NCBI RefSeq assembly: GCF_052425735.1
Contig: NC_135764.1
Coordinates: 27,590,001 to 27,654,000, forward strand
Source: Oculina patagonica
Taxonomy: Eukaryota
Reading direction: 5' to 3'
Length of the DNA: 64,000 bases
Shown: positions 1-64,000 of the stretch, in pieces
Numbering within the stretch: the first letter of the stretch is position 1
Layout: the number at the start of each line of letters is the position of its first letter
Program-made: the position numbers and the translations under genes
The notes under the pieces: generated by a model
Told to the model about the DNA's origin: nothing
The model's database searches: none
What the model saw: the letters and a program-made list of their open reading frames with translations, nothing else

Positions 1-728
1 AGAGGTTGGTGATATAATGAAACACTACAATGGCCTATTAGCATCTCCTCTGCCATTCGTCCTAGCCGCAAGGATTGATCGGACGCCAGTTTATCGATGT
101 CAAAGATTTAAAAAAATTAAAAGCACCAGGTACAGGTAGTGGCTGGACCTACTCCATATCCGCAGAAGACAGCATTTGTTTCAGTGTCAACAAGCCTATC
201 AAGTTACATGGAGTCCAGCATTTTGGCTCTAAAAGTGGCGAGTACACGGTTTCAGCAGAAGTCGAAGATACCACAGCGGATGGCTCTTCTGGGATAAAAC
301 AGTCAGGAACATACACCTCTGTAAAACACGAAACTGAAACCTATTATTGCTTTGATGTATTGTTTGATCATCCAGTTTGTTTAGTGGAAGGAAGAAAGTA
401 TGAGATTAAGGTGCTTATCAAGGGTCCTGTATCATGGTGGGGAGCAGAAGGAAAAACATCTGTTGAGTGTGAAGGAGTACAATTCACCTTTACTCGTTCG
501 AATAATAGCCCTAATGGAACCTTAGTTACAGGGGGTCAGTTTCCTGCGTTAGTTTTCAGCAAAGTTTTGTTTAGTTTAGTCTTAATTCAGATTCCGTTTG
601 TAAAAGTTTCATTGACTATTACAAAACTAGTAAGGCACTCCTTTATTGAGAACAATTTGAAAAATTACAGTAGTAAAAGACGTTTAATGGATGTCATGTT
701 AACCGGTAGTGTATGTAAATTTAGTTAG
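1..728 (+). pseudogene. BTB-BACK-PHR gene copy A, 3' part (gene starts before window); two frameshifts
   Basis: Frame from nt 2 reads EVGDIMKHYNGLLASPLPFVLAARIDRTPVYRCQRF, matching the paralogs. An extra A in the A-run at ~110-116 shifts the PHR domain (GWTYS...HGVQHFG...NGT..GGQFP) into ORF 75..728. A 1-nt deletion at ~570 (GTTTTGTTTAG vs paralog GTTTTGGTTTAG/TGA) removes the normal stop. Either could be a homopolymer assembly error. Confidence 0.8.
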
Positions 729-2570
729 CAGTTATTTCCTGCAGCCCGTTGAGCAGTACAGTTATCAAGCTTCGTTTCAACTAGTCCGGAATCGATGCCT
801 TGTTATTGATGGCATAGAATTGTACTTAAGGTACTGGTATATAAAAAGCTTGCAATAATTATACTGAATATTAAAAGCAATGCATCTTGAATGACAATTA
901 TATTATTACTTTCATACAGTAGAAAATCAATTAGCTTCAATTACATGATATGTATGTCTTTTTAACTGCTTAAACAAGAAGTTCCGGTATAAAAGGGGCC
1001 TGGCCTGGCACGCCCAGTTGTCAGTCAATCATCAAAGCGTAAACAACTGGCAAACAAGCTGTGTATTTTCCACAACTGTTACTGATAAAATGTGTTTCAT
1101 TTTCGCTAGGAATATTCTGTTAAACGTTAGGAAGTTATTTTTCATATTTTTGTCAATAATATATCTTGGTTTCATGAGATTTCAAAGCATGTTCAGCTTG
1201 AAGGATGCTCGGCACCACAACGTGCCATGAATGCAAAAGTACAAATTTGCATTTCGCGCCGGAGAAGTGTGAAATGTGGTAGGTGCCATCCCTTTTATAG
1301 CGGAACTTCTTGTTTAAAATGACACCAGGTGTTGTATACAATACATTGCACTGATCAGATACATGATCACCCTCAATGAAACAGTGGTAAGGCACGCATA
1401 TGTGATCATATGTTTGAGGCCTGTATATGAGTTTAAAACAGACGTTAGACACGCGCGTCTAAGACAGGGTAGCATTTACCACCCATTAATCCCATTTGGG
1501 GGATTTTGTGTTCGTTAGATAGCTGTGGCAATAAGCTTTCATAAACCAATAAACGAAAGCCATAGAGATTTGGATAGTCTGAGCACTAAGCTAAGACATA
1601 CAGCTATGGAGAACTGATTAAATGCAAATTAAACTTCACGGCAATTTCATTAGTCCTTTGGCAGGATTAGACAACACATGCATGACTATATCTAAATTAA
1701 CACAGGCGTTTTGCTCTGGGACCAATCGCTGCCTTGGAGGGAGGAGGGAGTCGGTCATTTTTGCTATACAAGAAGGGATCCCGTTCTGGCCTCGCACTTT
1801 TGCCTAATAAGTGGGAGTCCTTACCCCTGATCTACGCTTGGAGGTTTCCAAATATGAAGCTTATAAACCAACACGAGTAAGCCAAGGAAATTGCTCAAAA
1901 TGCAACAAGTTGCTAGAAAAAAAAGTTGCTTTAAAGGGGAAAAAATTGCTCGAAATGTGAAAATGGGCCAAAAAGTTGCCGAGAAACTTAAGGAAAGCTC
2001 TATTGGTAATAAGAGAAGTCAAGCATTTAGCCCAACTGGCTCATAGCTCGTTTCTGTACATGTAGCATAAAAGGGCTAAGAGTATTGCTCCTACCCCTGG
2101 ATGGGATGCCTGTCCATAACAGGTTATTCTCCGGCATTCTGTCCGGAGAGGTTACCGGCGTAAGAATTCGTCAGTACCCATTTATACTGCTGGGTTAAGA
2201 GAGGCACTAGTTCTGCGAGAGCATTTTGTACTTGTGCACATTTATACTCCTGAGTGGAGAGAGGCAAATGCAGCGAGATTGATTATTTTATGCCAAATTA
2301 AAGAACACAACACAGTGTCACAAGTGTCTAAACGTTATTCAAGAGTCCATTAGAGAGGGTAACAAAATGAAAGGCAAGCTCGCGTTTGCCGTTTGTCGTA
2401 TAACGTCATGCTTAGTCTCTCTAGCTATTACTAAACCGAAATAAAATCGTTACATCTTTACAGATGGATCGTGAATAGGAAAAAATACAAAATGAATAAG
2501 TATTTTAAAAAAATTCCGACTAGTTCTATAGGCTCATCGACGTTGTAATTTATTTATTATACAATTTAGT

Positions 2571-2758
2571 GAGGCCTTCCAAGGGGGTTTCTGATGTCGC
2601 GTTTCTGATGTTTGGTGAGGGAAACATTGTCGCCGTTGCAAATATACGTTTCAGTGCTAGTTTCTGTCGGCTGTCAGTGCTCTGGAACAAGATTGTCGCT
2701 ACAGTTTGAGCTATTTTGGAGCAATGTTGCCTGTCGCCAAAACCCCTTGGAAGGCCTC
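2571..2758. mobile_element. MITE with GAGG termini and 6-bp TSD
   Basis: TIR GAGGCCTTCCAAGGGG / CCCCTTGGAAGGCCTC; TSD TTTAGT; paralogous empty site at ~20000-20015. Confidence 0.85.
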
Positions 2759-3757
2759 TTTAGTATCGGCTTGGTAACGATATAAGTAACTCTTCTAAAT
2801 TCTTCTAATTTAATGGAGTAACTGTTCTAAACGATTAAAATATCAACACTATATAATGTCCTCTACGATGGCCACGTTTTGCACAAAATTATTCTAGGAC
2901 AAAAAAAATGTTTCTGTTGTTTTAAATTAAAGGTAAATACCAAAGGAAACATTCTTCGAAGTGTTCAAAAATGAATTGAAACAGCGGCTAAAATATATAA
3001 ACACGTTAGTTCACATGCAAATAAAGAAAGTTCTCTGGAAAACTGTAAAATGTAAAGCACATGCATGACTATATCTAAATTAACAGAGACGTTTTGCTCT
3101 GGGACCAATCGCTGACCCAAAAAATAAAGCGGGCGGGGACGAGAAACATTTGCATGTATTTTTTGTGTATTTTTTAATAGGCCTTACCGTGACTTATAAC
3201 GAAACTTCGTTATCACATACATCATATGAACTTCTGTTAATAATTTATTTCTCTTGGTTACCAACGTGTTTCTTGATACCAGGGTTTCTGTGTGACTAGC
3301 CTGGAAAGGTATAATGGGTTATAGTTGTTCGCAGCTGACAAAAGTTCTCGTGCATTCGCGGTTACTCTTTTGTTGGCTATAAAAATAGTAAATGAACTGG
3401 CGCCCCGTAAGAAAACGTTTTGAAGGACAACCTTCAGTCAGTCCCTAACCATAACTGTGGTGCCTAAGTCGCCGCCGTTTTTACTGAAATGATTTCAAAG
3501 AATCATTCTTTTCTCTCGCTACTTTGACCGAATCAGTGAGCAATGTTATTCTTTGTTGCTCAATATGAAGACACATCGTACGAAGTCAATCAGGGTTCAT
3601 GTGTCTGTACACAAAAACAGTTATGACGTTTGCCTTTTTGGTAAATGTTTTTCTCAGCCGGAATTCGGGCCACGATATAGTATCAAGTGTCAAAAGTGCT
3701 ACGAACATTGTAAGCCTTCAGCTCGAAAAAAGTGAGCAAACTTTTTTTTGCGCAATC

Positions 3758-4555
3758 ATGGCTTCCTTACTCGTGCGTACCGGACGATTTATGTTTTTCG
3801 CTCTGATCATCGTTCAGGGCATATCGCTTGCTTCCTATCCAGCGAGGTACGAACACAATGCCAACGCTGGTTTCTATGGGCTAACTGCCCTGTACCTTCC
3901 TGCCCTCTTGTTATGGCTGCGTATAATATGGGATGAAGAAAGCCTTCCATGGCTCTTTGTCGTGTGGGTCTTGTATGTCTGGGTTGCGTTAGTGCCCCTC
4001 ATTGGAGCCATCTTTGGTCGAATCGAGGACGACATTGACAAAGAAACATTCTTTGGTCCAAACGTCTTGAAAATGACCTTGTGTATTTCACCGCTTCTGC
4101 TGTTGTTGCTGCTAAACACCGCAGTGGACTCTGTCGATTACCGAGAACTGGTTTTGAAGTTGTCTCTCCAAATCGCACTAGATCTCTTCGACGGAGTTGA
4201 AATGTTGGAAGTCATTCTCGAGGAGAACGAATTCAGCCATGGCATTCCAAAGAGTTTCGAGAAAGCCATGATTGCCTTCGTCTGCATCAGTTTCTTGGTG
4301 TCACCCTTGCAGTTGGCGGAAAACAAGCTGAGGCGTCACAGCGGGATGGGCGACTGGGATGTTTTCACGTGCACGGCTGTTTTCCGTATCATCGTTCAGA
4401 TACTTTGTGTCAATGGTGTGTTTTTGGTTCTCCGCTTGGTGCTCGTTTTCGACTACGGAAAAGATGCATCAATTTTCATCGCTAAAAATGGTATCATGCT
4501 TATTTTTAGTTCTTTAGAGTTGTGCTCGATCTTCGGTTGCTGTGGTTATGAATGA
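3758..4555 (+). CDS. CECR6/TMEM121-family multi-pass membrane protein, intronless, 265 aa (copy 1)
   Basis: ATG at 3758 aligns with the paralog start. Several hydrophobic segments; motifs ALDLFDGVEMLE, SPLQLAE and VN.VFL.LR...SIFIAKN resemble TMEM121/TMEM121B (LDLLD, IFxxKN) as recalled from memory. Confidence 0.8.
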   Translation: MASLLVRTGRFMFFALIIVQGISLASYPARYEHNANAGFYGLTALYLPALLLWLRIIWDEESLPWLFVVWVLYVWVALVPLIGAIFGRIEDDIDKETFFGPNVLKMTLCISPLLLLLLLNTAVDSVDYRELVLKLSLQIALDLFDGVEMLEVILEENEFSHGIPKSFEKAMIAFVCISFLVSPLQLAENKLRRHSGMGDWDVFTCTAVFRIIVQILCVNGVFLVLRLVLVFDYGKDASIFIAKNGIMLIFSSLELCSIFGCCGYE

Positions 4556-4574
4556 TCGGTAAATGACCATTTTA

Positions 4575-4936
4575 GGCTAAGTAAAAAAAAAATGTTTCTC
4601 GTCCCTATCCGCTTCATTTTTTGGGGCCACCTCTCTTTTTTTTTTATTACTTGTTATTAAAAAAGTTGGAACAAAGAAAATTAGTACAAATTAGGTACAA
4701 AGAAAATTCTGTAAGACATGGCTTTTGTATGCGTTTTAATACGAACTCAGGCCGAAATTTTAAAGCCTCGGCACCCTGGCTTCGTACTGGATAGGTCAAT
4801 TACCTTGCAGGATTTATTTTGCAAGTTCGCTACTGGAGAATTTGAGGATGGAGGAAATCATAAATAACAAAAAAAAGCGCCCGCCTGCTTTCTTTTTTAT
4901 AGAAATATGGACGAGAAACTTTTTTTTTACTTGGCC
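4575..4936. mobile_element. Kolobok-like MITE just 3' of TMEM copy 1
   Basis: TIR GGCTAAGTAAAAAAAAAATGTTTCTCGTCC / GGACGAGAAACTTTTTTTTTACTTGGCC; TTTA/TTAA flanks; absent from the paralog (~31045). Confidence 0.7.
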
Positions 4937-5174
4937 TTAATTATATTGAATATTGACTATGGCATAATAAGCATTGATCAATCGAGACAATATTGAACTA
5001 TACTGTCCTTTCAGTGAACAACCAGACGGTTTTTATTATTTTTTTCCCCCCTGTAGTGTACAACACAGCATTTTACTCTGTCTCCCAACTATGTTACAGA
5101 AAGCCAAAATTTCCGAGGGGACCCTAGCTTTTCCTGCTCTCAATACTTTCGGCAGCCAAAGCCCAGATCAATTG

Positions 5175-5575
5175 AAAGAGCCTGTGTCACGGCTGAGTTA
5201 AGTTTCTTTTATTTAAGTTTTGCCAAATACTCGCTATGAAACTTAATTTATTCAAAGAAATTACTTCTATGGATCTAAATAACAAAACCATAGCCGCTTC
5301 GTTACAACCAAATGTGACTCCTGGGCGTTATAATTTAAAGTTACAAGCAAACAAGATTAACTTTGAAAACTGTTCAGCCCAACAATATCATTTCAAAAAA
5401 CCCATATCGCAATCCGTTTCAATCTTCGTCGCTTTTGGCCATCCGTGCCTTCTTTAGTATTTGGTGTGTTATTGAAATGTCCCTTCACTGTTTTAAGAAG
5501 TTATTTTTATATTTCAACGAATTGGCGGTCATTTCCCATACCTAAATTTAGCTAAAATCCGTGACACAATCCCTT
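5175..5575. mobile_element. Kolobok-like non-autonomous element (same family as 54253..54737)
   Basis: Termini ...CTGTGTCACGG / CCGTGACACAATCCCT-TTAA; about 400 bp of similarity to the copy in FYCO1 intron 7. Confidence 0.7.
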
Positions 5576-7004
5576 TAAATTGTACTAGCGCTATTTCCTT
5601 TGTGAATACAGTGGAATAACGAAAGGCCAAGAGACTGGCAAAATATGTTCGCTTTACTGAACGAGGTTTCGTTATATCGGGATTCCTTTTCACATACTTC
5701 AGTTCTATAACTGGGGCGAAGAATATCGTTCTTTATACTTAGGACTTTACGACATAGAAGCTCGTTAAATAAAGGGTTCCACTGCATGCAGTACTGTGCC
5801 ACCTCGTAGTACAAGGGAGGATCAATTAATTTGATTTATATTTTCCTTTTTTCGAGAGAACTTTCTTTATTTGCATGTGAGCTATCGTGTTTAATATATA
5901 TTAGCCGCTTTTTCAATTCATTTTTGAACACTTCGAAGAACGTTTCCATTGGTAGTTAAATTTAATTAATTCAAAACAACAGAAACATTTTTTTTCTGTC
6001 TTAGAATAATTTTGTGCAAAAGACATTATATAGTGTTGATATTTCAATCGTTTAGAACAGTAGCTTCATTATTTTAGAAGAGTTACTTATATTGCTAACC
6101 TGCGATCAGGCGTTATTTTTCTCGCCTTCCCTCCGCCGCGAAAAAAAGAAAGCCTGATCGCAGGTTACTTATATTGCTGACTCTCTTACCAAGCAGATAC
6201 TAAATTGTATAATAATAAATTACAACGTCGATCAGCCATGTTTAGTTCACGTTGCCAGTAGTGTGACATGGCCGGAATTCTTTTAAAAACGCTGTCTAGA
6301 ACTAGTGGGAAATTTTGTAAAAGACATATTCGTTTTTTATTTTTTTCGTAATTACGATCCATTTGTAAAGACGTAGCGTCTTGAATAAAGTAAAGACGCT
6401 TGTGACACTGCGTTGTGTTCTTTAATTTCTCAAAATACCGTAATAAGGCCCCCCGGTTATGGGCCCATCTACCTGGAAACAAAAAATACCTTCGGTTATA
6501 AGCCCCCCCCCCCCAGATTTTACCCCCTCTCTGCCGGATGGCAGCACTGAACAGGGCTAAATGTTGCTTTATTATGCGTTTTTAACTTAAAAACGTATTT
6601 CGATCAACACTGCCGTGGCTCATTTCGAAACGTTTTTTTTTTATTATTCCGTTTATAAGCCCTCCCGGATATAAGCCCCTCTACTTATACCGAAATTTTA
6701 CGGTATGCCTTTCTCCACTCAAGAAAGTTTAAACATCTTCGAAACCTCCTTGGAAGTCTTCGGGAAAATTCGTTTATCTTTGGAAAGTTTGAAAAATGAT
6801 CGGAAACTTACGTATGGGTTTCGAACAGCAACCGGAGAATTTTCGGAAATCTTCGGTCTAGAAACTGCTCAGAAAAAAGTTGCTAAAACGGAAAAACGTT
6901 GCTCCAAATAGTAAACCTGCCGATTAGTTTTGGGACAGTCTTAGCACCCTCACGTTCCAAAACGCTCTGCCGCCTCTGTTGAACCTACAGCTAAACCTAA
7001 TATT

Positions 7005-8176
7005 AGGCACCGGTCATTCTTTATCGCCTGGAGGGGAGCGGAGGATTTTGGGATAAACATGGTGAAATTTAGGTGATCCCCCCGTTTAAACGTTATTACA
7101 TGAAGTGATCCCCCCTCATTACTATTGATAATTTTCGTGATCCCCACCCCCCCCCCCCCCCCCTCGATATCTTTGCACCCATTGCATATTCAGTTACCAG
7201 TTATGGAGCCCTGATAAAAATATCTTCTGCCAAACCAACACTCCATGAAATTGAAGATTTTTTGTAACAGCATAGCCAACAGATTAACGACCCTGTGTTT
7301 CGTCACAAGTAATCTGGGTTCAGGAACTAGCTGCTTGAACACTGAACAGCAAATGCGATGGGCGCTAAACATGCTAAACATAGATCTAGAGGAGCTTTCA
7401 AACAAAGCGAATAGTTTTCCTAAAGAGTGAAAAATACAGAGTGTACCAAAACATTAATAAGTTCATTTCAGGCATAATAAAGAGTTGCATTCGAAGGCGA
7501 TAAGTTCACCTATTTAGTACCCGAATTCTGAGAACCCTGTATCCGGAAGAGCTGGACCAATCTCTAGGAGATGCAACAAATGCTTCATGTTTAAAGCAGC
7601 TACGTCGCAGACAACACAATCCCCATATTGAAAAAATTGGCAAGTTTGTTGTTTGTAATCCGTCCTAATCTTCGTCAGTCGAAACCAACCTTGGTTATTT
7701 TCACATTTTTATTACTCCTTTGTTGTTTTTCTATGTTAGAAAACTATTATTTTGAAGTTTCCGTTCGTTTGAAAGTAATCAAAAAATTACGTAGACTGCC
7801 GTGAAATTGCTCCTATTTCACAATGTGTCAGTTATCAGGGGTTATGGCTCACAATTTAGAATTCACCTGTCATGTTCAAAAATGAATATTAGCTAAGCAC
7901 GTTTTTAAAGGAAAAATATAAAAGTGTCAACACAAAATGTTCCAGATATAAATTGAAATGTACACATTCCACAGTGTATTTTGTATGCTCTCAAACTTGC
8001 ATTATCCAAACAGATTTGAGTTGTCTTGCATCTGATTCCTCCCATTATTTTCAATGATCCCCTCTTTTGGGCTCTCAGTTACGACTGATCCCCCTTCTGT
8101 TCATCTATAATTCAAGTGATCCACCCCAAAATCCTCCACCCCCCCCCCCCCAGGCGATAAATAATGACCGGTCCCA
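7005..8176. mobile_element. PIF/Harbinger-like non-autonomous element ~70 bp downstream of the copy B stop codon
   Basis: TIR GGCACCGGTCATTCTTTATCGCCTGG / CCAGGCGATAAATAATGACCGGTCCC. Shorter relatives at ~36658-36870 and ~40945. Confidence 0.7.
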
Positions 8177-8246
8177 AAAGGGGCCCCTTTCTAGATTTGT
8201 AATAGTCAAAGAAACGTTTACAAAAGGAGACTGCATTAAGACTTGC

Positions 8247-9584
8247 CTAAACCAAAACTTTACGGAAAATAAAAGCAGGAAACTGGCCGTTCCATACAGT
8301 GGTTGGTTTAGGGTTATTTATGGAAGAAGTGAAGGTGAATTGTACTCCTTCACACTCAACAGATGTTTTTCCGTTTGATCCCCACCATGATACAGGACCC
8401 TTGATAAGTACCTCAACCTCGTACTTCCTGCCTTCCACTAAACAAACTGGATGATCAAACAAGACATCAAAGCTATAGTAGGTGTCAGTCTCGTGTTTTA
8501 CAGAAGTGTATGATCCTGATTGTTTTATCACAGAAGAGCCATCTGTGGTGTCTTTGACTTCTACTGAAACCGCGTACGTGCCACCTTCAGAACCAAAATG
8601 CTGGACTCCATGTAATTTGATGGGCTTGTTGGCACTGAAACAAATACCGTTTATTGGGCAGAAGTCGTAGCACCATATACCAAATTCACCTGCTGAATTA
8701 AATTGCCTAAACCTTTGACATCGATGATAAATGCAGTCTAACCTTGATGCTTGGATAAATGGCAAAGGAGATGTCAGTACACCACTAAAGTGTTTCATCA
8801 TGTTACCAACCTCCTGAATGGTGAGAATGTGAGTATCAAATACAACAGAAACGAACTCCGCCTGTGACATCAGTGGAAACCTTATCGCTTTCACGATCTC
8901 CTCTCCCAGAATTCGTCTCTTTACATTGCCTTCAGGAGTCATGCCTTGCCTTTCAATTTCTTTTGTGGCCCAGCGATCAACAGCTTTGAAACGTTCCACT
9001 TCCTTTACGAACAACGCTTCTCTTTTCACAACAGCCTCCACAAGGGATCGCTCAAGTGTAACAAATTCATCTGACGTCACAGCTTCTTCAGTCTGCTCAT
9101 CAATCACTTCCCAGCATCGATCTTTCAGGTCTTTATCTTCAAATTTTTGAGCGTGCAGCAAAATGCAAAACACGTTGGATGGCTGTAAGTTGTCTCGCAG
9201 ATATTCTGTGCATTTCGCAGCGAGCGAAGGTACCATGTATTTGTTCGCCAAGTACAACACTTGCATCACATTACTTCCGCTCAAATTCACTTTGTCGCTG
9301 TACATATAACGAAACAACTCCAACAGACTCTCGAAATCACAGTCAAGCAGTTCAATAGAGTCTGTAGTCTCCGCCATTTGACCATAGAACATGGCAAAGA
9401 ACACAGGACTGCTGATGGCAAGAACGAACTTGTGAGCTGGGATCACCTTCTTACTTTCACTTTCGCCAGTCGACACTGGAACAACAAATTTCACATCGCT
9501 CAATAACTCGTTGTCGAAAATAAACGTAGTTCTCTCTGCGATGGTTGGTCGTTTCGTCTGCCAGTTGTCTTGAGCAAAAGCCAT
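8247..9584 (-). CDS. BTB/POZ-BACK-PHR protein (BTBD6-like), copy B, 445 aa, intronless CDS
   Basis: NWQT..ER..F.NELLSDVKF, IPAHKFVLAISSPVF (BTB); IRFPLMS (BACK end); RC.RF...GQFP (PHR). The ATG at 9584 is conserved across paralogs. Confidence 0.93.
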   Translation of the reverse strand: MAFAQDNWQTKRPTIAERTTFIFDNELLSDVKFVVPVSTGESESKKVIPAHKFVLAISSPVFFAMFYGQMAETTDSIELLDCDFESLLELFRYMYSDKVNLSGSNVMQVLYLANKYMVPSLAAKCTEYLRDNLQPSNVFCILLHAQKFEDKDLKDRCWEVIDEQTEEAVTSDEFVTLERSLVEAVVKREALFVKEVERFKAVDRWATKEIERQGMTPEGNVKRRILGEEIVKAIRFPLMSQAEFVSVVFDTHILTIQEVGNMMKHFSGVLTSPLPFIQASRLDCIYHRCQRFRQFNSAGEFGIWCYDFCPINGICFSANKPIKLHGVQHFGSEGGTYAVSVEVKDTTDGSSVIKQSGSYTSVKHETDTYYSFDVLFDHPVCLVEGRKYEVEVLIKGPVSWWGSNGKTSVECEGVQFTFTSSINNPKPTTVWNGQFPAFIFRKVLV

Positions 9585-10482
9585 CGCTACTTTCAGGCTC
9601 TTTGCCGGCTTTCTCCACAAGATTTATTCGATACAGCGACGTAAAGCAATGTTTCAATCTGCGAAGCAGTCGATTCGAAAACGAATGAGGAAACGGCTAC
9701 CGCTGACTTGACCGCAGGTTCCTAGAGTGTCACACAACAGCGTGACCTGTTTTTCTTTACCACTAAAAGCGGGCTGAGATAGAATATCTGTGTTCATAAC
9801 TAACTCATCACGAAGAAAAAAAAAGTTCACTTATGCCAACATATCATTTTACGACTGAGTTGTCGTTTGACACAGTGTCAAAACGAGTCTTTACGCGGGA
9901 CCTTTTTTTTTCACATGTCACGGTCACGGTCCTGACATAATAAAAATGACGGCCAATAACGAGCGATGACTTGTGATAATTTCTGAAGTCATAGAACCTT
10001 AACTTATTTTTTATCACGTACATCTATGTTATTTCGAACATTTTCACATCCTCACATTAGAGCAGGCAAATATATTTTGTTGATTCGTTGTCTGCACGGA
10101 GGCAAGAAAGAAACACGCAGACAGACTGTTTTTTATAAGTGAAAATACTTCCAAACTTCGTATCGACCTAAAGCGAAGTTACATATACATATCAAAACAG
10201 ATGTGTATACACTGTGCATAGGATCAGCTTTATTATCTCAGAATAACTGGTGTCATGTTACCTCGACTCTCTACAAGCCGGACACCTCTCTAAGACGGAC
10301 AGTTGGAGCCGGTCCCGAAGGTGTCCGTCTTAGAGAGACTTGACTGTAATTATTGTTTATATTTAAACTGTTTGTTGCAGACAGGGGTGTATTGTTATGC
10401 TGCACACCGTACTGTCGTTTTATAAGTTATCGACAACTTGAAGTTGTCGATCACCAAAGTCTGGTTTTCAGTGGGCCTAAGC

Positions 10483-10957
10483 CCCGGGGGTGGTGGTGGT
10501 GGGGGGGGGGGGTACTCCCATAATTTATATGGGCTATATAGGTATGTGCCGCCCGATAGGGTATGGTTTTTGAGGTTCTCGGTCCTTAAGTAGGGTATCA
10601 TTTTTGGTCCTTTTGGCATTTTGTTCCTGGTGTGATCCTTAGATAGGGTACCTATATTCTATCAGCTTTAATAAACGCCCAGATAAACGAAAAAAAAGTA
10701 TCTTAAAACTGAACTATCCGTTCAAGTATTAGTAAAGCAATTTTATAAAGATTTGTGTTTGGCCGTGCGCGGTTAGCCGCTATTTGGGTCGTCACGGAAT
10801 GCTTCTCCTTCCCTTGAATAGGGTGTCATTTTTAGGTTTGGGGCCTTAAAAAGGGTATCAATTTTCGCTTTCTTTATCCTTAAATAGGGTAAGGGTTTAA
10901 GAACCTTGGCGGCACACCCCTATCCGAAATTTATGGGAGTACCCCCCCCCCCCCGGG
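10483..10957. mobile_element. CCCGGG(G)n-GTACTC terminal element with 8-bp TSD
   Basis: G/C-run TIRs; TSD GCCTAAGC. Relatives at 56703-57139, ~58402-58697, 60169-60598, ~17171-17259 (3' part), ~37322-37630 and ~41503. Confidence 0.8.
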
Positions 10958-11727
10958 GCCTAAGCACAGGCAAAAGCACACTGACCACGCTGATTAGGGC
11001 ATAAGCCCATTAGGAGAGTGAACACATTCATAAGACGGGCCCAGGCCGCTTGCAGCCTACACCCGTCTCTTGCTTTCGGTTATTTATTTTATTAGGAGAG
11101 ATTTTCCGTATTTCAGTCATTTCTTTGTTTATCCTGATTCAGCATTTTAAACTTTAGAAAAGCCAACAGTAGTCTTCTGATTTCAATAAGCTCTGTCATA
11201 TCTCAATTATTCACAATGAACTTTGTACTTTTCGCTTAGTCATAATGGACTTTGTACTTGTATTTTCGCTTAGTCATGATGAACTTTGTACTTGTACATC
11301 CGCGCACTTAAGATAATTTTTGTTTTATATTCATATTGCATCAGCTTCTTTCATAAGTGAGATTGTATTGCATCATGCTGCTTATCAATCAATTTATATA
11401 ACTGAAAGCTGGAAAGAATATTTTAAGTTCTTTTGTTGTATACGTGGACTTATTTACTCAAGACTTGTACTTTGTACCTAGAAAATCATACATAAGCATG
11501 CGATATTGAAAAATTTCTTTGATTACATCAGTGATCACACTGACGATTGTGATTACAAACTGAGCTAGAATAAACTACTGTTGGACCCAAGTTCTATTTC
11601 AGCCTTACGTCTGTAGTAAGATCCTTGAAGTAGATCGCCGTGTACCTAGGAGTTAGGGAAAGACTCCATTTCCAGCAAGTGAGTTCTCTGCCGAGCTAAG
11701 TTCCCCATACTTATTACTTGAGTCATA

Positions 11728-12300
11728 CCGTATATTCTCGAATAAACGCCGGACCCCGATTTAACGCCGGCTTCAAATAAACGCCGGGTCCCCGATGCCA
11801 AGTTTTAAATAAACGCCCCCGGCTTTTTTTTGGGGTCCCGGCGTTTAATCGAGGTCCCGGCGTTTATTTGCGTCGATCCAATAAGTGAAGATATTCACTT
11901 GTAAAGCACTGCTATGACACGTACTATATGGTATACGGTTTTTGTTATTTTAATAAATGCTTTGGCGTAACATTAACTGCGGTTTATGACGTACAACAAC
12001 ACAAAATATAGCAATGAAAATATAGAAAATATAGCAATGTTAGTCAATGTTCTGGCATGTTCTTGTTGTTATGATTGACGCACTCTCTTTCTTTTGTTGT
12101 AGTGCTCGCTGTCGCTAAAATCGCTAGGATCCCTCCAGCGTTTGTTAATCAGTTGTTTTAGCCTTAACTTAAAAATGACTGAAAATTTTACTTCATAAAT
12201 AAACGCCGGACCCCGATTAAACGCCGGCCTTAAATAAACGCCGGGTCTCTGAGGCCAAGTTTTAAATAAACGCCCCCGGCGTTTATTCGAGAAAATACGG
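11728..12300. mobile_element. Tc1/mariner-pogo-type MITE
   Basis: TA|CCGTATATTCTCGAATAAACGCCGG ... CCGGCGTTTATTCGAGAAAATACGG|TA; internal TAAACGCCGG repeats. Relatives at ~6437-6705 and ~58115-58263. Confidence 0.85.
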
Positions 12301-12799
12301 TATTTCAGACATATTTCAGCACGTTTCCAGTTACAATTCAAAAGTCGGTTCAAACACACAAAGCCAAGGAAAAACCTATGGACACATTTTTTTTGTAGGA
12401 AGGGTATTGAAGGTCACGCATTCTGATTAACTTAGAACAGGTCATCTTTCATCAGCCACTTGAAACTGCCTGGATGGGGGAAGGGGTACGTCATTCATTC
12501 TGTTTAGCTCATCAGACACTTGAAATTACTCAGATGCGGGGGGGGGGGGGGGGGCAGGGATGATGGGGAAGAGGGATTTTATAATTACATACGTAATACG
12601 CATTTTGTATGTGTTTAACTAAACAAGGAATCCTCGCTTAGACCACAAAACAAAATAGAACCGGGCATTTAGAAATGCCTTGTACAAGATATCAACGAAA
12701 GAGACAAGTTATATTTTACGAGTTTTTAGTAATAGAATGAAAACAGACATCTCTGCCTGACGTCTTTTGGATGACATGACCTCATTGACGTGCGTGTAT

Positions 12800-14001
12800 G
12801 AGGGTGCTAATGGGGTTAACAGTTAACTGACATTTGGCCAAAAAAATAGTAGTTAACTGATATTTTGCCAAAACATTAGTAGTTAACTGACAAATGAAAC
12901 GTTAACAGCTAAGTGACATTCTATTAATTATACTGAATACGATTGTTGTTGCTAATAAAAGCAACAGGTTTTTTCCTAACAGCAAAGCTATTTCGTGGCA
13001 TTTACCTGCCCGCTGCGTGACCAGGTGACATATTAACTGATATTAAAATAATGCGAGAGGTACCAGGGTCCATGTACCAGGCACATGTTGATCTCCGTGA
13101 TGGCGTCAAGTGGGGCGTGGTCGAGGTTATTCTAAGTTGATCGAGATGATGACGAAGGATCAACATTCAAACGAAAAAATAGGTCGCGTACGGCTTGACA
13201 TGGGAAAGCACAATTCAATGGACATAGCTTGTAAATATTTGATCGACTTCATGGAAATCAGTCAAACGGCAAGCAGAAAAGTTTGGACTCGGTGCATTTG
13301 ACTTAAAGTTGTTACCTACAAACACACGGAACTGCCGCGGGCACTTGAATGCTTGAAATACGCACTCATTACAAGCCCACTGAAACGTTTCAGTACACTT
13401 ATCACTCCTCGTGTCCCCCACCAGAAGTTAGGAAAGGTTTTATCAATGGGGACGCCTGAGACAGTTTAAAACGAATTCCTCTCAAACAAAGTTTGATGAG
13501 AAAATTCGACCAAGAGAAAAGCCCTGGGAACGAGATTGGAAAAAATCAAGCACTTCCAATCACATTTTATCCAGAGAGGTTACCCAGAAAGCCTATTCTT
13601 AAAACTCTCGCGGAGGTTAATTTTGAAAACAAGAAGTAGGCCCTGCAACCAAAACTTAAATCTTTCCTTTTGTAACGCAGTACCAAACAACAACCATTGC
13701 ACAGGAAAATATTCAAAGAACCTTCCCATAATATTGTACAAAAGGGGGTAGGTCTTTCAAATATATACTCGTGAGATCGAAACTATGAAAATGGCTAATA
13801 CACGTGCGTGAGAGTCGTGCATGCCTGTCTTTTTATTTTTTATCACTGACGTGCTGAAGCAAAAAAAAATTGAGGTTATGACGCAACAATTTTCGCTGTA
13901 AGAAAAGGAAAGTTAATAGAAAACTTAAATTAGTAATTAACTGACAATTGGCCAAAAAAATTGCAGTTAACTGACAATTGGGTACCCCCATTAGCACCCT
14001 C
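12800..14001. mobile_element. Non-autonomous TIR element with GAGG termini and 6-bp TSD, carrying a Penelope-like fragment
   Basis: TIR GAGGGTGCTAATGGGG / CCCCATTAGCACCCTC; TSD GTGTAT; subterminal AGTTAACTGA repeats. Confidence 0.85.
13360..13790 (+). pseudogene. Penelope-like retroelement RT C-terminal/linker remnant
   Basis: RTHYKPTETFQYTYHSSCPPPEVRKGFING, KHFQSHFIQRGYPE and IFKEP..KRG.S...ILVR.KL motifs, with frameshifts. Confidence 0.7.
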
Positions 14002-14370
14002 GTGTATCGTATAGCGGATGTCACGCTTCAATATAACACAACTTTCGTTGAACAAAACAAAAGGAAATAATTGGGGGAAATAATTGATCTCAAGTTAAAC
14101 AGCTACCTGGCTCATCAATAAGTCAACACACATACCCATCGCAGACCTATTTTTAAGTGTCCTAATGTGGGTTAATGTTCAGTGATTCGATCGAGGCTTT
14201 GCATAAAATGACATAAAGTCACTACAATTTTCTGACCAATCTTGTTTAAACCATCTGTAAGTGTCTAACATAAATTAAACTAACCCTAATAAAGGAGCAC
14301 TGCACTTTTTAAAACTAGTTTCGTAATAGTCCAGGAAACGTTTACAACAGGAGACTGAAGTAAAACTAAA

Positions 14371-15716
14371 CTAAACAAAAAACTTACTGAAAATTAAAGC
14401 AGGAAACTGGCCTTTTGTTACAGAAGTACCATTGGGGCTATTTTTCGAAGAAATAAAAGTGAATTGTACTCCTTCACACTCAACAGAAGTTTTTCCTTCT
14501 GCTCCGTAGCATGACACAGGACCGTCAATAAGCGCCTCAAGCTCGTACTTCCTACCTTCAACTAAACAAACTGGGTGATCAAAAAATACATCAAAGCTAT
14601 AATAGGTTTCAGTCTCGTGTTTTGCAGAGGTGTAAGATCCTGATTGTTTTATCAAAGAAGAGCCGTCTGTGGTGTTTTTGACTTCTGCGTGAACTGTGTA
14701 TTCGCCACTTTGAGAACCAAAATGCTGGACTCCATGTAACTTGATAGGCTCGTTGACAGAGAAACAAACACCGTCTTCTGCAGATATAGAGTAACTCCAG
14801 CCACTACAATCTGGCAGATCCGGCGAATTAAATACCTCAAATCTGTGACATCGATGAGCTGAAGCCTGATCAATCCTTGCGCCTTGGATGAATGGAAGAG
14901 GAGATGTTAATATGCCATTGTAGTGTTTCATTATATCACCAACCTCTTGCATGGTGAGAATGTAAGAATCAAATACAACAGAAAGAAACTCCGTCTGTGA
15001 CATCAATGGAAACCTTATCGCTTTCACGATCTCTTCTCCCAGAATTCGCCTCTTCACATCGCCAGCAGCAGTCATCCCTTGTCTTTCACTTTCTCTTGTG
15101 GCCCAGCGATCAACAGCTTTGAACAGCTCCACTTCTTTTACGTTTAACGCTTCCCTCTTCACAACAGACTCCACAAGAGATCGCTCAAGTGTGACAAATT
15201 CATCTGACGTCACAGCTTCTTCCGTCTGCTTCTCAATCACTTCCCAGCATCGATCTTTCAAATCTTTATCTTCAAATTTTTGAGCGTGCGGCAGAATGCA
15301 AAACACGTTAGATGCGTCTAGGTTGTCTCGCAGATATTCTGTGCATTTTACAGCGAGTGAAGGTATCATGTATTTGTTCGCCAAGTACAGCACTTGCATC
15401 ACATTACTTCCGCTTAAATTCGCTTTGTCGCAGTACATATAACGGAACAATTCCAACAGACTCTCGTAATCACAGTCAGGCAGTTCAATAGAGTTTGTAG
15501 TCTCCGCCATTTGGCCATAGAGCATGGCAAAGAACACAGGACTGCTGATGGCAAGCACAAACTTGTGAGCTGGGATCACCTTCTTACTTCACTTTCGCCA
15601 GTCGACGCCGGAACAACAAATTTCACATCGCTCAGTAACTCGTTGTTGAAAATAAACGTGGTTCTCTCTGCGATGGTTGGTCGTTTGGTCTGCCAGTTGT
15701 CTTCAGCAAAAGCCAT
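14371..15716 (-). pseudogene. BTB-BACK-PHR copy C with a single -1 frameshift near codon 43 (pseudogene or homopolymer error)
   Basis: Conserved ATG at 15716. At ~15588 the plus strand reads TTACTTCACT where paralogs read TTACTTTCACT. The rest (14371..15579) is an open 402-codon frame. Confidence 0.82.
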
Positions 15717-18599
15717 CGCTACTCTTCAGACTCTATGCCAGCTCCCTCCACAAGATTTATTCGATAAAGCAACGAGAAGCAATGTTTCAATCTGCGAAGC
15801 AGTCGAAAACGAAAGAGGAAACGGCTACCGCTGACTTGAACGCAGATTCCTAAAGTGTCACACAACAGCGTGACCTGTTTTTGTTTCCCACAAAAAGCGG
15901 GCTAAAAGCACGATTGTTGAAAAAGAACATCTTTGTTCACAGCTTATCACGAAGGAAAAAAGTGTTCTTATACCAACATACCATTTTACTAGTTGTTGTT
16001 TGGCTTAGTGTCAAAACGAGTCTTCGCGCGAGACCTTTTTTTTTTTTTCACATGTCACGGTTACGATCACCTGACCGAGTGATGACTTGTGATAAGTATC
16101 TGAAGAAATATAACTTTAAAGGAGCAGTACCAACATTTAGAGCTACTTGAAAACTCAATGAAGGTGTTAGTATTAATTGGAAATCCACTTATAATGGCCT
16201 GGCATGGCCTTGCTAAAACGAACTGTACTAGTCATGAAAATTGTTAACAGTTGTTGTGGTCCCGGACTATTAGGAAAGAAGTGGACTAAAACTTGAAAAA
16301 GTCAAGTCGACGTTTTCAAGTTTGACAGTGTTAATTGAAAGAAAATTCTATAAAACCATCAATTACGGTTCATTTACATCTTGGAGAATACATTTATTGT
16401 TCAAAGTGATTCTGTTAAGCAGCTAGTGAGTGTACTCCAATAATTCTAGCACATTTTTCGCAAAAACTTAGAATACTTCTTGTGACTTATTTCTTGTCAC
16501 GTACATGTATGTTATTTTGAACATTATCACATCCTCACATAAGAGCAGGCAAATATATGCTGTTGACTCGTTGTCTGCACGGAAGCAAGAAAGAAACACG
16601 CAGACAGAAATGGTATCCATTGTACACGAAAGAAAAAGCTTACTGTGGTAGAGAAAAAGCCGTATCGGGAACCGTGTGTTACAAACGCGTGTTTTGTTTT
16701 TGTTTTGATTTTGACTTTTGGTTTTGTTATTGTGTTTTTTTTTTGTTTTTGCTTTTTTGTTTTGTTTGTTTGTTTGTTTTGTTTTTATTTATTTTAGTTT
16801 TTTGCAGAGACTGCATTTTTTTTTATCCGAATTCAAATTTGATTAAGTGATAGAAGAAAGAACACCTCTGGAACCAGGATAGATCCTCTGAGTCCTTGAA
16901 TTTGAGGCTTCTTATTTCCCTGAATCTTTTTAAGTCTTAAATTGCTCCTAACATAACTAAACAGTCGGAATGTGTCTTATCCTGAAAATAACCCGGCCCG
17001 TCATTGAAGGCTTTTCCCAAAATTTATCAACCTAGATCCAAGGCACTCTTTTCCGCCTTCCTCTCGTCCCTTCCTTGAGTGAGACGGTGTTGCGAAAAAA
17101 TCATTTTGGCTTTGTTGTGAGCAGTTAGTGTACTGCTTTAGGCAATTGTGCACTGTAAAGGTTGAAATTATGATACCTGAAGCCTGAAAAAGGTACCCCT
17201 TTCGGGCGGAGCCTCCCCGTATAGGCCATTATAGGGAGTACCCCCCCCCCCCCCAGGGGTTAGTTACCTAGGAAACATGACAAGGAACAATGTTTCTGCT
17301 ACAATTTTTTTTTCTAGTTTAGCCAGGCGTTAAGTTTAAAATGTAAACTTGACAGTCGTAAACAAATTTCTTTGATGATACCAACTTTCTTTGATGGGAC
17401 CGGAATACCAAGTAGTCATTTTTGAACGATAGTTACAAGTAAAGCCCGGGCCAAACGTCGAACTTTACATAAAACGAAACAAACTGAGCGAATAAAGTTC
17501 ATGATAAGTTTGACGTTTGGCTCGGTTGAGTTCGTCCGACTGAATTAAGATCGACCAACACGTTCTACGCGTCTGCTTCAGACGGATAGAACGTGTGAAG
17601 ATCGACTGTGGGACAAACGTTAATCTTTTCATCAAACGAGCTTAATAAATAAATTTAAAATTTGTTTGTTAATGTGTTTTTAGCCTCGAAATATTTGTTC
17701 TGCTGTGAATTTATGGGTTCGGGGAATTATGTTCAACGGTCGAGTTTTTCCTGTTTGGGTCGACCTGGGCCTAAACGTCTTGCGAAAAAAAGCGGCCCGA
17801 TTTTACAGAAGTCACGAACGAGAGCCGATCGCGTTATCCAAAATCGTTTGTGATCGATTTTGTAAGTTGGGAGCCATGCAAGATCAACACTCTTCTTCAG
17901 CCATTAGAATGATTGGGAATTCAGTTGTTTTAGTTTTTCGTTTCTTCTGTCAACAGCTGGGAAAATTGCCTGTTTGACAAATTCAACAGTCAGTTCAGGA
18001 CAGTGTCGAAAGATGGTCGCTACGTACATAACATTCAAAGTAGCTGTTATATTATTTAATCATTGAAAGCTTGTTAATAACTTAAGTACAGTTCAATGCC
18101 GTCAGTGAGAACGCATCGCTGCACGACTGGTCGATAAAAAAAGAAGTCTCGGGTGATAAATGCATTGCCCAACAGGCGGTAGGAATTACACTAACTTTGC
18201 ATACACTACTAGTTAACATGGCATCAATTATAAGTCTTCCAGCAAATATATGCTGTTGATACGTTAATTTTATTGATGTAAAAACGTTAACTATGAGCAT
18301 TTTGTAGAACATTTCTTATTACGCGTAAATTTTGTTCGTGTTGAAAAATGCTTCCTTATATTACTAAAATAAGGTGAACAAACAGGAGTTCGGTAATCGC
18401 TTTTTCAATTATCTCTGAATAAATCGGTTTCGCTTATGTTATATACACCCGCATAAAAATGGTCAACTCTCGACCGGTGTAACAGCCGTTAACTTATACC
18501 CTGTGTGATTCTCACTTCAAACCGAATAAGGAAAGAGCGCTAAAAAATCTGCTTGGAAATTGTTAATATTATCCGAAAAAAAAACTTCATCGAAACACC

Positions 18600-19030
18600 T
18601 TAAATTGACTCGGTTTGGCTTGATTTTAGGGTGCTCAAAGCAGCTAAGGAGATTCCTAATGCCTTGACGATAATTTCCACTGAAAATAAAACAGATGCAA
18701 GGGTTAAAAGCACAATTTGCACGAGCTAAAAACAGGGTGATAAAGAAATACAGCATTGCGTCACAAGATGATCTAGTGGGGTGGTCCCAAGCAAAATAAT
18801 AAAGTAAAAAATAATACTGAAAGGGAGCCAGCATACTGCAAAGCCTAACACGATAGCAATGGCCATTTTAACACATTTCGTTCCCTTTTCAAGCGTTGTT
18901 GTTCGGCGTTAATGTTGGCTGCTATACCTAGTTCACAGGAATATTATGTGACCAGTTCAGCTTTAAAAGGATTAAGGAATAAAGTACTGCGATCAAAACT
19001 AAAGAAAAGTAAAGAAAAATAACAAAATCT
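18600..19030 (-). pseudogene. Rhodopsin-class GPCR fragment (TM5-TM7), frameshifted
   Basis: Across frames it reads FVIFLYFSLVLIAVLYSLILLKL (TM5), QQRLKRERNVLK-MAIAIVLGFAVCWLPF (TM6, CWxP), and LARANCAFNPCICFIFSGNYRQG (TM7 NPxx + helix 8), with stops and frameshifts in between. Confidence 0.8.
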
Positions 19031-19167
19031 ATTCTCGCGAACTGATGGCTACATCCAATAAATTAACAGATACGTTTTGCTCTGGGACCAATCACTGCCA
19101 GGGAGGGGGAGTCGGTCAGTTTTGCTATACAAGAAGGGATCCCCTTTCGGCCTCACTTTTTTGTCTA

Positions 19168-19448
19168 GAGCGGTTTTCACTTGAGTGTCGAAAGTTATTT
19201 GCGTTTGCTTTGGTTTTGCATTACTACGCTCAGTGATTGGTTTAGAAATCTCGCGCCACTTTCTCGACCAATCAGAACTTAAACCAAAACCAATCGTGAC
19301 TCGCTCCCGCACGTTTTCCCGCGCTTCGCGTCAGCTACATGTATTTGCTTCGAATTTTGATTGGTTCACTTGATTGTCTCTGTGCTTTGTGATTGGCCAG
19401 AGTAATTGCTTTGGTTTTGGTTTTACGACACTCAATTGAAAGCTGCTC
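19168..19448. mobile_element. MITE (GAGCGGTTTTCA termini) inserted into the conserved non-coding module
   Basis: TA|GAGCGGTTTTCACTTGAGTGTCG ... CGACACTCAATTGAAAGCTGCTC|TA; empty site at ~29050. Confidence 0.82.
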
Positions 19449-20274
19449 TAGTAAGTGGGAGTCCTTACCCCTGATCTACACCAGGAGGTTCCCAAATGCG
19501 AAGCTTATAAACCAACACGGGTAAGCCAAGGTAAAACGGCGCGATTTTATAACATCTTTTCACCCTACCGTTTAAAGACGACTGAATAACGCCGCTATAA
19601 TTGCTTGAAATGGACTCCAGCATTCAGTCACATTCAATACAGGCGTAAGAATTCGTCAGTACTTATTTATACACCTTGGTAGAGAGAGGCACTGTGAGAG
19701 CATTTTGTCAACTGGTGCTCATTTATACTTCTGAGTGAAGAGAGGTGCCAAATTAAAGAACACGACACAGTGTCACAGGCGTCTAAACTTTATTTAACAG
19801 TTCATTGATCGCTACATTTTTACAAATGTATCATAATTAATAAGGAAAAAATAGAAAATGACTAAAATATTTTAAAATTTTCACTAAATCTCTGTGTACA
19901 CTTTATGGGTCGATTTTTAAAATTAAAAGATTCCGGCCGTGCATGCCACACTACTGTATACGTGAACTGTGGCTCGTCGACGTTTTATTTCGTCTATTAT
20001 ACAATTTAGTATCTGTTTGGTAAGAGAGTCAACAATATAACAATTTTTTTTAAAAAAGCTGCTCAGTAACTCTTCTAAACGACTATATATGACGTCTTCT
20101 AACGATGGCTAATAAGCTTTACACAAAAATGTTCTGCCTTCGCGCGTCGCTTTTTTTTACCGCGGAAAGTGATGTTTTGGTCCGCTAGTTATTTAACTTG
20201 TGTGGTATATACTAAAACAATTATTCACCTCAGTGTCGGTGAATGTGGTGGATAATATCCACCACTTCTCCTTC

Positions 20275-20322
<48 letters not shown>

Positions 20323-20626
20323 TATTACACCTGAAACCTTGCTTCAGTAGTTTTCTTAACATTCCATGATTGGTCTAGTTCGGCTAGTTACAGCTATCAA
20401 ACTTACAGATAAGTCTACACAGTCATGTGCTCGTCACAGAACCTATTTTACAGTTGCCTTTATAAAATAACATAACGTCGCTGTAATTTTTTTGGTCAGT
20501 TTTGCTAAAATCGACTTAAAGTGCCTAACTCGCTACAGCTGGACCTATTAAGTTAAGAAGTCTTGACTACAGGTTTTAGTCCAGGAAACTTTTACAAACG
20601 GAAACTGAGGTAAAACTTAACTAAAT

Positions 20627-21958
20627 CTAAACTTTACTGAAAACAAAAACAGGAAACTGGCCTTTTGTTACATCGTTTCTTATAGGGGTATTAGTCGAAG
20701 AAGTGAAGGTGAATTGTACTCCTTCACACTCAACAGATGTTTGTCCTTTTGCTCCCCACCATGATACAGGACCCCTGATAAGCGCCATTAACTCATACTT
20801 CCTATCTTCCACTAAACAAACTGGATGATCAAACAAGACATCAAAGCTATAGTAGGTGTCAGTCTCGTGTTTTACAGAGGTGTATGATCCTGATTGTTTT
20901 ATCACAGAAGAGCCATCTGTGGTGTCTTTGACTTCTACTGAAACCGTGTACGTGCCACCTTCAGAACCAAAATGCTGGACTCCATGTAACTTGATGGGCT
21001 TGTTGGCACTGAAACAAATACCGTTTACTGGGCAGAAGTCGTAGCACCATCTCAAATCTACACCTGCTGAATTAAATTTCCTAAATCTTTGACATCGATG
21101 AAAAATGCAGTCAAACCTTGATGCTTGGATGAATGGCAAAGGAGATGTCAGTACACCACTAAAGTGTTTCATCATGTCACCAACCTCTTGAATGGTGAGA
21201 ATGTGAGTATCAAAAACAACAGAAACAAACTCCGCCTGTGACATCAGTGGAAACCTTATCGCTTTCACGATCTCCTCTCCCAGAATTCGTCTCTTTACAT
21301 TGCCTTCAGGAGTCATGCCTTGTCTTTCAATTTCTTTTGTGGCCCAGCGATCAACAGCTTTGAAAAGTTCCACTTCCTTTACGAACAACGATTCTCTCTT
21401 CACAACAGCCTCCACAAGGGATCGCTCAAGTGTGACAAATTCATCTGACGTCACAGCTTCTTCCGTCTGCTTCTCAATCACTTTCCAGCATCGATCTTCT
21501 AAATCTTTATCTTCAAATTTCTGAGCGTGTAGCAGAATGCAAAACACGTTGGATGGCTGTAAGTTGTCTCGCAGATATTCGGTGCATTTCGCAGCGAGCG
21601 AAGGTACCATGTATTTGTTTGCCAAGTACAGCACTTGCATCACATTACTTCCGCTTAAATTCGCTTTGTCGCTGTACATAAAACGAAACAATTCCAACAG
21701 ACTCTCGTAATCACAGTCAGGCAGTTCAATAGAGTCTGTAGTCTCCGCCATTTGACCATAGAACATGGCAAAGAACACAGGACTGCTGATGGCAAGCACA
21801 AACTTGTGAGCTGGGATCACCTTCTTACTTTCACTTTCGCCAGTCGACGCCGGAACAACAAATTTCACATCGCTCAGTAACTCGTTGTTGAAAATAAACG
21901 TGGTTCTCTCTGCGATGGTTGGTCGTTTCGTCTGCCAGTTGTCTTCAGCAAAAGCCAT
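20627..21958 (-). CDS. BTB-BACK-PHR protein copy D, 443 aa, intronless CDS
   Basis: Full ORF with the same motifs; closest to copy B. Confidence 0.94.
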   Translation of the reverse strand: MAFAEDNWQTKRPTIAERTTFIFNNELLSDVKFVVPASTGESESKKVIPAHKFVLAISSPVFFAMFYGQMAETTDSIELPDCDYESLLELFRFMYSDKANLSGSNVMQVLYLANKYMVPSLAAKCTEYLRDNLQPSNVFCILLHAQKFEDKDLEDRCWKVIEKQTEEAVTSDEFVTLERSLVEAVVKRESLFVKEVELFKAVDRWATKEIERQGMTPEGNVKRRILGEEIVKAIRFPLMSQAEFVSVVFDTHILTIQEVGDMMKHFSGVLTSPLPFIQASRFDCIFHRCQRFRKFNSAGVDLRWCYDFCPVNGICFSANKPIKLHGVQHFGSEGGTYTVSVEVKDTTDGSSVIKQSGSYTSVKHETDTYYSFDVLFDHPVCLVEDRKYELMALIRGPVSWWGAKGQTSVECEGVQFTFTSSTNTPIRNDVTKGQFPVFVFSKV

Positions 21959-22331
21959 CGCTACTCTTCAATCTCTTTGCCGGCTTTCTCCACAAGATTT
22001 ATTCGATACAGCAACGTAAAGCAATGTTTCAATCTGCGAAGCAGTCGAAAACGAAAGAGGAAACGGCTACCGCTGACTTGATCGACCGCAGGTAGCTAAA
22101 GTGTCACACAACAGCGTGACCTGTTTTTCTTTCCCACTAAATGCGAAAGAGAAAATCTATGTTTATAACTCATCACGAAGGGGAAAAAGTGCTCTATACC
22201 AACATACCATTTTACGAGTTGTTGTTTCGCTTAGTGTCAAAACGAGCCTATGTAAAAAAAAATTGATGATCTCGCGGGAACAGTCATTAAGGGCAGTCAT
22301 TTTCATCCTACTTTTAAAGTATACACCGTGA

Positions 22332-22511
22332 CAGTGGGACCTCGATTTAACGAACCTCTATATAGCGAAGTATGCGATATAACGAACGATATTTTTCGCC
22401 CCAGTAATTAATAGTAAAATATATAGAAAAGAACCTCGATATAACGAAACCTTGTTATAGCGAACATATTTTGTTAGTCCGTTGGCCCTTCTTTATATCG
22501 AGGTTCCACTG
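22332..22511. mobile_element. CAGTGG-terminal mariner/Tigger-like MITE (relatives at ~5608-5784 and ~29841-30019)
   Basis: CAGTGGGACCTCGATTTAA / TTATATCGAGGTTCCACTG-TA. Confidence 0.7.
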
Positions 22512-22672
22512 TACAATCTTTATTAACGTGGTCAGCACGCTAATAACGAGCGATGACTTGTGATACAGCTTCTGAAGTCATCTCACTTTAACATTTTCTT
22601 TGTCACGTACATCTATGTTATTTCGAACATTATCACATCCTCACATTAGAGCAGGCAAATATATGCTGTTGA

Positions 22673-23240
22673 TACGTTAATTTTATTGACGTAAAAACGT
22701 TTACTATGATCATTTTGTAGAACATTTCTTAAATTCGCGTTAATGTTATTACGCGTAAATTTTGTTCGTGTTGTAAAAATGCTTCCTTATATTACTAAAA
22801 TAAGGTGAACAAACAGGAGTTCGGTAATCGAACTTTCGTTTTAGAGATTCTCTTTAGAGCCGATTCCCCGTTTTATTAGAGATTCCGCATTTCTCACCAA
22901 AGACTGTTATAATAGAAGTTGATGTGAAAAATACGCCGGATTTGTTACGATAATTTAATGATAATTGAGTGATGTGGATTAATATAAATTTAGGAAAACA
23001 GAAATTTATTATTTAAGTTGTTAGAGTTACTGTTGAGACGATTTAACTGAGAATTTATTAAGAGAGAAATCCACCTTTTACAAATCCATGTTTTACAAAT
23101 CCACCTTTTACAAATCCATGTTTTACAAATCCACCTCTTACAAATCCATGTTTTACAAATCCACCTTTTACAAATCCATGTTTTACAAATCCAGTCCATG
23201 TTTTACAAATCCACTCCACTCCATAGTTTGCAACATGCCG
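22673..23240. mobile_element. Insertion without TIR or TSD, ending in a 15/30-bp tandem array (Helitron/Helentron-like, tentative)
   Basis: Absent at the paralogous sites (~10085, ~16567: GCTGTTGA|CTCGTTGTCTGCACGG). Array AAATCCACCTTTTAC/AAATCCATGTTTTAC at ~23067-23222. Confidence 0.6.
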
Positions 23241-24557
23241 TCTGCACGGAGGCAAGAAAGAAAAACGCAGACAGAAATGGTATCCGGTGTACACGAATTA
23301 AAAAGCCTACTGTGGTAGTGAAATAGCCGGATTGGGAACCGTATACAAACGCGTGGTTTGTGTTTTTTGTGTTTTGACTTTTGGTTTTGTGTTTTTTGTT
23401 GTTTTTTGTTTTTGTTTTTGTTTTGTTTTTATTTATTTAAATTTTTTTACAGAGACTGCATTTTTTTATCCGAATTCAAATTTGATTGAGTGATAGAAGA
23501 AAGAACACCTCTGGAACTAGGAATCCAGGACAGATCCTCTGAGTCCTTGAAGTTGAGGTTTTTATTTCCCTGAATCTTTTTTAGTCTTAAAATGCTTCTA
23601 ACATTACTAAACAGTCGGAATGTGTCTTATCCTAAAAATTACCCGGCCCGTCATTGAAGGCTTTTCCCAAAATTTACCAACCGAGATCCCAGGTACTCTT
23701 TTTCCGCCTTTCCCTCGCTTGTCGTTGAGAGGGAGCCTGGGATCCGGATCTAGGTTGAAATTAATTCTCGTACCCAGAGCTGCTTTCCCCTCTTAGCCTC
23801 GCTGGCTAAGAGGGTCAAGCGGCTCTCACACGGTATAAAAACTTATCGTTTTTCCTTTCCTTTTTCCCATGAAGCGTCATTCTTGTTGGACCCATATTTG
23901 AGTGAGGTAGATTCATCGAAATTTAAATTTTGCAAACTCGGGTAAATTTTAAGATATCACATTTCACTTTGTCGTACCTGCGCAAACGGATTTCAAGATC
24001 GAGAACAGAGTGCTCGAGATTTGTTCCATTTTATTCGCAATTTTATGACTACAGTATTGAAAACCCATTTTAACTAGGAATACACGAGAGCAGCTTTGAG
24101 TGAAACGGTGCTTCGAAAAAAATCATCATTTTGGCTTTGTTGTGAGCAGTCAGTGCAACTGTTTTAGGCCATTTTGTTCTGTGGTAATGCACGTGTGTAC
24201 TGTAAAGGTTGAAATTACACTGCATCACCGGGTTTAAATTTGTTTAGTAATGTTCATTTTTTTTTTTTTTGAAGATAAACACACTTTATTGATACACTTA
24301 AAAACACGTACATTACTTACAATTACATACACTATTGGAGATTATACAGTGTTATTTTTCTTTTACGTGTTTTGGCTTTAATACCAAACACGGGGAAATA
24401 AATGAAAAAGCTTTTCTTTTACATGATTAAAAAAACAACAACAACAACAAAAGTACAAAAAGGAGTCCATGCATTACTTTAAAGTATTACAATTTAAAAA
24501 AAAATTATATATACTTCGTTATTGAGAGCAATTTTTTTAAAGTAATTCGCTACAGTG

Positions 24558-24611
<54 letters not shown>

Positions 24612-24612
24612 T
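24558..24612. repeat. (TTA)n microsatellite in the LINE 3' UTR; other simple repeats: T-run ~20277-20321, (AAAAC)n ~44075-44140, (TAA)n ~53695-53768
   Basis: Directly visible. Confidence 0.9.
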
Positions 24613-26628
24613 AGATAAACAGCTTTACGTTTGAGTACATTTTTCTAGTTTCCATTGTACAATTAGTTTATTGGCAAGTTCATCTAGAGACATTTCTTTC
24701 TGAAGAATAGATATAGTGTTTGACCAAGATGATGAGCAAATCTAGCTTGCGTTTTATGTGTTCCGAGAGCACATTAGTCGCGTGACATGTGTCGTGAAAA
24801 GCAATTTGTTCTTTTGAGAGTGTTACCTCAGTACCTTGACGATGATTGAACCATGATATAATTTGTGAATAAAGTTTTACAGACTTTACAGACTACTTGC
24901 AGTCAATAAACGTATGTTCTATTGAATCTGCATTAAAACAATATATACATTTATCGTCTTCGGCTAGGTGATATAGTTTGAGTTCTTTCTTCGTTACAAT
25001 TGTTCTATGCAAAAAACGAAAACAAAATTGACGAAGTTTATTGTCCTTAGTGAAGCGAGATATATCTTGAAAACTTCTAGTCCATTCACCAAGTTTTTCA
25101 GGGAATTTACTCTGCCACTTTTTTACACCACTCGGGACAATAGGATCATGGTTGTCGAACAATTGGTAATAGTTTTTGCAACGTGCTTCAGCCAGATTAA
25201 TTAAAGTTTTGTTTGAAAGAATGGATGTGGAGGTCGAGGAAAGATCACCTGCAGGAATAGAAGTTTGAGCTGCTCTTCTTTTCAACTCCGATGGAATGGC
25301 TGAAATTAGCTGAAAGTAGTGCATATAATTTGTGGTGATATTAAATTTGTCGCTAAACTCTTCGTACGATAAAAATTTGCCCTCAGAGTTTAACACATTC
25401 TTTACTGACACGATTCCGCGTTTAAACCATGATTTCCAAAACAGAGTTGCGTTGTCTATAGTTATCAAATTGTTATTCCAAAGAAAGAGTTCGCCATTTG
25501 GAAAGATGTTGGTTGTATTTTTGAGATCCTGAAAATACTGGAGAAGTTCTCGATAAAAGAGGGGTAGACCTGTCTTCAAGGATTTTACAGCATAATTGCA
25601 TTTAAGGAGAAATAATAAACCACCATACTTTCGAAAGTAGTAATTGGGGATTACCTTCCATTTATCGTCAGACTCGCCAAGTAATCTACCAATCCAAGCC
25701 AAGCGTAAAGATTTAACGATCGTGCAAAAATTAACAAAATTGATTCCTCCTTTTGCTATTGGTTGACACATAACCAATCTTTTTATTTTGCATTCTTTCC
25801 TGTTTTCCATAGAAATGCGAACAGATTCTCTTGTACAGTCTTGATAACCGATTCTGGAACTGTCAGCATCGATGCTGCGTACACTAGCTGTGATATACCT
25901 AAAGCTTGCGCCAATAAAGACTTGCCATATATCGTGAGGTCTCTTGAAAGCCATAAATTTAATTTTGTTTTCATTTTGTTCATCTTGACATAAAAGTTTT
26001 CCTCAGTACATTTGTTTTTGTTGTAGGATAGATGGATTCCAAGAACTTTAATAGGTTCTTTAGTTGTTTTAAAGTCAAGTACTTTCAAATTGCTGTCTTT
26101 CATAGAACCGATCCACATAGCTTTAGTTTTCTTCTTATTTAATTTTAATCCAGAGATGATTCCAAAACAATCCAAGATCTGTAAATAGGGTTTGAGAGAT
26201 TCAACATTTTTTGTTATTATAGTAGTGTCGTCAGCAAACTGTGATATTTTGACCTCCTGGTTATCTGGGAGGGACACGCCTCTGCAGCTTGGTTCTTGGC
26301 GTATCTTTGCTGCTAGCAGTTCCGCAGCAAGGATGAATAAAAGAGGACTTAGCGGGAAACCTTGACGAACTCCTCTTGATATATTAAAATAATTGGTCAA
26401 AAATCCACCATTTATTACTGCGCTTTGCACACCGTTATAAAGAATTGAAATCCACCTTTTAACATTTGGGCCAAAATTGAAAACGTTCAGGGCTTTAACA
26501 ATAAAATCCCATTCCAGGCTATCAAAGGCCTTCTCAAAATCAATAAAGAGAAGGAGTCCCGAGGTCTTGTTAGCATTTAGATATTCCATTACATCACTTA
26601 AAAGTCTTATGTTCTGGCCTATGTACCT

Positions 26629-27234
26629 TAGGGCTTTCCACAAGTTGCTCGAGATTCCCTAGAAAGTTGCTCGTAATTTCTCAAAAAGTTGCTCAAAAGT
26701 TGCTCCAAAAATCCAAAAAAGTTGCTCCTGATAATAAAAGTTGCTCGAAAGTTGCTCCAAAAAATCCAAAACGTTGCTTCTAATCAAGAGAATTTCTCTA
26801 AATATATGCTAATTTCCCTTTGATAGTAAGATTTCTAAGCAGTTTTATGCAATTGTACAGCAAAAGAAGTATCTAAATAACATATTAAGGGGAAATTTGT
26901 TAAATAACAAGGATTTCTTTAACTGAGAAAAATCGTGAAGATATCAATGACGTCATGTTTGCTGACGAGTTTTGTAATGTTTCAATGCAAAATGAGCCGA
27001 AAGTTGAAATGTCTTCAGATGTTCCTCGAAAGTCTTCGGCAATCTTCGTAAATCTTCGGAAACGTTCGTATTGCGTTTGAACAACACTCGGATAATCTTC
27101 GGAGATCTTCGGTCTGGAAATTACTCAAAATGCAACAAGTTGCTCGAGAGCAAAAAAGTTGCTCGAAGGGGAAAAAGTTGCTCGAATCGTGAAAAGTTGC
27201 CAAAAAGTTGCCGAGCAACTTGTGGAAAGCCCTA
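26629..27234. mobile_element. hAT-type MITE inserted in the LINE RT domain
   Basis: 23-bp TIR TAGGGCTTTCCACAAGTTGCTCG / CGAGCAACTTGTGGAAAGCCCTA; 8-bp TSD ATGTACCT (26621-28, 27235-42). Removal restores GFVKGRYIGQNIRLL. Related fragments at ~1890-2002 and ~6720-6910. Confidence 0.92.
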
Positions 27235-28505
27235 ATGTACCTTCCCTTAACGAATCCGGTTTGATCTGAATTAATTAATTTTGGTAGGTATTGTTCTATT
27301 CTTTTTGCCAAAAATTTAGTCAGAATTTTATAATCGATATTAAGTAAAGATATTGGACGCCAGTTGGAAAGTTCAGACAGATCCCCATCAGCTTTTGGTA
27401 TTAACGTTATTATTCCCCTCCTTTGAGAAATAGATAGGGACCCGCTTTGAAAAGCTGCATTATAAGAATTAAGCAGATCTCTCCAAATGAGATCATAGAA
27501 AGACTCGTAGAATTCCTTAGTGAATCCATCCTCAACAGGGGTTTTATTGTCCGAGAAAGAGCCCAGCGCCTCTTTTAATTCCTCAAATGTAAAATCATAT
27601 TCCAGTGAATCTCGTTCCTCGGCATTCAGTTGAGGGATTTCAATACCTTCAACAAAAGACTCAAAACTCTTATTTTCACCCAGAGGTTCACTATTAAGAT
27701 TGTTTTTGGATGTGAACATATTACTATAAAATTTTTCCAGTTCTTTCTCAATCTGTTTTGGTTGTGTTGTTTTATACCCATTCTCTAATTTCACTTCGCG
27801 TATAAGCTTTTTTTCATAATTCGTCTTTTCCAAATTAAAAAAGTATTTTGTGGGTTTTTCTCCCTGTTCCAACCATTTCACTTTAGATCTAAAGATTGCC
27901 TCTTTCCCTTTGTGTTCATATATCTTTTTCAATTCTTCTTTGGCGGCCTCATACTCCACAAAAATGTTTCGATCTAAAGTTTCAAAATCCGTATTACAAA
28001 TTTTATAGTCAAGGTCTTGTATTTGTTTTTGAAGTGTTGATTCCCTTTTTCTAAGTTCCAATCTTTTTTCTTTAGAATATTTAATTGTTTTCATTCGTAA
28101 TTCCATTTTGATTAATTCCCACAATAGTTGTTTATCTTTAACATCGGTGTATTTCTCGTGTATTCGGGGATAAGAAATGCAATACGTTCTTTAAAATCGT
28201 CATCTTCTAGCAGAGAATTGTTGAATTTCCATGTACCCGGACCTCTGTTGAGCTCGTTTCTAATGTTAATCTTTAAAAAGGTAGCTTTGTGATCTGGTGC
28301 AACTGACATTCGAATCTCAGCTGTTTGGACTTCAATAGAGATCGGGCGGGAGACAAGGATGAAATCTATTCTCGATTTCAATTTATTAGTTTTGGATTCG
28401 TAGGTAAACTGATGGCTACATCCAATAAATTAACAGATACGTTTTTCTCTGGGACCAATCCCTGCCAGGGAGGGGAAAGGGAGTCGGTCAGTTTTGCTAT
28501 ATAAG

Positions 28506-29013
28506 GAGGGGGGCATTGGGGCATGTAAGAAACCGAAAAACCGCACAAAAAAATCATCCAAAACCGAAAAACCGAAGTGAATTTCAATCAAATCCGAAAA
28601 CCGAACACAACATTCGAAATTCCGAAGCTCTAATCTTAATTGTTACCTCGAGATTTTGAAAGAAGGAAGAAAGGAAGTTTTTAAAGAGTCTTGACATTTT
28701 TGTTCATTAACATGCTAAATTACACTGCTACAACTTGCATTTTAAACATAAACCGGCAGGATTTCTTTCTACCAGCATGATCTCAGAGAAACTGTAAACC
28801 AAATTGGAAAAACCGGAAACCAGAGCAAATATCAAATTCCAAAAACCGCTAGTATTTTTGCCGGAAACCAAAAACCATATACTAATAGAAGGAAAACCCG
28901 AAAACCGAAGAAGACAACAAAACCGAAAAACCGCGGTTTTTTGTTGCGAAAACCGAAAAACCGATCTAAAAAATGGCCAAAACCGAGAAACCGAAAACCC
29001 CAAAGTCCCCCTC
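28506..29013. mobile_element. MITE with GAGG termini, 6-bp TSD and internal AAAACCG repeats
   Basis: Imperfect TIR GAGGGGGGCATTGGGG / CCCCAAAGTCCCCCTC; TSD TATAAG; empty sites (CTATACAAGAAGGGATC) at ~1765 and ~19125. Confidence 0.82.
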
Positions 29014-30575
29014 TATAAGAAGGGATCCCCTTTCGGCCTCACTTTTTTGTCTAATAAGTGGGAGTCCTTACCCCTGCATCTACACCAAGAGGTTCCCAAA
29101 TGTGAAGCTTATAAACCAACACGGGTAAGCCAAGGTAAAACGGCGCGATTTTATAACATTTTTTCACCCTACTTTTAAAGACGACTGAATTACACCCCTT
29201 TATGAAATAATTGCTTGAAATGGACCTCAGCATTGAGTCAGGTTTAATACAGGCGTAAGAATTCGTCAGTACTTATTTATACACCTTACATACAAACATA
29301 CATTAACTTTGGTAGAGAGAGGCACTGTGAGAGCTTTTTGTCAACTGGTGCTCATTTATACTTTTGAGTGGAGAGAGGTGAGAGGTTTTTTGCCAAATTA
29401 AAGAACACAACACAGTGTCACAGGTGTCTAAACTTTATTTTGGAGTTCATTAATCGCTACATCTTTACAAATGTATCATAATTAGGAAAAAAATAAAAAA
29501 TGACTTTAGTATTTTGAAATTTTCACTAAAGCTATGTATACACTTAATGGGTCGGTTATTACAATTAAAAGATTGTTGATTATTTAAGGATTTCCGGCGG
29601 TGCATGCCACACTACTGTGAACTGTGGCTCATCGACGTTGTAATTTAAAATGTCTTCTACGATGACCCACCTTTACACAAAAATATTCTAAGACAGAGAA
29701 GTGTTAAAAAATGAATTAAAAAAAACAATCTAAAATATCTTACACACAATAGCTTACATGCAAATAAAGACAGTTCTTGGAAAAACTATAAAATGTAAAG
29801 CAGATTATTTGATTGTCCCCTGTATTACGACGTGGCCCAATACAGTGAACATCGATTTAACGAGCCTCTATACAACAAGGTCTTCAATATAACGAACGAT
29901 ATTCTTCGCCCCAGTAATAGTAAAATATGTAAAAAAGAATCTTGATTTAACGAATCCTCGTTAAAGCGAACATATTTTGTCAGTCCCTTCGCCCTTTGTT
30001 ATATCGTGGTTCCACTGTATTCACATGCAAGGGAAATCATAAACAGAAAGCAACCCTATCGTTTTAATTCGTCAGTGTTGTGTCCCGTATAACTCTACAT
30101 AGCGCTAGTTCAATTTAATTGATCCGTGTCTTGGTTGCGGAAATATTGAAGCTGCGGGAAAAGCTAGGGGGCCGCAATAATTGGCCTGTGCTAAAACCAG
30201 AAACGAAAAGAGGCGAAACCACTGAAAAGAAACAAAGACCAATGAAAGCACTCCTGTTAGCCTGAATAGCACTCCGGCTAGCCTAAAAAGCTAAAGTACT
30301 CCGGTTAGCCTAACGCTCAGGTTAGCCTGTTTACAATTAGCTCTCAATAATGGTAAATGGGTTTCGCTTGTTTCGGTCGTTTTGTTTCGTTTTGTTTCGC
30401 AATCACCGTTTCGGGTTTTAGTACATGTCCGTTAAATTGACTTATAGTAACACAGTTGGGAGACGGAGTAAAATGCTGCGTTGTGTGATCAGAGTCGTAC
30501 ACCGACGCGCAGTACACTCCAGGGAAAAATCATCAAAAGTTTCTGGTTGTTCAAAGGACAGTAGCGTTCATTATT

Positions 30576-31008
30576 GGCTGTTTTTATGCTAGAGACGATA
30601 ATGTTGTCAGACGACTTTAACGTCTAAGACGTTAAAGGCGTCTGGTATAAAAACGGGAAGCCTTAGTAGACAGCTTTTCAGAAAAAAAAATTAAAAAAAG
30701 ACTGGATTGGACACTCGGAGGACACTGGACACGAAGACGTAAAGCCAGCAGACGTTAAAGGCGTCTGTCTTATTAACTGTTTTCATACTAGTTAAAGACG
30801 TACCGTTTTTATACTAGACGGCTTTAACGTCTCAGACGTTAAAGCTGTCCGATAAGAGCGTCGTTCAGATGCTCTTACGAAAGACGTTAAAGCCATCAGG
30901 CGTTAAAGGCGTCTGTCTTATTTACCGTTTTTACACTAGACGTTAATGTCGTCTCGAGACAGCTTTAACGTCTAAGACACCTTTAACGTCTCTAGCATAA
31001 AAACGGCC
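30576..31008. mobile_element. PIF/Harbinger-like MITE 3' of TMEM copy 2
   Basis: TIR GGCTGTTTTTATGCTAGAGACG / CGTCTCTAGCATAAAAACGGCC; 3-bp TSD ATT; empty site at ~4990. Confidence 0.82.
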
Positions 31009-31066
31009 ATTGTCTCGATTGATCATGATCAGGGTCAGTATTTAATATAAAATGGTCATTTACCGA

Positions 31067-31861
31067 TCAGTCATAACCACACCAACCGAAGATCGAGCAC
31101 AACTCTAAAGAACTAAGAATAAGAATGATACCATTTTTGGCGATGAAAATTGATGCATCTTTACCGTAGTCGAAAAAGAGCACCAAACGGAGAACCAGAA
31201 ACACACCATTGACACAAAATATCTGAATGGTAATGCGCAAAATGGCCTTCCACGTGAAAACATCCCAGTCGCCCGTCCCGCTGTTACGTCTCAGCTTGTT
31301 TTCCGCCAACTGCAAGGGTGACACCAAGAAACTGATGCAGACGAAGGCAATGATGGCTTTCTCGAAACTCTTTGGAATGCCATGGCTGAATTCGTTCTCC
31401 TCGAGAATGACTTCCAACATTTCAACTCCATCGAAGAGATCTAGTGCGATTTGGAGAGACAACTTCAAAACCAGTTCTCGGTAATCGACAGAGTCCACTG
31501 CGGTGTTTAGTAGCAACAACAGAAGCGGTGAAATACACAAGGTCAATTTCAAGACGTTTGGACCAAAGAATGTTTCTTTGTCAATGTCGTCCTCGATTCG
31601 ACCAAAGATGGCTCCAATGAGAGGCACTAATGCTACCCAGACATACAAGACCCACACGACAAAGAGCCACGGAAGGCTTTCTTCATCCCATATTATACGC
31701 AGCCATAACAAGAGGGCAGGAAGGTACAGGGCAGTTAGCCCATAGAAACCAGCGTTGGCATTGTGTTCGTACCTCGCTGGATAGGAAGCAAGCGATATGC
31801 CCTGAACGATTATCAGAGCGAAAAATACAAATCGCCCAGTACACACGAGAAAAGTAGTCAT
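31067..31861 (-). CDS. CECR6/TMEM121-family membrane protein copy 2, 264 aa, intronless
   Basis: Near-identical paralog of 3758..4555 in inverted orientation. Confidence 0.8.
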   Translation of the reverse strand: MTTFLVCTGRFVFFALIIVQGISLASYPARYEHNANAGFYGLTALYLPALLLWLRIIWDEESLPWLFVVWVLYVWVALVPLIGAIFGRIEDDIDKETFFGPNVLKLTLCISPLLLLLLNTAVDSVDYRELVLKLSLQIALDLFDGVEMLEVILEENEFSHGIPKSFEKAIIAFVCISFLVSPLQLAENKLRRNSGTGDWDVFTWKAILRITIQIFCVNGVFLVLRLVLFFDYGKDASIFIAKNGIILILSSLELCSIFGWCGYD

Positions 31862-31865
31862 GGTA

Positions 31866-32460
31866 GAGCCAAATTGAACTGTTGCTTAGTTTTTACCGGC
31901 TGAAACTAAGCTTACACTGTTCGTAACAATTCAGAAACTTCGTACTAAGGTGACTTGAATTCCGAGAAAAACATTTCTCTCGACAAAAGGCAAACACAAA
32001 TTCTCGGAAATTACGTCATAACTGTTTTTATTCCGTGTACAGACATGGACCCTGACTGACCTCGTACGTTGCGCCTTCATATTGAGCAAAAAAGAGTAAC
32101 ATTGCCCATTTATTCGGTCAAAGCAGCAAGAAAAAAAATTAATGATTCTTTGAAATCATAGAGCAGAATTGAACTGTTGCTTAGTTTTTATCGGGCTGAA
32201 ACGAAGCTTACAGTGTTCGTAACGATTCAGAAAGTTCGCACTAAGGTAGCTTGAATTCCTAGAAAAACATTTTTCTCGATAAAAGGCACAAATTTCTCGG
32301 AAATTACGTCATAACTGTTTTTATTCCGTGTACATACATGAACCCTGACTGACCTCGTACGTTGCGCCTTCATATTGAGCAAAAAATAATAACATTGCCC
32401 ACTGATTCAGTCAAAGCAGCAAGAAAAACATGAGAAGCATTAAATGATTCTTCGAAATCG
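31866..32460. repeat. ~295-bp tandem duplication of the immediate upstream region of TMEM copy 2
   Basis: 31866-32160 and 32161-32460 align along their length; the segment is single upstream of copy 1 (~3490-3755). Confidence 0.85.
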
Positions 32461-34165
32461 TTTAAGTAAAAAAGATGGAGACTTAAGGGTGCTTCATTAT
32501 CATTTAGCCGAAAAATCCAGAAATTTCGGTTAAAAATCAGATGGAACAGTAATTTTCCGGAAAATTCGTTCGGAAATTGTGGACTACCTCCAGAGGTACT
32601 CCTCTTTTCCGTTCGAAACGGAACGTCAAAATTTCCTTACCATTTGCAGGGTTTCCCAGTTTCAGTCTCCCATCAACGGAAAACAATAACAGGAAACCGA
32701 ATTACAAATGATAAGCGCCATCTCTTTCGGTTGGTTTGCTAATTTTGGAAAAATCCTTACCATTATTCAAAGGTCTCAATCGGTTCCTTCCGAGAAATGG
32801 TCAGGGAGTGACTGAAGATTGTCCTTCAAAACATTGTCCAAGGGCACTATGAGCACTAGTTCACTCACTTTCAAAGGAACGGAAAACTACCATTACCCAT
32901 AATACCTTTCCGGGTTAGCCACGTAGAGTTCCTTGTATCGAGAAAAACTTTGGCAACCCGAAGAAATAAATTATTAACATGCAGAAGTTTATAGGAATAT
33001 GAACTTCTATTGGTAATTATTGTAAAAAATATTTCTATATATTGACATATTAGCAATTCTTTGTTTCTCACGTATTGCATTGCCAAAACAATTTATACAA
33101 TAACTAAGAGAATTATCTCGAAATTCTCGCATGCTCATTGGTCGAGACCTATGGTCGATGAGAGAATAGACCATGAAAATGACGTAAAAGGTAACGCAAC
33201 GCAAGGCAAATTTCGAAAAACTTGAGAAATTCCTTGTAGCGACTTTTTTTAAAAACAGAATCTAGCGAATTGTAAAATAAAAACAACTAGAAAATTTGGA
33301 ACGCAATTTGTCACATATTCGTCGGTTTCAAGTGCTAAAAACAGTCAAAAACTGCCATCTTACGAGTTGTCACACCACTCGCGCGATTTCGCACTGATTT
33401 TTCATCTATTTTTCAGTGTTCTTGTAGAAAACAAATCGACCACATTTTTCCATGATCTACAAAGGTTTAGACCACGGAAAAATGTGGTTGATTTGTTAAA
33501 TACCACACCAGTTACAACAGTCCACATAAACAAAGCAGGTGATCAGTTTTTCTTGTCTGCAAGGATTATTATTCAAGATACGTCGCTCTTACCATTGCTA
33601 ACAGTTACTTTCAGTGCTAGTAACCAGCTCAAAGTCCAAAATATAAACTTGACTCATCTTTCCGTGCATCTTTTCATTTTGTGACCTCGCCTGTTCAAGT
33701 AAACGCCTTGCGAACAGAGAGGCAGGAACCGATTTAATCTGAACTGATTTGCTTTATCTAGCGATCAAAATATAATATGTTACGCAGCGGACAAATACAA
33801 CACACTCGTGAGTACTTAAATGAATCAATTTAGACGGTTACAGAGGCATCGAGAAACGGAATTCAAATTGGTCACTGAGTTCAGAAATCACTGGCTCATC
33901 GAGGCTGCAGGACATAAGCGTCGAGCGGCTTTGTTGACAAAACAAGAATACGTATCTTTGAGAACACATCGATTTAGGACTGGTCGAAAAGAAGTAGTCT
34001 CGGCCTCAACATACACTACCAGTTAAAGCTTAGTTGCCAGTACTTAAATTATACAGTATATCAGCCATTAAAATTGGTATTTACTTAAACTTTGCTTGTT
34101 TTTTCGTCTGCCTTATTTATCATTATCGGTCTATAAGGCCCTATTTTTGAGTTATTTGAACACTA

Positions 34166-34745
34166 CAGTCCGACCTCTATTAAGCGGCCACCCTCGGGAC
34201 TTTGAAAAGTGGCCGCTTAATAGAGGTTGGCTGCTTAATAGATCGGGAGATACAATATAAATTGGATAGGAATGGCAGTAAACATGGTTTTATTGACTCT
34301 ATATAGCAAAATGCTTTTAAAAAGTGAACATATATGAAGATAAATCAAAAATGCATTGTAACAAAACATCAAGTGCATTTCCAGCCCATAGCCCTTGATA
34401 CAGAGGGCAGTAGTTGAAATGTACAGTATTTCTTCGGGTTGATTATGTATAGCAAAATATAAACATCTTGGACAAGTTTCTTAAGCCTTTTGTATCAACA
34501 GTTAGTATGTGAAAAAATTTAGCTCAAGATATTTCACGGACAATACATATCATCTGTCACTATTTCGCTGGAAAGATAATTTGCTGGCCGCTTAAAAAGC
34601 TGGCCGCGGCCGCTTAATAGAGGTGGCCGTTGAATAGAGATATCAAATACAGCAGTTTAGAGACAAATAAATCGGGACTTTGGAAAGTGGCCGCTAAATA
34701 GAGGGTGGCCGCTTAATAGGTGGTCGCTTAATAGAGGTCGGACTG
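34166..34745. mobile_element. Tc1/mariner-pogo-type MITE
   Basis: TA|CAGTCCGACCTCTATTAAGCG ... CGCTTAATAGAGGTCGGACTG|TA. Related CAGTC-terminal elements at ~10260-10347, ~50272-50430 and ~53880-54052. Confidence 0.88.
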
Positions 34746-35063
34746 TAGTTATTGGTTATACTTGAAGACTGAGAAAGTTGTAGTTCACTGGAAAACAAAT
34801 GTCTGGCTCATCAATTAGTCAACGAATGTACTCATTGCAGGCCCATTCAGTTGCCTAATTTCAAGCTACGTAAAATCTCTAACATTTGTAAAAGGTTGCC
34901 CAAACTTATTGCAACTCAAGGTCCTATACGGTAAACCTAATGAAGGAAATCTAGAAAATCTAGGAAATCTAGCTTAATAACCAGTTTTACAATAGTGCTG
35001 AAAAGGTCTCAAAAGGAACTAAATTAACACTTTGATCAGAAAATCTTCTGATACCGAACGAAA

Positions 35064-36419
35064 TCAAAGTTGGCTGAAAATAATAGCAGGAAACTGGCCA
35101 CCTGTTACATAGGTCCCATTAGGGCTGGAATCCGAAGAAGTGAAGGTGAAATATACTCCTTTGCACTCAACCGCTTTTTTTACTTTTCTTCCAGCTCCAG
35201 AAATAATATAACCTCCATACCACGACCTAGGACCACTGATTAAGGCGTCAATGTTGTACTTCCTACCTTTCTCTAAACAAACTGGATGATCAAACAAGAC
35301 ATCAAAGCTGTAATAGGTGTCAGTCTCTTGTTTTACAGAGGAGAATACTCCAGAGTGTTTGATCATAGAAGAGCCATCTGTGGTGTCTTTTACTTCTGCT
35401 TGAACTGTGTATTCGCCACCTTCAGAACCAAAATGCTGAACTCCATGCAACTTGATAGGCGAGGTGACAGAAAAACAAATACTGTCATTTTTGTTGTCGG
35501 AATAATTCCAGTGAGCATCTGGTGGGTTAAATTTCTCAAATCTGTGACAACGATAAACTGAAGCAGCCGGGTTAATCCTTGCAGCTTGGGTGAATGGTAG
35601 AACAGATGCTAATATGCCACTGTAGTGTTTCATTATATCACCAACCTCTTGCATGGTGAGAATGTAAGAATCGAATACAACAGAAAGAAACTCTGCCTGT
35701 GACATCAGTGGAAACCTCATCGCTTTCACGATCTCCTCTCCTAAAATTTGTCTCTTTACCACGCCATCAGGAGTCATCCCTTGTCTTTCAATTTCTTTTG
35801 TGGCCCAGCGATCAACAGCTTTGAATAGCTCAACTTCCTTTACGTTCAACGCTTCTCTCTTCACAACAGCCTCCACAAGGGATCGTTCAAGCGTGACAAA
35901 TTCATCTGACGTCACAGCTTCTTCTGTCTCCAGCTCAATTACTTCCCAGCATCGATCTTCCAAATCTTTATCTTCCAATTTCTGAGCCTGCGGCAGAATG
36001 CAAAACACGTTAGATGCGTCTAAATTGTCTCGTAGATATTCTGTGCATTTCGCAGCGAGCGAAGGTACCATGTATTTGTTCGCCAAGTACAGCACTTGCA
36101 TCACATTACTTCCACTTAAATTCGCTTCGTCGCTGTACATATAACGAAACAATTCCAACAGACTCTCGTAATCACAGTCAGGCAGTTCAATAGAGTCTGT
36201 AGTCTCCGCCATTTGACCATAGAGCATGGCAAAAAACACAGGACTGCTGATGGCAAGCACAAACTTGTGAGCTGGGATCGCTTTCTTACTTTCACTTTCG
36301 CCAGTCGACACTGGAACAACAAATTTCACATCGCTCAGTAACTCGTTGTTGAAAATAAACGTGGTTCTCTCTGCGATGGTTGGTCGTTTGGTCTGCCAGT
36401 TCTCTTCAGCAACAGCCAT
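35064..36419 (-). CDS. BTB-BACK-PHR protein copy E, 451 aa, intronless CDS
   Basis: Conserved ATG (MAVAEENWQT) at 36419. The PHR domain has an ~8-aa insertion (GGYIISGAGRKVKK). Confidence 0.93.
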   Translation of the reverse strand: MAVAEENWQTKRPTIAERTTFIFNNELLSDVKFVVPVSTGESESKKAIPAHKFVLAISSPVFFAMLYGQMAETTDSIELPDCDYESLLELFRYMYSDEANLSGSNVMQVLYLANKYMVPSLAAKCTEYLRDNLDASNVFCILPQAQKLEDKDLEDRCWEVIELETEEAVTSDEFVTLERSLVEAVVKREALNVKEVELFKAVDRWATKEIERQGMTPDGVVKRQILGEEIVKAMRFPLMSQAEFLSVVFDSYILTMQEVGDIMKHYSGILASVLPFTQAARINPAASVYRCHRFEKFNPPDAHWNYSDNKNDSICFSVTSPIKLHGVQHFGSEGGEYTVQAEVKDTTDGSSMIKHSGVFSSVKQETDTYYSFDVLFDHPVCLEKGRKYNIDALISGPRSWYGGYIISGAGRKVKKAVECKGVYFTFTSSDSSPNGTYVTGGQFPAIIFSQL

Positions 36420-39314
36420 CGTTACTCTTTTCTTTCTTGACAAGTTTTATTCGACACAGCCGAATTTCAATCTTCGAAGCCGTCGATCGTCGAAAACGAA
36501 AGAGGAAACGGCTACCGCTGACTTGAAAGCAGGCTCCTAAAGTGTCACACAACAGCGTGACCAGCTTTCGTTTACCATTTGAAGCTTTGAACAAACAGAG
36601 TTTTTATAGGTAACTCACATGCGCTAGACAGAATAACTGTTAAAAATTATTGTAATTAGGGACTGGTCATTTTTAAGAGGGTGGAGAGGGCTAGGCTGGT
36701 TCAAATAGGCGGAGGGTCAATGATTTTATGCAGGGAAAATGGGGAGGTTTAAGGGGCCGGGTGAGTGGGTTAGACGGGAGAGGGTCACCAAAAATCTGCT
36801 TTATAAAAGGGGAGGTTCAGGAGAATTTCAACAAAGCCTGCCCTCCCCCTCTAAACAATGACCGGTTCCTAAGAAGACACTTTTCGCCAAGGTCGTTGCT
36901 TTTGACTGCGACGCCTGTACAGAGGTAACAAACAAATAAAACGTACGTACAGAATTGAATGCGTACATGATAGGAAAACCTTACTGAAGTGACCTGAACA
37001 CATGGGATACCTTTGTCTTAAAATTCCAGGAACCGAACAAATATGCGCTTTTGTATCAGAGAAAGCATTTTAGTTCTTAGCTCTTTTTCATTTTCAGTCC
37101 TCTATTCAATTTTGAACTTCTAGGGGTCTAACTCAATACAAAGTCGAAGACTTCAAAGTTTATCAGATTAGATTTAAACTTATCAAGTAGGACGGGAGCA
37201 AGATTTCAAACCATTTCCCTCCTATTCACCCACCCACGTTTAGGTGAGTAAATAAGCGCCAGTTAAAATTGTTTCGGCAACCTGGCAAGTATCCCACCCG
37301 GGGTTGTAGCAATCAACATACTCCCGGGAGCGGAGGGGGCACTCCTATATTAAAGGGGCAGTATGCTCGTCCTTTCACTTCGGGGTGTAAGTTACAGATT
37401 TTGATCTTGCTTAGGGTGTTAAGGACACAAAAACCGATATTTTTCCTAGCCTTCAAGGTCTTGTTTAGGGTTTCCCGTTAAAAAAAGAGAATAATAAAAA
37501 AACGCCGTGTTACTGCGTTATTGGTCTAGATAAATCAGATGGTATCTTTCAGGGGTCAAAAACGCTTGAACCACGCCCAGATCTGTCTCCTTTTCCAACG
37601 AGCTTTATTTTTTTCCTATATGGCAGTACCCTAAGGAAAAGTGCCTGCCTTATGTTGGCTGAGTTATATATGTACTCGTAGTCGCACATTTGGGACATGG
37701 TCTATTGGAAAAATGATCCAGTCCAAACTTTGTTGTAAAGAGTCTTTTGTTTCATTATTCCGTTGGCAGGATTAGATCGCATATGCGTGAATGTAACAGA
37801 AAGTTGTTGCTCTGGACCAATTGCCTCCAGGGAGGGAGGGAAGAAGGAGAAAGTCAGCCATTTTTTGTTGAAATCTAAATATCCTCTACTTCTGTCGTAA
37901 AGGCAAACGTCAGTTGCTATGCCAGGTAGGTCCCTTTTTGGCCATCACTAGGAAGTGGTCCCTTCCTTTTATCTGTATCACTAAACGTTTCCAAAAGTGA
38001 AGTATATAAACCAAAACTTACAGGTTAAAACGAGGTTAAGAATCAGGTCGACCTGGTTATTTCATTTAGGTGATGCTGTCACACTAGGTAACGCGATTGT
38101 TCAAAAACTAGCCGAGTTGTCGACAAATGTTGTTTTCCTTTTTTTGCAAAGGGAACCTGTTAAGTTGCCGGTAAGTACTTTTTTAAACAGGTTTTTGTTA
38201 ACTTGCTGCACGCCGTGCTGTCTTTTCATTTGTTTACAACTAAAGGCTGGTTTTCATTGAGCAAAAGCACAAGCATAAGCACACTGATTAGCATAAGCGC
38301 ATAAGAACAGGAGCACCCAATGAGGAAATTCAGTCAAAAGTCCTAGAATGTCGTTGTACTGTTTTCCCGTGTCGTTTCGGGTCTTTTTAAGAGATGTTTG
38401 TGTTAACTAACACAGTTAGGGAACAAAATCTCATTTCCCGTATTTGCAAGCTTTTACCTTTACAAAAATCTTAGCTGGCGTTTTCCCGCACCCAAACGAA
38501 CATTTTTACCTCTCCGAAAACAACAGGTGTTAGATATTTCCCATATTACGAAGGTTCGAGCTGAAATTTCACTAAAGAAAATTTCAGGGGATATCAGGCC
38601 TTCCGAGCAGATATTCACCGAAATGATCCGTTGGGCGCCCCTGTAAGACGAACGAACACGCTCATTCTTTTCAAGATGCTTTCCTCACGTGGCATAAGCA
38701 TAAAACTGTTTGTTCTTCTTTTACTTTCATTATGCTTATCAGTGCCACATGAAGACATCTTTACTGAAGAAGTTTAAATTATTATCATGAGAATGTGTTC
38801 TACCTATTGCTGGACATTTTATTCTTACATCCTCACAAAATTCTACTGATTCTATCAGAAGAGGCCAAGCAAATATCAGCAATCTTTTAATTCCTACCTA
38901 CTGTATCACCAGTGCCATGTATTGTACACAACGCCTGGTGTCGTTTTAAGCAGTTAAAAAGACATAAACATATCATGAAATTGAAGCTAATTGATTTTCT
39001 ACTGTATGAAAGTAATATAATAATTGTCATTCAAGATGCATTGCTTTTAATATTCAGTATAATTATTGCAAGATTTTTGTTTACCAAAGATTTTATTGCA
39101 AGATTTTTGTTCATTCAGTTGTGTATTATTACCCTGGGTACCATACGTTTTTTTACAGTGATATGTGTGTGGCGAAGACGCTAAAGCGCGATCTATGAAA
39201 GGCGAAGTCGCTATTGTGGTAAGCTTCTCCGTTTGTGTCATGCTTTAGTGGAATCGCCACTCCTCACAAACAATAGTCCAGGAAACTTCAGTGGAGACTG
39301 AAGTAAGGCTAAAC

Positions 39315-40658
39315 TCAAACCAAAACTTTACTGAAAACTAAAGCAGGAAACTGACCACCTGTTGCAGAAGTTCCATTACTAGGGGTAGTATACGAAGAAG
39401 TAAAGGTAAATTGTACTCCTTCACACTCAAGAGATGTTTGTCCTTCTTCTCCATACCATGACACAGGACCACTGATAAGCGCCACAAACTCATACTTCTT
39501 ACCTTCCACTAAACAAACTGGATGATCAAACGATACATCAAAGCTATAATAAGTGTCAGTCTTGTGTTTTACAGAAGTGTATGATCCTGATTGTTTTATT
39601 ACAGAAGAGCCATTTGTGGTATCTTTGACTTCTGCTGAAACCGTGTACTCGCCACCTTGAGAACCAAAATGCTGAATTGCGTAAAGCTTGATAGGCTTGT
39701 TGACAGAGAAACAAATACCGTCTTTTTTTGATTTGCAGTAGCTCCAGCAATTAACTGACGGAACGGGCGAATTAGATTTCTTAAATCTGTGACATCGAGG
39801 AACTGAAGCCCGATCAATCCTTGCGGCTTGGATGAATGGTAGAGGAGATGCTAATATGCCATTGTAATGCTTCATTATATCACCAACCTCTTGAACCGTA
39901 AGAACATAAGAATCGTATACAACAGAGAGAAACTCTTTCTCTGACATCAATGGAAACCTTATCGCTCTCACGATCTCTTCTCCCATAATTCGTCTCTTTA
40001 CATCACCACCAGTAGTCAACCCTTGCTTTTCACTTTCTTTTGTGGCCCAGCGATCAACAGCTTTGAACAGATCCACTTCCTTTACGCTCAACGCTTCTCT
40101 CTTCACAACAGCCTCAACAAGGGATCGCTCAAGGGTGACAAATTCATCGGACGTCACAGCTTCTTCTGTCTGCTTCTCAATCACTTCCCAGCATCGATCT
40201 TCTAAATCTTTATCTTCAAATTTCTGAGCGTGCGTCAGAATGCAAAACACGTTGGATGCGTCTAGGTTGTCTCGCAGATATTCTGTGCATTTCGCAGCGA
40301 GCGAAGGTACCATGTATTTGTTTGCCAAGTACAGCACTTGCATCACATTACTTTCGCTTAAATTCGCTTTGTCGCTGTACATATAACGAAACAATACCAA
40401 CACACTCTCGTAATCACAGTCAGGCAGTTCAATAGAGTCTGTAGTCTCCGCCATTTGACCATAAAGCATGGCAAAGAACACAGGACTGCTGATGGCAAGC
40501 ACAAACTTGTGAGCTGGGATCACCTTCTTACTTTCACTTTCGCCAGTCGATGAGACAACAAATTTCACATCGCTCAGTAACTCGTTGTTGAAAATAAACG
40601 TGGTTCTCTCTGCGATGGTTGGTCGTTTGGTCTGCCAGTTCTCTTCAACAACAGCCAT
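39315..40658 (-). CDS. BTB-BACK-PHR protein copy F, 447 aa, intronless CDS
   Basis: Full ORF with the same motifs. Its 3' flank (~38975-39070) is nearly identical to the 3' flank of copy A (~850-945, reverse complement). Confidence 0.94.
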   Translation of the reverse strand: MAVVEENWQTKRPTIAERTTFIFNNELLSDVKFVVSSTGESESKKVIPAHKFVLAISSPVFFAMLYGQMAETTDSIELPDCDYESVLVLFRYMYSDKANLSESNVMQVLYLANKYMVPSLAAKCTEYLRDNLDASNVFCILTHAQKFEDKDLEDRCWEVIEKQTEEAVTSDEFVTLERSLVEAVVKREALSVKEVDLFKAVDRWATKESEKQGLTTGGDVKRRIMGEEIVRAIRFPLMSEKEFLSVVYDSYVLTVQEVGDIMKHYNGILASPLPFIQAARIDRASVPRCHRFKKSNSPVPSVNCWSYCKSKKDGICFSVNKPIKLYAIQHFGSQGGEYTVSAEVKDTTNGSSVIKQSGSYTSVKHKTDTYYSFDVSFDHPVCLVEGKKYEFVALISGPVSWYGEEGQTSLECEGVQFTFTSSYTTPSNGTSATGGQFPALVFSKVLV

Positions 40659-42300
40659 CGCTACTCTTCTCTTTCTTCACAAGTTTTATTCGACACAGCC
40701 GAATTGGAAATGTTTCAATCTGCGAAGCTGTCGAAAACGAAAGAAGAAAATCTACCACTGACTTGACCGCAGGTTCAGAAATAGTCACACAACAGCGTGA
40801 CCAGCTTTCTTTCACCATTGGAAGCGAGCTGAAAGCGCTTTTGAATGAGCAGGGGTTTTGTTCATTGATAACTCATCATGAAGGAAAAAACTGCTTGAAT
40901 CCTGGCATACGCTAAACGGAATAGCTGTCATAAAACTATTGTAATAGGGGACAGGTCGTTATTAAGAGGGTGGGGAGGGCCATGACAATTTCCAAAGTAG
41001 TTTTTCTCCTTTGCACTAGTAATATTAAATACAACTTCCGGAAAAAAAAATAATTTAACCAACATTATCACATACTCACATAACCGCTGTCACTGCGACA
41101 CCTGCACAGAGACAACAAACAAACGTGCGTACAGAACTGAATGCGTACACGATAGAAAAACCTTACTGAAGTGACCTGAACACATGGGATACCTTTGTCT
41201 TAAAATTCCCGGAACCGAACAAATATGCCTTTTTGCATCAGAGATAGCATTTTAGTTCTCAGCTCTTTTACGTTTTTCCAGTCCCCTATTCAATTTAGAA
41301 CTTCACAGGAGTCTAACGCAATACAAAGAAGAAGACTTAAAACTTTATCAAATTAGATTTATACTTATCAAGTAGGAAGGGAGCAAGATTTCAAACCACT
41401 TTCCCTCTATTCACCCACGTTTAGCAAGTAAATAGGCGTCAACTGAAATTGTTTCGGCAACCTGGCAAGTATCCCACCCGGGAGTGTAGCGATAAATATA
41501 CTCCCGGGTGCGGAGGGGGCACTCCCGTATTAAAGGGGCAGTAATGCTCGTCCTTTCGCTTAGGGGTGCAAGTTACGGAGTTTGATCTCACGTGTGGGGG
41601 TGTCCAGGAAAGAAAAAACGATATTTTTCCTAGCCGTCAAGGTCTTGTTTAGGGTTGTCCGTTAAAAAAAAAAACAAGAAACGGTATACTGCGTAGCGTT
41701 TTGTTTTCATCTATGTACTCGTAGTCGCACACTTGAAATATGGCCTACTGGAAATAAGATCCAGTCCAAACTTTGTTGTAAAGAATCTTATTTTTTTATT
41801 TATCCGCTGGTAGGATGAGATTGCACATGCGTGAATGTAACAGAAAGTTGTTGCTCGGGACCAATCGCCTCCAGGGATGGAGGGAAGCTAAGAAGGAGGA
41901 AGTAAGCCATTTTTTTTGTTGGAATCTAACTATCCCCTACTTATGTCGAAAAGGAAAACGTCAGGTTGCATATGCCAGATAGTTCCCTTTTCGGCCCTTA
42001 CTAGGTAGTGGTCCCTTCCATGGATCTATCACTAAACGTTTCCAGAAGTTAAGTATATAAACCAAAACGTGCAAGTTAAGAATCAGGTAGACCTGGTTAT
42101 TTCAGTTAGGTGATCCTATCACACTAGGTAACGCGATTTTCACTTTATTCTGTCACGCAAGTTTAAAGACGACTAAATAAAACCTTCATGAAACAATGGT
42201 TTAGAATAGACTTCAAACATCACTTGATGTTTGTGGGAGGACAGCAATAAGCCAGACGTATACATGGTACTTAAAAAATCTTATTTGTCTGTTATGTTAC

Positions 42301-43013
42301 CAGGGGCGTAGCCAGCCTTTTAAAGAGGTTAGGCCGGGCCAACCACTTTTAAAAGGGTTTTGGGCATGGGTCCACTGGGAAACGTTTGGGGGAGATCAAG
42401 GCACTTCCTCAATTCCAACATTTCAAAACAAGGAATTGGGCTAATGTCTGGTCGTTCGTTAATTGTTGAGACGATGGAAAGGCATCTCAATAAACACAAT
42501 AAAACGCGACAAATGGCTCCGAAAACGAATCCAAAAACGGGAACTTTTTTTTTTATTTAATTTAAAAAAAAAAAAACAAAAAAAGCCCCCCCCCGTTAAT
42601 AAACGCACTTTTCGTTAACAGCTAATACCGTTGCGCGTTTGCCTGTTACCTGGCGAACCCAGAAGGCTCAACAGTTTGCACTTGCTAGATGAGCATTTTT
42701 CTGTTGTACATTTTAAAGTGCGAGTAGGCCGAAAAAATTGTAGGCCCGGGCCCAAGGGTCTATAAGCTACAACCATCGTCAGAAGTGGGCACGATTACCA
42801 AATTAATTCCTTCTCTCCCCCCTCCCCTTCTCAATGTTGAGCTCCCGAATATATTGCACAGACAATCCTTAGCCACAATAGGTCCATGAAAGGGGGAGGG
42901 GGGCAAAATGTTTGTATGCACCATTGAGAAAGTTTAAGCGTCAAGTATCCGCATTTCTTATCTTCTTGCGTAAGCGTCCAACTACTCTGACTAGGGTTGT
43001 AGCTGTGCCTCTG
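42301..43013. mobile_element. CAGGGGCGTAGC-terminal element with 5-bp TSD and a nested element (~42766-43002)
   Basis: GTTAC|CAGGGGCGTAGC ... GCTGTGCCTCTG|GTTAC; inner CTACAACCATCGTCAGA / TCTGACTAGGGTTGTAG. Confidence 0.55.
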
Positions 43014-43980
43014 GTTACAGAATGAATACTTATTTCTTTTACATTAATTTTATACTTCGTATGTGTGTAGTAGCAGGCCCTTCAACTGAAGACACGATTT
43101 AACTACCACACCATTTTACTGTTGTGGGGTGTCAATTACAATATATTCCTAGCTTATATGCCTAAAGTATATAATTTATATGACCTTATTTCCAAAACCT
43201 AATATTACGTTGCTGCTCGCATCGCGTTTGACAATCTGAAGATTTTGTTAAAAATGGAAACCTTACAGCACAACAACGTTCAACAACCATATATCACCTA
43301 ACGAGTTAAGATATAATTTAAGCAAATTTAATTTAAATTAATAGACATTTTTAAGCATGTTAATTTACACTAGCAGTATAAAGTTGTGTATATAATATAA
43401 TTTACTCTATAAAAGATATCCATCCGAAAATATTTTTTCTAACTTCTAGAAAATGGTCTGTTTTTTTTCGACATTAGGTGACTAAACATTTCAGTCTATA
43501 AAACTACCCCGCGACAAAGTGTAAAACGTAAATGAAAGAAGAATTAATGAAAAACGAGTAATCTAGATAAGGGAAAAATTCCAAAAGAGAGATCTTAAAC
43601 GATCCTTGCTACACTTAACCCCATTTACAATAGCCAATGCGTTTAGTTACACGCAAGTTATCCTGGACTCTCTCTTCTCGCGCCTGGGTTCAACCCCTAT
43701 AAAGGGCGCGCGGAAGAGAGAGTTCAGGGACTGGACTAAAAACTAGACTGATGTAAATGGTAGAAAGCGCGGGAAAGTGCATGGCATGCACTTTACTTCT
43801 GATTGGCTGAAACACGGTGCACGCACTTTCTGAACCAATCACATGCAGAGTTAGGGCTTTTCTTTCGGTTTTTGTTTTTTTTTTTTTTAACTTAGAGACG
43901 CACCACCTCAAAGTCGTTGGAGATCACTCTTTTTGATGTAAAATAAAATAAAATATAAACGATTTATATTCCATTTTTTT

Positions 43981-46900
43981 CTACGTTTCAGGGTCGTCAT
44001 CTTCGCCGTCACAGTCTTTTCGTTTTACCTGCACAATGCAGAATAAACGCTTCGACGTAAACCTGGGAATACGAAATAAAATAAAATCAAACAAAACAAA
44101 ACAAAACAAAACAAAACAAAACAAAACGAAACGAAATAAAAGTTAGGACCGGAAACTACCACTTTTAGTACAGATCAAAACTGTTGAACAGTGACATTTT
44201 TGTCCCCCTCTCCCCAGTGGCCTATTGGTTGGCGTGCTGGACTCCGGATCGAGCGGTGCGGGTTTGAGCTCTGGCCGGGGCACTGCGTCGTGTTTTTGGG
44301 CAAGACACTTAGTGCCTCTCGTCAGATTCACCCAGGTGTACCGAATTTACTGCTGGGGGGGACCCTGCGATGGACTGACATTCCTTTCACGGGGGAGTAG
44401 AAATACTCGTAGCCGCTTAACGTTATAGGCTTTTCCTTTAACCTACCCCCACGCTTACAAAAAAGATTCATAAAAACGCCTAACTAGTAAGTGCCATGCC
44501 AGCTGGCTAATATTAATATTCATGTTAGCATCTGGTTGTTTTGTTCCGTCGCTACTAAAATTAGTAAGATTATTTACCTTGAGAATGTGTTATCAAAAAC
44601 AAGCAGGTACACTCCGGGCGATACGTCTTGTATTTCACCCTTGATCGACTGGAGCTGCGAATTGCACTGGGATAACGGTACAACAGTCTGAACGCAACAA
44701 AAGGCAATAACATCATTGTCAAATATAATAAAATTTTAACGCAACAAAAAGCATAATAATAATAATAATCATCATCATCATCTTTAAAAAGAACGAAAAA
44801 TATATCCAAGACAACGACAGTATTGTCTGTAACGCAACGGAATGCAATAATATTTTCATATACAGCGAAAGATATATACCAATACAGCCAGACAATGAAA
44901 ACTAAAAGCAATGAAAGGCAACGCGTTTTCATCAAGGAAACAGCTTCTAGCTGATGTCTATTGTTTGAGCTTTTTAGTCTTGCGGTCTATAAATATTCTC
45001 TTATGTTACAGTTATTTAATCAGCATGGTTTTCACTTTGGTTGAGAAATTTCCTTTGATACTGAAGAAAAGTAGACAGTTTGCGGTTCTGTGGCGACGAA
45101 ATAAATGAACACAATTAAACCGCGAACTGACCGGACAGTTATAAAACTCTCTTACCTCGCACTCGCTGTCTTTTTTTGTCTCCGAAAGCTTGAACGCAAC
45201 TCCGAAACGTATGCTCTGCAACACGAAAAAAGCGATCAGTAGAAAAATCGTTAATTTATAAATAGTTCACCACCCCAACCCCCATCTCCCATTTCTGCAA
45301 GTGTAAACACCTTCCCGGGCACTGCGTATGAAATCAGCGTTCATTACTTCTCAGGTAGATACAACTTCGTTCCTAATACCTGAGCCACTTTTATTGGTTC
45401 ATTGCTGGCCGGTAGGGGAGGGAACCAAACTGATGTAAACATGGGGTTTATTGTAAAATTGTTTTTGGGGGTTAACCCAGCCCTTATTAATTAAAAAGTA
45501 GTATAGTTACCCGAAAGAAAGATGTTACTGAAGTAAATAAACGCAGCAAAAGTAGGAATGATCGAAAAAACAGAGAGAAAAAAAGAGAGAGAGCTGAAAA
45601 TACGACCCCAACTCCCCTTTCCCCTCCCCAAGTCTGTCCTTTCTCTTACCATCAGCAAGCTTGTTACCTCACTCACTTCGCCAGCATTTTGAGTTTCGAA
45701 ATGAAAAACAGGGAACTAAAGAACAGCTAATCTCGTCGATCTACTCACCTTCTTCTCAAGACAGTGACGCCCTGGGAGTCCCCACCAAAACCTGAATCAA
45801 GTGACGTTTTCCGGGGGGTACGTTCACGCTTCGCCAGCACTTAGAGTTTCGAAAGAAAAAACAAGGAACTAAGGAATAGCTAATCTCGTCGAACTAATCA
45901 CCTTCTTTTCAGTTGTAAACTTCCAAGACAGTGACGCCCTGGGAGTTCCAATCAGCACCTGAATCAAGTGACGCTTTCCCGGGGGTACGGTCACGTGCCA
46001 AAACTGGCCCGGTTCCTCGTTCACCATGGGTATGGCCAAATCCTCCCTGCTGTCAGTTTCACTGACCACAACTTTAGCTTCTGGTTGTTCGCACGCATCG
46101 TCGTCGCCTTCGTCTACAATTTCATATCCTTCGTCATCATCGTCTTCTGACGAGTCGGGAGCCGCTGGTTTTTCTATTGGCTTCTTTGCTGCTTCCTTTG
46201 ACTCAGTCTTTTTCGCAGATTTCAGCGTGGTGTATTTGTGACTGTCCTCACTGGCAACGCTCTGGCTTCGTTGCTTGTCATTGCTTTTCTTTCTGTCTGG
46301 CTTTTTAGGGGTGGAGGTGGATTGGGGCGGGTCCAGGAAATCGGCGTTTGAGGTACTGGGACCTGGGTGAATTGTCACGAACAAAACAATAAGAATCACG
46401 CAAAGTCATAAAAATAAACTGCAGTGCACTGTAGGTTGTGTTTAGTGCACTGTGCTACTTCAATTTTAACGAACTTGATTTACCGTTGTTTTGCTTAATC
46501 ACGCCGATAACTTTAGTACAATATATTAATCCTTATCTAAGAGAAAAACAACTTTAAGTAGCACCGACCACTCTGTCAGCTGCGTCAGGTTTGTAAGCTT
46601 TGTACTCAAAATGCTACACTTAAAATTGCGATTTAAAGATGCAAGGACAGTGTTTGAAGCAAGAACGTCGTTCTTCCACCAAACTAAGTTCGCAGATCAA
46701 ATATTAAAACTGAAGAAATGTATAATCAGGAAAAGGAAGTTTCATTTCCATGATGAAGCGTAGGACTAAAAGCGTTCCGTTACATACCAGGTTGAGGGTC
46801 AGCGGGACCATCACCAGCGTCCAGGCCTCCTATGTCACTTTCATCCCGGACGCTCAGCACGCTTCCGGTGCGCTCACTGACATCTGATTTAGCATCGTCT

Positions 46901-49900
46901 TCCGTTTCCGGTGCACTACCTACTAACTGTGCCTTGAGTCGCTTATCAGAATTTAAACAATGACTGCAAACCCGACGGAGTTTTCTAAACAGGAAGGAAT
47001 TTTGGCAGAGAATCAGTTGTGACGAACTGGGCACAACGAGCTGGGGCTGATGGCACGTTAACTAAACAAATTGAAAACTAAACAGTAGTAAATGGGAATC
47101 AAGCAAGTAATGATCTTCAGGTTAGAATACTTTGATAGGCTGTATTTTCGTTTTTTTTTTTACTTATTTAATATTATACAGTTGAACCACGCCATTTCGA
47201 ACTCTCAGGGGAAGCAAAACTGAATACATCAAGAAATCAGGAGGTTCGAGACAGCCGATAGCATGCAAATGACTGAAAAGCAAATGTATTTGAGTTTGAG
47301 ATAGCGAAGTTTAACTGTATTAATTTTCCTTTCTACTTTAAAGGATTTCAAGAAATTGGAACCGTAAAATGCTAACCTCGAGTTTCAAATTTATTCTATA
47401 TTGTTATGCATTTTTAGCCCTGCCACCAAAAGCCGTCCTCCCGTCTTAATGGATCTTTGACAATTGTCAAGTACCATACAGAAAATGAACTTTCAAGAAA
47501 AATGAACTCTCTCCTGATCACAGGCTACTACAATACAGACACCTCCATGATACGGAAACTAAGCTCTGCACCTTTGGTGTCCGTATTAAAAAGGGGGTTC
47601 GACCGTACTATTCTACTTACTCAAACTTCAATTAAACCTCTCCATCTCAAACTTGCAAGGGAAGCGAAAAGTAGTTACAGTTCTAAAGTGACGAATTCTA
47701 GATAGCAATAGTATATGAATGAAAAAGCAATTCATTCAATGAAAATTGATTTGAGTTGGAGAGTGGAAAGTTCGACACAGGCGAGTTCAAGATAACAAGG
47801 TTCAATGTCAGTACTGTTGCTGGTTTCCTGTAAAACAGATGACAATACCTGCTGTGTGGAGTTTGAAGCCAGTTATTTGAACAGTTGTGACAGAAGATGC
47901 GCCCACATATTCTGCAATGATGCTGGGAAAATTAAAACAAAAAACATTCAATAAAACACTTCTCGGTTTACTGTATCATTGTACGTGGAAAATGTTTGAA
48001 AAGTCTTCAGACATGCGATACTTTTCACCCAATTAATACATAACGCGAGTACTCAATAGTTCTTCTAAATGAGCATGACGTCATCAGCATACATCACATT
48101 GCATAGAAACATGACGTAAACTGACTAATGGTGAAATGATGACGTCACGGTCTGACAAACTGAAAGATAGATTCTGCACGATGCATAGGGTGTAAATTAT
48201 TTTTTCTTTTTCTTTGCAATTCGCGATACCAACGCAATGCACGAAGAGACTTGTAGGTGTACGTACGGTTGGGCTGCTTGTCTATGGCACTCATTTATAC
48301 ACCAGGGCCCGGTTGCATAAAAATACTTAAGATTACGTGAGATTTTCTGCAGTCATTCCCTGTGCTCTGAGGGGTTTTCTCCCGTGCCTATAAGTATAAA
48401 TCGGGAGAAATTGTAATAAAGAACACTGGAAAAACCAAAACGCTTTGAAAACATTCACCGGAACGCAGAGAGCTGTTGCAGAAAATCGCCCGTAATCTTA
48501 AGTATTTTTATGCAACCGGGCCCTTGCTCCGGCGAAGAATGCAGTGGATACCATAACTTGTTTTGTCAACACTTATCCACCGGATAGTGATTTATCTTGT
48601 GCATAGCGTTATCCACCCTTTGAACAAATGGGCCCTGGGTGTAGAGAGGCACTGTGAGAGTGAAGTGTATTGCCAAAGAACACAAACCTTTCTCAAGAGG
48701 AAAGAGAACTCGGCCTTACAGCCGAGGCAGTGAGATACTTCACCGTCATCCATCCATCTGTCGTCAGCTTTCACCTTGATCTCATGCTCCATGTCATCGG
48801 CTTTTTTCCATAGCTCAGCTTTTTCTCTGAAAAGAACAATAAACTATTAATCCAAGCCAGAGACGGTAAATGCATTACGAATATAACAAAACTTGCAGTA
48901 ACTCACGAAAGTTCCTCAACGCTCAGTTGCACGCTTCCCGCGTTTAGCAGTGGTTGTACGTTTCTGCGTGGTTGCATGTTTTCCCGCGCTTGGCGGCGGC
49001 TGCACGTTTCCCGTGCTTGGCGGCGGTTGAACGTTTCCCGCGTCTAGCGGCAGTTGCTTGTCTTCCTGCGTTTTGCGGTGGCTGCATGTTTTCCCGCGCT
49101 TGGCGACAGTTTCCTGTTTTTCCGTGCTTGACGGCTGTTGCACGTTTTTGTCACAAGTCTAATTGGTTGTGTTAGCTTTGAATCGCCAGATGAAATTACT
49201 TCAATTCTTTTACTGCAGTTATTTGAAAGCCGCGCTTGACCTACTTACAAAAGAAAACAGATCGTACGAAGTTTTGTTCTCACCATACCTCGTTACTTCA
49301 ACCAGCCTGTTTTTCAATTCCTCCATGTCTGCCTTGACCTGAGCTATTTTTGCCTCATACTGTTCACTGCTCGCGCCTTTTTCCTCCTCGACGTCGTCAA
49401 CTTTTTTTTTCAGTTCTCGCTGCCTAGAGCGTTCTTCCTCCAACTGTTTCGCTGTCAGCAGAAGCTCGTTTTCCAATGTGCGCATTTTGAGCTTGTTCTC
49501 GTCAAATCCGCTCTTGTATTGTTGTACCTGTAAGAAATAAAATCATAAAAATAAGATCACGCGAAAGACGGGGCAAATTTTCAAATGATGAACTGAAAAT
49601 AAACGCGATTTTTGATGTCTCTAAACATATTTTGGCTGCTGTACCACTCTTCTGAAAGCAGGAATAAACTGAAAATATTGCAGATAACATTTCTTTAAGG
49701 CTTTTAAATTGTAAAAGACTGAAACAAGTGTACAGGAAAGAGGTTATTGTTTCCTAGTTTCTATACGTGCATGTTCGGGCAGTGTCAAGAAATTGAAATG
49801 AAATTAGGGCTTGGAATAAACGCTCACGAAAAATAACGCGACTTAAATATTATGAACGCGAATTTTGAGAATTCTCGTTAATTTCCTATGGAGGTTAAAG

Positions 49901-52283
49901 GATTTTTTATGATAGGTTCAAATGTGACAAATCTCCCGCGAGCTGCAAGGAATAGTTTTGTCGAATAGTGAGATATGTATGGACTTAAAGGATGGTATAT
50001 TTCAAGCTTGGAGAAGCACATTGGGAATGATGGTTTTTAGTCGGTGATACAAGCTACTCGGAAAAAAATTCCGCGTTCTTCCAACAACAGTTGAACGTAC
50101 GACCTTCTGCACACCAGTTAGATGCTCTACTATTGACCTACAGAAAACTCGTGGGTGCTATGCCATATATAGCCAGCGTAGCTTGGCGTTCGTGCCTTCC
50201 GCCGTCGCTTTGCTCGCGCGCGCGATTTCTCTCTCCCCCCCCCTAGCACCCCAACGCCCCACTATGCCATATACAGTCAACTCTCTCCTTGCGGACACTC
50301 GCTATTACGGACAAAATCCAGATCCCCGACGAAAGAGGTCTGACTGGAAATGACTCCCGCTATTACGGAATCTCGCCATAACGGACACTAAACGATGCCC
50401 CGAGCGTGTCCGATATATCGAGAGTTGACTTCAACTAGGTTCAAATGTGACAAACATCCCGCTTATTGCTAGGAATTATTTTTGTCAATTAATGAGAAGA
50501 AATAATGGTTTTTTTTTTTTTGGGGGGGCTCTAATAATGGTTTATGTACGTTAAGTTTGCTAAAAATAGAACTACTTTATCCAGACAGAACGCGCCATAT
50601 TTCTATTCATTAACTAACCTCACTTCGTAGATGCTTTATTTCTGACACGTATTTGTGCTTGTCGTGTTGTAAAGTATCATTTCGTTCTTTTAACCGAGTC
50701 TCCAGGTCCGTAATTAACTCCTGTTGTTCTGAAAGGCGATCTTTGACACTGTTATACTCTTGGATTTGGTCTGACAAACTCTAGGAAAATACAAAATGAA
50801 AATAATGACAAACAAATAATGGATTTATCGCATTTCCAAATTGGTACTAAAAACAGTTTCTCTTCAATGCCAGAATGTCATAGATTCACATTAAAGGCGC
50901 TTTGTCATGGATTTTAACAGACTTTTGAACAGGGAAAATTTATATTTGTGTCGTAGGAAGCCTACAAATAACGGACCATTTTTATTAAAAATTGCGCTAT
51001 ATACAGAGCACTGAAACTGTTAACAAGTGTGGATTGAAACTTGAAAAATCAGGGCTAAACTTTTCAAGTTTCTCCGCGCGTCTTCTGAAAAAAACTTTTT
51101 AAAGCCGAATTTTTTTTTCTATCCACAAATTAAGGTTATATCTATCTTAGACGTTCAAAGATACTGTCTTTTATGGGTTAACCTGCCACGCTATTTCAGA
51201 ACAGTTTAGACCAAAAATCTGCGAAATCCTTGTGACGTAGCCCCTTTCAGGCCTCTTTTCCTTACCTTAAGTTCTGTTTCATATTTTATTGTCTCAGAGC
51301 TAAGCTGAAACTTAAGCGCCGCGATCTCTTGATCCATCATGCACCGCAGGCTCTCAAGCTGCTCTTGCGCCTTCACCTGGCCCTGTTCCGCGCGAATCCT
51401 CGCCTCATTGGCTGCTTCTAGCTGTTGCCTAGCAACATCCAACTCGTGATCCAGGCCGATCCTTTCGTCTTGACATGAAGACATTTTCTCTTCTAAATTT
51501 TTCAATTGGCCATCCAGGTCTTTCTTTTCGGCATCGATAGTTTGCAGCGTGTCTGTAATGCTTGCCAAATCGGATTCTAGTTTGTGTTTGGACTGCACGG
51601 TTTCTTCAAGCTGCACTTTCAGAGCCGTGAGTTCGTCGTGCGCGCTTGATCTTAGTTTCTGCTCCTCGTCTTGAAGTCCCTTCAGCTGTGACAGTTCATC
51701 CAAAGCCTTGCACTTTTCTTCAACAACTAACGATATATCAGACTTAAGTGTCTGCTCCGATTTCTCAAGAAGCGCAAGTTTGTTATCTGCTTCCATTTTC
51801 TCCTGCAACGACACAAGGTATAAAAATGCTAGTTATTTCAAAGCTTAAAAGCAGATATCATCGTTGACCTGAGGATTCGATTCAGGGTGTCCTTTGCTAA
51901 GTTAAAGTACATTCACATATCAGCCTAGTAAAATGGCCCAGCTCTCAACGAGTCTTTTGTAGCTCAGTTGGTTAGAGCGCCCAGCCGGTATCTCAATCTG
52001 GGAGGCCATGGGTTCGATTCCCGTCGGGGACTCAGAATTTTTCTTTGTCCCATGCTCGTGTCATGTTAACATCTTACATTTATTATTTCATACCGAGCTA
52101 AAAATTTACCATCTTTATTAGTTGCTACATTCATACCTTTTCAAGGACTCCTTTTTCCTCATTAATGAATTCGATTCTTCTTCGTGAGCTGTCAACTTCT
52201 TCATTCAAACTGCAAAATTTTTTAAACATTACGACAGTCTAATACACAATATTAGGCAACAGGCATTAGAATATTACGTTTAA

Positions 52284-52317
<34 letters not shown>

Positions 52318-52365
52318 ACTGAGTAGATAGCCAACGAGACGCGTATTGCCAAGTTGGCTATAACG

Positions 52366-52399
<34 letters not shown>

Positions 52400-53693
52400 T
52401 TTTATTAAAAACGCCCAAAAAATTACAATATTTGAGCTCCCCGGCTGTCCTCGTGGACGCGTACACTTACCATTTGTATGGTCCATGGTATATGAGCTCA
52501 TATACCATTGCCTGTTAACCAATCAAAACTCAGGAATTTCAATATACCATTGCTAGTATTTAATAAAGTTATGCATCATTTAAATCTAACACGCCACTCA
52601 TGCACACTTACGTTGTAATTTCAATCGTTTTCTTTTCAATGTTTCCCTTTAGTTTAGCCATATGCTCCTCTAATTGTTCCTTCTGAGTACTCTTCTCGTG
52701 AAGTTGATTATGAAGGCATGACATCTCTGCTACAAGATGCTTGGCTTGCTGAAATAACACATTAAGCCGTCACGATTATTGCGATTTTCAAACCTCAAGG
52801 ATTGTGAAAAATTTCTCAAACGTCAAAAATTTCTCACTCCCACCCCCCACGCAGCCTTTGTGTTGCCTTTCACCTCCCCTCTCCCTCCACTTGTACTCAT
52901 GCAGCTCGTGTTATGTTAGCTTTTCAATAACGCAATGGGGGAGGCATGAACAATGTACTTACGTTTTCTCTTAAAATTATTGCGGCTTTGTCCCTACCAC
53001 TAATTCTAAGATAACATCTTAAAACCAAATCTTTGCTTAATCCCAAATGCTCATTAAGGTCCGGTAATACGGGCAACATTTTTGTTCAACTTGTCTCGCA
53101 ACATTGTTGCACTGCAAGTTGAACGAGTTGGTGCCCGTATTACTACCGCGCGCTCAACTTGTCTCGCAACAAATTTCGGTGTTGCAAGTTGAAAAAAGTT
53201 GTTCAACTTGCAGTGCAACAATGTTGCGAGACAAGTTGAACAAAAATGTTTCCCGTATTACCGGACCTTTAGACTCAATAAGTTGACAGCATCATTCCAC
53301 ACGGACTTCATTTCAAATATTTAAGAGCCTAAAGACGTATGGAAACCTACAAATAANNNNNNNNNNNNNNNNNNNNNNNNNNNNNNNNNNNNNNNNNNNN
53401 NNNNNNNNNNNNNNNNNNNNNNNNNNNNNNNNNNNNNNNNNNNNNNNNNNNNNNNNNNNNNNNNNNNNNNNNNNNNNNNNNNNNNNNNNNNNNNNNNNNN
53501 NNNNNNNNNNNNNNNNNNNNNNNNNNNNNNNNNNGTCAAACCTTATAGCCTGGAAAAATAATACCATACTAATTAGGGGACACTGCTAAAAACTAAAAGC
53601 TACACTAATACTAAATATAAATACAATAAAAATATATATAAGTCATATAAAAATGTTATTATAATCTATGATATAAAAAAAAATGTTAAAATC

Positions 53694-53755
<62 letters not shown>

Positions 53756-56700
53756 TAATAATAATAATGACTTGACTTGAGAGGCACTATGTGCAGCATA
53801 GAATGCATCCCTTACAGCCGTTGTCCATCAAGCGAGCAAATTACTATGCCAGTGTACTGAAGCTATAAACAAGTGATAAAGTCAACTCTCTCTAAAAAGA
53901 ACACCGTAGGGACCGGCTCCAACTGTCCATTTTAGAAAGGTGTCCGCCCTATAGGGAGTTTAGTTACAGTAAAATGACTGAAAACGGTAGGGATGTGACC
54001 AATACAAGGTGTCCGTCTTAAAGGGGTGTCCGTTAGGAGAGAGTTGACTGTATTATCGTGATGCCATCAGGAACTTTAGATCTCAACTTGAAAAAGTCAG
54101 CCTGACTTTTTCAATTTCTGCCCTAGCTTGTGTCCTGGAAAAACAGCTAAAAACTAATAAAGGCTCCTCTCTTCCTTAACAACAATTTACTTTATATCTT
54201 CGATTTGATGTTCCTTTTTCGTGTAAGAGAGAGAGAGTCCTTCGTCAATTTAAAGGGACTGTGTCACGGCCGAGTTTAGCCAGCGAACAGGCTTTCCAGA
54301 GATTTTCGGAAAGCGCTGCGACGAGGTGCGAAGCGCGCCGGCCGAGCACTCCCCAGAAAGCCTGTTCGCAGGCTAGGCCGAGTTAAGTTTATAATACTCG
54401 CCATGAAACTTAAATATGTTTGCAAACAAATTACTTCTGTTGATCTAAATGACAAAACCATAGCTTCATTGCAACCAAATGTGTCTCCCGGGCGTTATAA
54501 TTTAAAGTTGCAAGCCAGCACGATAAACTTTCAAACTGTTTAGCAGAACAATATTTAAACAACCCGTATCGCAATCCGTTTCAATCTTTGTCGCTTTTGG
54601 CAATCTGTACTTTCTTTTGTATTTGGTGTGTTATTGAAATGTCCCTTCACTGTTTTAACAGGTTGTTTTTTATATTTCAACTAATTTGATGGACATTTCT
54701 CCTGCCTAAATTTGGTTAAAATCCGTGATACAGTCCCAATAAGTAATTTTTACTGAAAAGCAGAAAAATGCCTGTGTCAATGTATAACCTTTAACGGTAA
54801 CGAAAGCATAAACACGGCATGTCGTGCATTTTGAAAGTGAACGAGACCTTTTTTTATTACCTTTAAAATAACTTTGCTGGAATCCTTCGCAACATGGTGG
54901 CCATCTTGAACATCTTCATCTTTGGGACTATCTTGATCTTGAACGAGAAGTTGAAAAGTTTCGTTCAATTCTGACATAAATGTTTCTTGTGTTCGTTCCT
55001 GAGAGCTTAGCTGCGTTTTGAGGTCTTGAATAACATTTTGTGATTCACTGCAGGCGTTTTCCAACTCCTCTATTTTCGCATTTGCGTTTGTTAGTTTATT
55101 TGTTAAGTCTCTGTTTTGCTGTTGAATCTCGACGATGTTCGTTTCTAGCCTTCTGTTTTCAGCACTTTGATTTTGCAAGCCTTGTTCCCTATCCATCAAC
55201 CTACTCTTCAATTCAGACTCCAATTCTTCAAAAGAACCGAATACCATGCCATTCAACTTTTCAAACGATTCTTGCACTCTCTCTAAAACAACTTCTTTCG
55301 CTTTCAGCTCTCCTTGCAGCTCCGCGACTCTCTTGTTAGACTCCGTTCCGGCCAATTCAAGCTTGTTACACTTTTCTTTAAATTCTGACAGCTTCGTTTC
55401 TAATTCTCCACCCAATTCATCTTTGCGTTTAAGCCGTTCTTTTAATTGCTCGCATTCAGAAGTCAATTCGCTCTGTTTTCTCTCAGAAGCCGTAATTTGT
55501 CTTTCAAGTTCGATGGCGGACCTCTGTGCCTCGTGTGACGAGCTCACAGACAACTTGACTTCTTCTTTAAGTTTCTCAATTTCTGCTTCTCTTTCACTAA
55601 GTGCCTTTTCGGCTGTAGTAAGCTTCACGAACAGTTCTTTAACTTTTGCATTCATTTCTTCCGAGACACCTTTTGTCAAATTAGTGTATCGTTCATTTAG
55701 CTGTTTAATTTTAAGCTCGTAATCTTGACTCGCAAACTTTCGATCGTCGTGCGCTCTATTCGCTTCGCTACAAGCTTTAGATAGCTGAGTTTCCATCTCA
55801 GCTTTCCATTTTAAAATTCGCTGGTGAAGATGCGAGATTTCCAGTGTCATATCGGTGATAGTAGGAGTTTCCACTGTTGAATCAGAGATGCTCACATTAT
55901 CTAAACCGCCTTCTAAGTGTTCTGTTTTTCCGAGAGAATTTTCCTTCACAAAAGTCGCTTTAAGGGCGGAGACTTCTGATGCAAGAGCAATCAGAGGATC
56001 TGGTCTTTCATTCTACAATAGACACCAAATAAGAAACATGTAAGACAAAAAGCATTCACATAAAATATCAAACTTCTGCGTCCCAGTTTAAACTAAATCA
56101 TTTCTAACAACACCAAACATTAACAACAAATTTCGAATTTCCACTAATTTCCACTGAATCGCTTAAGGATATTTTTACAAAATAGCTACACGTGAAATTT
56201 TACGTATAGTTACCGGTAATAGTTACATAGTTCTTGTGAACTTTCAAATTCATTTTATCGGACTCTGATTTATAAGAAATTGTTGTTGGTGTTATCACGG
56301 ATAATATCCTACATCTTTAGCTTTTGAAAAGGGTGGAAAGTAATTATAACGTAACAGGATTAATTTTTTTCTGACTGGTACTCGACCTTTGTCCAACTAA
56401 AATTAATATAATTACTCAATTTCCTGATGGATTCTGTCTTAAATACATCACCATGCATTTCTTGTGGACAGTATTCAGTCTGTTAAATGTATCTACATGC
56501 ACAGTCTCTGACTGTGTAAATTTCAATAGACCTGTTTTTTCGACTGAATAAAGCATCTCTTACCCTTAGATCGACACTGGTCATGCTACTGATACTGCTT
56601 CTTCGACCAGACACAGAACCTTGACCATCCACAAAGGATCTCCTGAAAAAGCAAAATTCAACCATGTTAGGGTGTGAAGTAAAACTTAAGGATGAGATGC

Positions 56701-59700
56701 ACGGGGGGGGGGGGGGGGTGTGGCGTGGGGGACTCAAAGAAGTTTTATATGGGGAGGCTCCGCCTCGAGCTCTGACCCCTTACCCTTTTATATACCATTT
56801 TTGACAAAAATTGTACCCCTTTGGTATACCTTTTACTGACAAAGGATACCCCTTTCATATACCTAAAAGTCATGGCATAGACTTAGAACAGGACGCTTTC
56901 TTGTCATTTTCACGTAGCGCTTAATAAATTACAATAATACAGCCGTACATTGCGTCTGCTCAAAATATTTTAATTAAAGGCCCTTTTAAATACCAAAATG
57001 ACAGATTTCCATACCCTTTCGTATACAAAAACGTGTGAAATCCCTACCCTTTCATATACCTTAAGCCTAAAAAAGGTACCCCTTTTGGGCGGAGCCTCCC
57101 CGTATAGGCCATTATAGGGAGTACCCCCCCCCCCCCGGGAGATGCACCAAATTGTACATCTTACAAAAGATTAAACCACAGCTTAAGAAGGCACAGCTGG
57201 CTGTTGCTATCAGTTAGCTCACCACATTAAGCACCAAACCACAGACACCAGGCCAGGTGTATACATTAGCCTCCTCATTTCAGAGTCTTGTGGAGAGGGG
57301 GGTGGGGGGGGGGGTGAGTAAAAATACTGCTTCTTGATTGATTCCACAAAAAAAACAAGGATAAGCTCTGATGGTAACAGACATTATGCCAGATGCAGAC
57401 ATTGTTTTGCCATCTAGCCTAGTAAGCTTGCATTGTGTGCAATAAGAGCTAGATTTGGTAGCATATAGGTCCACAATTCGTGTGCAGAGGTTGATAAACA
57501 AGTATTATGATGCATGCAAAGAGCTAGATGATCAAATTGTTGGCTCGCAATTCGTACAGAGTGTGATGATCAATCATCATAGAACTGCAATGAGTGCAAA
57601 AACGTACTAAAGTAATTATGTACACTGTTATATGTAACTATACCTTGAAAATGCTGGCCATGATATGTCAAGTTCATGTCCACTGCAAGGAAGATCAAAC
57701 TCAAGGTCGTTCAAGTCATACAGTTTGTTAATCAAGGCGGTTGACAGGGAGGGGTGGCACAGAATTGCCTCAGGACCATAATATGCACTGAAACAGAAGT
57801 AACAATTCCAAAACTTTTATTAATCTTTCTGTTAATCACCTCATTGATAAACCTTTTCAAAGGACCATAATACCAGTATGACTAATAGATGTGTGTGCAT
57901 TATATACTTCACCTAATTAATAATCCCTTTAAAGCAAAGCAGAAAAGAGCTCATATATTTAATCTTTTCAGGTTCTTAACATATCTAGCAAAGGAAAGGG
58001 TGGGGTGCACAACCTTTTACTCAGGAAGGAAATGTGATTCCTGTTAAGGAATTTGTCCACTAAAATATTGGAAAGTTAACAACATGAGGCAAGAACTGGG
58101 AGAAGCAATGTAATTACCGTATTTATTCAATTAAATGGTGTGACGTTAATTAAATTTTTCATAATTCGAGGGTGGTGTTTATTAATCTTTCTGCCCTTAT
58201 GTGCAGTGTTAATTCATGGGCGGCGTTTATTCGATGGAGGAGTTTAATAGAATGAATACTGTACCTGAAATAAAATAATGCTGCACTTGCAGCGACAGGG
58301 TGTAGCATGTTGGTCTCTTGATTGGGATATTTGAGTTTATAATATGACCTGTGTGTCTTGTACTGTTCGACTTCTGGAACAAGACACCACTCTCACGGTA
58401 CCCCCGGGGGGGGGGGGCTCACCCAAAATGCCTATATGGGTATGTGCCGCCCAACAGGGTTGTGATTTCGGGCTCCCGATCAAGAACGGGGTATTCATTT
58501 TAGAAACAATTTCTAGAATGGGGTATGGCATTTCAAACATAGAAAATTAGCAGCCAAAACAGGGTGTTAAAGAACTGATCTTTTTCTAGAACAGGTTATC
58601 ATTTTGAATGAAAATTCTTTTTTAAGCAGGGTTCCACTTTGGAGACCTGGGCGGCACATACCCACCCAAAATATATCTGAGTACCCCCCTACCAGGGGTC
58701 TACCCGGTGTCTCAACAGGTTTTCAGAGATTGCGAATTTTGCAAACTGACATAATGTTTAATACCATTATTAATAACAGTTCAGCACTGGTGAGATGTGA
58801 CAGACAGGCTTGGAGCAAACTTAAAATCATTGTGTTCTCACACTGCTGGTAATTTGTATAACAAAATTTATACCATGCCATAGAAAATACAGCCAATCAG
58901 AATACAGGAAAGCCGTTGTATATTCGACGGTATTCAATCCAACCTTCCCATAGTGCGCTGCGTCTGTACTCTAGACGAAATTTAGTAAGCGTATTTTCTA
59001 TGGCATGTTATAAAATAGTTACACAACACTTTCTCGTGGTATACTATGGAATATCCCACTTGTCACTTGTATTTTCTTGGCATACACACTCGCCTAAAGG
59101 CTCGTGTGTATACCGAGAAAATACAAGTGACTCGTGGGATATTCCATAGTATACCACTCGAAAGCATTGCATAACTAGTTTATATTTTACAAAAAATTAA
59201 TGTCAACTTTGCCTACCTCAACTGTTTTCTCATGACCAAGCATCTCTGAATTGCATCTGCCAGTGACTTTTTCACCAGCGAGTAGCGAATGAAAGCTCTT
59301 CCTTTGCCTTGAGATGTTTTGAGCTAAAGGTGAAACAACGACCAATTGGAAATTTGAAAGCCAAGGATTTGCCAGAAGTTGGAAACATTCTTATCCCTCT
59401 ATCAAACTATTAACTTCAATTTGTGATGTGGCATTTATGTGTCATGTATGGTACATGTAAAGTGTTGATCAGTTAATAACTGCAGCTTGCTGTTGATCTT
59501 TGTGTGCTTTGTTACTCAAAGCTTTCGTTTTCTAAATTTGTTATATATCCAACCACTTTACTTTTTATAATAAATAGGAAATATCTATTATATACTGTAC
59601 CTGGGGTATGGCATGTACAACTTTCACTCCATCATCCTTAGGAATGCACTCACTAATAAAATTCCAGTAGTCTTTTCTCACCCCAAGAAGAGAGTACTTT

Positions 59701-62433
59701 TCTAAGGAAAAAAGGACACCAGATATAAAATTGTTTCTAATAATAGTCTTTTCTAATAGAGCAATTTTACTTCAACCGTGAAATTGTTTCTACTCAAATA
59801 GACACTATTAAACACTAATTTCATTGTTTCCTTTTGTTTAGTTTTGACTATTTAGCATTAATTGATAGATTTTGTTTCACGGTTGAAGTAAAATCGCTCT
59901 AACATTGTGTATCAAAACACAGCACTTGAAAAAATGGAAGTAATGTCTGAGAAAGTACTCATCCAGTGCATTAGTGACATTAGTAGCAACTCTTGTTTAA
60001 CAAGCTTGTAAATGGTCTTCTCAGTAGTATAGCAGTAGCTACTGACCTTTTTGGGGGGGAGGGGGAGGGATCAAAGAGGCATTATTCCCGTTCCTTGTTT
60101 TATTGTTCTCTCAAAGTTTAGCGAGTCATTCACGTGAGACGTTGCAAGAGCTGCTACTCAACCCGTACCCCGGGGGGGGGGGGGGGGGTACTCAAAAAAG
60201 TTTTATACGGGGAGGCTCCGCCCCAAGTTCTAACCCCTTACCCTTTTATATACCATTTTTGACAGAAATTGTACCCCTTTCGTATACCTTTAACTGAAAA
60301 AGGAACCCCTTTCATATACCTAAGAGACATGGCGTGGACTTAAAATAGGACGTTTTCTTGTCACTTTTATGTAGCGCTTAATAAATTAAAATAATACAGC
60401 CATAAATTGCGTCTCGTTGAAATATTTTAATTAAAGGCCCTTTTAAATAGCCAAATGACAGATTTCCATACCCTTTCATATACTTAAACTCGTGAAATCC
60501 CTACCCTTTTATATACCTGAAGCCTGAAAAAGGTACCCCTTTCGGGCGGAGCCTCCCCGTATAGGCCATTATAGGGAGTACCCCCCCCCCCCCCCGGGAC
60601 CCATACTGTGAATCAAACAGGGCATTTCACACAAATCTGTGTCCACCTGCTCAGCATAATTTGCCATTTACTATGATCAAGGTACCTACCCTTCTGCTCA
60701 TGTCTCAACACTGTCTCAAGCTTGACACAGAACTTATGAAGAGTTGTTTCATCGTCTGTCACTGGTAACTGTGATGACTGGTAGGTGTTCCTTAATTCTG
60801 ATATGTAAACTAGATGTAATGAGGAAAAAAGGGGTACATTAGACATACTTATGAGTAACTTGGATGACAAGCTCTACAGCCCTACCCCCACCCCCCCACC
60901 CCCTCCACACCTGCCAACCCAGAGCAATAATGCATAATTTTACAAGTGATTAGCACGCACCCAGTTAAGAAAATGGCTGCTTTTTCTATACGGTTTGGCT
61001 CACAAGAGAGATAAATCTTATGGGGTATATTCAAGGTCTTCCTGCTCCTAAACGAATACCGGGACCCCCCCCCCCCCTTTTTTATTTCAAAAATAAAGTT
61101 CTCATAGGTTTGAGCGAAAATCTACTGTCAGTTCTATTTCGGTGGATTGACCTTAAGGCTGTCTAGTCTAAATCTCTTGTGCCAAGAAAACCTATTTAAG
61201 GCTCGGATGCTCTACCACTGAGCTACAGGAGGCTTGTGGGAGCTAGGCCATATAACTAGGTTCAAATATTTATACTAAACTTCTGGCACACTGCTAGGAA
61301 TAGTTTATTTTTCCTGAAGAGTAATTAATCCTCTGGACAAATAAACAACGAAGGATTTTGTGTTGTCAATGAATTCACCTTCAACTGAGCAATGATCATT
61401 CTCGTCCCCAGAGCTGCTTGTCCCTCTTAGCCGGCTGAGCCTGGGGCACAAGGAACAAGTGGCTCTGGGGACACATGATTTGATTGGCTAGATCTTTAAC
61501 AAAGGCAATTTAAATTTGGCAAATCAAATCAACCGTTTAAAAATCCCTTTGACGGAAGGGATTTTACTACGGTTGTTTTGATTGGCTAAATTTAATTTTC
61601 TTTGTTAAAATTCTAGCGAATCTAATCATAAATTATTGTGTCCCCAGAGTCACTTGTCACTCATGCCCCAGGCTCAGCTGGCTGAGAGGGACAAGCGGCT
61701 CTGGGGACAAGAAAGGATCTGATACACCCACAACCATTTTAAATACAGTTTTCAGTCCACATTTTATAAAGCAGGAAACTGCTGTGTTATAACCTTTTAA
61801 AACATAAGCTTCAGCCAGTCACACATGACGCAGCTTTATTTATTTTGCAACTGTTTAATCTGTCAAATCCTGTAGCAGGCAAGAAGAGTTTCATTGTAAG
61901 GCATGACCACAACACATGATCGATGAGTCAATTGGGCACCAGTAATGGTTAAATTTATCAATTTCCAGTGAGCTCAATCTGTATGACCGGTGATTTACCA
62001 GTGATAACTGTGTATAGTTCAGATCGAATAGGGCATGTTTTTTAATACAATACAACTTCCCATAAAATAACAGCTTCCCAAGTCAAGTGCTAAATAATGC
62101 ATGCATCGGTCAGATATAACAAGATAAAGCTTACTACGTTCAGAATTTCGAACCAAATGCAACATTAAAATCACCTCAATAATTTATTTCACGAGCATTC
62201 CATGGCACAAATGAACCTATGAGCATAATAATTAAATTTGTGGCTTTTGGTAAATGTTAAATATTTGCCACATTTGCATGGATTAAGGTGCGATAATGTG
62301 ATATTCTGTCACTGATTCATTCAATGGTGTTTTGATAATGGATCACGCAACGATTGTTGTGTACAATGATATTAAAGAACCTACCCACTATATCGCCTAT
62401 CAGTTTAGCTGGATCAATTATAAATGCCTCCAT
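43981..62433 (-). CDS. FYCO1: FYVE and coiled-coil domain autophagy adaptor (FYCO1-like), 19 coding exons, ~1340 aa
   Basis: Phase-consistent GT-AG exons: 62385-62433, 60690-60809, 59601-59701, 59217-59323, 57644-57787, 56564-56642, 54861-56012, 52612-52748, 52137-52209, 51266-51802, 50619-50780, 49289-49527, 48688-48826, 47849-47922, 46788-46984, 45902-46362, 45156-45215, 44578-44687, 43981-44062 (4023 nt). Domains: RUN (TLHKFCVKLE, KDYWNF, GKGRAFIRYSL), long coiled coil, FYVE (WMDD, RKHHCRICGRIFC, RVC), GOLD (PGVYLLVFDNTFSRFTSK). An exon inside the N-gap cannot be excluded. Confidence 0.92.
44214..44428 (+). mobile_element. tRNA-derived SINE with CORE-like segment
   Basis: A-box-like GTGGCCTATTGG, B-box-like GGTTTGAGCTC, GGGCAAGACACTT core. 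Antisense remnants at ~2030-2320, 19640-19780, 29250-29420 and 48285-48686. Confidence 0.7.
45676..45995. repeat. Tandem duplication of the 3' end of FYCO1 exon 16 plus its donor site
   Basis: 45676-45828 aligns with 45829-45995, with an ~15-nt deletion. Confidence 0.85.
48304..48524. mobile_element. MITE nested in a SINE remnant in FYCO1 intron 13
   Basis: ~34-bp TIR AGGGCCCGGTTGCATAAAAATACTTAAGATTACG / CGTAATCTTAAGTATTTTTATGCAACCGGGCCCT. Confidence 0.8.
48925..49150. repeat. Degenerate ~27-bp minisatellite (GTTGCATGTTTTCCCGCGCTTGGCGGCG-like)
   Basis: About eight degenerate units in FYCO1 intron 12. Confidence 0.7.
51957..52120 (+). mobile_element. tRNA-derived SINE
   Basis: TAGCTCAGTTGGTTAGAGC (A box) and GGTTCGATTCCC (B box), but no pairing acceptor stem. 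Antisense relatives at ~50040-50170 and ~61200-61300. Confidence 0.7.
52281..52565. mobile_element. Crypton-like non-autonomous element with terminal palindrome (tentative; similar at ~33095-33500, ~58855-59180, ~20195-20277)
   Basis: AACAATTATTCCA..CGCG.TTGGATATGAG / CTCATATCCAACAAGCGCG..GGAATAATTGTT hairpin; no TSD seen. Confidence 0.45.
53057..53268. mobile_element. PIF/Harbinger-like hairpin MITE
   Basis: ~68-bp TIR starting AGGTCCGGTAATACGGG; TSD TTA. Confidence 0.85.
53357..53534. other. Assembly gap (178 N) in FYCO1 intron 7
   Basis: N run. Confidence 0.99.
54253..54737. mobile_element. Kolobok-like element with nested 99-bp hairpin MITE (54278-54376)
   Basis: TTAA-AGGGACTGTGTCACGG / CCGTGATACAGTCCC. 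Nested TAGCCAGCGAACAGGCTTTC / GAAAGCCTGTTCGCAGGCTA with 9-bp TSD GGCCGAGTT. Confidence 0.75.
56703..57139. mobile_element. CCCGGG(G)n-GTACTC element in FYCO1 intron 5
   Basis: TSD AGATGCAC; same family as 60169-60598. Confidence 0.8.
59758..59900. mobile_element. Small MITE
   Basis: AGAGCAATTTTACTTCAACCGTGAAA / TTTCACGGTTGAAGTAAAATCGCTCT. Confidence 0.75.
60169..60598. mobile_element. CCCGGG(G)n-GTACTC element in FYCO1 intron 2
   Basis: TSD ACCCGTAC/ACCCATAC; highly similar to 56703-57139 (TSD AGATGCAC). Confidence 0.8.
61397..61715. mobile_element. CATTCTCGTCCCCAGAG-terminal element with 3-bp TSD
   Basis: Long imperfect TIR; TSD GAT; fragment at ~23764-23826. Confidence 0.7.
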
Positions 62434-62660
62434 CGCTTCAGTTCATCCCTGCGATTTCTTTTCAAACGATTGCTTCATACGAGGAAACTATTAAAAGTTA
62501 AAAGTTGTTCAAAGTCCGCCATCTTTGATGCCGTGAGGAAGTCACATGCGACGCGCACGAACAGTCGAAGACTGGGTTCTAAGGGTTTATTTTCTTCCCA
62601 GATTGCATTGCACGTTTGGACGAATTCAAAATGGCGGAAGACTACACTCTGTAAATATGT
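62434..62660. promoter_or_regulatory. Probable bidirectional promoter with two outward-facing YY1-like motifs
   Basis: AAGATGGCGGAC on the minus strand (~62514-62525) toward FYCO1, and AAAATGGCGG on the plus strand (~62628-62637); locally CpG-richer. Confidence 0.5.
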
Positions 62661-62821
62661 ATTCTCTGGGAAAATGTGTCATCTACGCCATCGTATACTA
62701 GAAGAGGACTTCTCTAAAGTTGGCTGGGGCAGGAAGTTGAAGATATTTTGATGTGAGATCAAAATTATCTTTTTTAGTTGCTTTTATCTCTGGACAGTTC
62801 AATTCAATTGCAAGTGGGAGG

Positions 62822-62950
62822 ATGTCGAATTCGCACCCCGAAGCCACTGACTCGCCCAGTTCTCGCCCTCCAGCGTCATCAACTGATACCCCAGCCTTCT
62901 CGGTGTTTAAAATGACGAAGGGTTGTGTCATGCTCAAAGTAAAACGGCAT
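62822..62950 (+). CDS. Candidate first exon of a divergently transcribed, unidentified gene
   Basis: ATG-initiated MSNSHPEATDSPSSRPP...LKVKRH ending at a consensus GTAAGT donor. No in-phase downstream exon could be confirmed. Confidence 0.25.
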
Positions 62951-64000
62951 GTAAGTATTTATCTTAAATCCATTGCAGTGTATGAGGGCCGTTACCAGAC
63001 CTTTGGCACAGACGATTGAGACGTACATAGCGAGGCAAGATCTTGCTAACCTAGTAAAAGTTTCTGCCAGAAACTTCTAAGGGGCATGCCCCCTAGAAAA
63101 ATTGGAAATAAGAATCTCTGAAACACGTTTTGGCTAAACTAAAGAATACCAGGCCAGTTAGTTGCATCTCGATTCAGAGATATGTAAATAAGTGGCCCAG
63201 TTTGTTTTTAATTTTGGGTTAAAATCTAGAAGAGGCAAGTGCCTTGTCTTGTCTTGCTAGGTACGGCCCTGTGTACACATGTACCTAATTTGGACGAGCC
63301 TTTTAAACTGGCAAAGTCCAAAGTGCATAAATTGTATCAGTGTGTGTTGTAATAAGACTGGGTTTCACTAGTAACAGAGTTCTAACTGGAGTCGTTAAAG
63401 AGCTGAAGACCAAGTGAAAATCAAAAATTAAAGTTGTAAGCAGACTCTAACTCTGAATCTGTCGCTTGTTACCAGTTAACTCTAGATTGATGGATTTGCA
63501 AGCAGAAGAAGAAAGAGCCAAAGTTGTGCTTTTAGAATTATATATAATTTGCTGGGTGCCTGAAGGCCCTTATGTAATAAATCTTGAGTACCCAGTTCTT
63601 TAAAGGTTTCATGATGCAAAATTATTCAAGTTCCCCAAAGACGACAGTAAGTCACCTGTGACAGCCGGGCTCCTCTGAGCACAGCTCTGAAGAGCAGAAG
63701 AAAAAAACCAATCACAATGCTAGCCGTCAGGTCCTCTGGGTGCTTTCTTTCTCCTTGTGACTGACAATCTTGTTTTCACTGGATCATAAGTGAAATCTGG
63801 ATCTTGCTGCAACGCTTTCATTTTTTTTTTAGGATTCCAGAAGAGGGACTGCCTAGATGCTCTCTTCTGTGGCTTTCTTACTGTATGCTTTATGGCTGTT
63901 TGTTTGAAAGCCATATGTTACGGGGAGTCTGTACTTTAAAAGAAATGTGTGGGTTGCAATCGGTGACTCCTATTATTTCTGAGTAATCCACTATAATTAT

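Follow-up and report, generated by a model that had tools for sequence, protein, structure and literature searches.

The window (64,000 nt of Oculina patagonica chromosome CM126641.1, approximately 27.59-27.65 Mb) carries six intronless BTB-BACK-PHR genes of the BTBD6-like type, arranged in tandem and designated A to F (Table 1). All six had been proposed in a sequence-only reading of this DNA, and ORF translations, Pfam and similarity searches found each of them in place. The array does not start at position 1, as that reading had it: copies continue upstream of the window, where a directly adjacent block, 99.8% identical, marks a local duplication, and where two more copies with identical proteins lie together with a third TMEM121 paralogue. 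Eight copies were sampled along the array. Within the window, the first TMEM121/CECR6 paralogue is co-duplicated with the BTB genes, and LINE-type ORFs are inserted between copy D and the second TMEM121 paralogue. The segment 18050-18400 was considered as the scar of a seventh BTB gene and rejected; tblastn detected no coding remnant in it, and positions 18242-18399 match intergenic DNA from the distal part of the region upstream of the D unit.

Table 1. Features of the window. Residue numbers follow copy D.
Feature	Position	Strand	Remarks
Copy A, 3' part of a 5'-truncated BTB-BACK-PHR copy	1..566	+	Probable pseudogene
TMEM121/CECR6-family paralogue 1	3599..4555	+	PF14997
Copy B, intact 445-aa BTB-BACK-PHR ORF	8247..9584	-	Sister of D; NGT of loop 3 lost
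Copy C, full-length with 1-nt deletion	14371..15716	-	Deletion at 15589/15590
Copy D, intact 443-aa ORF	20627..21958	-	Reference for residue numbering; ORF and Pfam
Loop 3 of D, residues 421-436	20651..20698	-	422-425 and 429-432 hypervariable around NGT, before fixed GQFP
Loop 2 of D, residues 396-404	20747..20773	-	G396, P397 and S399 fixed; 398, 403 and 404 vary
Loop 1 of D, residues 297-311	21026..21070	-	Hypervariable; flanks invariant W304 and Y306
21-nt conserved upstream element, inverted repeat GTCAC-N8-GTGAC	22101..22121	-	About 140-190 nt 5' of ATG
LINE-type retrotransposon ORFs, reverse-transcriptase-like	24893..28124	-	Read from translations only
TMEM121/CECR6-family paralogue 2	31067..31915	-	86% identical to paralogue 1
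Copy E, intact 451-aa ORF	35064..36419	-	8-residue insertion in loop 2
Copy F, intact 447-aa ORF	39315..40658	-	ORF and Pfam

Of the six window copies, A and C are broken, a point missed by the sequence-only reading. Copy A begins only at about D codon 65-75, suffers a frameshift from a 1-nt insertion within an A7 run (window positions 110-116) and lacks the family stop near 566-575, its ORF extending to position 728; the NCBI gene model joins it to the downstream TMEM121 gene. In copy C, the deletion falls in an A3 run and shifts the frame after codon 42. Since both indels lie in homopolymer runs, an assembly error is possible in either case; the truncation of copy A is not an error of this kind. 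Copy A is probably a pseudogene. For copy C, the choice is between recent loss of function and an assembly error at the homopolymer. Pseudogenes and gene fragments occur in and near the arrays of this family.

Copies B to F contain a BTB/POZ domain (PF00651, E 1e-22 to 1e-24) followed by BACK (PF07707, E 1e-8 to 1e-11), and PHR is recognized in all six copies (PF08005, E 1e-23 to 1e-30). The best solved match to the BTB portion is the BTB domain of human BTBD6 (2VKP; E 1e-26, 43-45% identity). The phi-x-E motif that contacts Cul3 is represented in D by M70-A71-E72, aligned with the M-S-E of KLHL3 (chain 4HXI_A), and shows a conservation of at least 90% across 98 coral homologues. As judged from these similarities, the BTB-BACK module appears to be of the Cullin-3-docking type. 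An AF2 model of the D PHR domain (pLDDT about 90) was matched by Foldseek to the PHR domains of BTBD2 (3NO8; target-normalised TM-score 0.83) and MYCBP2 (3GBW and 3HWJ; 0.82-0.89). An alignment showed that the coral family shares the signature residues W-x-Y, NGT and GQ[FI]P with the PHR domains of human BTBD2 and mouse MYCBP2.

A 21-nt element precedes the start codon of D and is repeated at 9727-9747, 15855-15875, 36542-36562 and 40782-40802; it is also found 5' of most family members at other loci, in Oculina, other coral assemblies and metagenome contigs. As for expression, 28-48% of the sampled 31-mers of D and only 5-7% of the words of the E-F stretch are present in RNA-labelled runs, these figures being k-mer shares only. 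A search for transcript contigs encoding the exact D and F proteins returned the genome assembly only.

The family extends well beyond this locus. A protein database search gave 3414 matches; the best 120 of these have 47-100% identity in the best local alignment, 117 of them at least 67%. Among Atlas clusters with at least 50 members, 25 belong to the family, mostly from Cnidaria. In Oculina, CM126646.1 and CM126642.1 carry arrays as well, placing the family on at least three chromosomes, and another coral assembly has a syntenic array with TMEM121. In both syntenic arrays the copies group by species. The arrays of Oculina and other corals document a tandem expansion specific to the lineage, with birth and death of copies, amounting to dozens or more genes per genome.

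The loop sequences on which the sequence-only reading was based agree with the translations in 18 of 18 cases, and its central observation, that the PHR loops are where differences and in-frame indels accumulate, was borne out. Compared pairwise, the window copies are 83-94% identical in amino acids over the N-terminal half (BTB-BACK; mean 87.5), 72-92% over the PHR scaffold (mean 78.5) and only 29-70% (mean 45) over the three loops as first delimited. To call the N-terminal half "nearly identical" was nonetheless an overstatement, given this mean and dN values of 0.02-0.09, and the strands between the loops, said to be fixed, each have one or two substitutions in some copies. Column entropy computed over the 98 coral homologues is highest at residues 281-311 and 421-432, with the peaks in loops 1 and 3. 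Hypervariability thus holds for these two loops but not for loop 2, where only residues 398 and 403-404 vary besides the insertion in E. Loop 1 also differs in length between copies. Identity, entropy and regional omega values all concentrate the variation in the putative substrate-binding domain. The variable residues occupy DSSP coil segments (297-311, 396-400 and 421-436) beside the conserved motifs; the PHR signature residues themselves mostly stay fixed while their neighbours vary, although NGT has given way to KPT in B and to IRN in D. The variable coil segments may lie at one end of the PHR sandwich.

Comparisons between individual copies are informative as well. B and D differ in loop 1 by a probable compensated frameshift and in loop 3 by replacement of 8 of 11 codons, with no synonymous change in the other three. 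A and C have similar loops despite a loop dS of 0.75 (omega 0.26). Except for this pair, every sampled member has loops of its own, for which no donor was found among 120 homologues. On these grounds, loop swapping by micro-conversion was rejected for the sampled set. The loop type kept by A and C, combined with unique loops elsewhere, can be read as a sign of retained specificity.

Selection was analysed in a codon data set of 23 intact genes plus copy C, taken from loci encoding homologues (a metagenome scan for the family gave only 4 loci). Site models M1a and M2a, more conservative than M7/M8, were complemented by our own controls for variation in the synonymous rate. The self-written code keeps relative branch lengths and kappa fixed; its M0 likelihood (-13959.998) agrees with that of IQ-TREE (-13959.997). 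Regional omega was 0.17-0.32 in the N-terminal half, rose to 0.3-0.6 for the PHR scaffold and spanned 0.26-2.7 among the loops. With constant dS, comparison of M2a to M1a gave 2dlnL values of 237, 129 and 104 in three data sets, with candidate sites almost all within loops 1-3. However, a three-class model with a neutral fast class (alpha = beta = 3.2), whose synonymous rate is raised threefold, outperforms M2a by 37 lnL units. When the synonymous rate of the fast class was freed, its omega was 1.06 (2dlnL 0.2, not significant), or 1.08 with a PHR-only tree. In the best-aligned material, a gap-free subset of 12 genes, omega of this class was about 1.8 (p = 0.02) with synonymous-rate variation allowed. 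The codon-model evidence anticipated for a diversifying substrate face was obtained under constant dS, but in the site models with a freed synonymous rate it reached significance only in that subset; since paralogues recombine, false positives are possible in the site models. Per-site FEL-like tests on 23 sequences were underpowered for loop 1, whose two rates are both high. Loop positions evolve at the neutral rate or faster; adaptive diversification of the PHR loops is only weakly shown, and diversifying selection on them is no more than plausible.

We considered the possibility that constraint is simply relaxed, the surface loops of redundant duplicates drifting neutrally and gaining indels without acquiring distinct specificities. 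The omega of 1.06-1.08 in the fast class and the pooled loop omega of 0.8-1.0 fit this view, as do the pseudogenes and gene fragments, the probable compensated frameshift between B and D and the weak representation of E and F in RNA runs. Several results fit it poorly. Besides the value of 1.8 in the best-aligned subset, a FUBAR-like scan, at a P(beta>alpha) cutoff of 0.9, identified 9 positive sites in PHR versus 2 in the N-terminal half (Fisher p = 0.002). In sister pairs, the dN of structure-defined loops exceeded gene-wide dS in 9 of 11 cases (p<0.05 in 4), by up to 3 times. Drift would also not be expected to preserve the A/C loop type at high dS, to replace most codons of loop 3 between B and D while leaving the others without synonymous change, or to spare the signature residues within the loops. 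Relaxation alone is a possible but somewhat doubtful account.

A second concern is that the contrast between loops and remainder is an artefact of concerted evolution: conversion would homogenise BTB and scaffold, diverged loops would stop the conversion tracts, and the loops would display the true, older divergence. Recombination is evident. A single tree is rejected by the AU test (p = 0.046 and 7e-5), and nearest neighbours shift along the gene, D resembling C most over codons 1-50 (a single difference in 150 nt) but being sister to B from codon 176 onward. Moreover, dS rises from 0.15 in BTB through 0.25-0.38 in BACK and PHR scaffold to 0.40-0.56 in the loops, and both the threefold raised synonymous rate of the fast class and the grouping of copies by species point the same way. 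The uniformity of the BTB domain is in part due to gene conversion among paralogues. Yet, purifying selection also acts on the N-terminal half, as seen in its low omega and in 116 of 282 codons under negative selection in the FUBAR-like scan. BTB dS is low between species too (0.23), indicating that homogenisation inside one genome accounts for only part of the pattern, and in several pairs loop dN exceeds the loops' own dS, which conversion leaves unexplained. We consider this explanation unlikely. Templated or somatic diversification, in which donor cassettes or targeted hypermutation would rewrite CDR-like loops, shares only an appearance with the array (localised hypervariability with raised synonymous change) and deserves hardly any credence: tblastn and blastn searches of the window turned up neither additional loop-like cassettes nor incomplete pieces of PHR, the 120 homologues include no loop donor, and the differences are germline, between distinct loci.

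The interpretation we favour, at a probability of roughly 0.6, is that the genes form a cnidarian-expanded family of Cul3 adaptors evolving by birth and death, in which the PHR loops provide a repertoire of specificities. The array is one of several of a large, intronless BTBD6-like family whose turnover proceeds via local duplication, truncation, frameshifts (as in A and C) and transposon insertion, with gene conversion probably keeping the BTB end especially uniform. Differences between paralogues are mainly interleaved with the PHR motifs, around W-x-Y in loop 1 and NGT/GQFP in loop 3 and at one to three positions by loop 2, and arise partly through in-frame indels and the probable compensated frameshift. 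Judging from sequence, the loop differences suggest a diversified binding repertoire: each copy might bring its own ligand to Cul3-RBX1 through its set of PHR loops, the family as a whole then constituting a repertoire of substrate specificities. Counted against this interpretation are the two broken copies out of six and the low share of E-F words in RNA.

Families such as MATH-BTB and F-box of nematodes and plants, or TRIM5/finTRIM with B30.2, combine a constant ligase-docking module with a rapidly diverging substrate-binding domain, and positive selection is clear in the MATH-BTB, F-box and TRIM B30.2 families. The coral array resembles them in being tandem, in its birth and death with pseudogenes and in varying in the loops of a beta-sandwich. 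It differs in using PHR as the putative recognition module and in its equivocal selection signal. To our knowledge, neither a hypervariable family nor a defined ligand has been described for the PHR domain, and our literature search found no ligand of any BTBD PHR domain. A flat, conserved and likely protein-binding surface was seen in the PHR1 crystal structure (reviewed in PMC4806438). In MYCBP2/Highwire/RPM-1, whose PHR has the same fold as the coral domain, the surface is conserved and serves neuronal localisation, whereas the coral residues beside the same motifs are the most variable of the protein.

Vertebrates have four BTB-BACK-PHR genes (bioRxiv 10.1101/575910). BTBD1, BTBD2, BTBD3 and BTBD6 show the same domain order as the coral copies, and the BTBD2 PHR has a similar fold (3NO8) with an identity of only about 24%. 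The coral genes, unlike these, are intronless and tandem with hypervariable loops of varying length, and B and D lack the NGT present in the vertebrate proteins. The BTB-BACK portion of Btbd6 binds the N-terminal domain of Cul3, and the one mapped Btbd6 substrate, Plzf, binds the BTB domain, not PHR (bioRxiv 10.1101/575910). This last point weighs against specificity residing in the PHR loops. Tandem expansion of BTBD6 is itself already known from deep-sea vent snails, with 56 copies in Chrysomallon and 35 in Gigantopelta, and one of the two papers places BTBD6 among immune-related expansions (PMC7736800, PMC7895826). As far as the consulted portions of these reports go, the parallel is a lineage-specific, BTBD6-like tandem expansion in a symbiont-hosting invertebrate, described by copy number and clustering only, without PHR-loop or selection analysis. 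The snails belong to a different phylum, and their expansion is independent.

A further step would be to suppose that corals, and perhaps Cnidaria at large, employ hundreds of intronless BTB-BACK-PHR genes as a germline-encoded repertoire for intracellular recognition, their loops binding viral proteins or those of intracellular bacteria or dinoflagellate symbionts for Cul3 ubiquitination. We hold this to be rather improbable; if true, the family would be the PHR counterpart of TRIM5/finTRIM and nematode MATH-BTB and would provide the first defined role of PHR as a variable binding module. If the loops do set specificity, corals own a large, fast-turnover family of Cul3 adaptors, possibly a new layer of intracellular surveillance or symbiont control in cnidarians, and a natural library of loop variants for finding PHR ligands, even those of human BTBD1/2/3/6. 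If the loops are merely unconstrained, the array reduces to ordinary tandem gene turnover with gene conversion. Oculina patagonica is facultatively symbiotic. It is also known for a Vibrio-induced bleaching disease (PMC10945359). These two properties make expression and binding tests practical in this species.

The six BTB-BACK-PHR copies (A to F) are pairwise 83-94% identical in amino-acid sequence over the BTB-BACK half and 72-92% identical over the PHR scaffold, with values of 29-70% for the loops quoted by the sequence-only reading, which had described a nearly identical N-terminal half and three hypervariable PHR loops (loops 1 to 3: residues 297-311, 396-404 and 421-436 of copy D, the reference for numbering). 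The quoted loop strings all match the translations of the copies, and the contrast between N-terminal half and loops is real and family-wide; its two terms, however, were overstated. The BTB-BACK half is the most uniform region, at the identities just mentioned, but not near-identical. When 98 coral homologues are aligned, column entropy is maximal at residues 281-311 (linker end and loop 1) and 421-432 (loop 3); of loop 2, only residues 398 and 403-404 add to the variability. Our best reading, to which we give a probability of about 0.6, is functional diversification of a PHR binding surface. A serious rival is that relaxed constraint and gene conversion together lie behind the loop divergence.

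The BTB domain finds its closest match in the BTB of human BTBD6 (2VKP). At the sequence level, the phi-x-E motif contacting Cul3 is at least 90% conserved, its M-A-E aligning with M-S-E of KLHL3. In an AlphaFold model of copy D, the PHR domain is confident (pLDDT ~90) and the BTB part poor; the modelled PHR matches, at target-normalised TM-scores of 0.82-0.89, those of BTBD2 (3NO8) and MYCBP2 (3GBW, 3HWJ). Within the loops, W304, Y306, G396-P397, NGT and GQFP are invariant and constitute a PHR signature, present too in BTBD2 and MYCBP2; the variable positions alternate with them within DSSP coil segments 297-311, 396-400 and 421-436. In vertebrates, which have four BTB-BACK-PHR genes, the BTB-BACK part of Btbd6 binds Cul3 while the PHR domain does not, and the substrate Plzf is recruited via the BTB domain (bioRxiv 10.1101/575910).

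The loops had a pairwise Nei-Gojobori omega of 0.26-2.7, compared with 0.3-0.6 for the PHR scaffold and 0.17-0.32 for the N-terminal half. Codon models were fitted with a purpose-written likelihood program, whose M0 lnL of -13959.998 compares with -13959.997 from IQ-TREE. For 23 full-length genes, M2a (-13289.52) was strongly preferred to M1a (-13407.93; 2dlnL 236.8), with an omega of 3.4 for 7% of sites; the candidates fall almost exclusively within 284-311 (linker or loop 1) and 422-432 (loop 3) and on residue 398. However, in a control for variation of the synonymous rate, a fast neutral third class (alpha = beta = 3.16) with as many parameters as M2a fitted these genes better (-13252.58), as expected if constraint were relaxed, and freeing alpha and beta gave 3.03 and 3.20, for an omega of 1.06 (2dlnL 0.2). 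The PHR-only tree had the same outcome (2dlnL 104, then omega 1.08). Other results weigh against this rival. With 12 genes of two syntenic arrays and gap-free columns (M2a versus M1a, 2dlnL 129), the freed model yielded alpha 3.06, beta 5.45 and omega 1.8 (2dlnL 5.3, p = 0.02); and a FUBAR-like grid assigned P(beta > alpha) >= 0.9 to 11 sites, of which nine lie in the PHR domain and two in the N-terminal half (Fisher p = 0.002). Altogether, these data suggest, rather than demonstrate, diversifying selection at the PHR loops.

Sister pairs were compared with loops delimited by the secondary structure of the model. The ratio of loop dN to gene-wide dS ranged between 0.93 and 3.03, exceeding 1 in 9 of 11 pairs and being individually significant in four. 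Sisters B and D differ by 2-3 nt per 150 nt in the scaffold and by 13-20 in the loop windows; in loop 3, 8 of 11 codons are replaced and the three unchanged ones carry no synonymous change, while part of loop 1 looks like a compensated 2-nt frameshift. The loops of A and C are of one type, kept at omega 0.26 despite a loop dS of 0.75, which fits specificity retained after divergence.

The nearest neighbour of a copy shifts along the gene: D is closest to C in codons 1-50 and sister to B from codon 176. In AU tests, the tree of codons 1-175 and that of the later codons are mutually rejected (p = 0.046 and 7e-5). Mean dS is lowest in the BTB (0.15), intermediate in BACK and PHR scaffold (0.25-0.38) and highest in the loops (0.40-0.56). 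Thus, gene conversion adds to the uniformity of the BTB, and probably also to the apparent synonymous excess in the loops; standard site tests are weakened accordingly.

The window corresponds to about 27,590,001-27,654,000 of Oculina patagonica CM126641.1 (GCA_052425735.1), as judged from homologue names, locus look-ups and coordinate arithmetic. The gene present in six copies is intronless and has Pfam BTB, BACK and PHR domains, and the duplicated unit extends from ~290 nt 5' of the ATG to ~50 nt beyond the stop. The array, of putative Cul3 adaptors, evolves by birth and death. Neither A nor C is intact: C lacks one nucleotide at 15589/15590, and A, whose start lies only at about family codon 65-75, carries one additional A in its A7 run at 110-116 and no longer has the family stop. 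Upstream of the window the array goes on: a third TMEM121 gene lies there, together with two more BTB-BACK-PHR copies that encode identical proteins (P0004). The P0004 gene lies in a ~6 kb tandem block (L002:1-6280 and L002:7991-13968 of the locus fetched on that side; 99.8-100% identity, period 7,990 nt), which stems either from a very recent event or from duplication of a haplotype or in the assembly.

Features of the array, with the residues of copy D singled out by the FUBAR-like grid
Feature	Location	Strand	Basis or scope
Copy A	2-566	+	Pfam domains, translation
Copy B	8247-9584	-	Pfam domains, translation
Copy C	14371-15716	-	Pfam domains, translation
Copy D	20627-21958	-	Pfam domains, translation
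Copy E	35064-36419	-	Pfam domains, translation
Copy F	39315-40658	-	Pfam domains, translation
TMEM121/CECR6 paralogue, among BTB copies	3599-4555	+	
TMEM121/CECR6 paralogue, among BTB copies	31067-31915	-	
LINE-type retrotransposon, between copy D and TMEM121 paralogue	24893-28124	-	three overlapping ORFs, reverse-transcriptase-like by translation
21-nt element	9727-9747, 15855-15875, 22101-22121, 36542-36562, 40782-40802	-	window
21-nt element, other loci	L001, L002, L004-L006, L008, L009, L011, L013		several coral assemblies
FUBAR-like PHR sites	301, 308, 390, 391, 398, 403, 419, 424, 430		

Further Oculina arrays occur on CM126646.1 and CM126642.1. Beside intact copies, the latter contains partial BTB-BACK-PHR fragments (L006:3878-4705, 6007-6627 and 17307-17991), among them an N-terminal half and a PHR half that has diverged to 51% identity, which again attests to gene death in the family. 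Another coral assembly has a syntenic array with TMEM121. TMEM121/CECR6 genes, also found at L003:3442-4239 and L004:6026-6823, are interleaved with BTB genes in both corals' arrays, so the two families duplicate together. The idea that segment 18242-18399 is what remains of a deleted seventh BTB gene was ruled out: the segment duplicates, at 88% identity, intergenic DNA from the distal upstream part of the D unit, and no coding remnant was found in it by tblastn.

A protein search gave 3414 hits; nearly all of the best 120 had at least 67% identity, the three exceptions being longer proteins with 47-55% matches. In the ESM Atlas, 25 clusters with 50 or more members, mostly cnidarian, have the BTB-BACK-PHR architecture. 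Gene trees group Oculina copies, and those of other species, by species, indicating rapid turnover, concerted evolution or both. Literature searches found no published account of coral BTB-BACK-PHR arrays or of hypervariable PHR loops. Tandem BTBD6 expansions of 56 and 35 copies are described in vent snails, the relevant portion of that report containing no loop analysis (PMC7736800), and another report lists the vent-snail family as immune-related (PMC7895826). An immune interpretation of the coral array is conjecture.

Between 28% and 48% of sampled 31-mers of copy D were present in 14 RNA-labelled runs from five studies; for the E-F stretch the figure was only 5-7%. Most family members in the fetched loci carry, 137-187 nt 5' of the ATG, a 21-nt element with the inverted repeat GTCAC-N8-GTGAC, a candidate common promoter or 5'UTR element that could imply co-regulation. 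Unrelated to the array are two long ORFs (51206-51814 and 54777-55949, minus strand) of coiled-coil-like sequence with many E, K, L and Q residues; separated by an assembly gap (N run 53357-53534), they resemble exons of a large structural gene.

Follow-up and report, generated by a model that had tools for sequence, protein, structure and literature searches.

Four divergent PHR-domain patches distinguish two otherwise similar BTB-BACK-PHR genes in a tandem array of the coral Oculina patagonica

Two intact genes of the coral Oculina patagonica, denoted copies B and D, encode proteins that are 90.5% identical (42 amino-acid differences), with the nonsynonymous differences concentrated in four short segments of the C-terminal PHR domain. 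Both belong to an old tandem array made up of intronless, BTBD6-like BTB-BACK-PHR genes and lie in the analyzed window, a 64,000-nucleotide stretch of contig NC_135764.1 (assembly GCF_052425735.1, positions 27,590,001 to 27,654,000). Given that the history of the pair is mosaic, in a form suggestive of gene conversion, the divergence of these segments suggests, rather than proves, positive selection.

8247–9584, minus strand: copy B, an intact single-exon BTB-BACK-PHR gene (445 aa, ATG at 9584), on a long branch.
14371–15716, minus strand: copy C, located between B and D, with a frameshift near codon 45 and the NGT motif retained.
20627–21958, minus strand: copy D, an intact single-exon BTB-BACK-PHR gene (443 aa), on a short branch.

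The reading frame of B corresponds to the ORF at 8247–9620 on the minus strand, and its neighbors A and C are both broken genes. Copy D is the positional counterpart of the outgroup gene O, which comes from L035, a short contig of 5.9 kb that could be chimeric; the downstream flank of D (19957–20626) matches L035. In both copies, the BTB domain (Pfam PF00651, E=1e-24 for D and 2e-23 for B) is followed by BACK (PF07707, E=8e-11 and 1e-9 for the pair) and a C-terminal PHR domain (PF08005, E=8e-23 and 2e-24). The AlphaFold2 model of the PHR domain (pLDDT >90) matches the structures 3no8, 3gbw and 3hwj with TM scores of 0.80–0.88, and the BTB-BACK part yields Foldseek matches to KLHL11 and KBTBD2 structures, the BTB portion being modeled with low confidence (pLDDT <50 at residues 25–88). 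Sequences of the B loops were recovered from independent public runs at approximately 99% identity. The O. patagonica genome contains at least 150 PHR matches over the cut-off and at least 95 full-length paralogs, which carry the NCBI name ‘BTB/POZ domain-containing protein 6-like’. B and D share the BTB-BACK-PHR architecture and the PHR beta-sandwich with the CUL3 adaptors BTBD1, BTBD2, BTBD3 and BTBD6 (3no8 is the PHR domain of human BTBD2) and, by analogy, are probably CUL3 ubiquitin-ligase adaptors that present substrates. Unlike these adaptors, the coral genes are intronless and tandemly expanded to at least 95–150 copies, and B and D lack NGT.

The nonsynonymous codons that differ between B and D are strongly clustered (17 gaps of at most 2 codons; permutation p=1e-4), whereas the purely synonymous ones are not (p=0.67). 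The clusters span codons 300–303, 385–395, 403–406 and 422–432.

8676–8687, minus strand: B patch 1, codons 300–303 (EFGI), within the long loop that joins PHR strands 1 and 2; outgroup-like (VLGE).
21050–21061, minus strand: D patch 1, codons 300–303 (VDLR).
8400–8432, minus strand: B patch 2, codons 385–395 (G..YEVEVLIK), a turn plus the beta-strand 387–395.
20774–20806, minus strand: D patch 2, codons 385–395 (D..YELMALIR), with D-derived changes at 385, 390–391 and 395.
8367–8378, minus strand: B patch 3, codons 403–406 (SNGK).
20741–20752, minus strand: D patch 3, codons 403–406 (AKGQ).
8289–8321, minus strand: B patch 4, codons 422–432 (INNPKPTTVWN), the last PHR loop, with the NGT-equivalent codons 426–428 at 8301–8309 (AAA CCA ACC).
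20663–20695, minus strand: D patch 4, codons 422–432 (TNTPIRNDVTK), with the NGT-equivalent codons 426–428 at 20675–20683 (ATA AGA AAC).

The contrasting strings quoted in the preliminary description are all found in these patches (VEVLIK/LMALIR at codons 390–395), and the linker ASR.DCI.HRCQRFR.FNSAG, given there as common to B and D, is present in both. The accompanying claim that the copies differ mainly in PHR loops holds in part: by the secondary structure of the AlphaFold2 model, from which the placement of the patches is taken throughout, 300–303 and 422–432 are true loops, whereas 390–395 and 403–405 form beta-strand. When 99 further members of the family are compared, the B/D differences coincide with hypervariable positions (p=1e-8 by Mann-Whitney test; p=4e-5 within the PHR domain alone). 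Over the 90 patch nucleotides, B, D and O are equidistant (33 differences for B-D, 30 for D-O and 32 for B-O), whereas in the 3' framework these pairs lie 0.029, 0.120 and 0.131 apart, respectively. Each of the two copies accumulated 8 derived patch changes, and 10 of the 21 changed patch codons differ by 2–3 nucleotides compared with 1 of 49 outside the patches. At codons 301–302, 5 of 6 adjacent nucleotides differ between D and the outgroup, 3 being D-derived and 2 unpolarized. A compensated frameshift as the source of the differences in patches 1 and 4 was considered and, by eye, is no more parsimonious. B shares the string VLIKGPVSWWG with its neighbor A, and the GCG codon for A392 in D is also found in X1, C and F.

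Patch 4 encompasses the site of a conserved PHR motif. The C-terminal signature NGTx(3-4)GQ[IF]P, which is kept in mouse MYCBP2 and human BTBD2 and is best read as a conserved motif and not as a formal defining feature of the BTB-BACK-PHR family, is absent from B and D, both of which retain GQFP; NGT itself (AAT GGA ACC) is present in A, C, E, F and X1. The loss of NGT from both copies was thus correctly described; it is, however, not unique to them, as NGT is also missing from L014–L017, L019, L022, L026 and L028 of the same genome and from the outgroup gene. Likewise, the replacement by KPT in B stands, but in the gap-free alignment the D equivalent is IRN, not RND; the outgroup has SET at this site. 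B, D and the outgroup lost NGT through different substitutions, and at least some independence of the losses is indicated. Of 101 relatives, at least 90% keep T428, and sequence conservation of this kind would be compatible with a structural role of NGT.

A rise of dS together with dN over the whole 3' end, the pattern with which the preliminary description associated a simple recombination breakpoint, is not observed: dS is 0.147 for codons 1–295 and 0.106 for codons 296–441 (differences at 9 of 108 and 2 of 56 fourfold sites, respectively), and 0.064 in the 3' half outside the patches compared with 0.168 for codons 1–213. With dS lowest in the 3' half, a simple breakpoint of this kind is rejected. 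Patch dN reaches 0.516, against a framework dS of 0.064–0.13. The post hoc ratio of patch dN to framework dS is 4.5 (p <1e-6), a value biased by the choice of the patches after the data had been seen; site sets defined a priori, by family entropy or AlphaFold2 loops, yield dN/dS of 0.4–2.1, with p about 0.01 at best; for ratios of 1.0–2.1, p=0.01–0.5. Maximum likelihood estimates from IQ-TREE codon runs, each partition run separately, give an omega of 1.26, not significantly above 1, for the patch codons alone in the C7 clade; the family-wide M0 values of 0.34 for BTB-BACK and 0.63–0.84 for loops and patches (0.8 for the patch codons) are weak, being obtained on a saturated tree (52–64 substitutions per codon). 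The D lineage shows 8 nonsynonymous changes per 71 patch sites compared with 7 synonymous changes per 283 sites gene-wide (p=0.0035). Synonymous steps, too, are more frequent within the patches (about 6 of 19 compared with 8 of 131, p=0.003). In the pair L067/L068, which has the same dS as B/D, the patch codons show zero changes (P=7e-4 if neutral), so that PHR loops can be constrained. Multi-nucleotide mutations can mimic positive selection. In concerted arrays, framework dS makes the loops look younger than they are, and dN is inflated by multi-nucleotide changes; pairwise comparison of apparent sisters therefore overstates positive selection, and we take the B/D result as a methodological warning for arrays under concerted evolution.

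Neutral drift is the strongest competing explanation and a possible one, albeit somewhat doubtful: the patches would be largely unconstrained in this clade and would have tolerated complex mutations of 3–6 adjacent bases, and the loss of NGT may reflect the same process. The abundance of changed patch codons with 2–3 nucleotide differences is compatible with drift, as are a patch-codon omega of only 1.1–1.3, a-priori site sets at about 1–2 without significance, a patch dN in the B lineage just 1.2 times the B synonymous rate, and the threefold loss of NGT within the B/D/O clade, each time via other codons. It is difficult to reconcile, however, with the roughly 5 of 6 adjacent nucleotides in codons 301–302 and 3–4 in codons 390–391 that differ on a D branch with a synonymous length of just 0.025, with the full conservation of the patch codons in L067/L068 at equal dS, and with patches that diverge by 0.37 per nucleotide, well in excess of the 0.094 of the upstream non-coding sequence.

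Short-tract exchange, the other process for which the preliminary description considered B and D to be informative, was probed by a search for donor paralogs. We searched the whole genome with 27–39-mers of the six B/D loop versions and of the B 150–163 patch, allowing up to 3 mismatches, and recovered no donor in the assembly; the matches were to the query copy itself, with the exception of F, which matches D patch 2 at 3 mismatches. Similarly, the B- or D-specific strings occur in 0 of 60 other aligned paralogs. Micro-conversion from a paralog missing in the haploid assembly, that is, one deleted, collapsed or present on the other haplotype, could still explain why dN and synonymous steps are both elevated in the patches, and would fit the mosaic nature of the family elsewhere and the identities that B shares with A, and D with X1, C and F. 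Against the results of the genome search, we consider this scenario improbable.

Outside the patches, B and D do not behave as a simple recent duplicate.

8946–8948, minus strand (codon 213; D equivalent 21320–21322): approximate history breakpoint, with sites uniting D and the outgroup on the 5' side and almost all sites uniting B and D on the 3' side.
9585–9890, minus strand (21959–22249 in D): upstream non-coding block common to B and D (p-distance 0.094), where homology ends.

Across codon 213, sites of the BD|OX pattern number 2 versus 21, and those of the DO|BX pattern 5 versus 0 (Fisher p=2e-4), and site patterns are heterogeneous among segments (p=1.4e-6). Counting the sites at which B, D or O, respectively, is the odd one out gives 8/0/4 for codons 1–70, 14/1/3 for 141–213, 7/2/37 for 214–299 and 2/2/27 for 304–384. 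This segment table is more informative than the max-chi-square breakpoint scan of B/D/O, which placed the break where patch 2 begins, at codon 385, and not at codon 213. The homology between B and D is confined to 8203–9890 and 20577–22249, limits that equal those of older paralogs, and its stop at old gene-block boundaries points to gene conversion. Both segregated site patterns and block-limited homology, as expected of conversion, are thus found in the pair, and from the mosaic patterns we infer gene conversion that was not seen directly. Accordingly, B and D, presented in the preliminary description as the cleanest internal test, are not clean sisters, their mosaic sites and block-limited homology being compounded by a rate asymmetry. 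Since the outgroup, B accumulated 26 synonymous changes compared with 7 in D (3.7-fold, p=0.001) and 50 derived changes in total compared with 20 (p=3e-4).

This excess, together with five B changes (N24D, P80L, Y84F, E162D and L198R) at residues that at least 90% of 101 family members share and with the broken state of the neighboring A and C, could indicate that B is a redundant copy under relaxed constraint that is turning into a pseudogene, as A and C have done, and that its excess changes, those in the patches included, reflect this decay. We find such decay unlikely, because the excess is just as pronounced at synonymous sites, beyond what relaxed protein constraint produces, the B-lineage omega in BTB-BACK is approximately 0.17 (13 nonsynonymous changes per 698 sites, 20 synonymous per 187 sites), the ORF is intact with close matches in the other runs, and the patch changes are equal in number in the two copies.

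The account that we favor, to which as a whole we assign an even chance of being correct, combines a framework homogenized by conversion with four PHR islands that are either selected or free to vary. The near-identity of B and D would result from gene conversion rather than a clean recent duplication, with conversion restricted to the homology block of approximately 1.7 kb, that is, the gene plus about 300 bp upstream, and with the part from codon 214 on homogenized last. The four PHR segments, two surface loops and two strand/turn segments, would be divergence islands on this framework that match the positions at which the family as a whole is hypervariable and that arose in both copies through changes specific to each lineage, many of them affecting several neighboring nucleotides at once. 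Conversion would act as the homogenizing force, and the islands would be retained since the PHR surface allows paralogs to differ or selection favors or protects the differences, presumably in connection with different binding specificities of a target-binding surface. Plzf, the only characterized substrate of vertebrate Btbd6, is recruited via BTB, not PHR (bioRxiv 10.1101/575910), so that a substrate-binding role of the coral PHR loops would be only an analogy. A broader and distinctly speculative extension is that the coral arrays constitute a diversified intracellular recognition repertoire, in which conversion keeps the CUL3-docking scaffold while multi-nucleotide rewriting and selection vary the PHR surface; each paralog might then tag another target, for example, symbiont, pathogen or mobile-element proteins, and the ancient NGT turn might have been remodeled into a new binding surface in the B/D clade.

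Concerted evolution with protected divergent islands is known, for example, in the MHC peptide-binding region and the KIR genes. The B/D pair resembles these systems in that the framework is homogenized, short segments stay distinct and site patterns are mosaic; it differs in that no donor or common motif pool was found, and the coral proteins are probably cytosolic and not receptors. MATH-BTB (BATH) genes have reportedly undergone expansions in nematodes and grasses. As in those expansions, the coral arrays represent a lineage-specific tandem expansion of probable CUL3 adaptors in which a conserved BTB scaffold is coupled to a fast-diverging, putative substrate-binding domain. Unlike in MATH-BTB, the variable domain is PHR, not MATH, and the patch omega in the coral is 0.8–1.26, not significantly above 1. 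A literature search found no paper on coral PHR-based adaptor diversification. If the PHR patches set specificity, the coral would possess more than 100 individually tuned ubiquitin-ligase adaptors, a parallel to MATH-BTB built on another domain.

Several intronless BTB-BACK-PHR genes lie in the window (64 kb of a 529-Mb genome) and immediately upstream of it, interspersed with CECR6/TMEM121-family genes:

1-728, continuing into L032:9423-9998 (+): copy A, partial and frameshifted, extending beyond the window start
3599-4555 (+): CECR6/TMEM121-family gene (Pfam PF14997)
8247-9584 (-): copy B, BTB-BACK-PHR gene
14371-15716 (-): copy C, with a frameshift near codon 45
20627-21958 (-): copy D, BTB-BACK-PHR gene
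31067-31861 (-): CECR6/TMEM121-family gene (Pfam PF14997)
35064-36419 (-): copy E, BTB-BACK-PHR gene
39315-40658 (-): copy F, BTB-BACK-PHR gene
L031:6826-8142 = C7:27576826-27578142 (+): X1, array member just upstream of the window
L032:4817-6133 = C7:27584817-27586133 (+): X2, array member just upstream of the window, ~8 kb from X1

Both B and D match the Pfam BTB, BACK and PHR domains. Copies A and C, which flank the intact B, are probably pseudogenes; A is missing roughly 64 codons at its start and shifts frame within the linker. X1 and X2 are nearly identical (dS ~0.004-0.007, zero PHR differences), indicating very recent duplication or conversion. Full-length relatives in the genome number at least 95, and PHR domains above the Pfam cut-off at least 150, mostly clustered in tandem (C3, C12, C8, C11, C6 and C7). 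More than 3,400 relatives are present in public databases, and those with a named source all come from stony corals; our literature search found no paper on a coral BTB-BACK-PHR expansion. The array, including a neighboring CECR6/TMEM121 homolog, recurs in a second sequenced sample (L036), apparently also from a coral, so that synteny is conserved. Across the whole family (63 coding sequences), synonymous divergence is systematically lower in the BTB-BACK half than in the PHR domain (for example, 0.35-0.5 vs 0.6-0.9 between C7 and C12 copies), which fits either homogenization of, or synonymous constraint on, the scaffold half.

As the preliminary description had it, B and D share long identical stretches (90.5% identity over 443 aligned residues), and every sequence string quoted there was found. 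Comparison of 441 codons gives 42 amino acid differences and 28 codons with synonymous change only; strong clustering, as had been noticed, is seen for the nonsynonymous codons (p=1e-4) but not for the synonymous codons (p=0.67). The clusters form four patches, codons 300-303, 385-395, 403-406 and 422-432, which coincide with the hypervariable positions of the family. Their assignment to PHR loops holds for 300-303 and 422-432, but 390-395 and 403-405 fall in strands of an AlphaFold2 model (PHR pLDDT >90).

Nei-Gojobori distances between B and D
Whole gene: dS 0.133, dN 0.048
Codons 1-295: dS 0.147, dN 0.025
Codons 296-441: dS 0.106, dN 0.098
PHR outside the four patches: dS 0.040, dN 0.019
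Codons 214-441 outside the patches: dS 0.064, dN 0.020

Thus, dS falls over the 3' end while dN rises, the opposite of the joint rise that had been proposed as the mark of a simple recombination breakpoint. A separate dense cluster lies outside the PHR domain, in the BACK domain of B (codons 142-165, window 9090-9161), with 11 B-D differences in 72 nt and a local dS of ~0.5; 9 of the 11 are B-specific, absent from every other paralog and from the rest of the genome. When contigs of four public runs were compared with B, a 521-nt contig of run X2 covered its 3' end including patches 2-4 at 98.8% identity (G385A, R386G, F438V and one synonymous site), and run X1 spanned the last loop (patch 4) with zero differences listed there.

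As outgroup (O) we used protein P0003, whose gene sits on the 5.9-kb contig L035 from another assembly (GCA_044670265.1), because it carries the B/D linker and the flank downstream of its gene matches that of D (19957-20626). Derived changes polarized by O number 50 in B vs 20 in D (p=3e-4), and 26 vs 7 at synonymous sites (p=0.001), an asymmetry reproduced with outgroups from within the family. The sites are also mosaic: 21 of the 23 that group B and D against O and the family consensus lie at codon 214 or beyond, and all five that group D with O lie at codon 212 or before (segregation p=2e-4).

Sites at which B, D or O is the odd one out (heterogeneity between halves, p=1.4e-6)
Codons 1-70: B 8, D 0, O 4
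Codons 71-140: B 4, D 4, O 15
Codons 141-213: B 14, D 1, O 3
Codons 214-299: B 7, D 2, O 37
Codons 304-384: B 2, D 2, O 27

For dS between B and D, codons 1-213 give 0.168 and the 3' framework 0.064 (p=0.03). Homology between B and D is limited to 8203-9890 vs 20577-22249, ending where it also ends for C, E and F, paralogs of much greater age; the common upstream block diverges by only 9.4%, and no alignment extends into the intergenic DNA. Had the pair arisen by fresh duplication, the flanks would have been copied too. Conversion inside a block of homology that already existed accounts for these limits. Given the rate asymmetry, mosaic sites, uneven dS and homology limits, the pair is not the cleanest internal test of positive selection or short-tract exchange for which it had been taken.

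Within the patches (30 codons, 90 nt), the three genes are equidistant, with 33 B-D, 30 D-O and 32 B-O differences, compared with distances of 0.029, 0.120 and 0.131, respectively, in the surrounding 3' framework. Eight nonsynonymous patch changes are polarized to B and eight to D, with 11 more unpolarizable. Changes of 2-3 nt occur in 10 of the 21 changed patch codons vs 1 of 49 elsewhere (p=8e-6), for example, CTT GGC to GAT TTG (codons 301-302) and CTT GAG to TTA ATG (390-391) in the D lineage and ACA to TGG (codon 431) in the B lineage. Patch dN (0.516) is ~4-8 times the framework dS (p<1e-6) for patches defined from the same differences; at positions defined independently, by family entropy in 99 other sequences or as non-strand residues of the model, dN/dS is 1.0-2.1 (best p=0.01). 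For the post hoc patches, D evolved at 4.5 times its own synonymous rate (p=0.0035) and B, with no excess, at 1.2 times. Synonymous steps are raised in the patches as well (~6/19 vs 8/131, p=0.003; 4/19 for unambiguous steps alone, p=0.05). Restricted to the patch codons, maximum likelihood (GY94) omega is 1.26 for the nine sequences of the C7 clade, not significantly different from 1 (2ΔlnL 4.6, 2 df), and 0.79-0.84 for 60-63 paralogs, whose tree is saturated. For this pair, these figures hint at positive selection on the patches without establishing it.

The best-supported reading, on which we would put about even confidence, is that the array evolves in concert. The BTB-BACK scaffold and PHR framework would be kept similar by gene conversion together with purifying selection, with four short PHR segments staying or becoming different among the homogenized copies; these islands might post-date the last conversion, a course that calls for very strong selection or complex mutations, or patchy repair or selection against converted loops might have spared them from it. 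In the C7 clade, maximum likelihood synonymous tree length increases from BTB-BACK to the PHR framework to the patches, which fits more homogenization of more conserved segments. By analogy, the PHR domain would be the putative target-binding surface of a CUL3 adaptor; vertebrate Btbd6 recruits its known substrate, Plzf, via the BTB domain (bioRxiv 10.1101/575910).

Pure drift with tolerated multi-nucleotide mutations is a serious rival, although we think it rather unlikely. In other close paralog pairs, patch dN is 0 to 2.5 times framework dS, B-D being the outlier, and the pair L067/L068 (C3:3925290-3926812 and C3:3840267-3841789), which has a framework dS of 0.12 and matches B-D in dS, has zero replacements in patch codons (P=7e-4 under neutrality), so the segments are not simply unconstrained; some paralog pairs have loops under purifying selection. 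That unseen donors supplied the patches seems improbable: when 27-mers from loops 1, 2 and 3 of B and D were run against the complete assembly with 3 mismatches allowed, the sole non-self match was of D patch 2 to F, with 3 mismatches, and no B- or D-specific strings occur in 60 other aligned paralogs. Decay of B is equally improbable, given that omega of the B lineage in BTB-BACK is ~0.17 and that the excess of B is equally strong at synonymous sites.

Both copies had been said to replace the NGT motif, with KPT and RND; B indeed has KPT, but D aligns to IRN, and the motif is also lost in several other paralogs. NGTx(3-4)GQ[IF]P is an ancient signature of PHR domains, present in mouse MYCBP2 PHR1 and PHR2 and in human BTBD2, and at least 90% of 101 relatives conserve T428. 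The family consensus AAT GGA ACC corresponds to AAA CCA ACC in B, ATA AGA AAC in D and AGC GAA ACC in O; B and D share at most one step (third position of codon 426), and the glycine is substituted in three different ways. Judged from these codons, NGT loss is recurrent within the small B/D/O clade.

Elsewhere in the window, the two CECR6/TMEM121 genes are inverted relative to each other, with ~88% DNA identity (3489-4574 vs 32159-31048). Between D and the second of them, three overlapping or adjacent ORFs with reverse-transcriptase-like translation (24893-28124, -) look like an inserted LINE-type retrotransposon. The segment 18055-18242 is 86-93% identical to L035 sequence at 1136-1322 and 3548-3707, one after each BTB-PHR gene; instead of being left over from a deleted gene, it may belong to the repeat unit as a conserved downstream element. 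Long coiled-coil-like ORFs of 202 and 390 aa (51206-55949, -), which flank a 178-N gap (53357-53534), are probably exons of one large gene.
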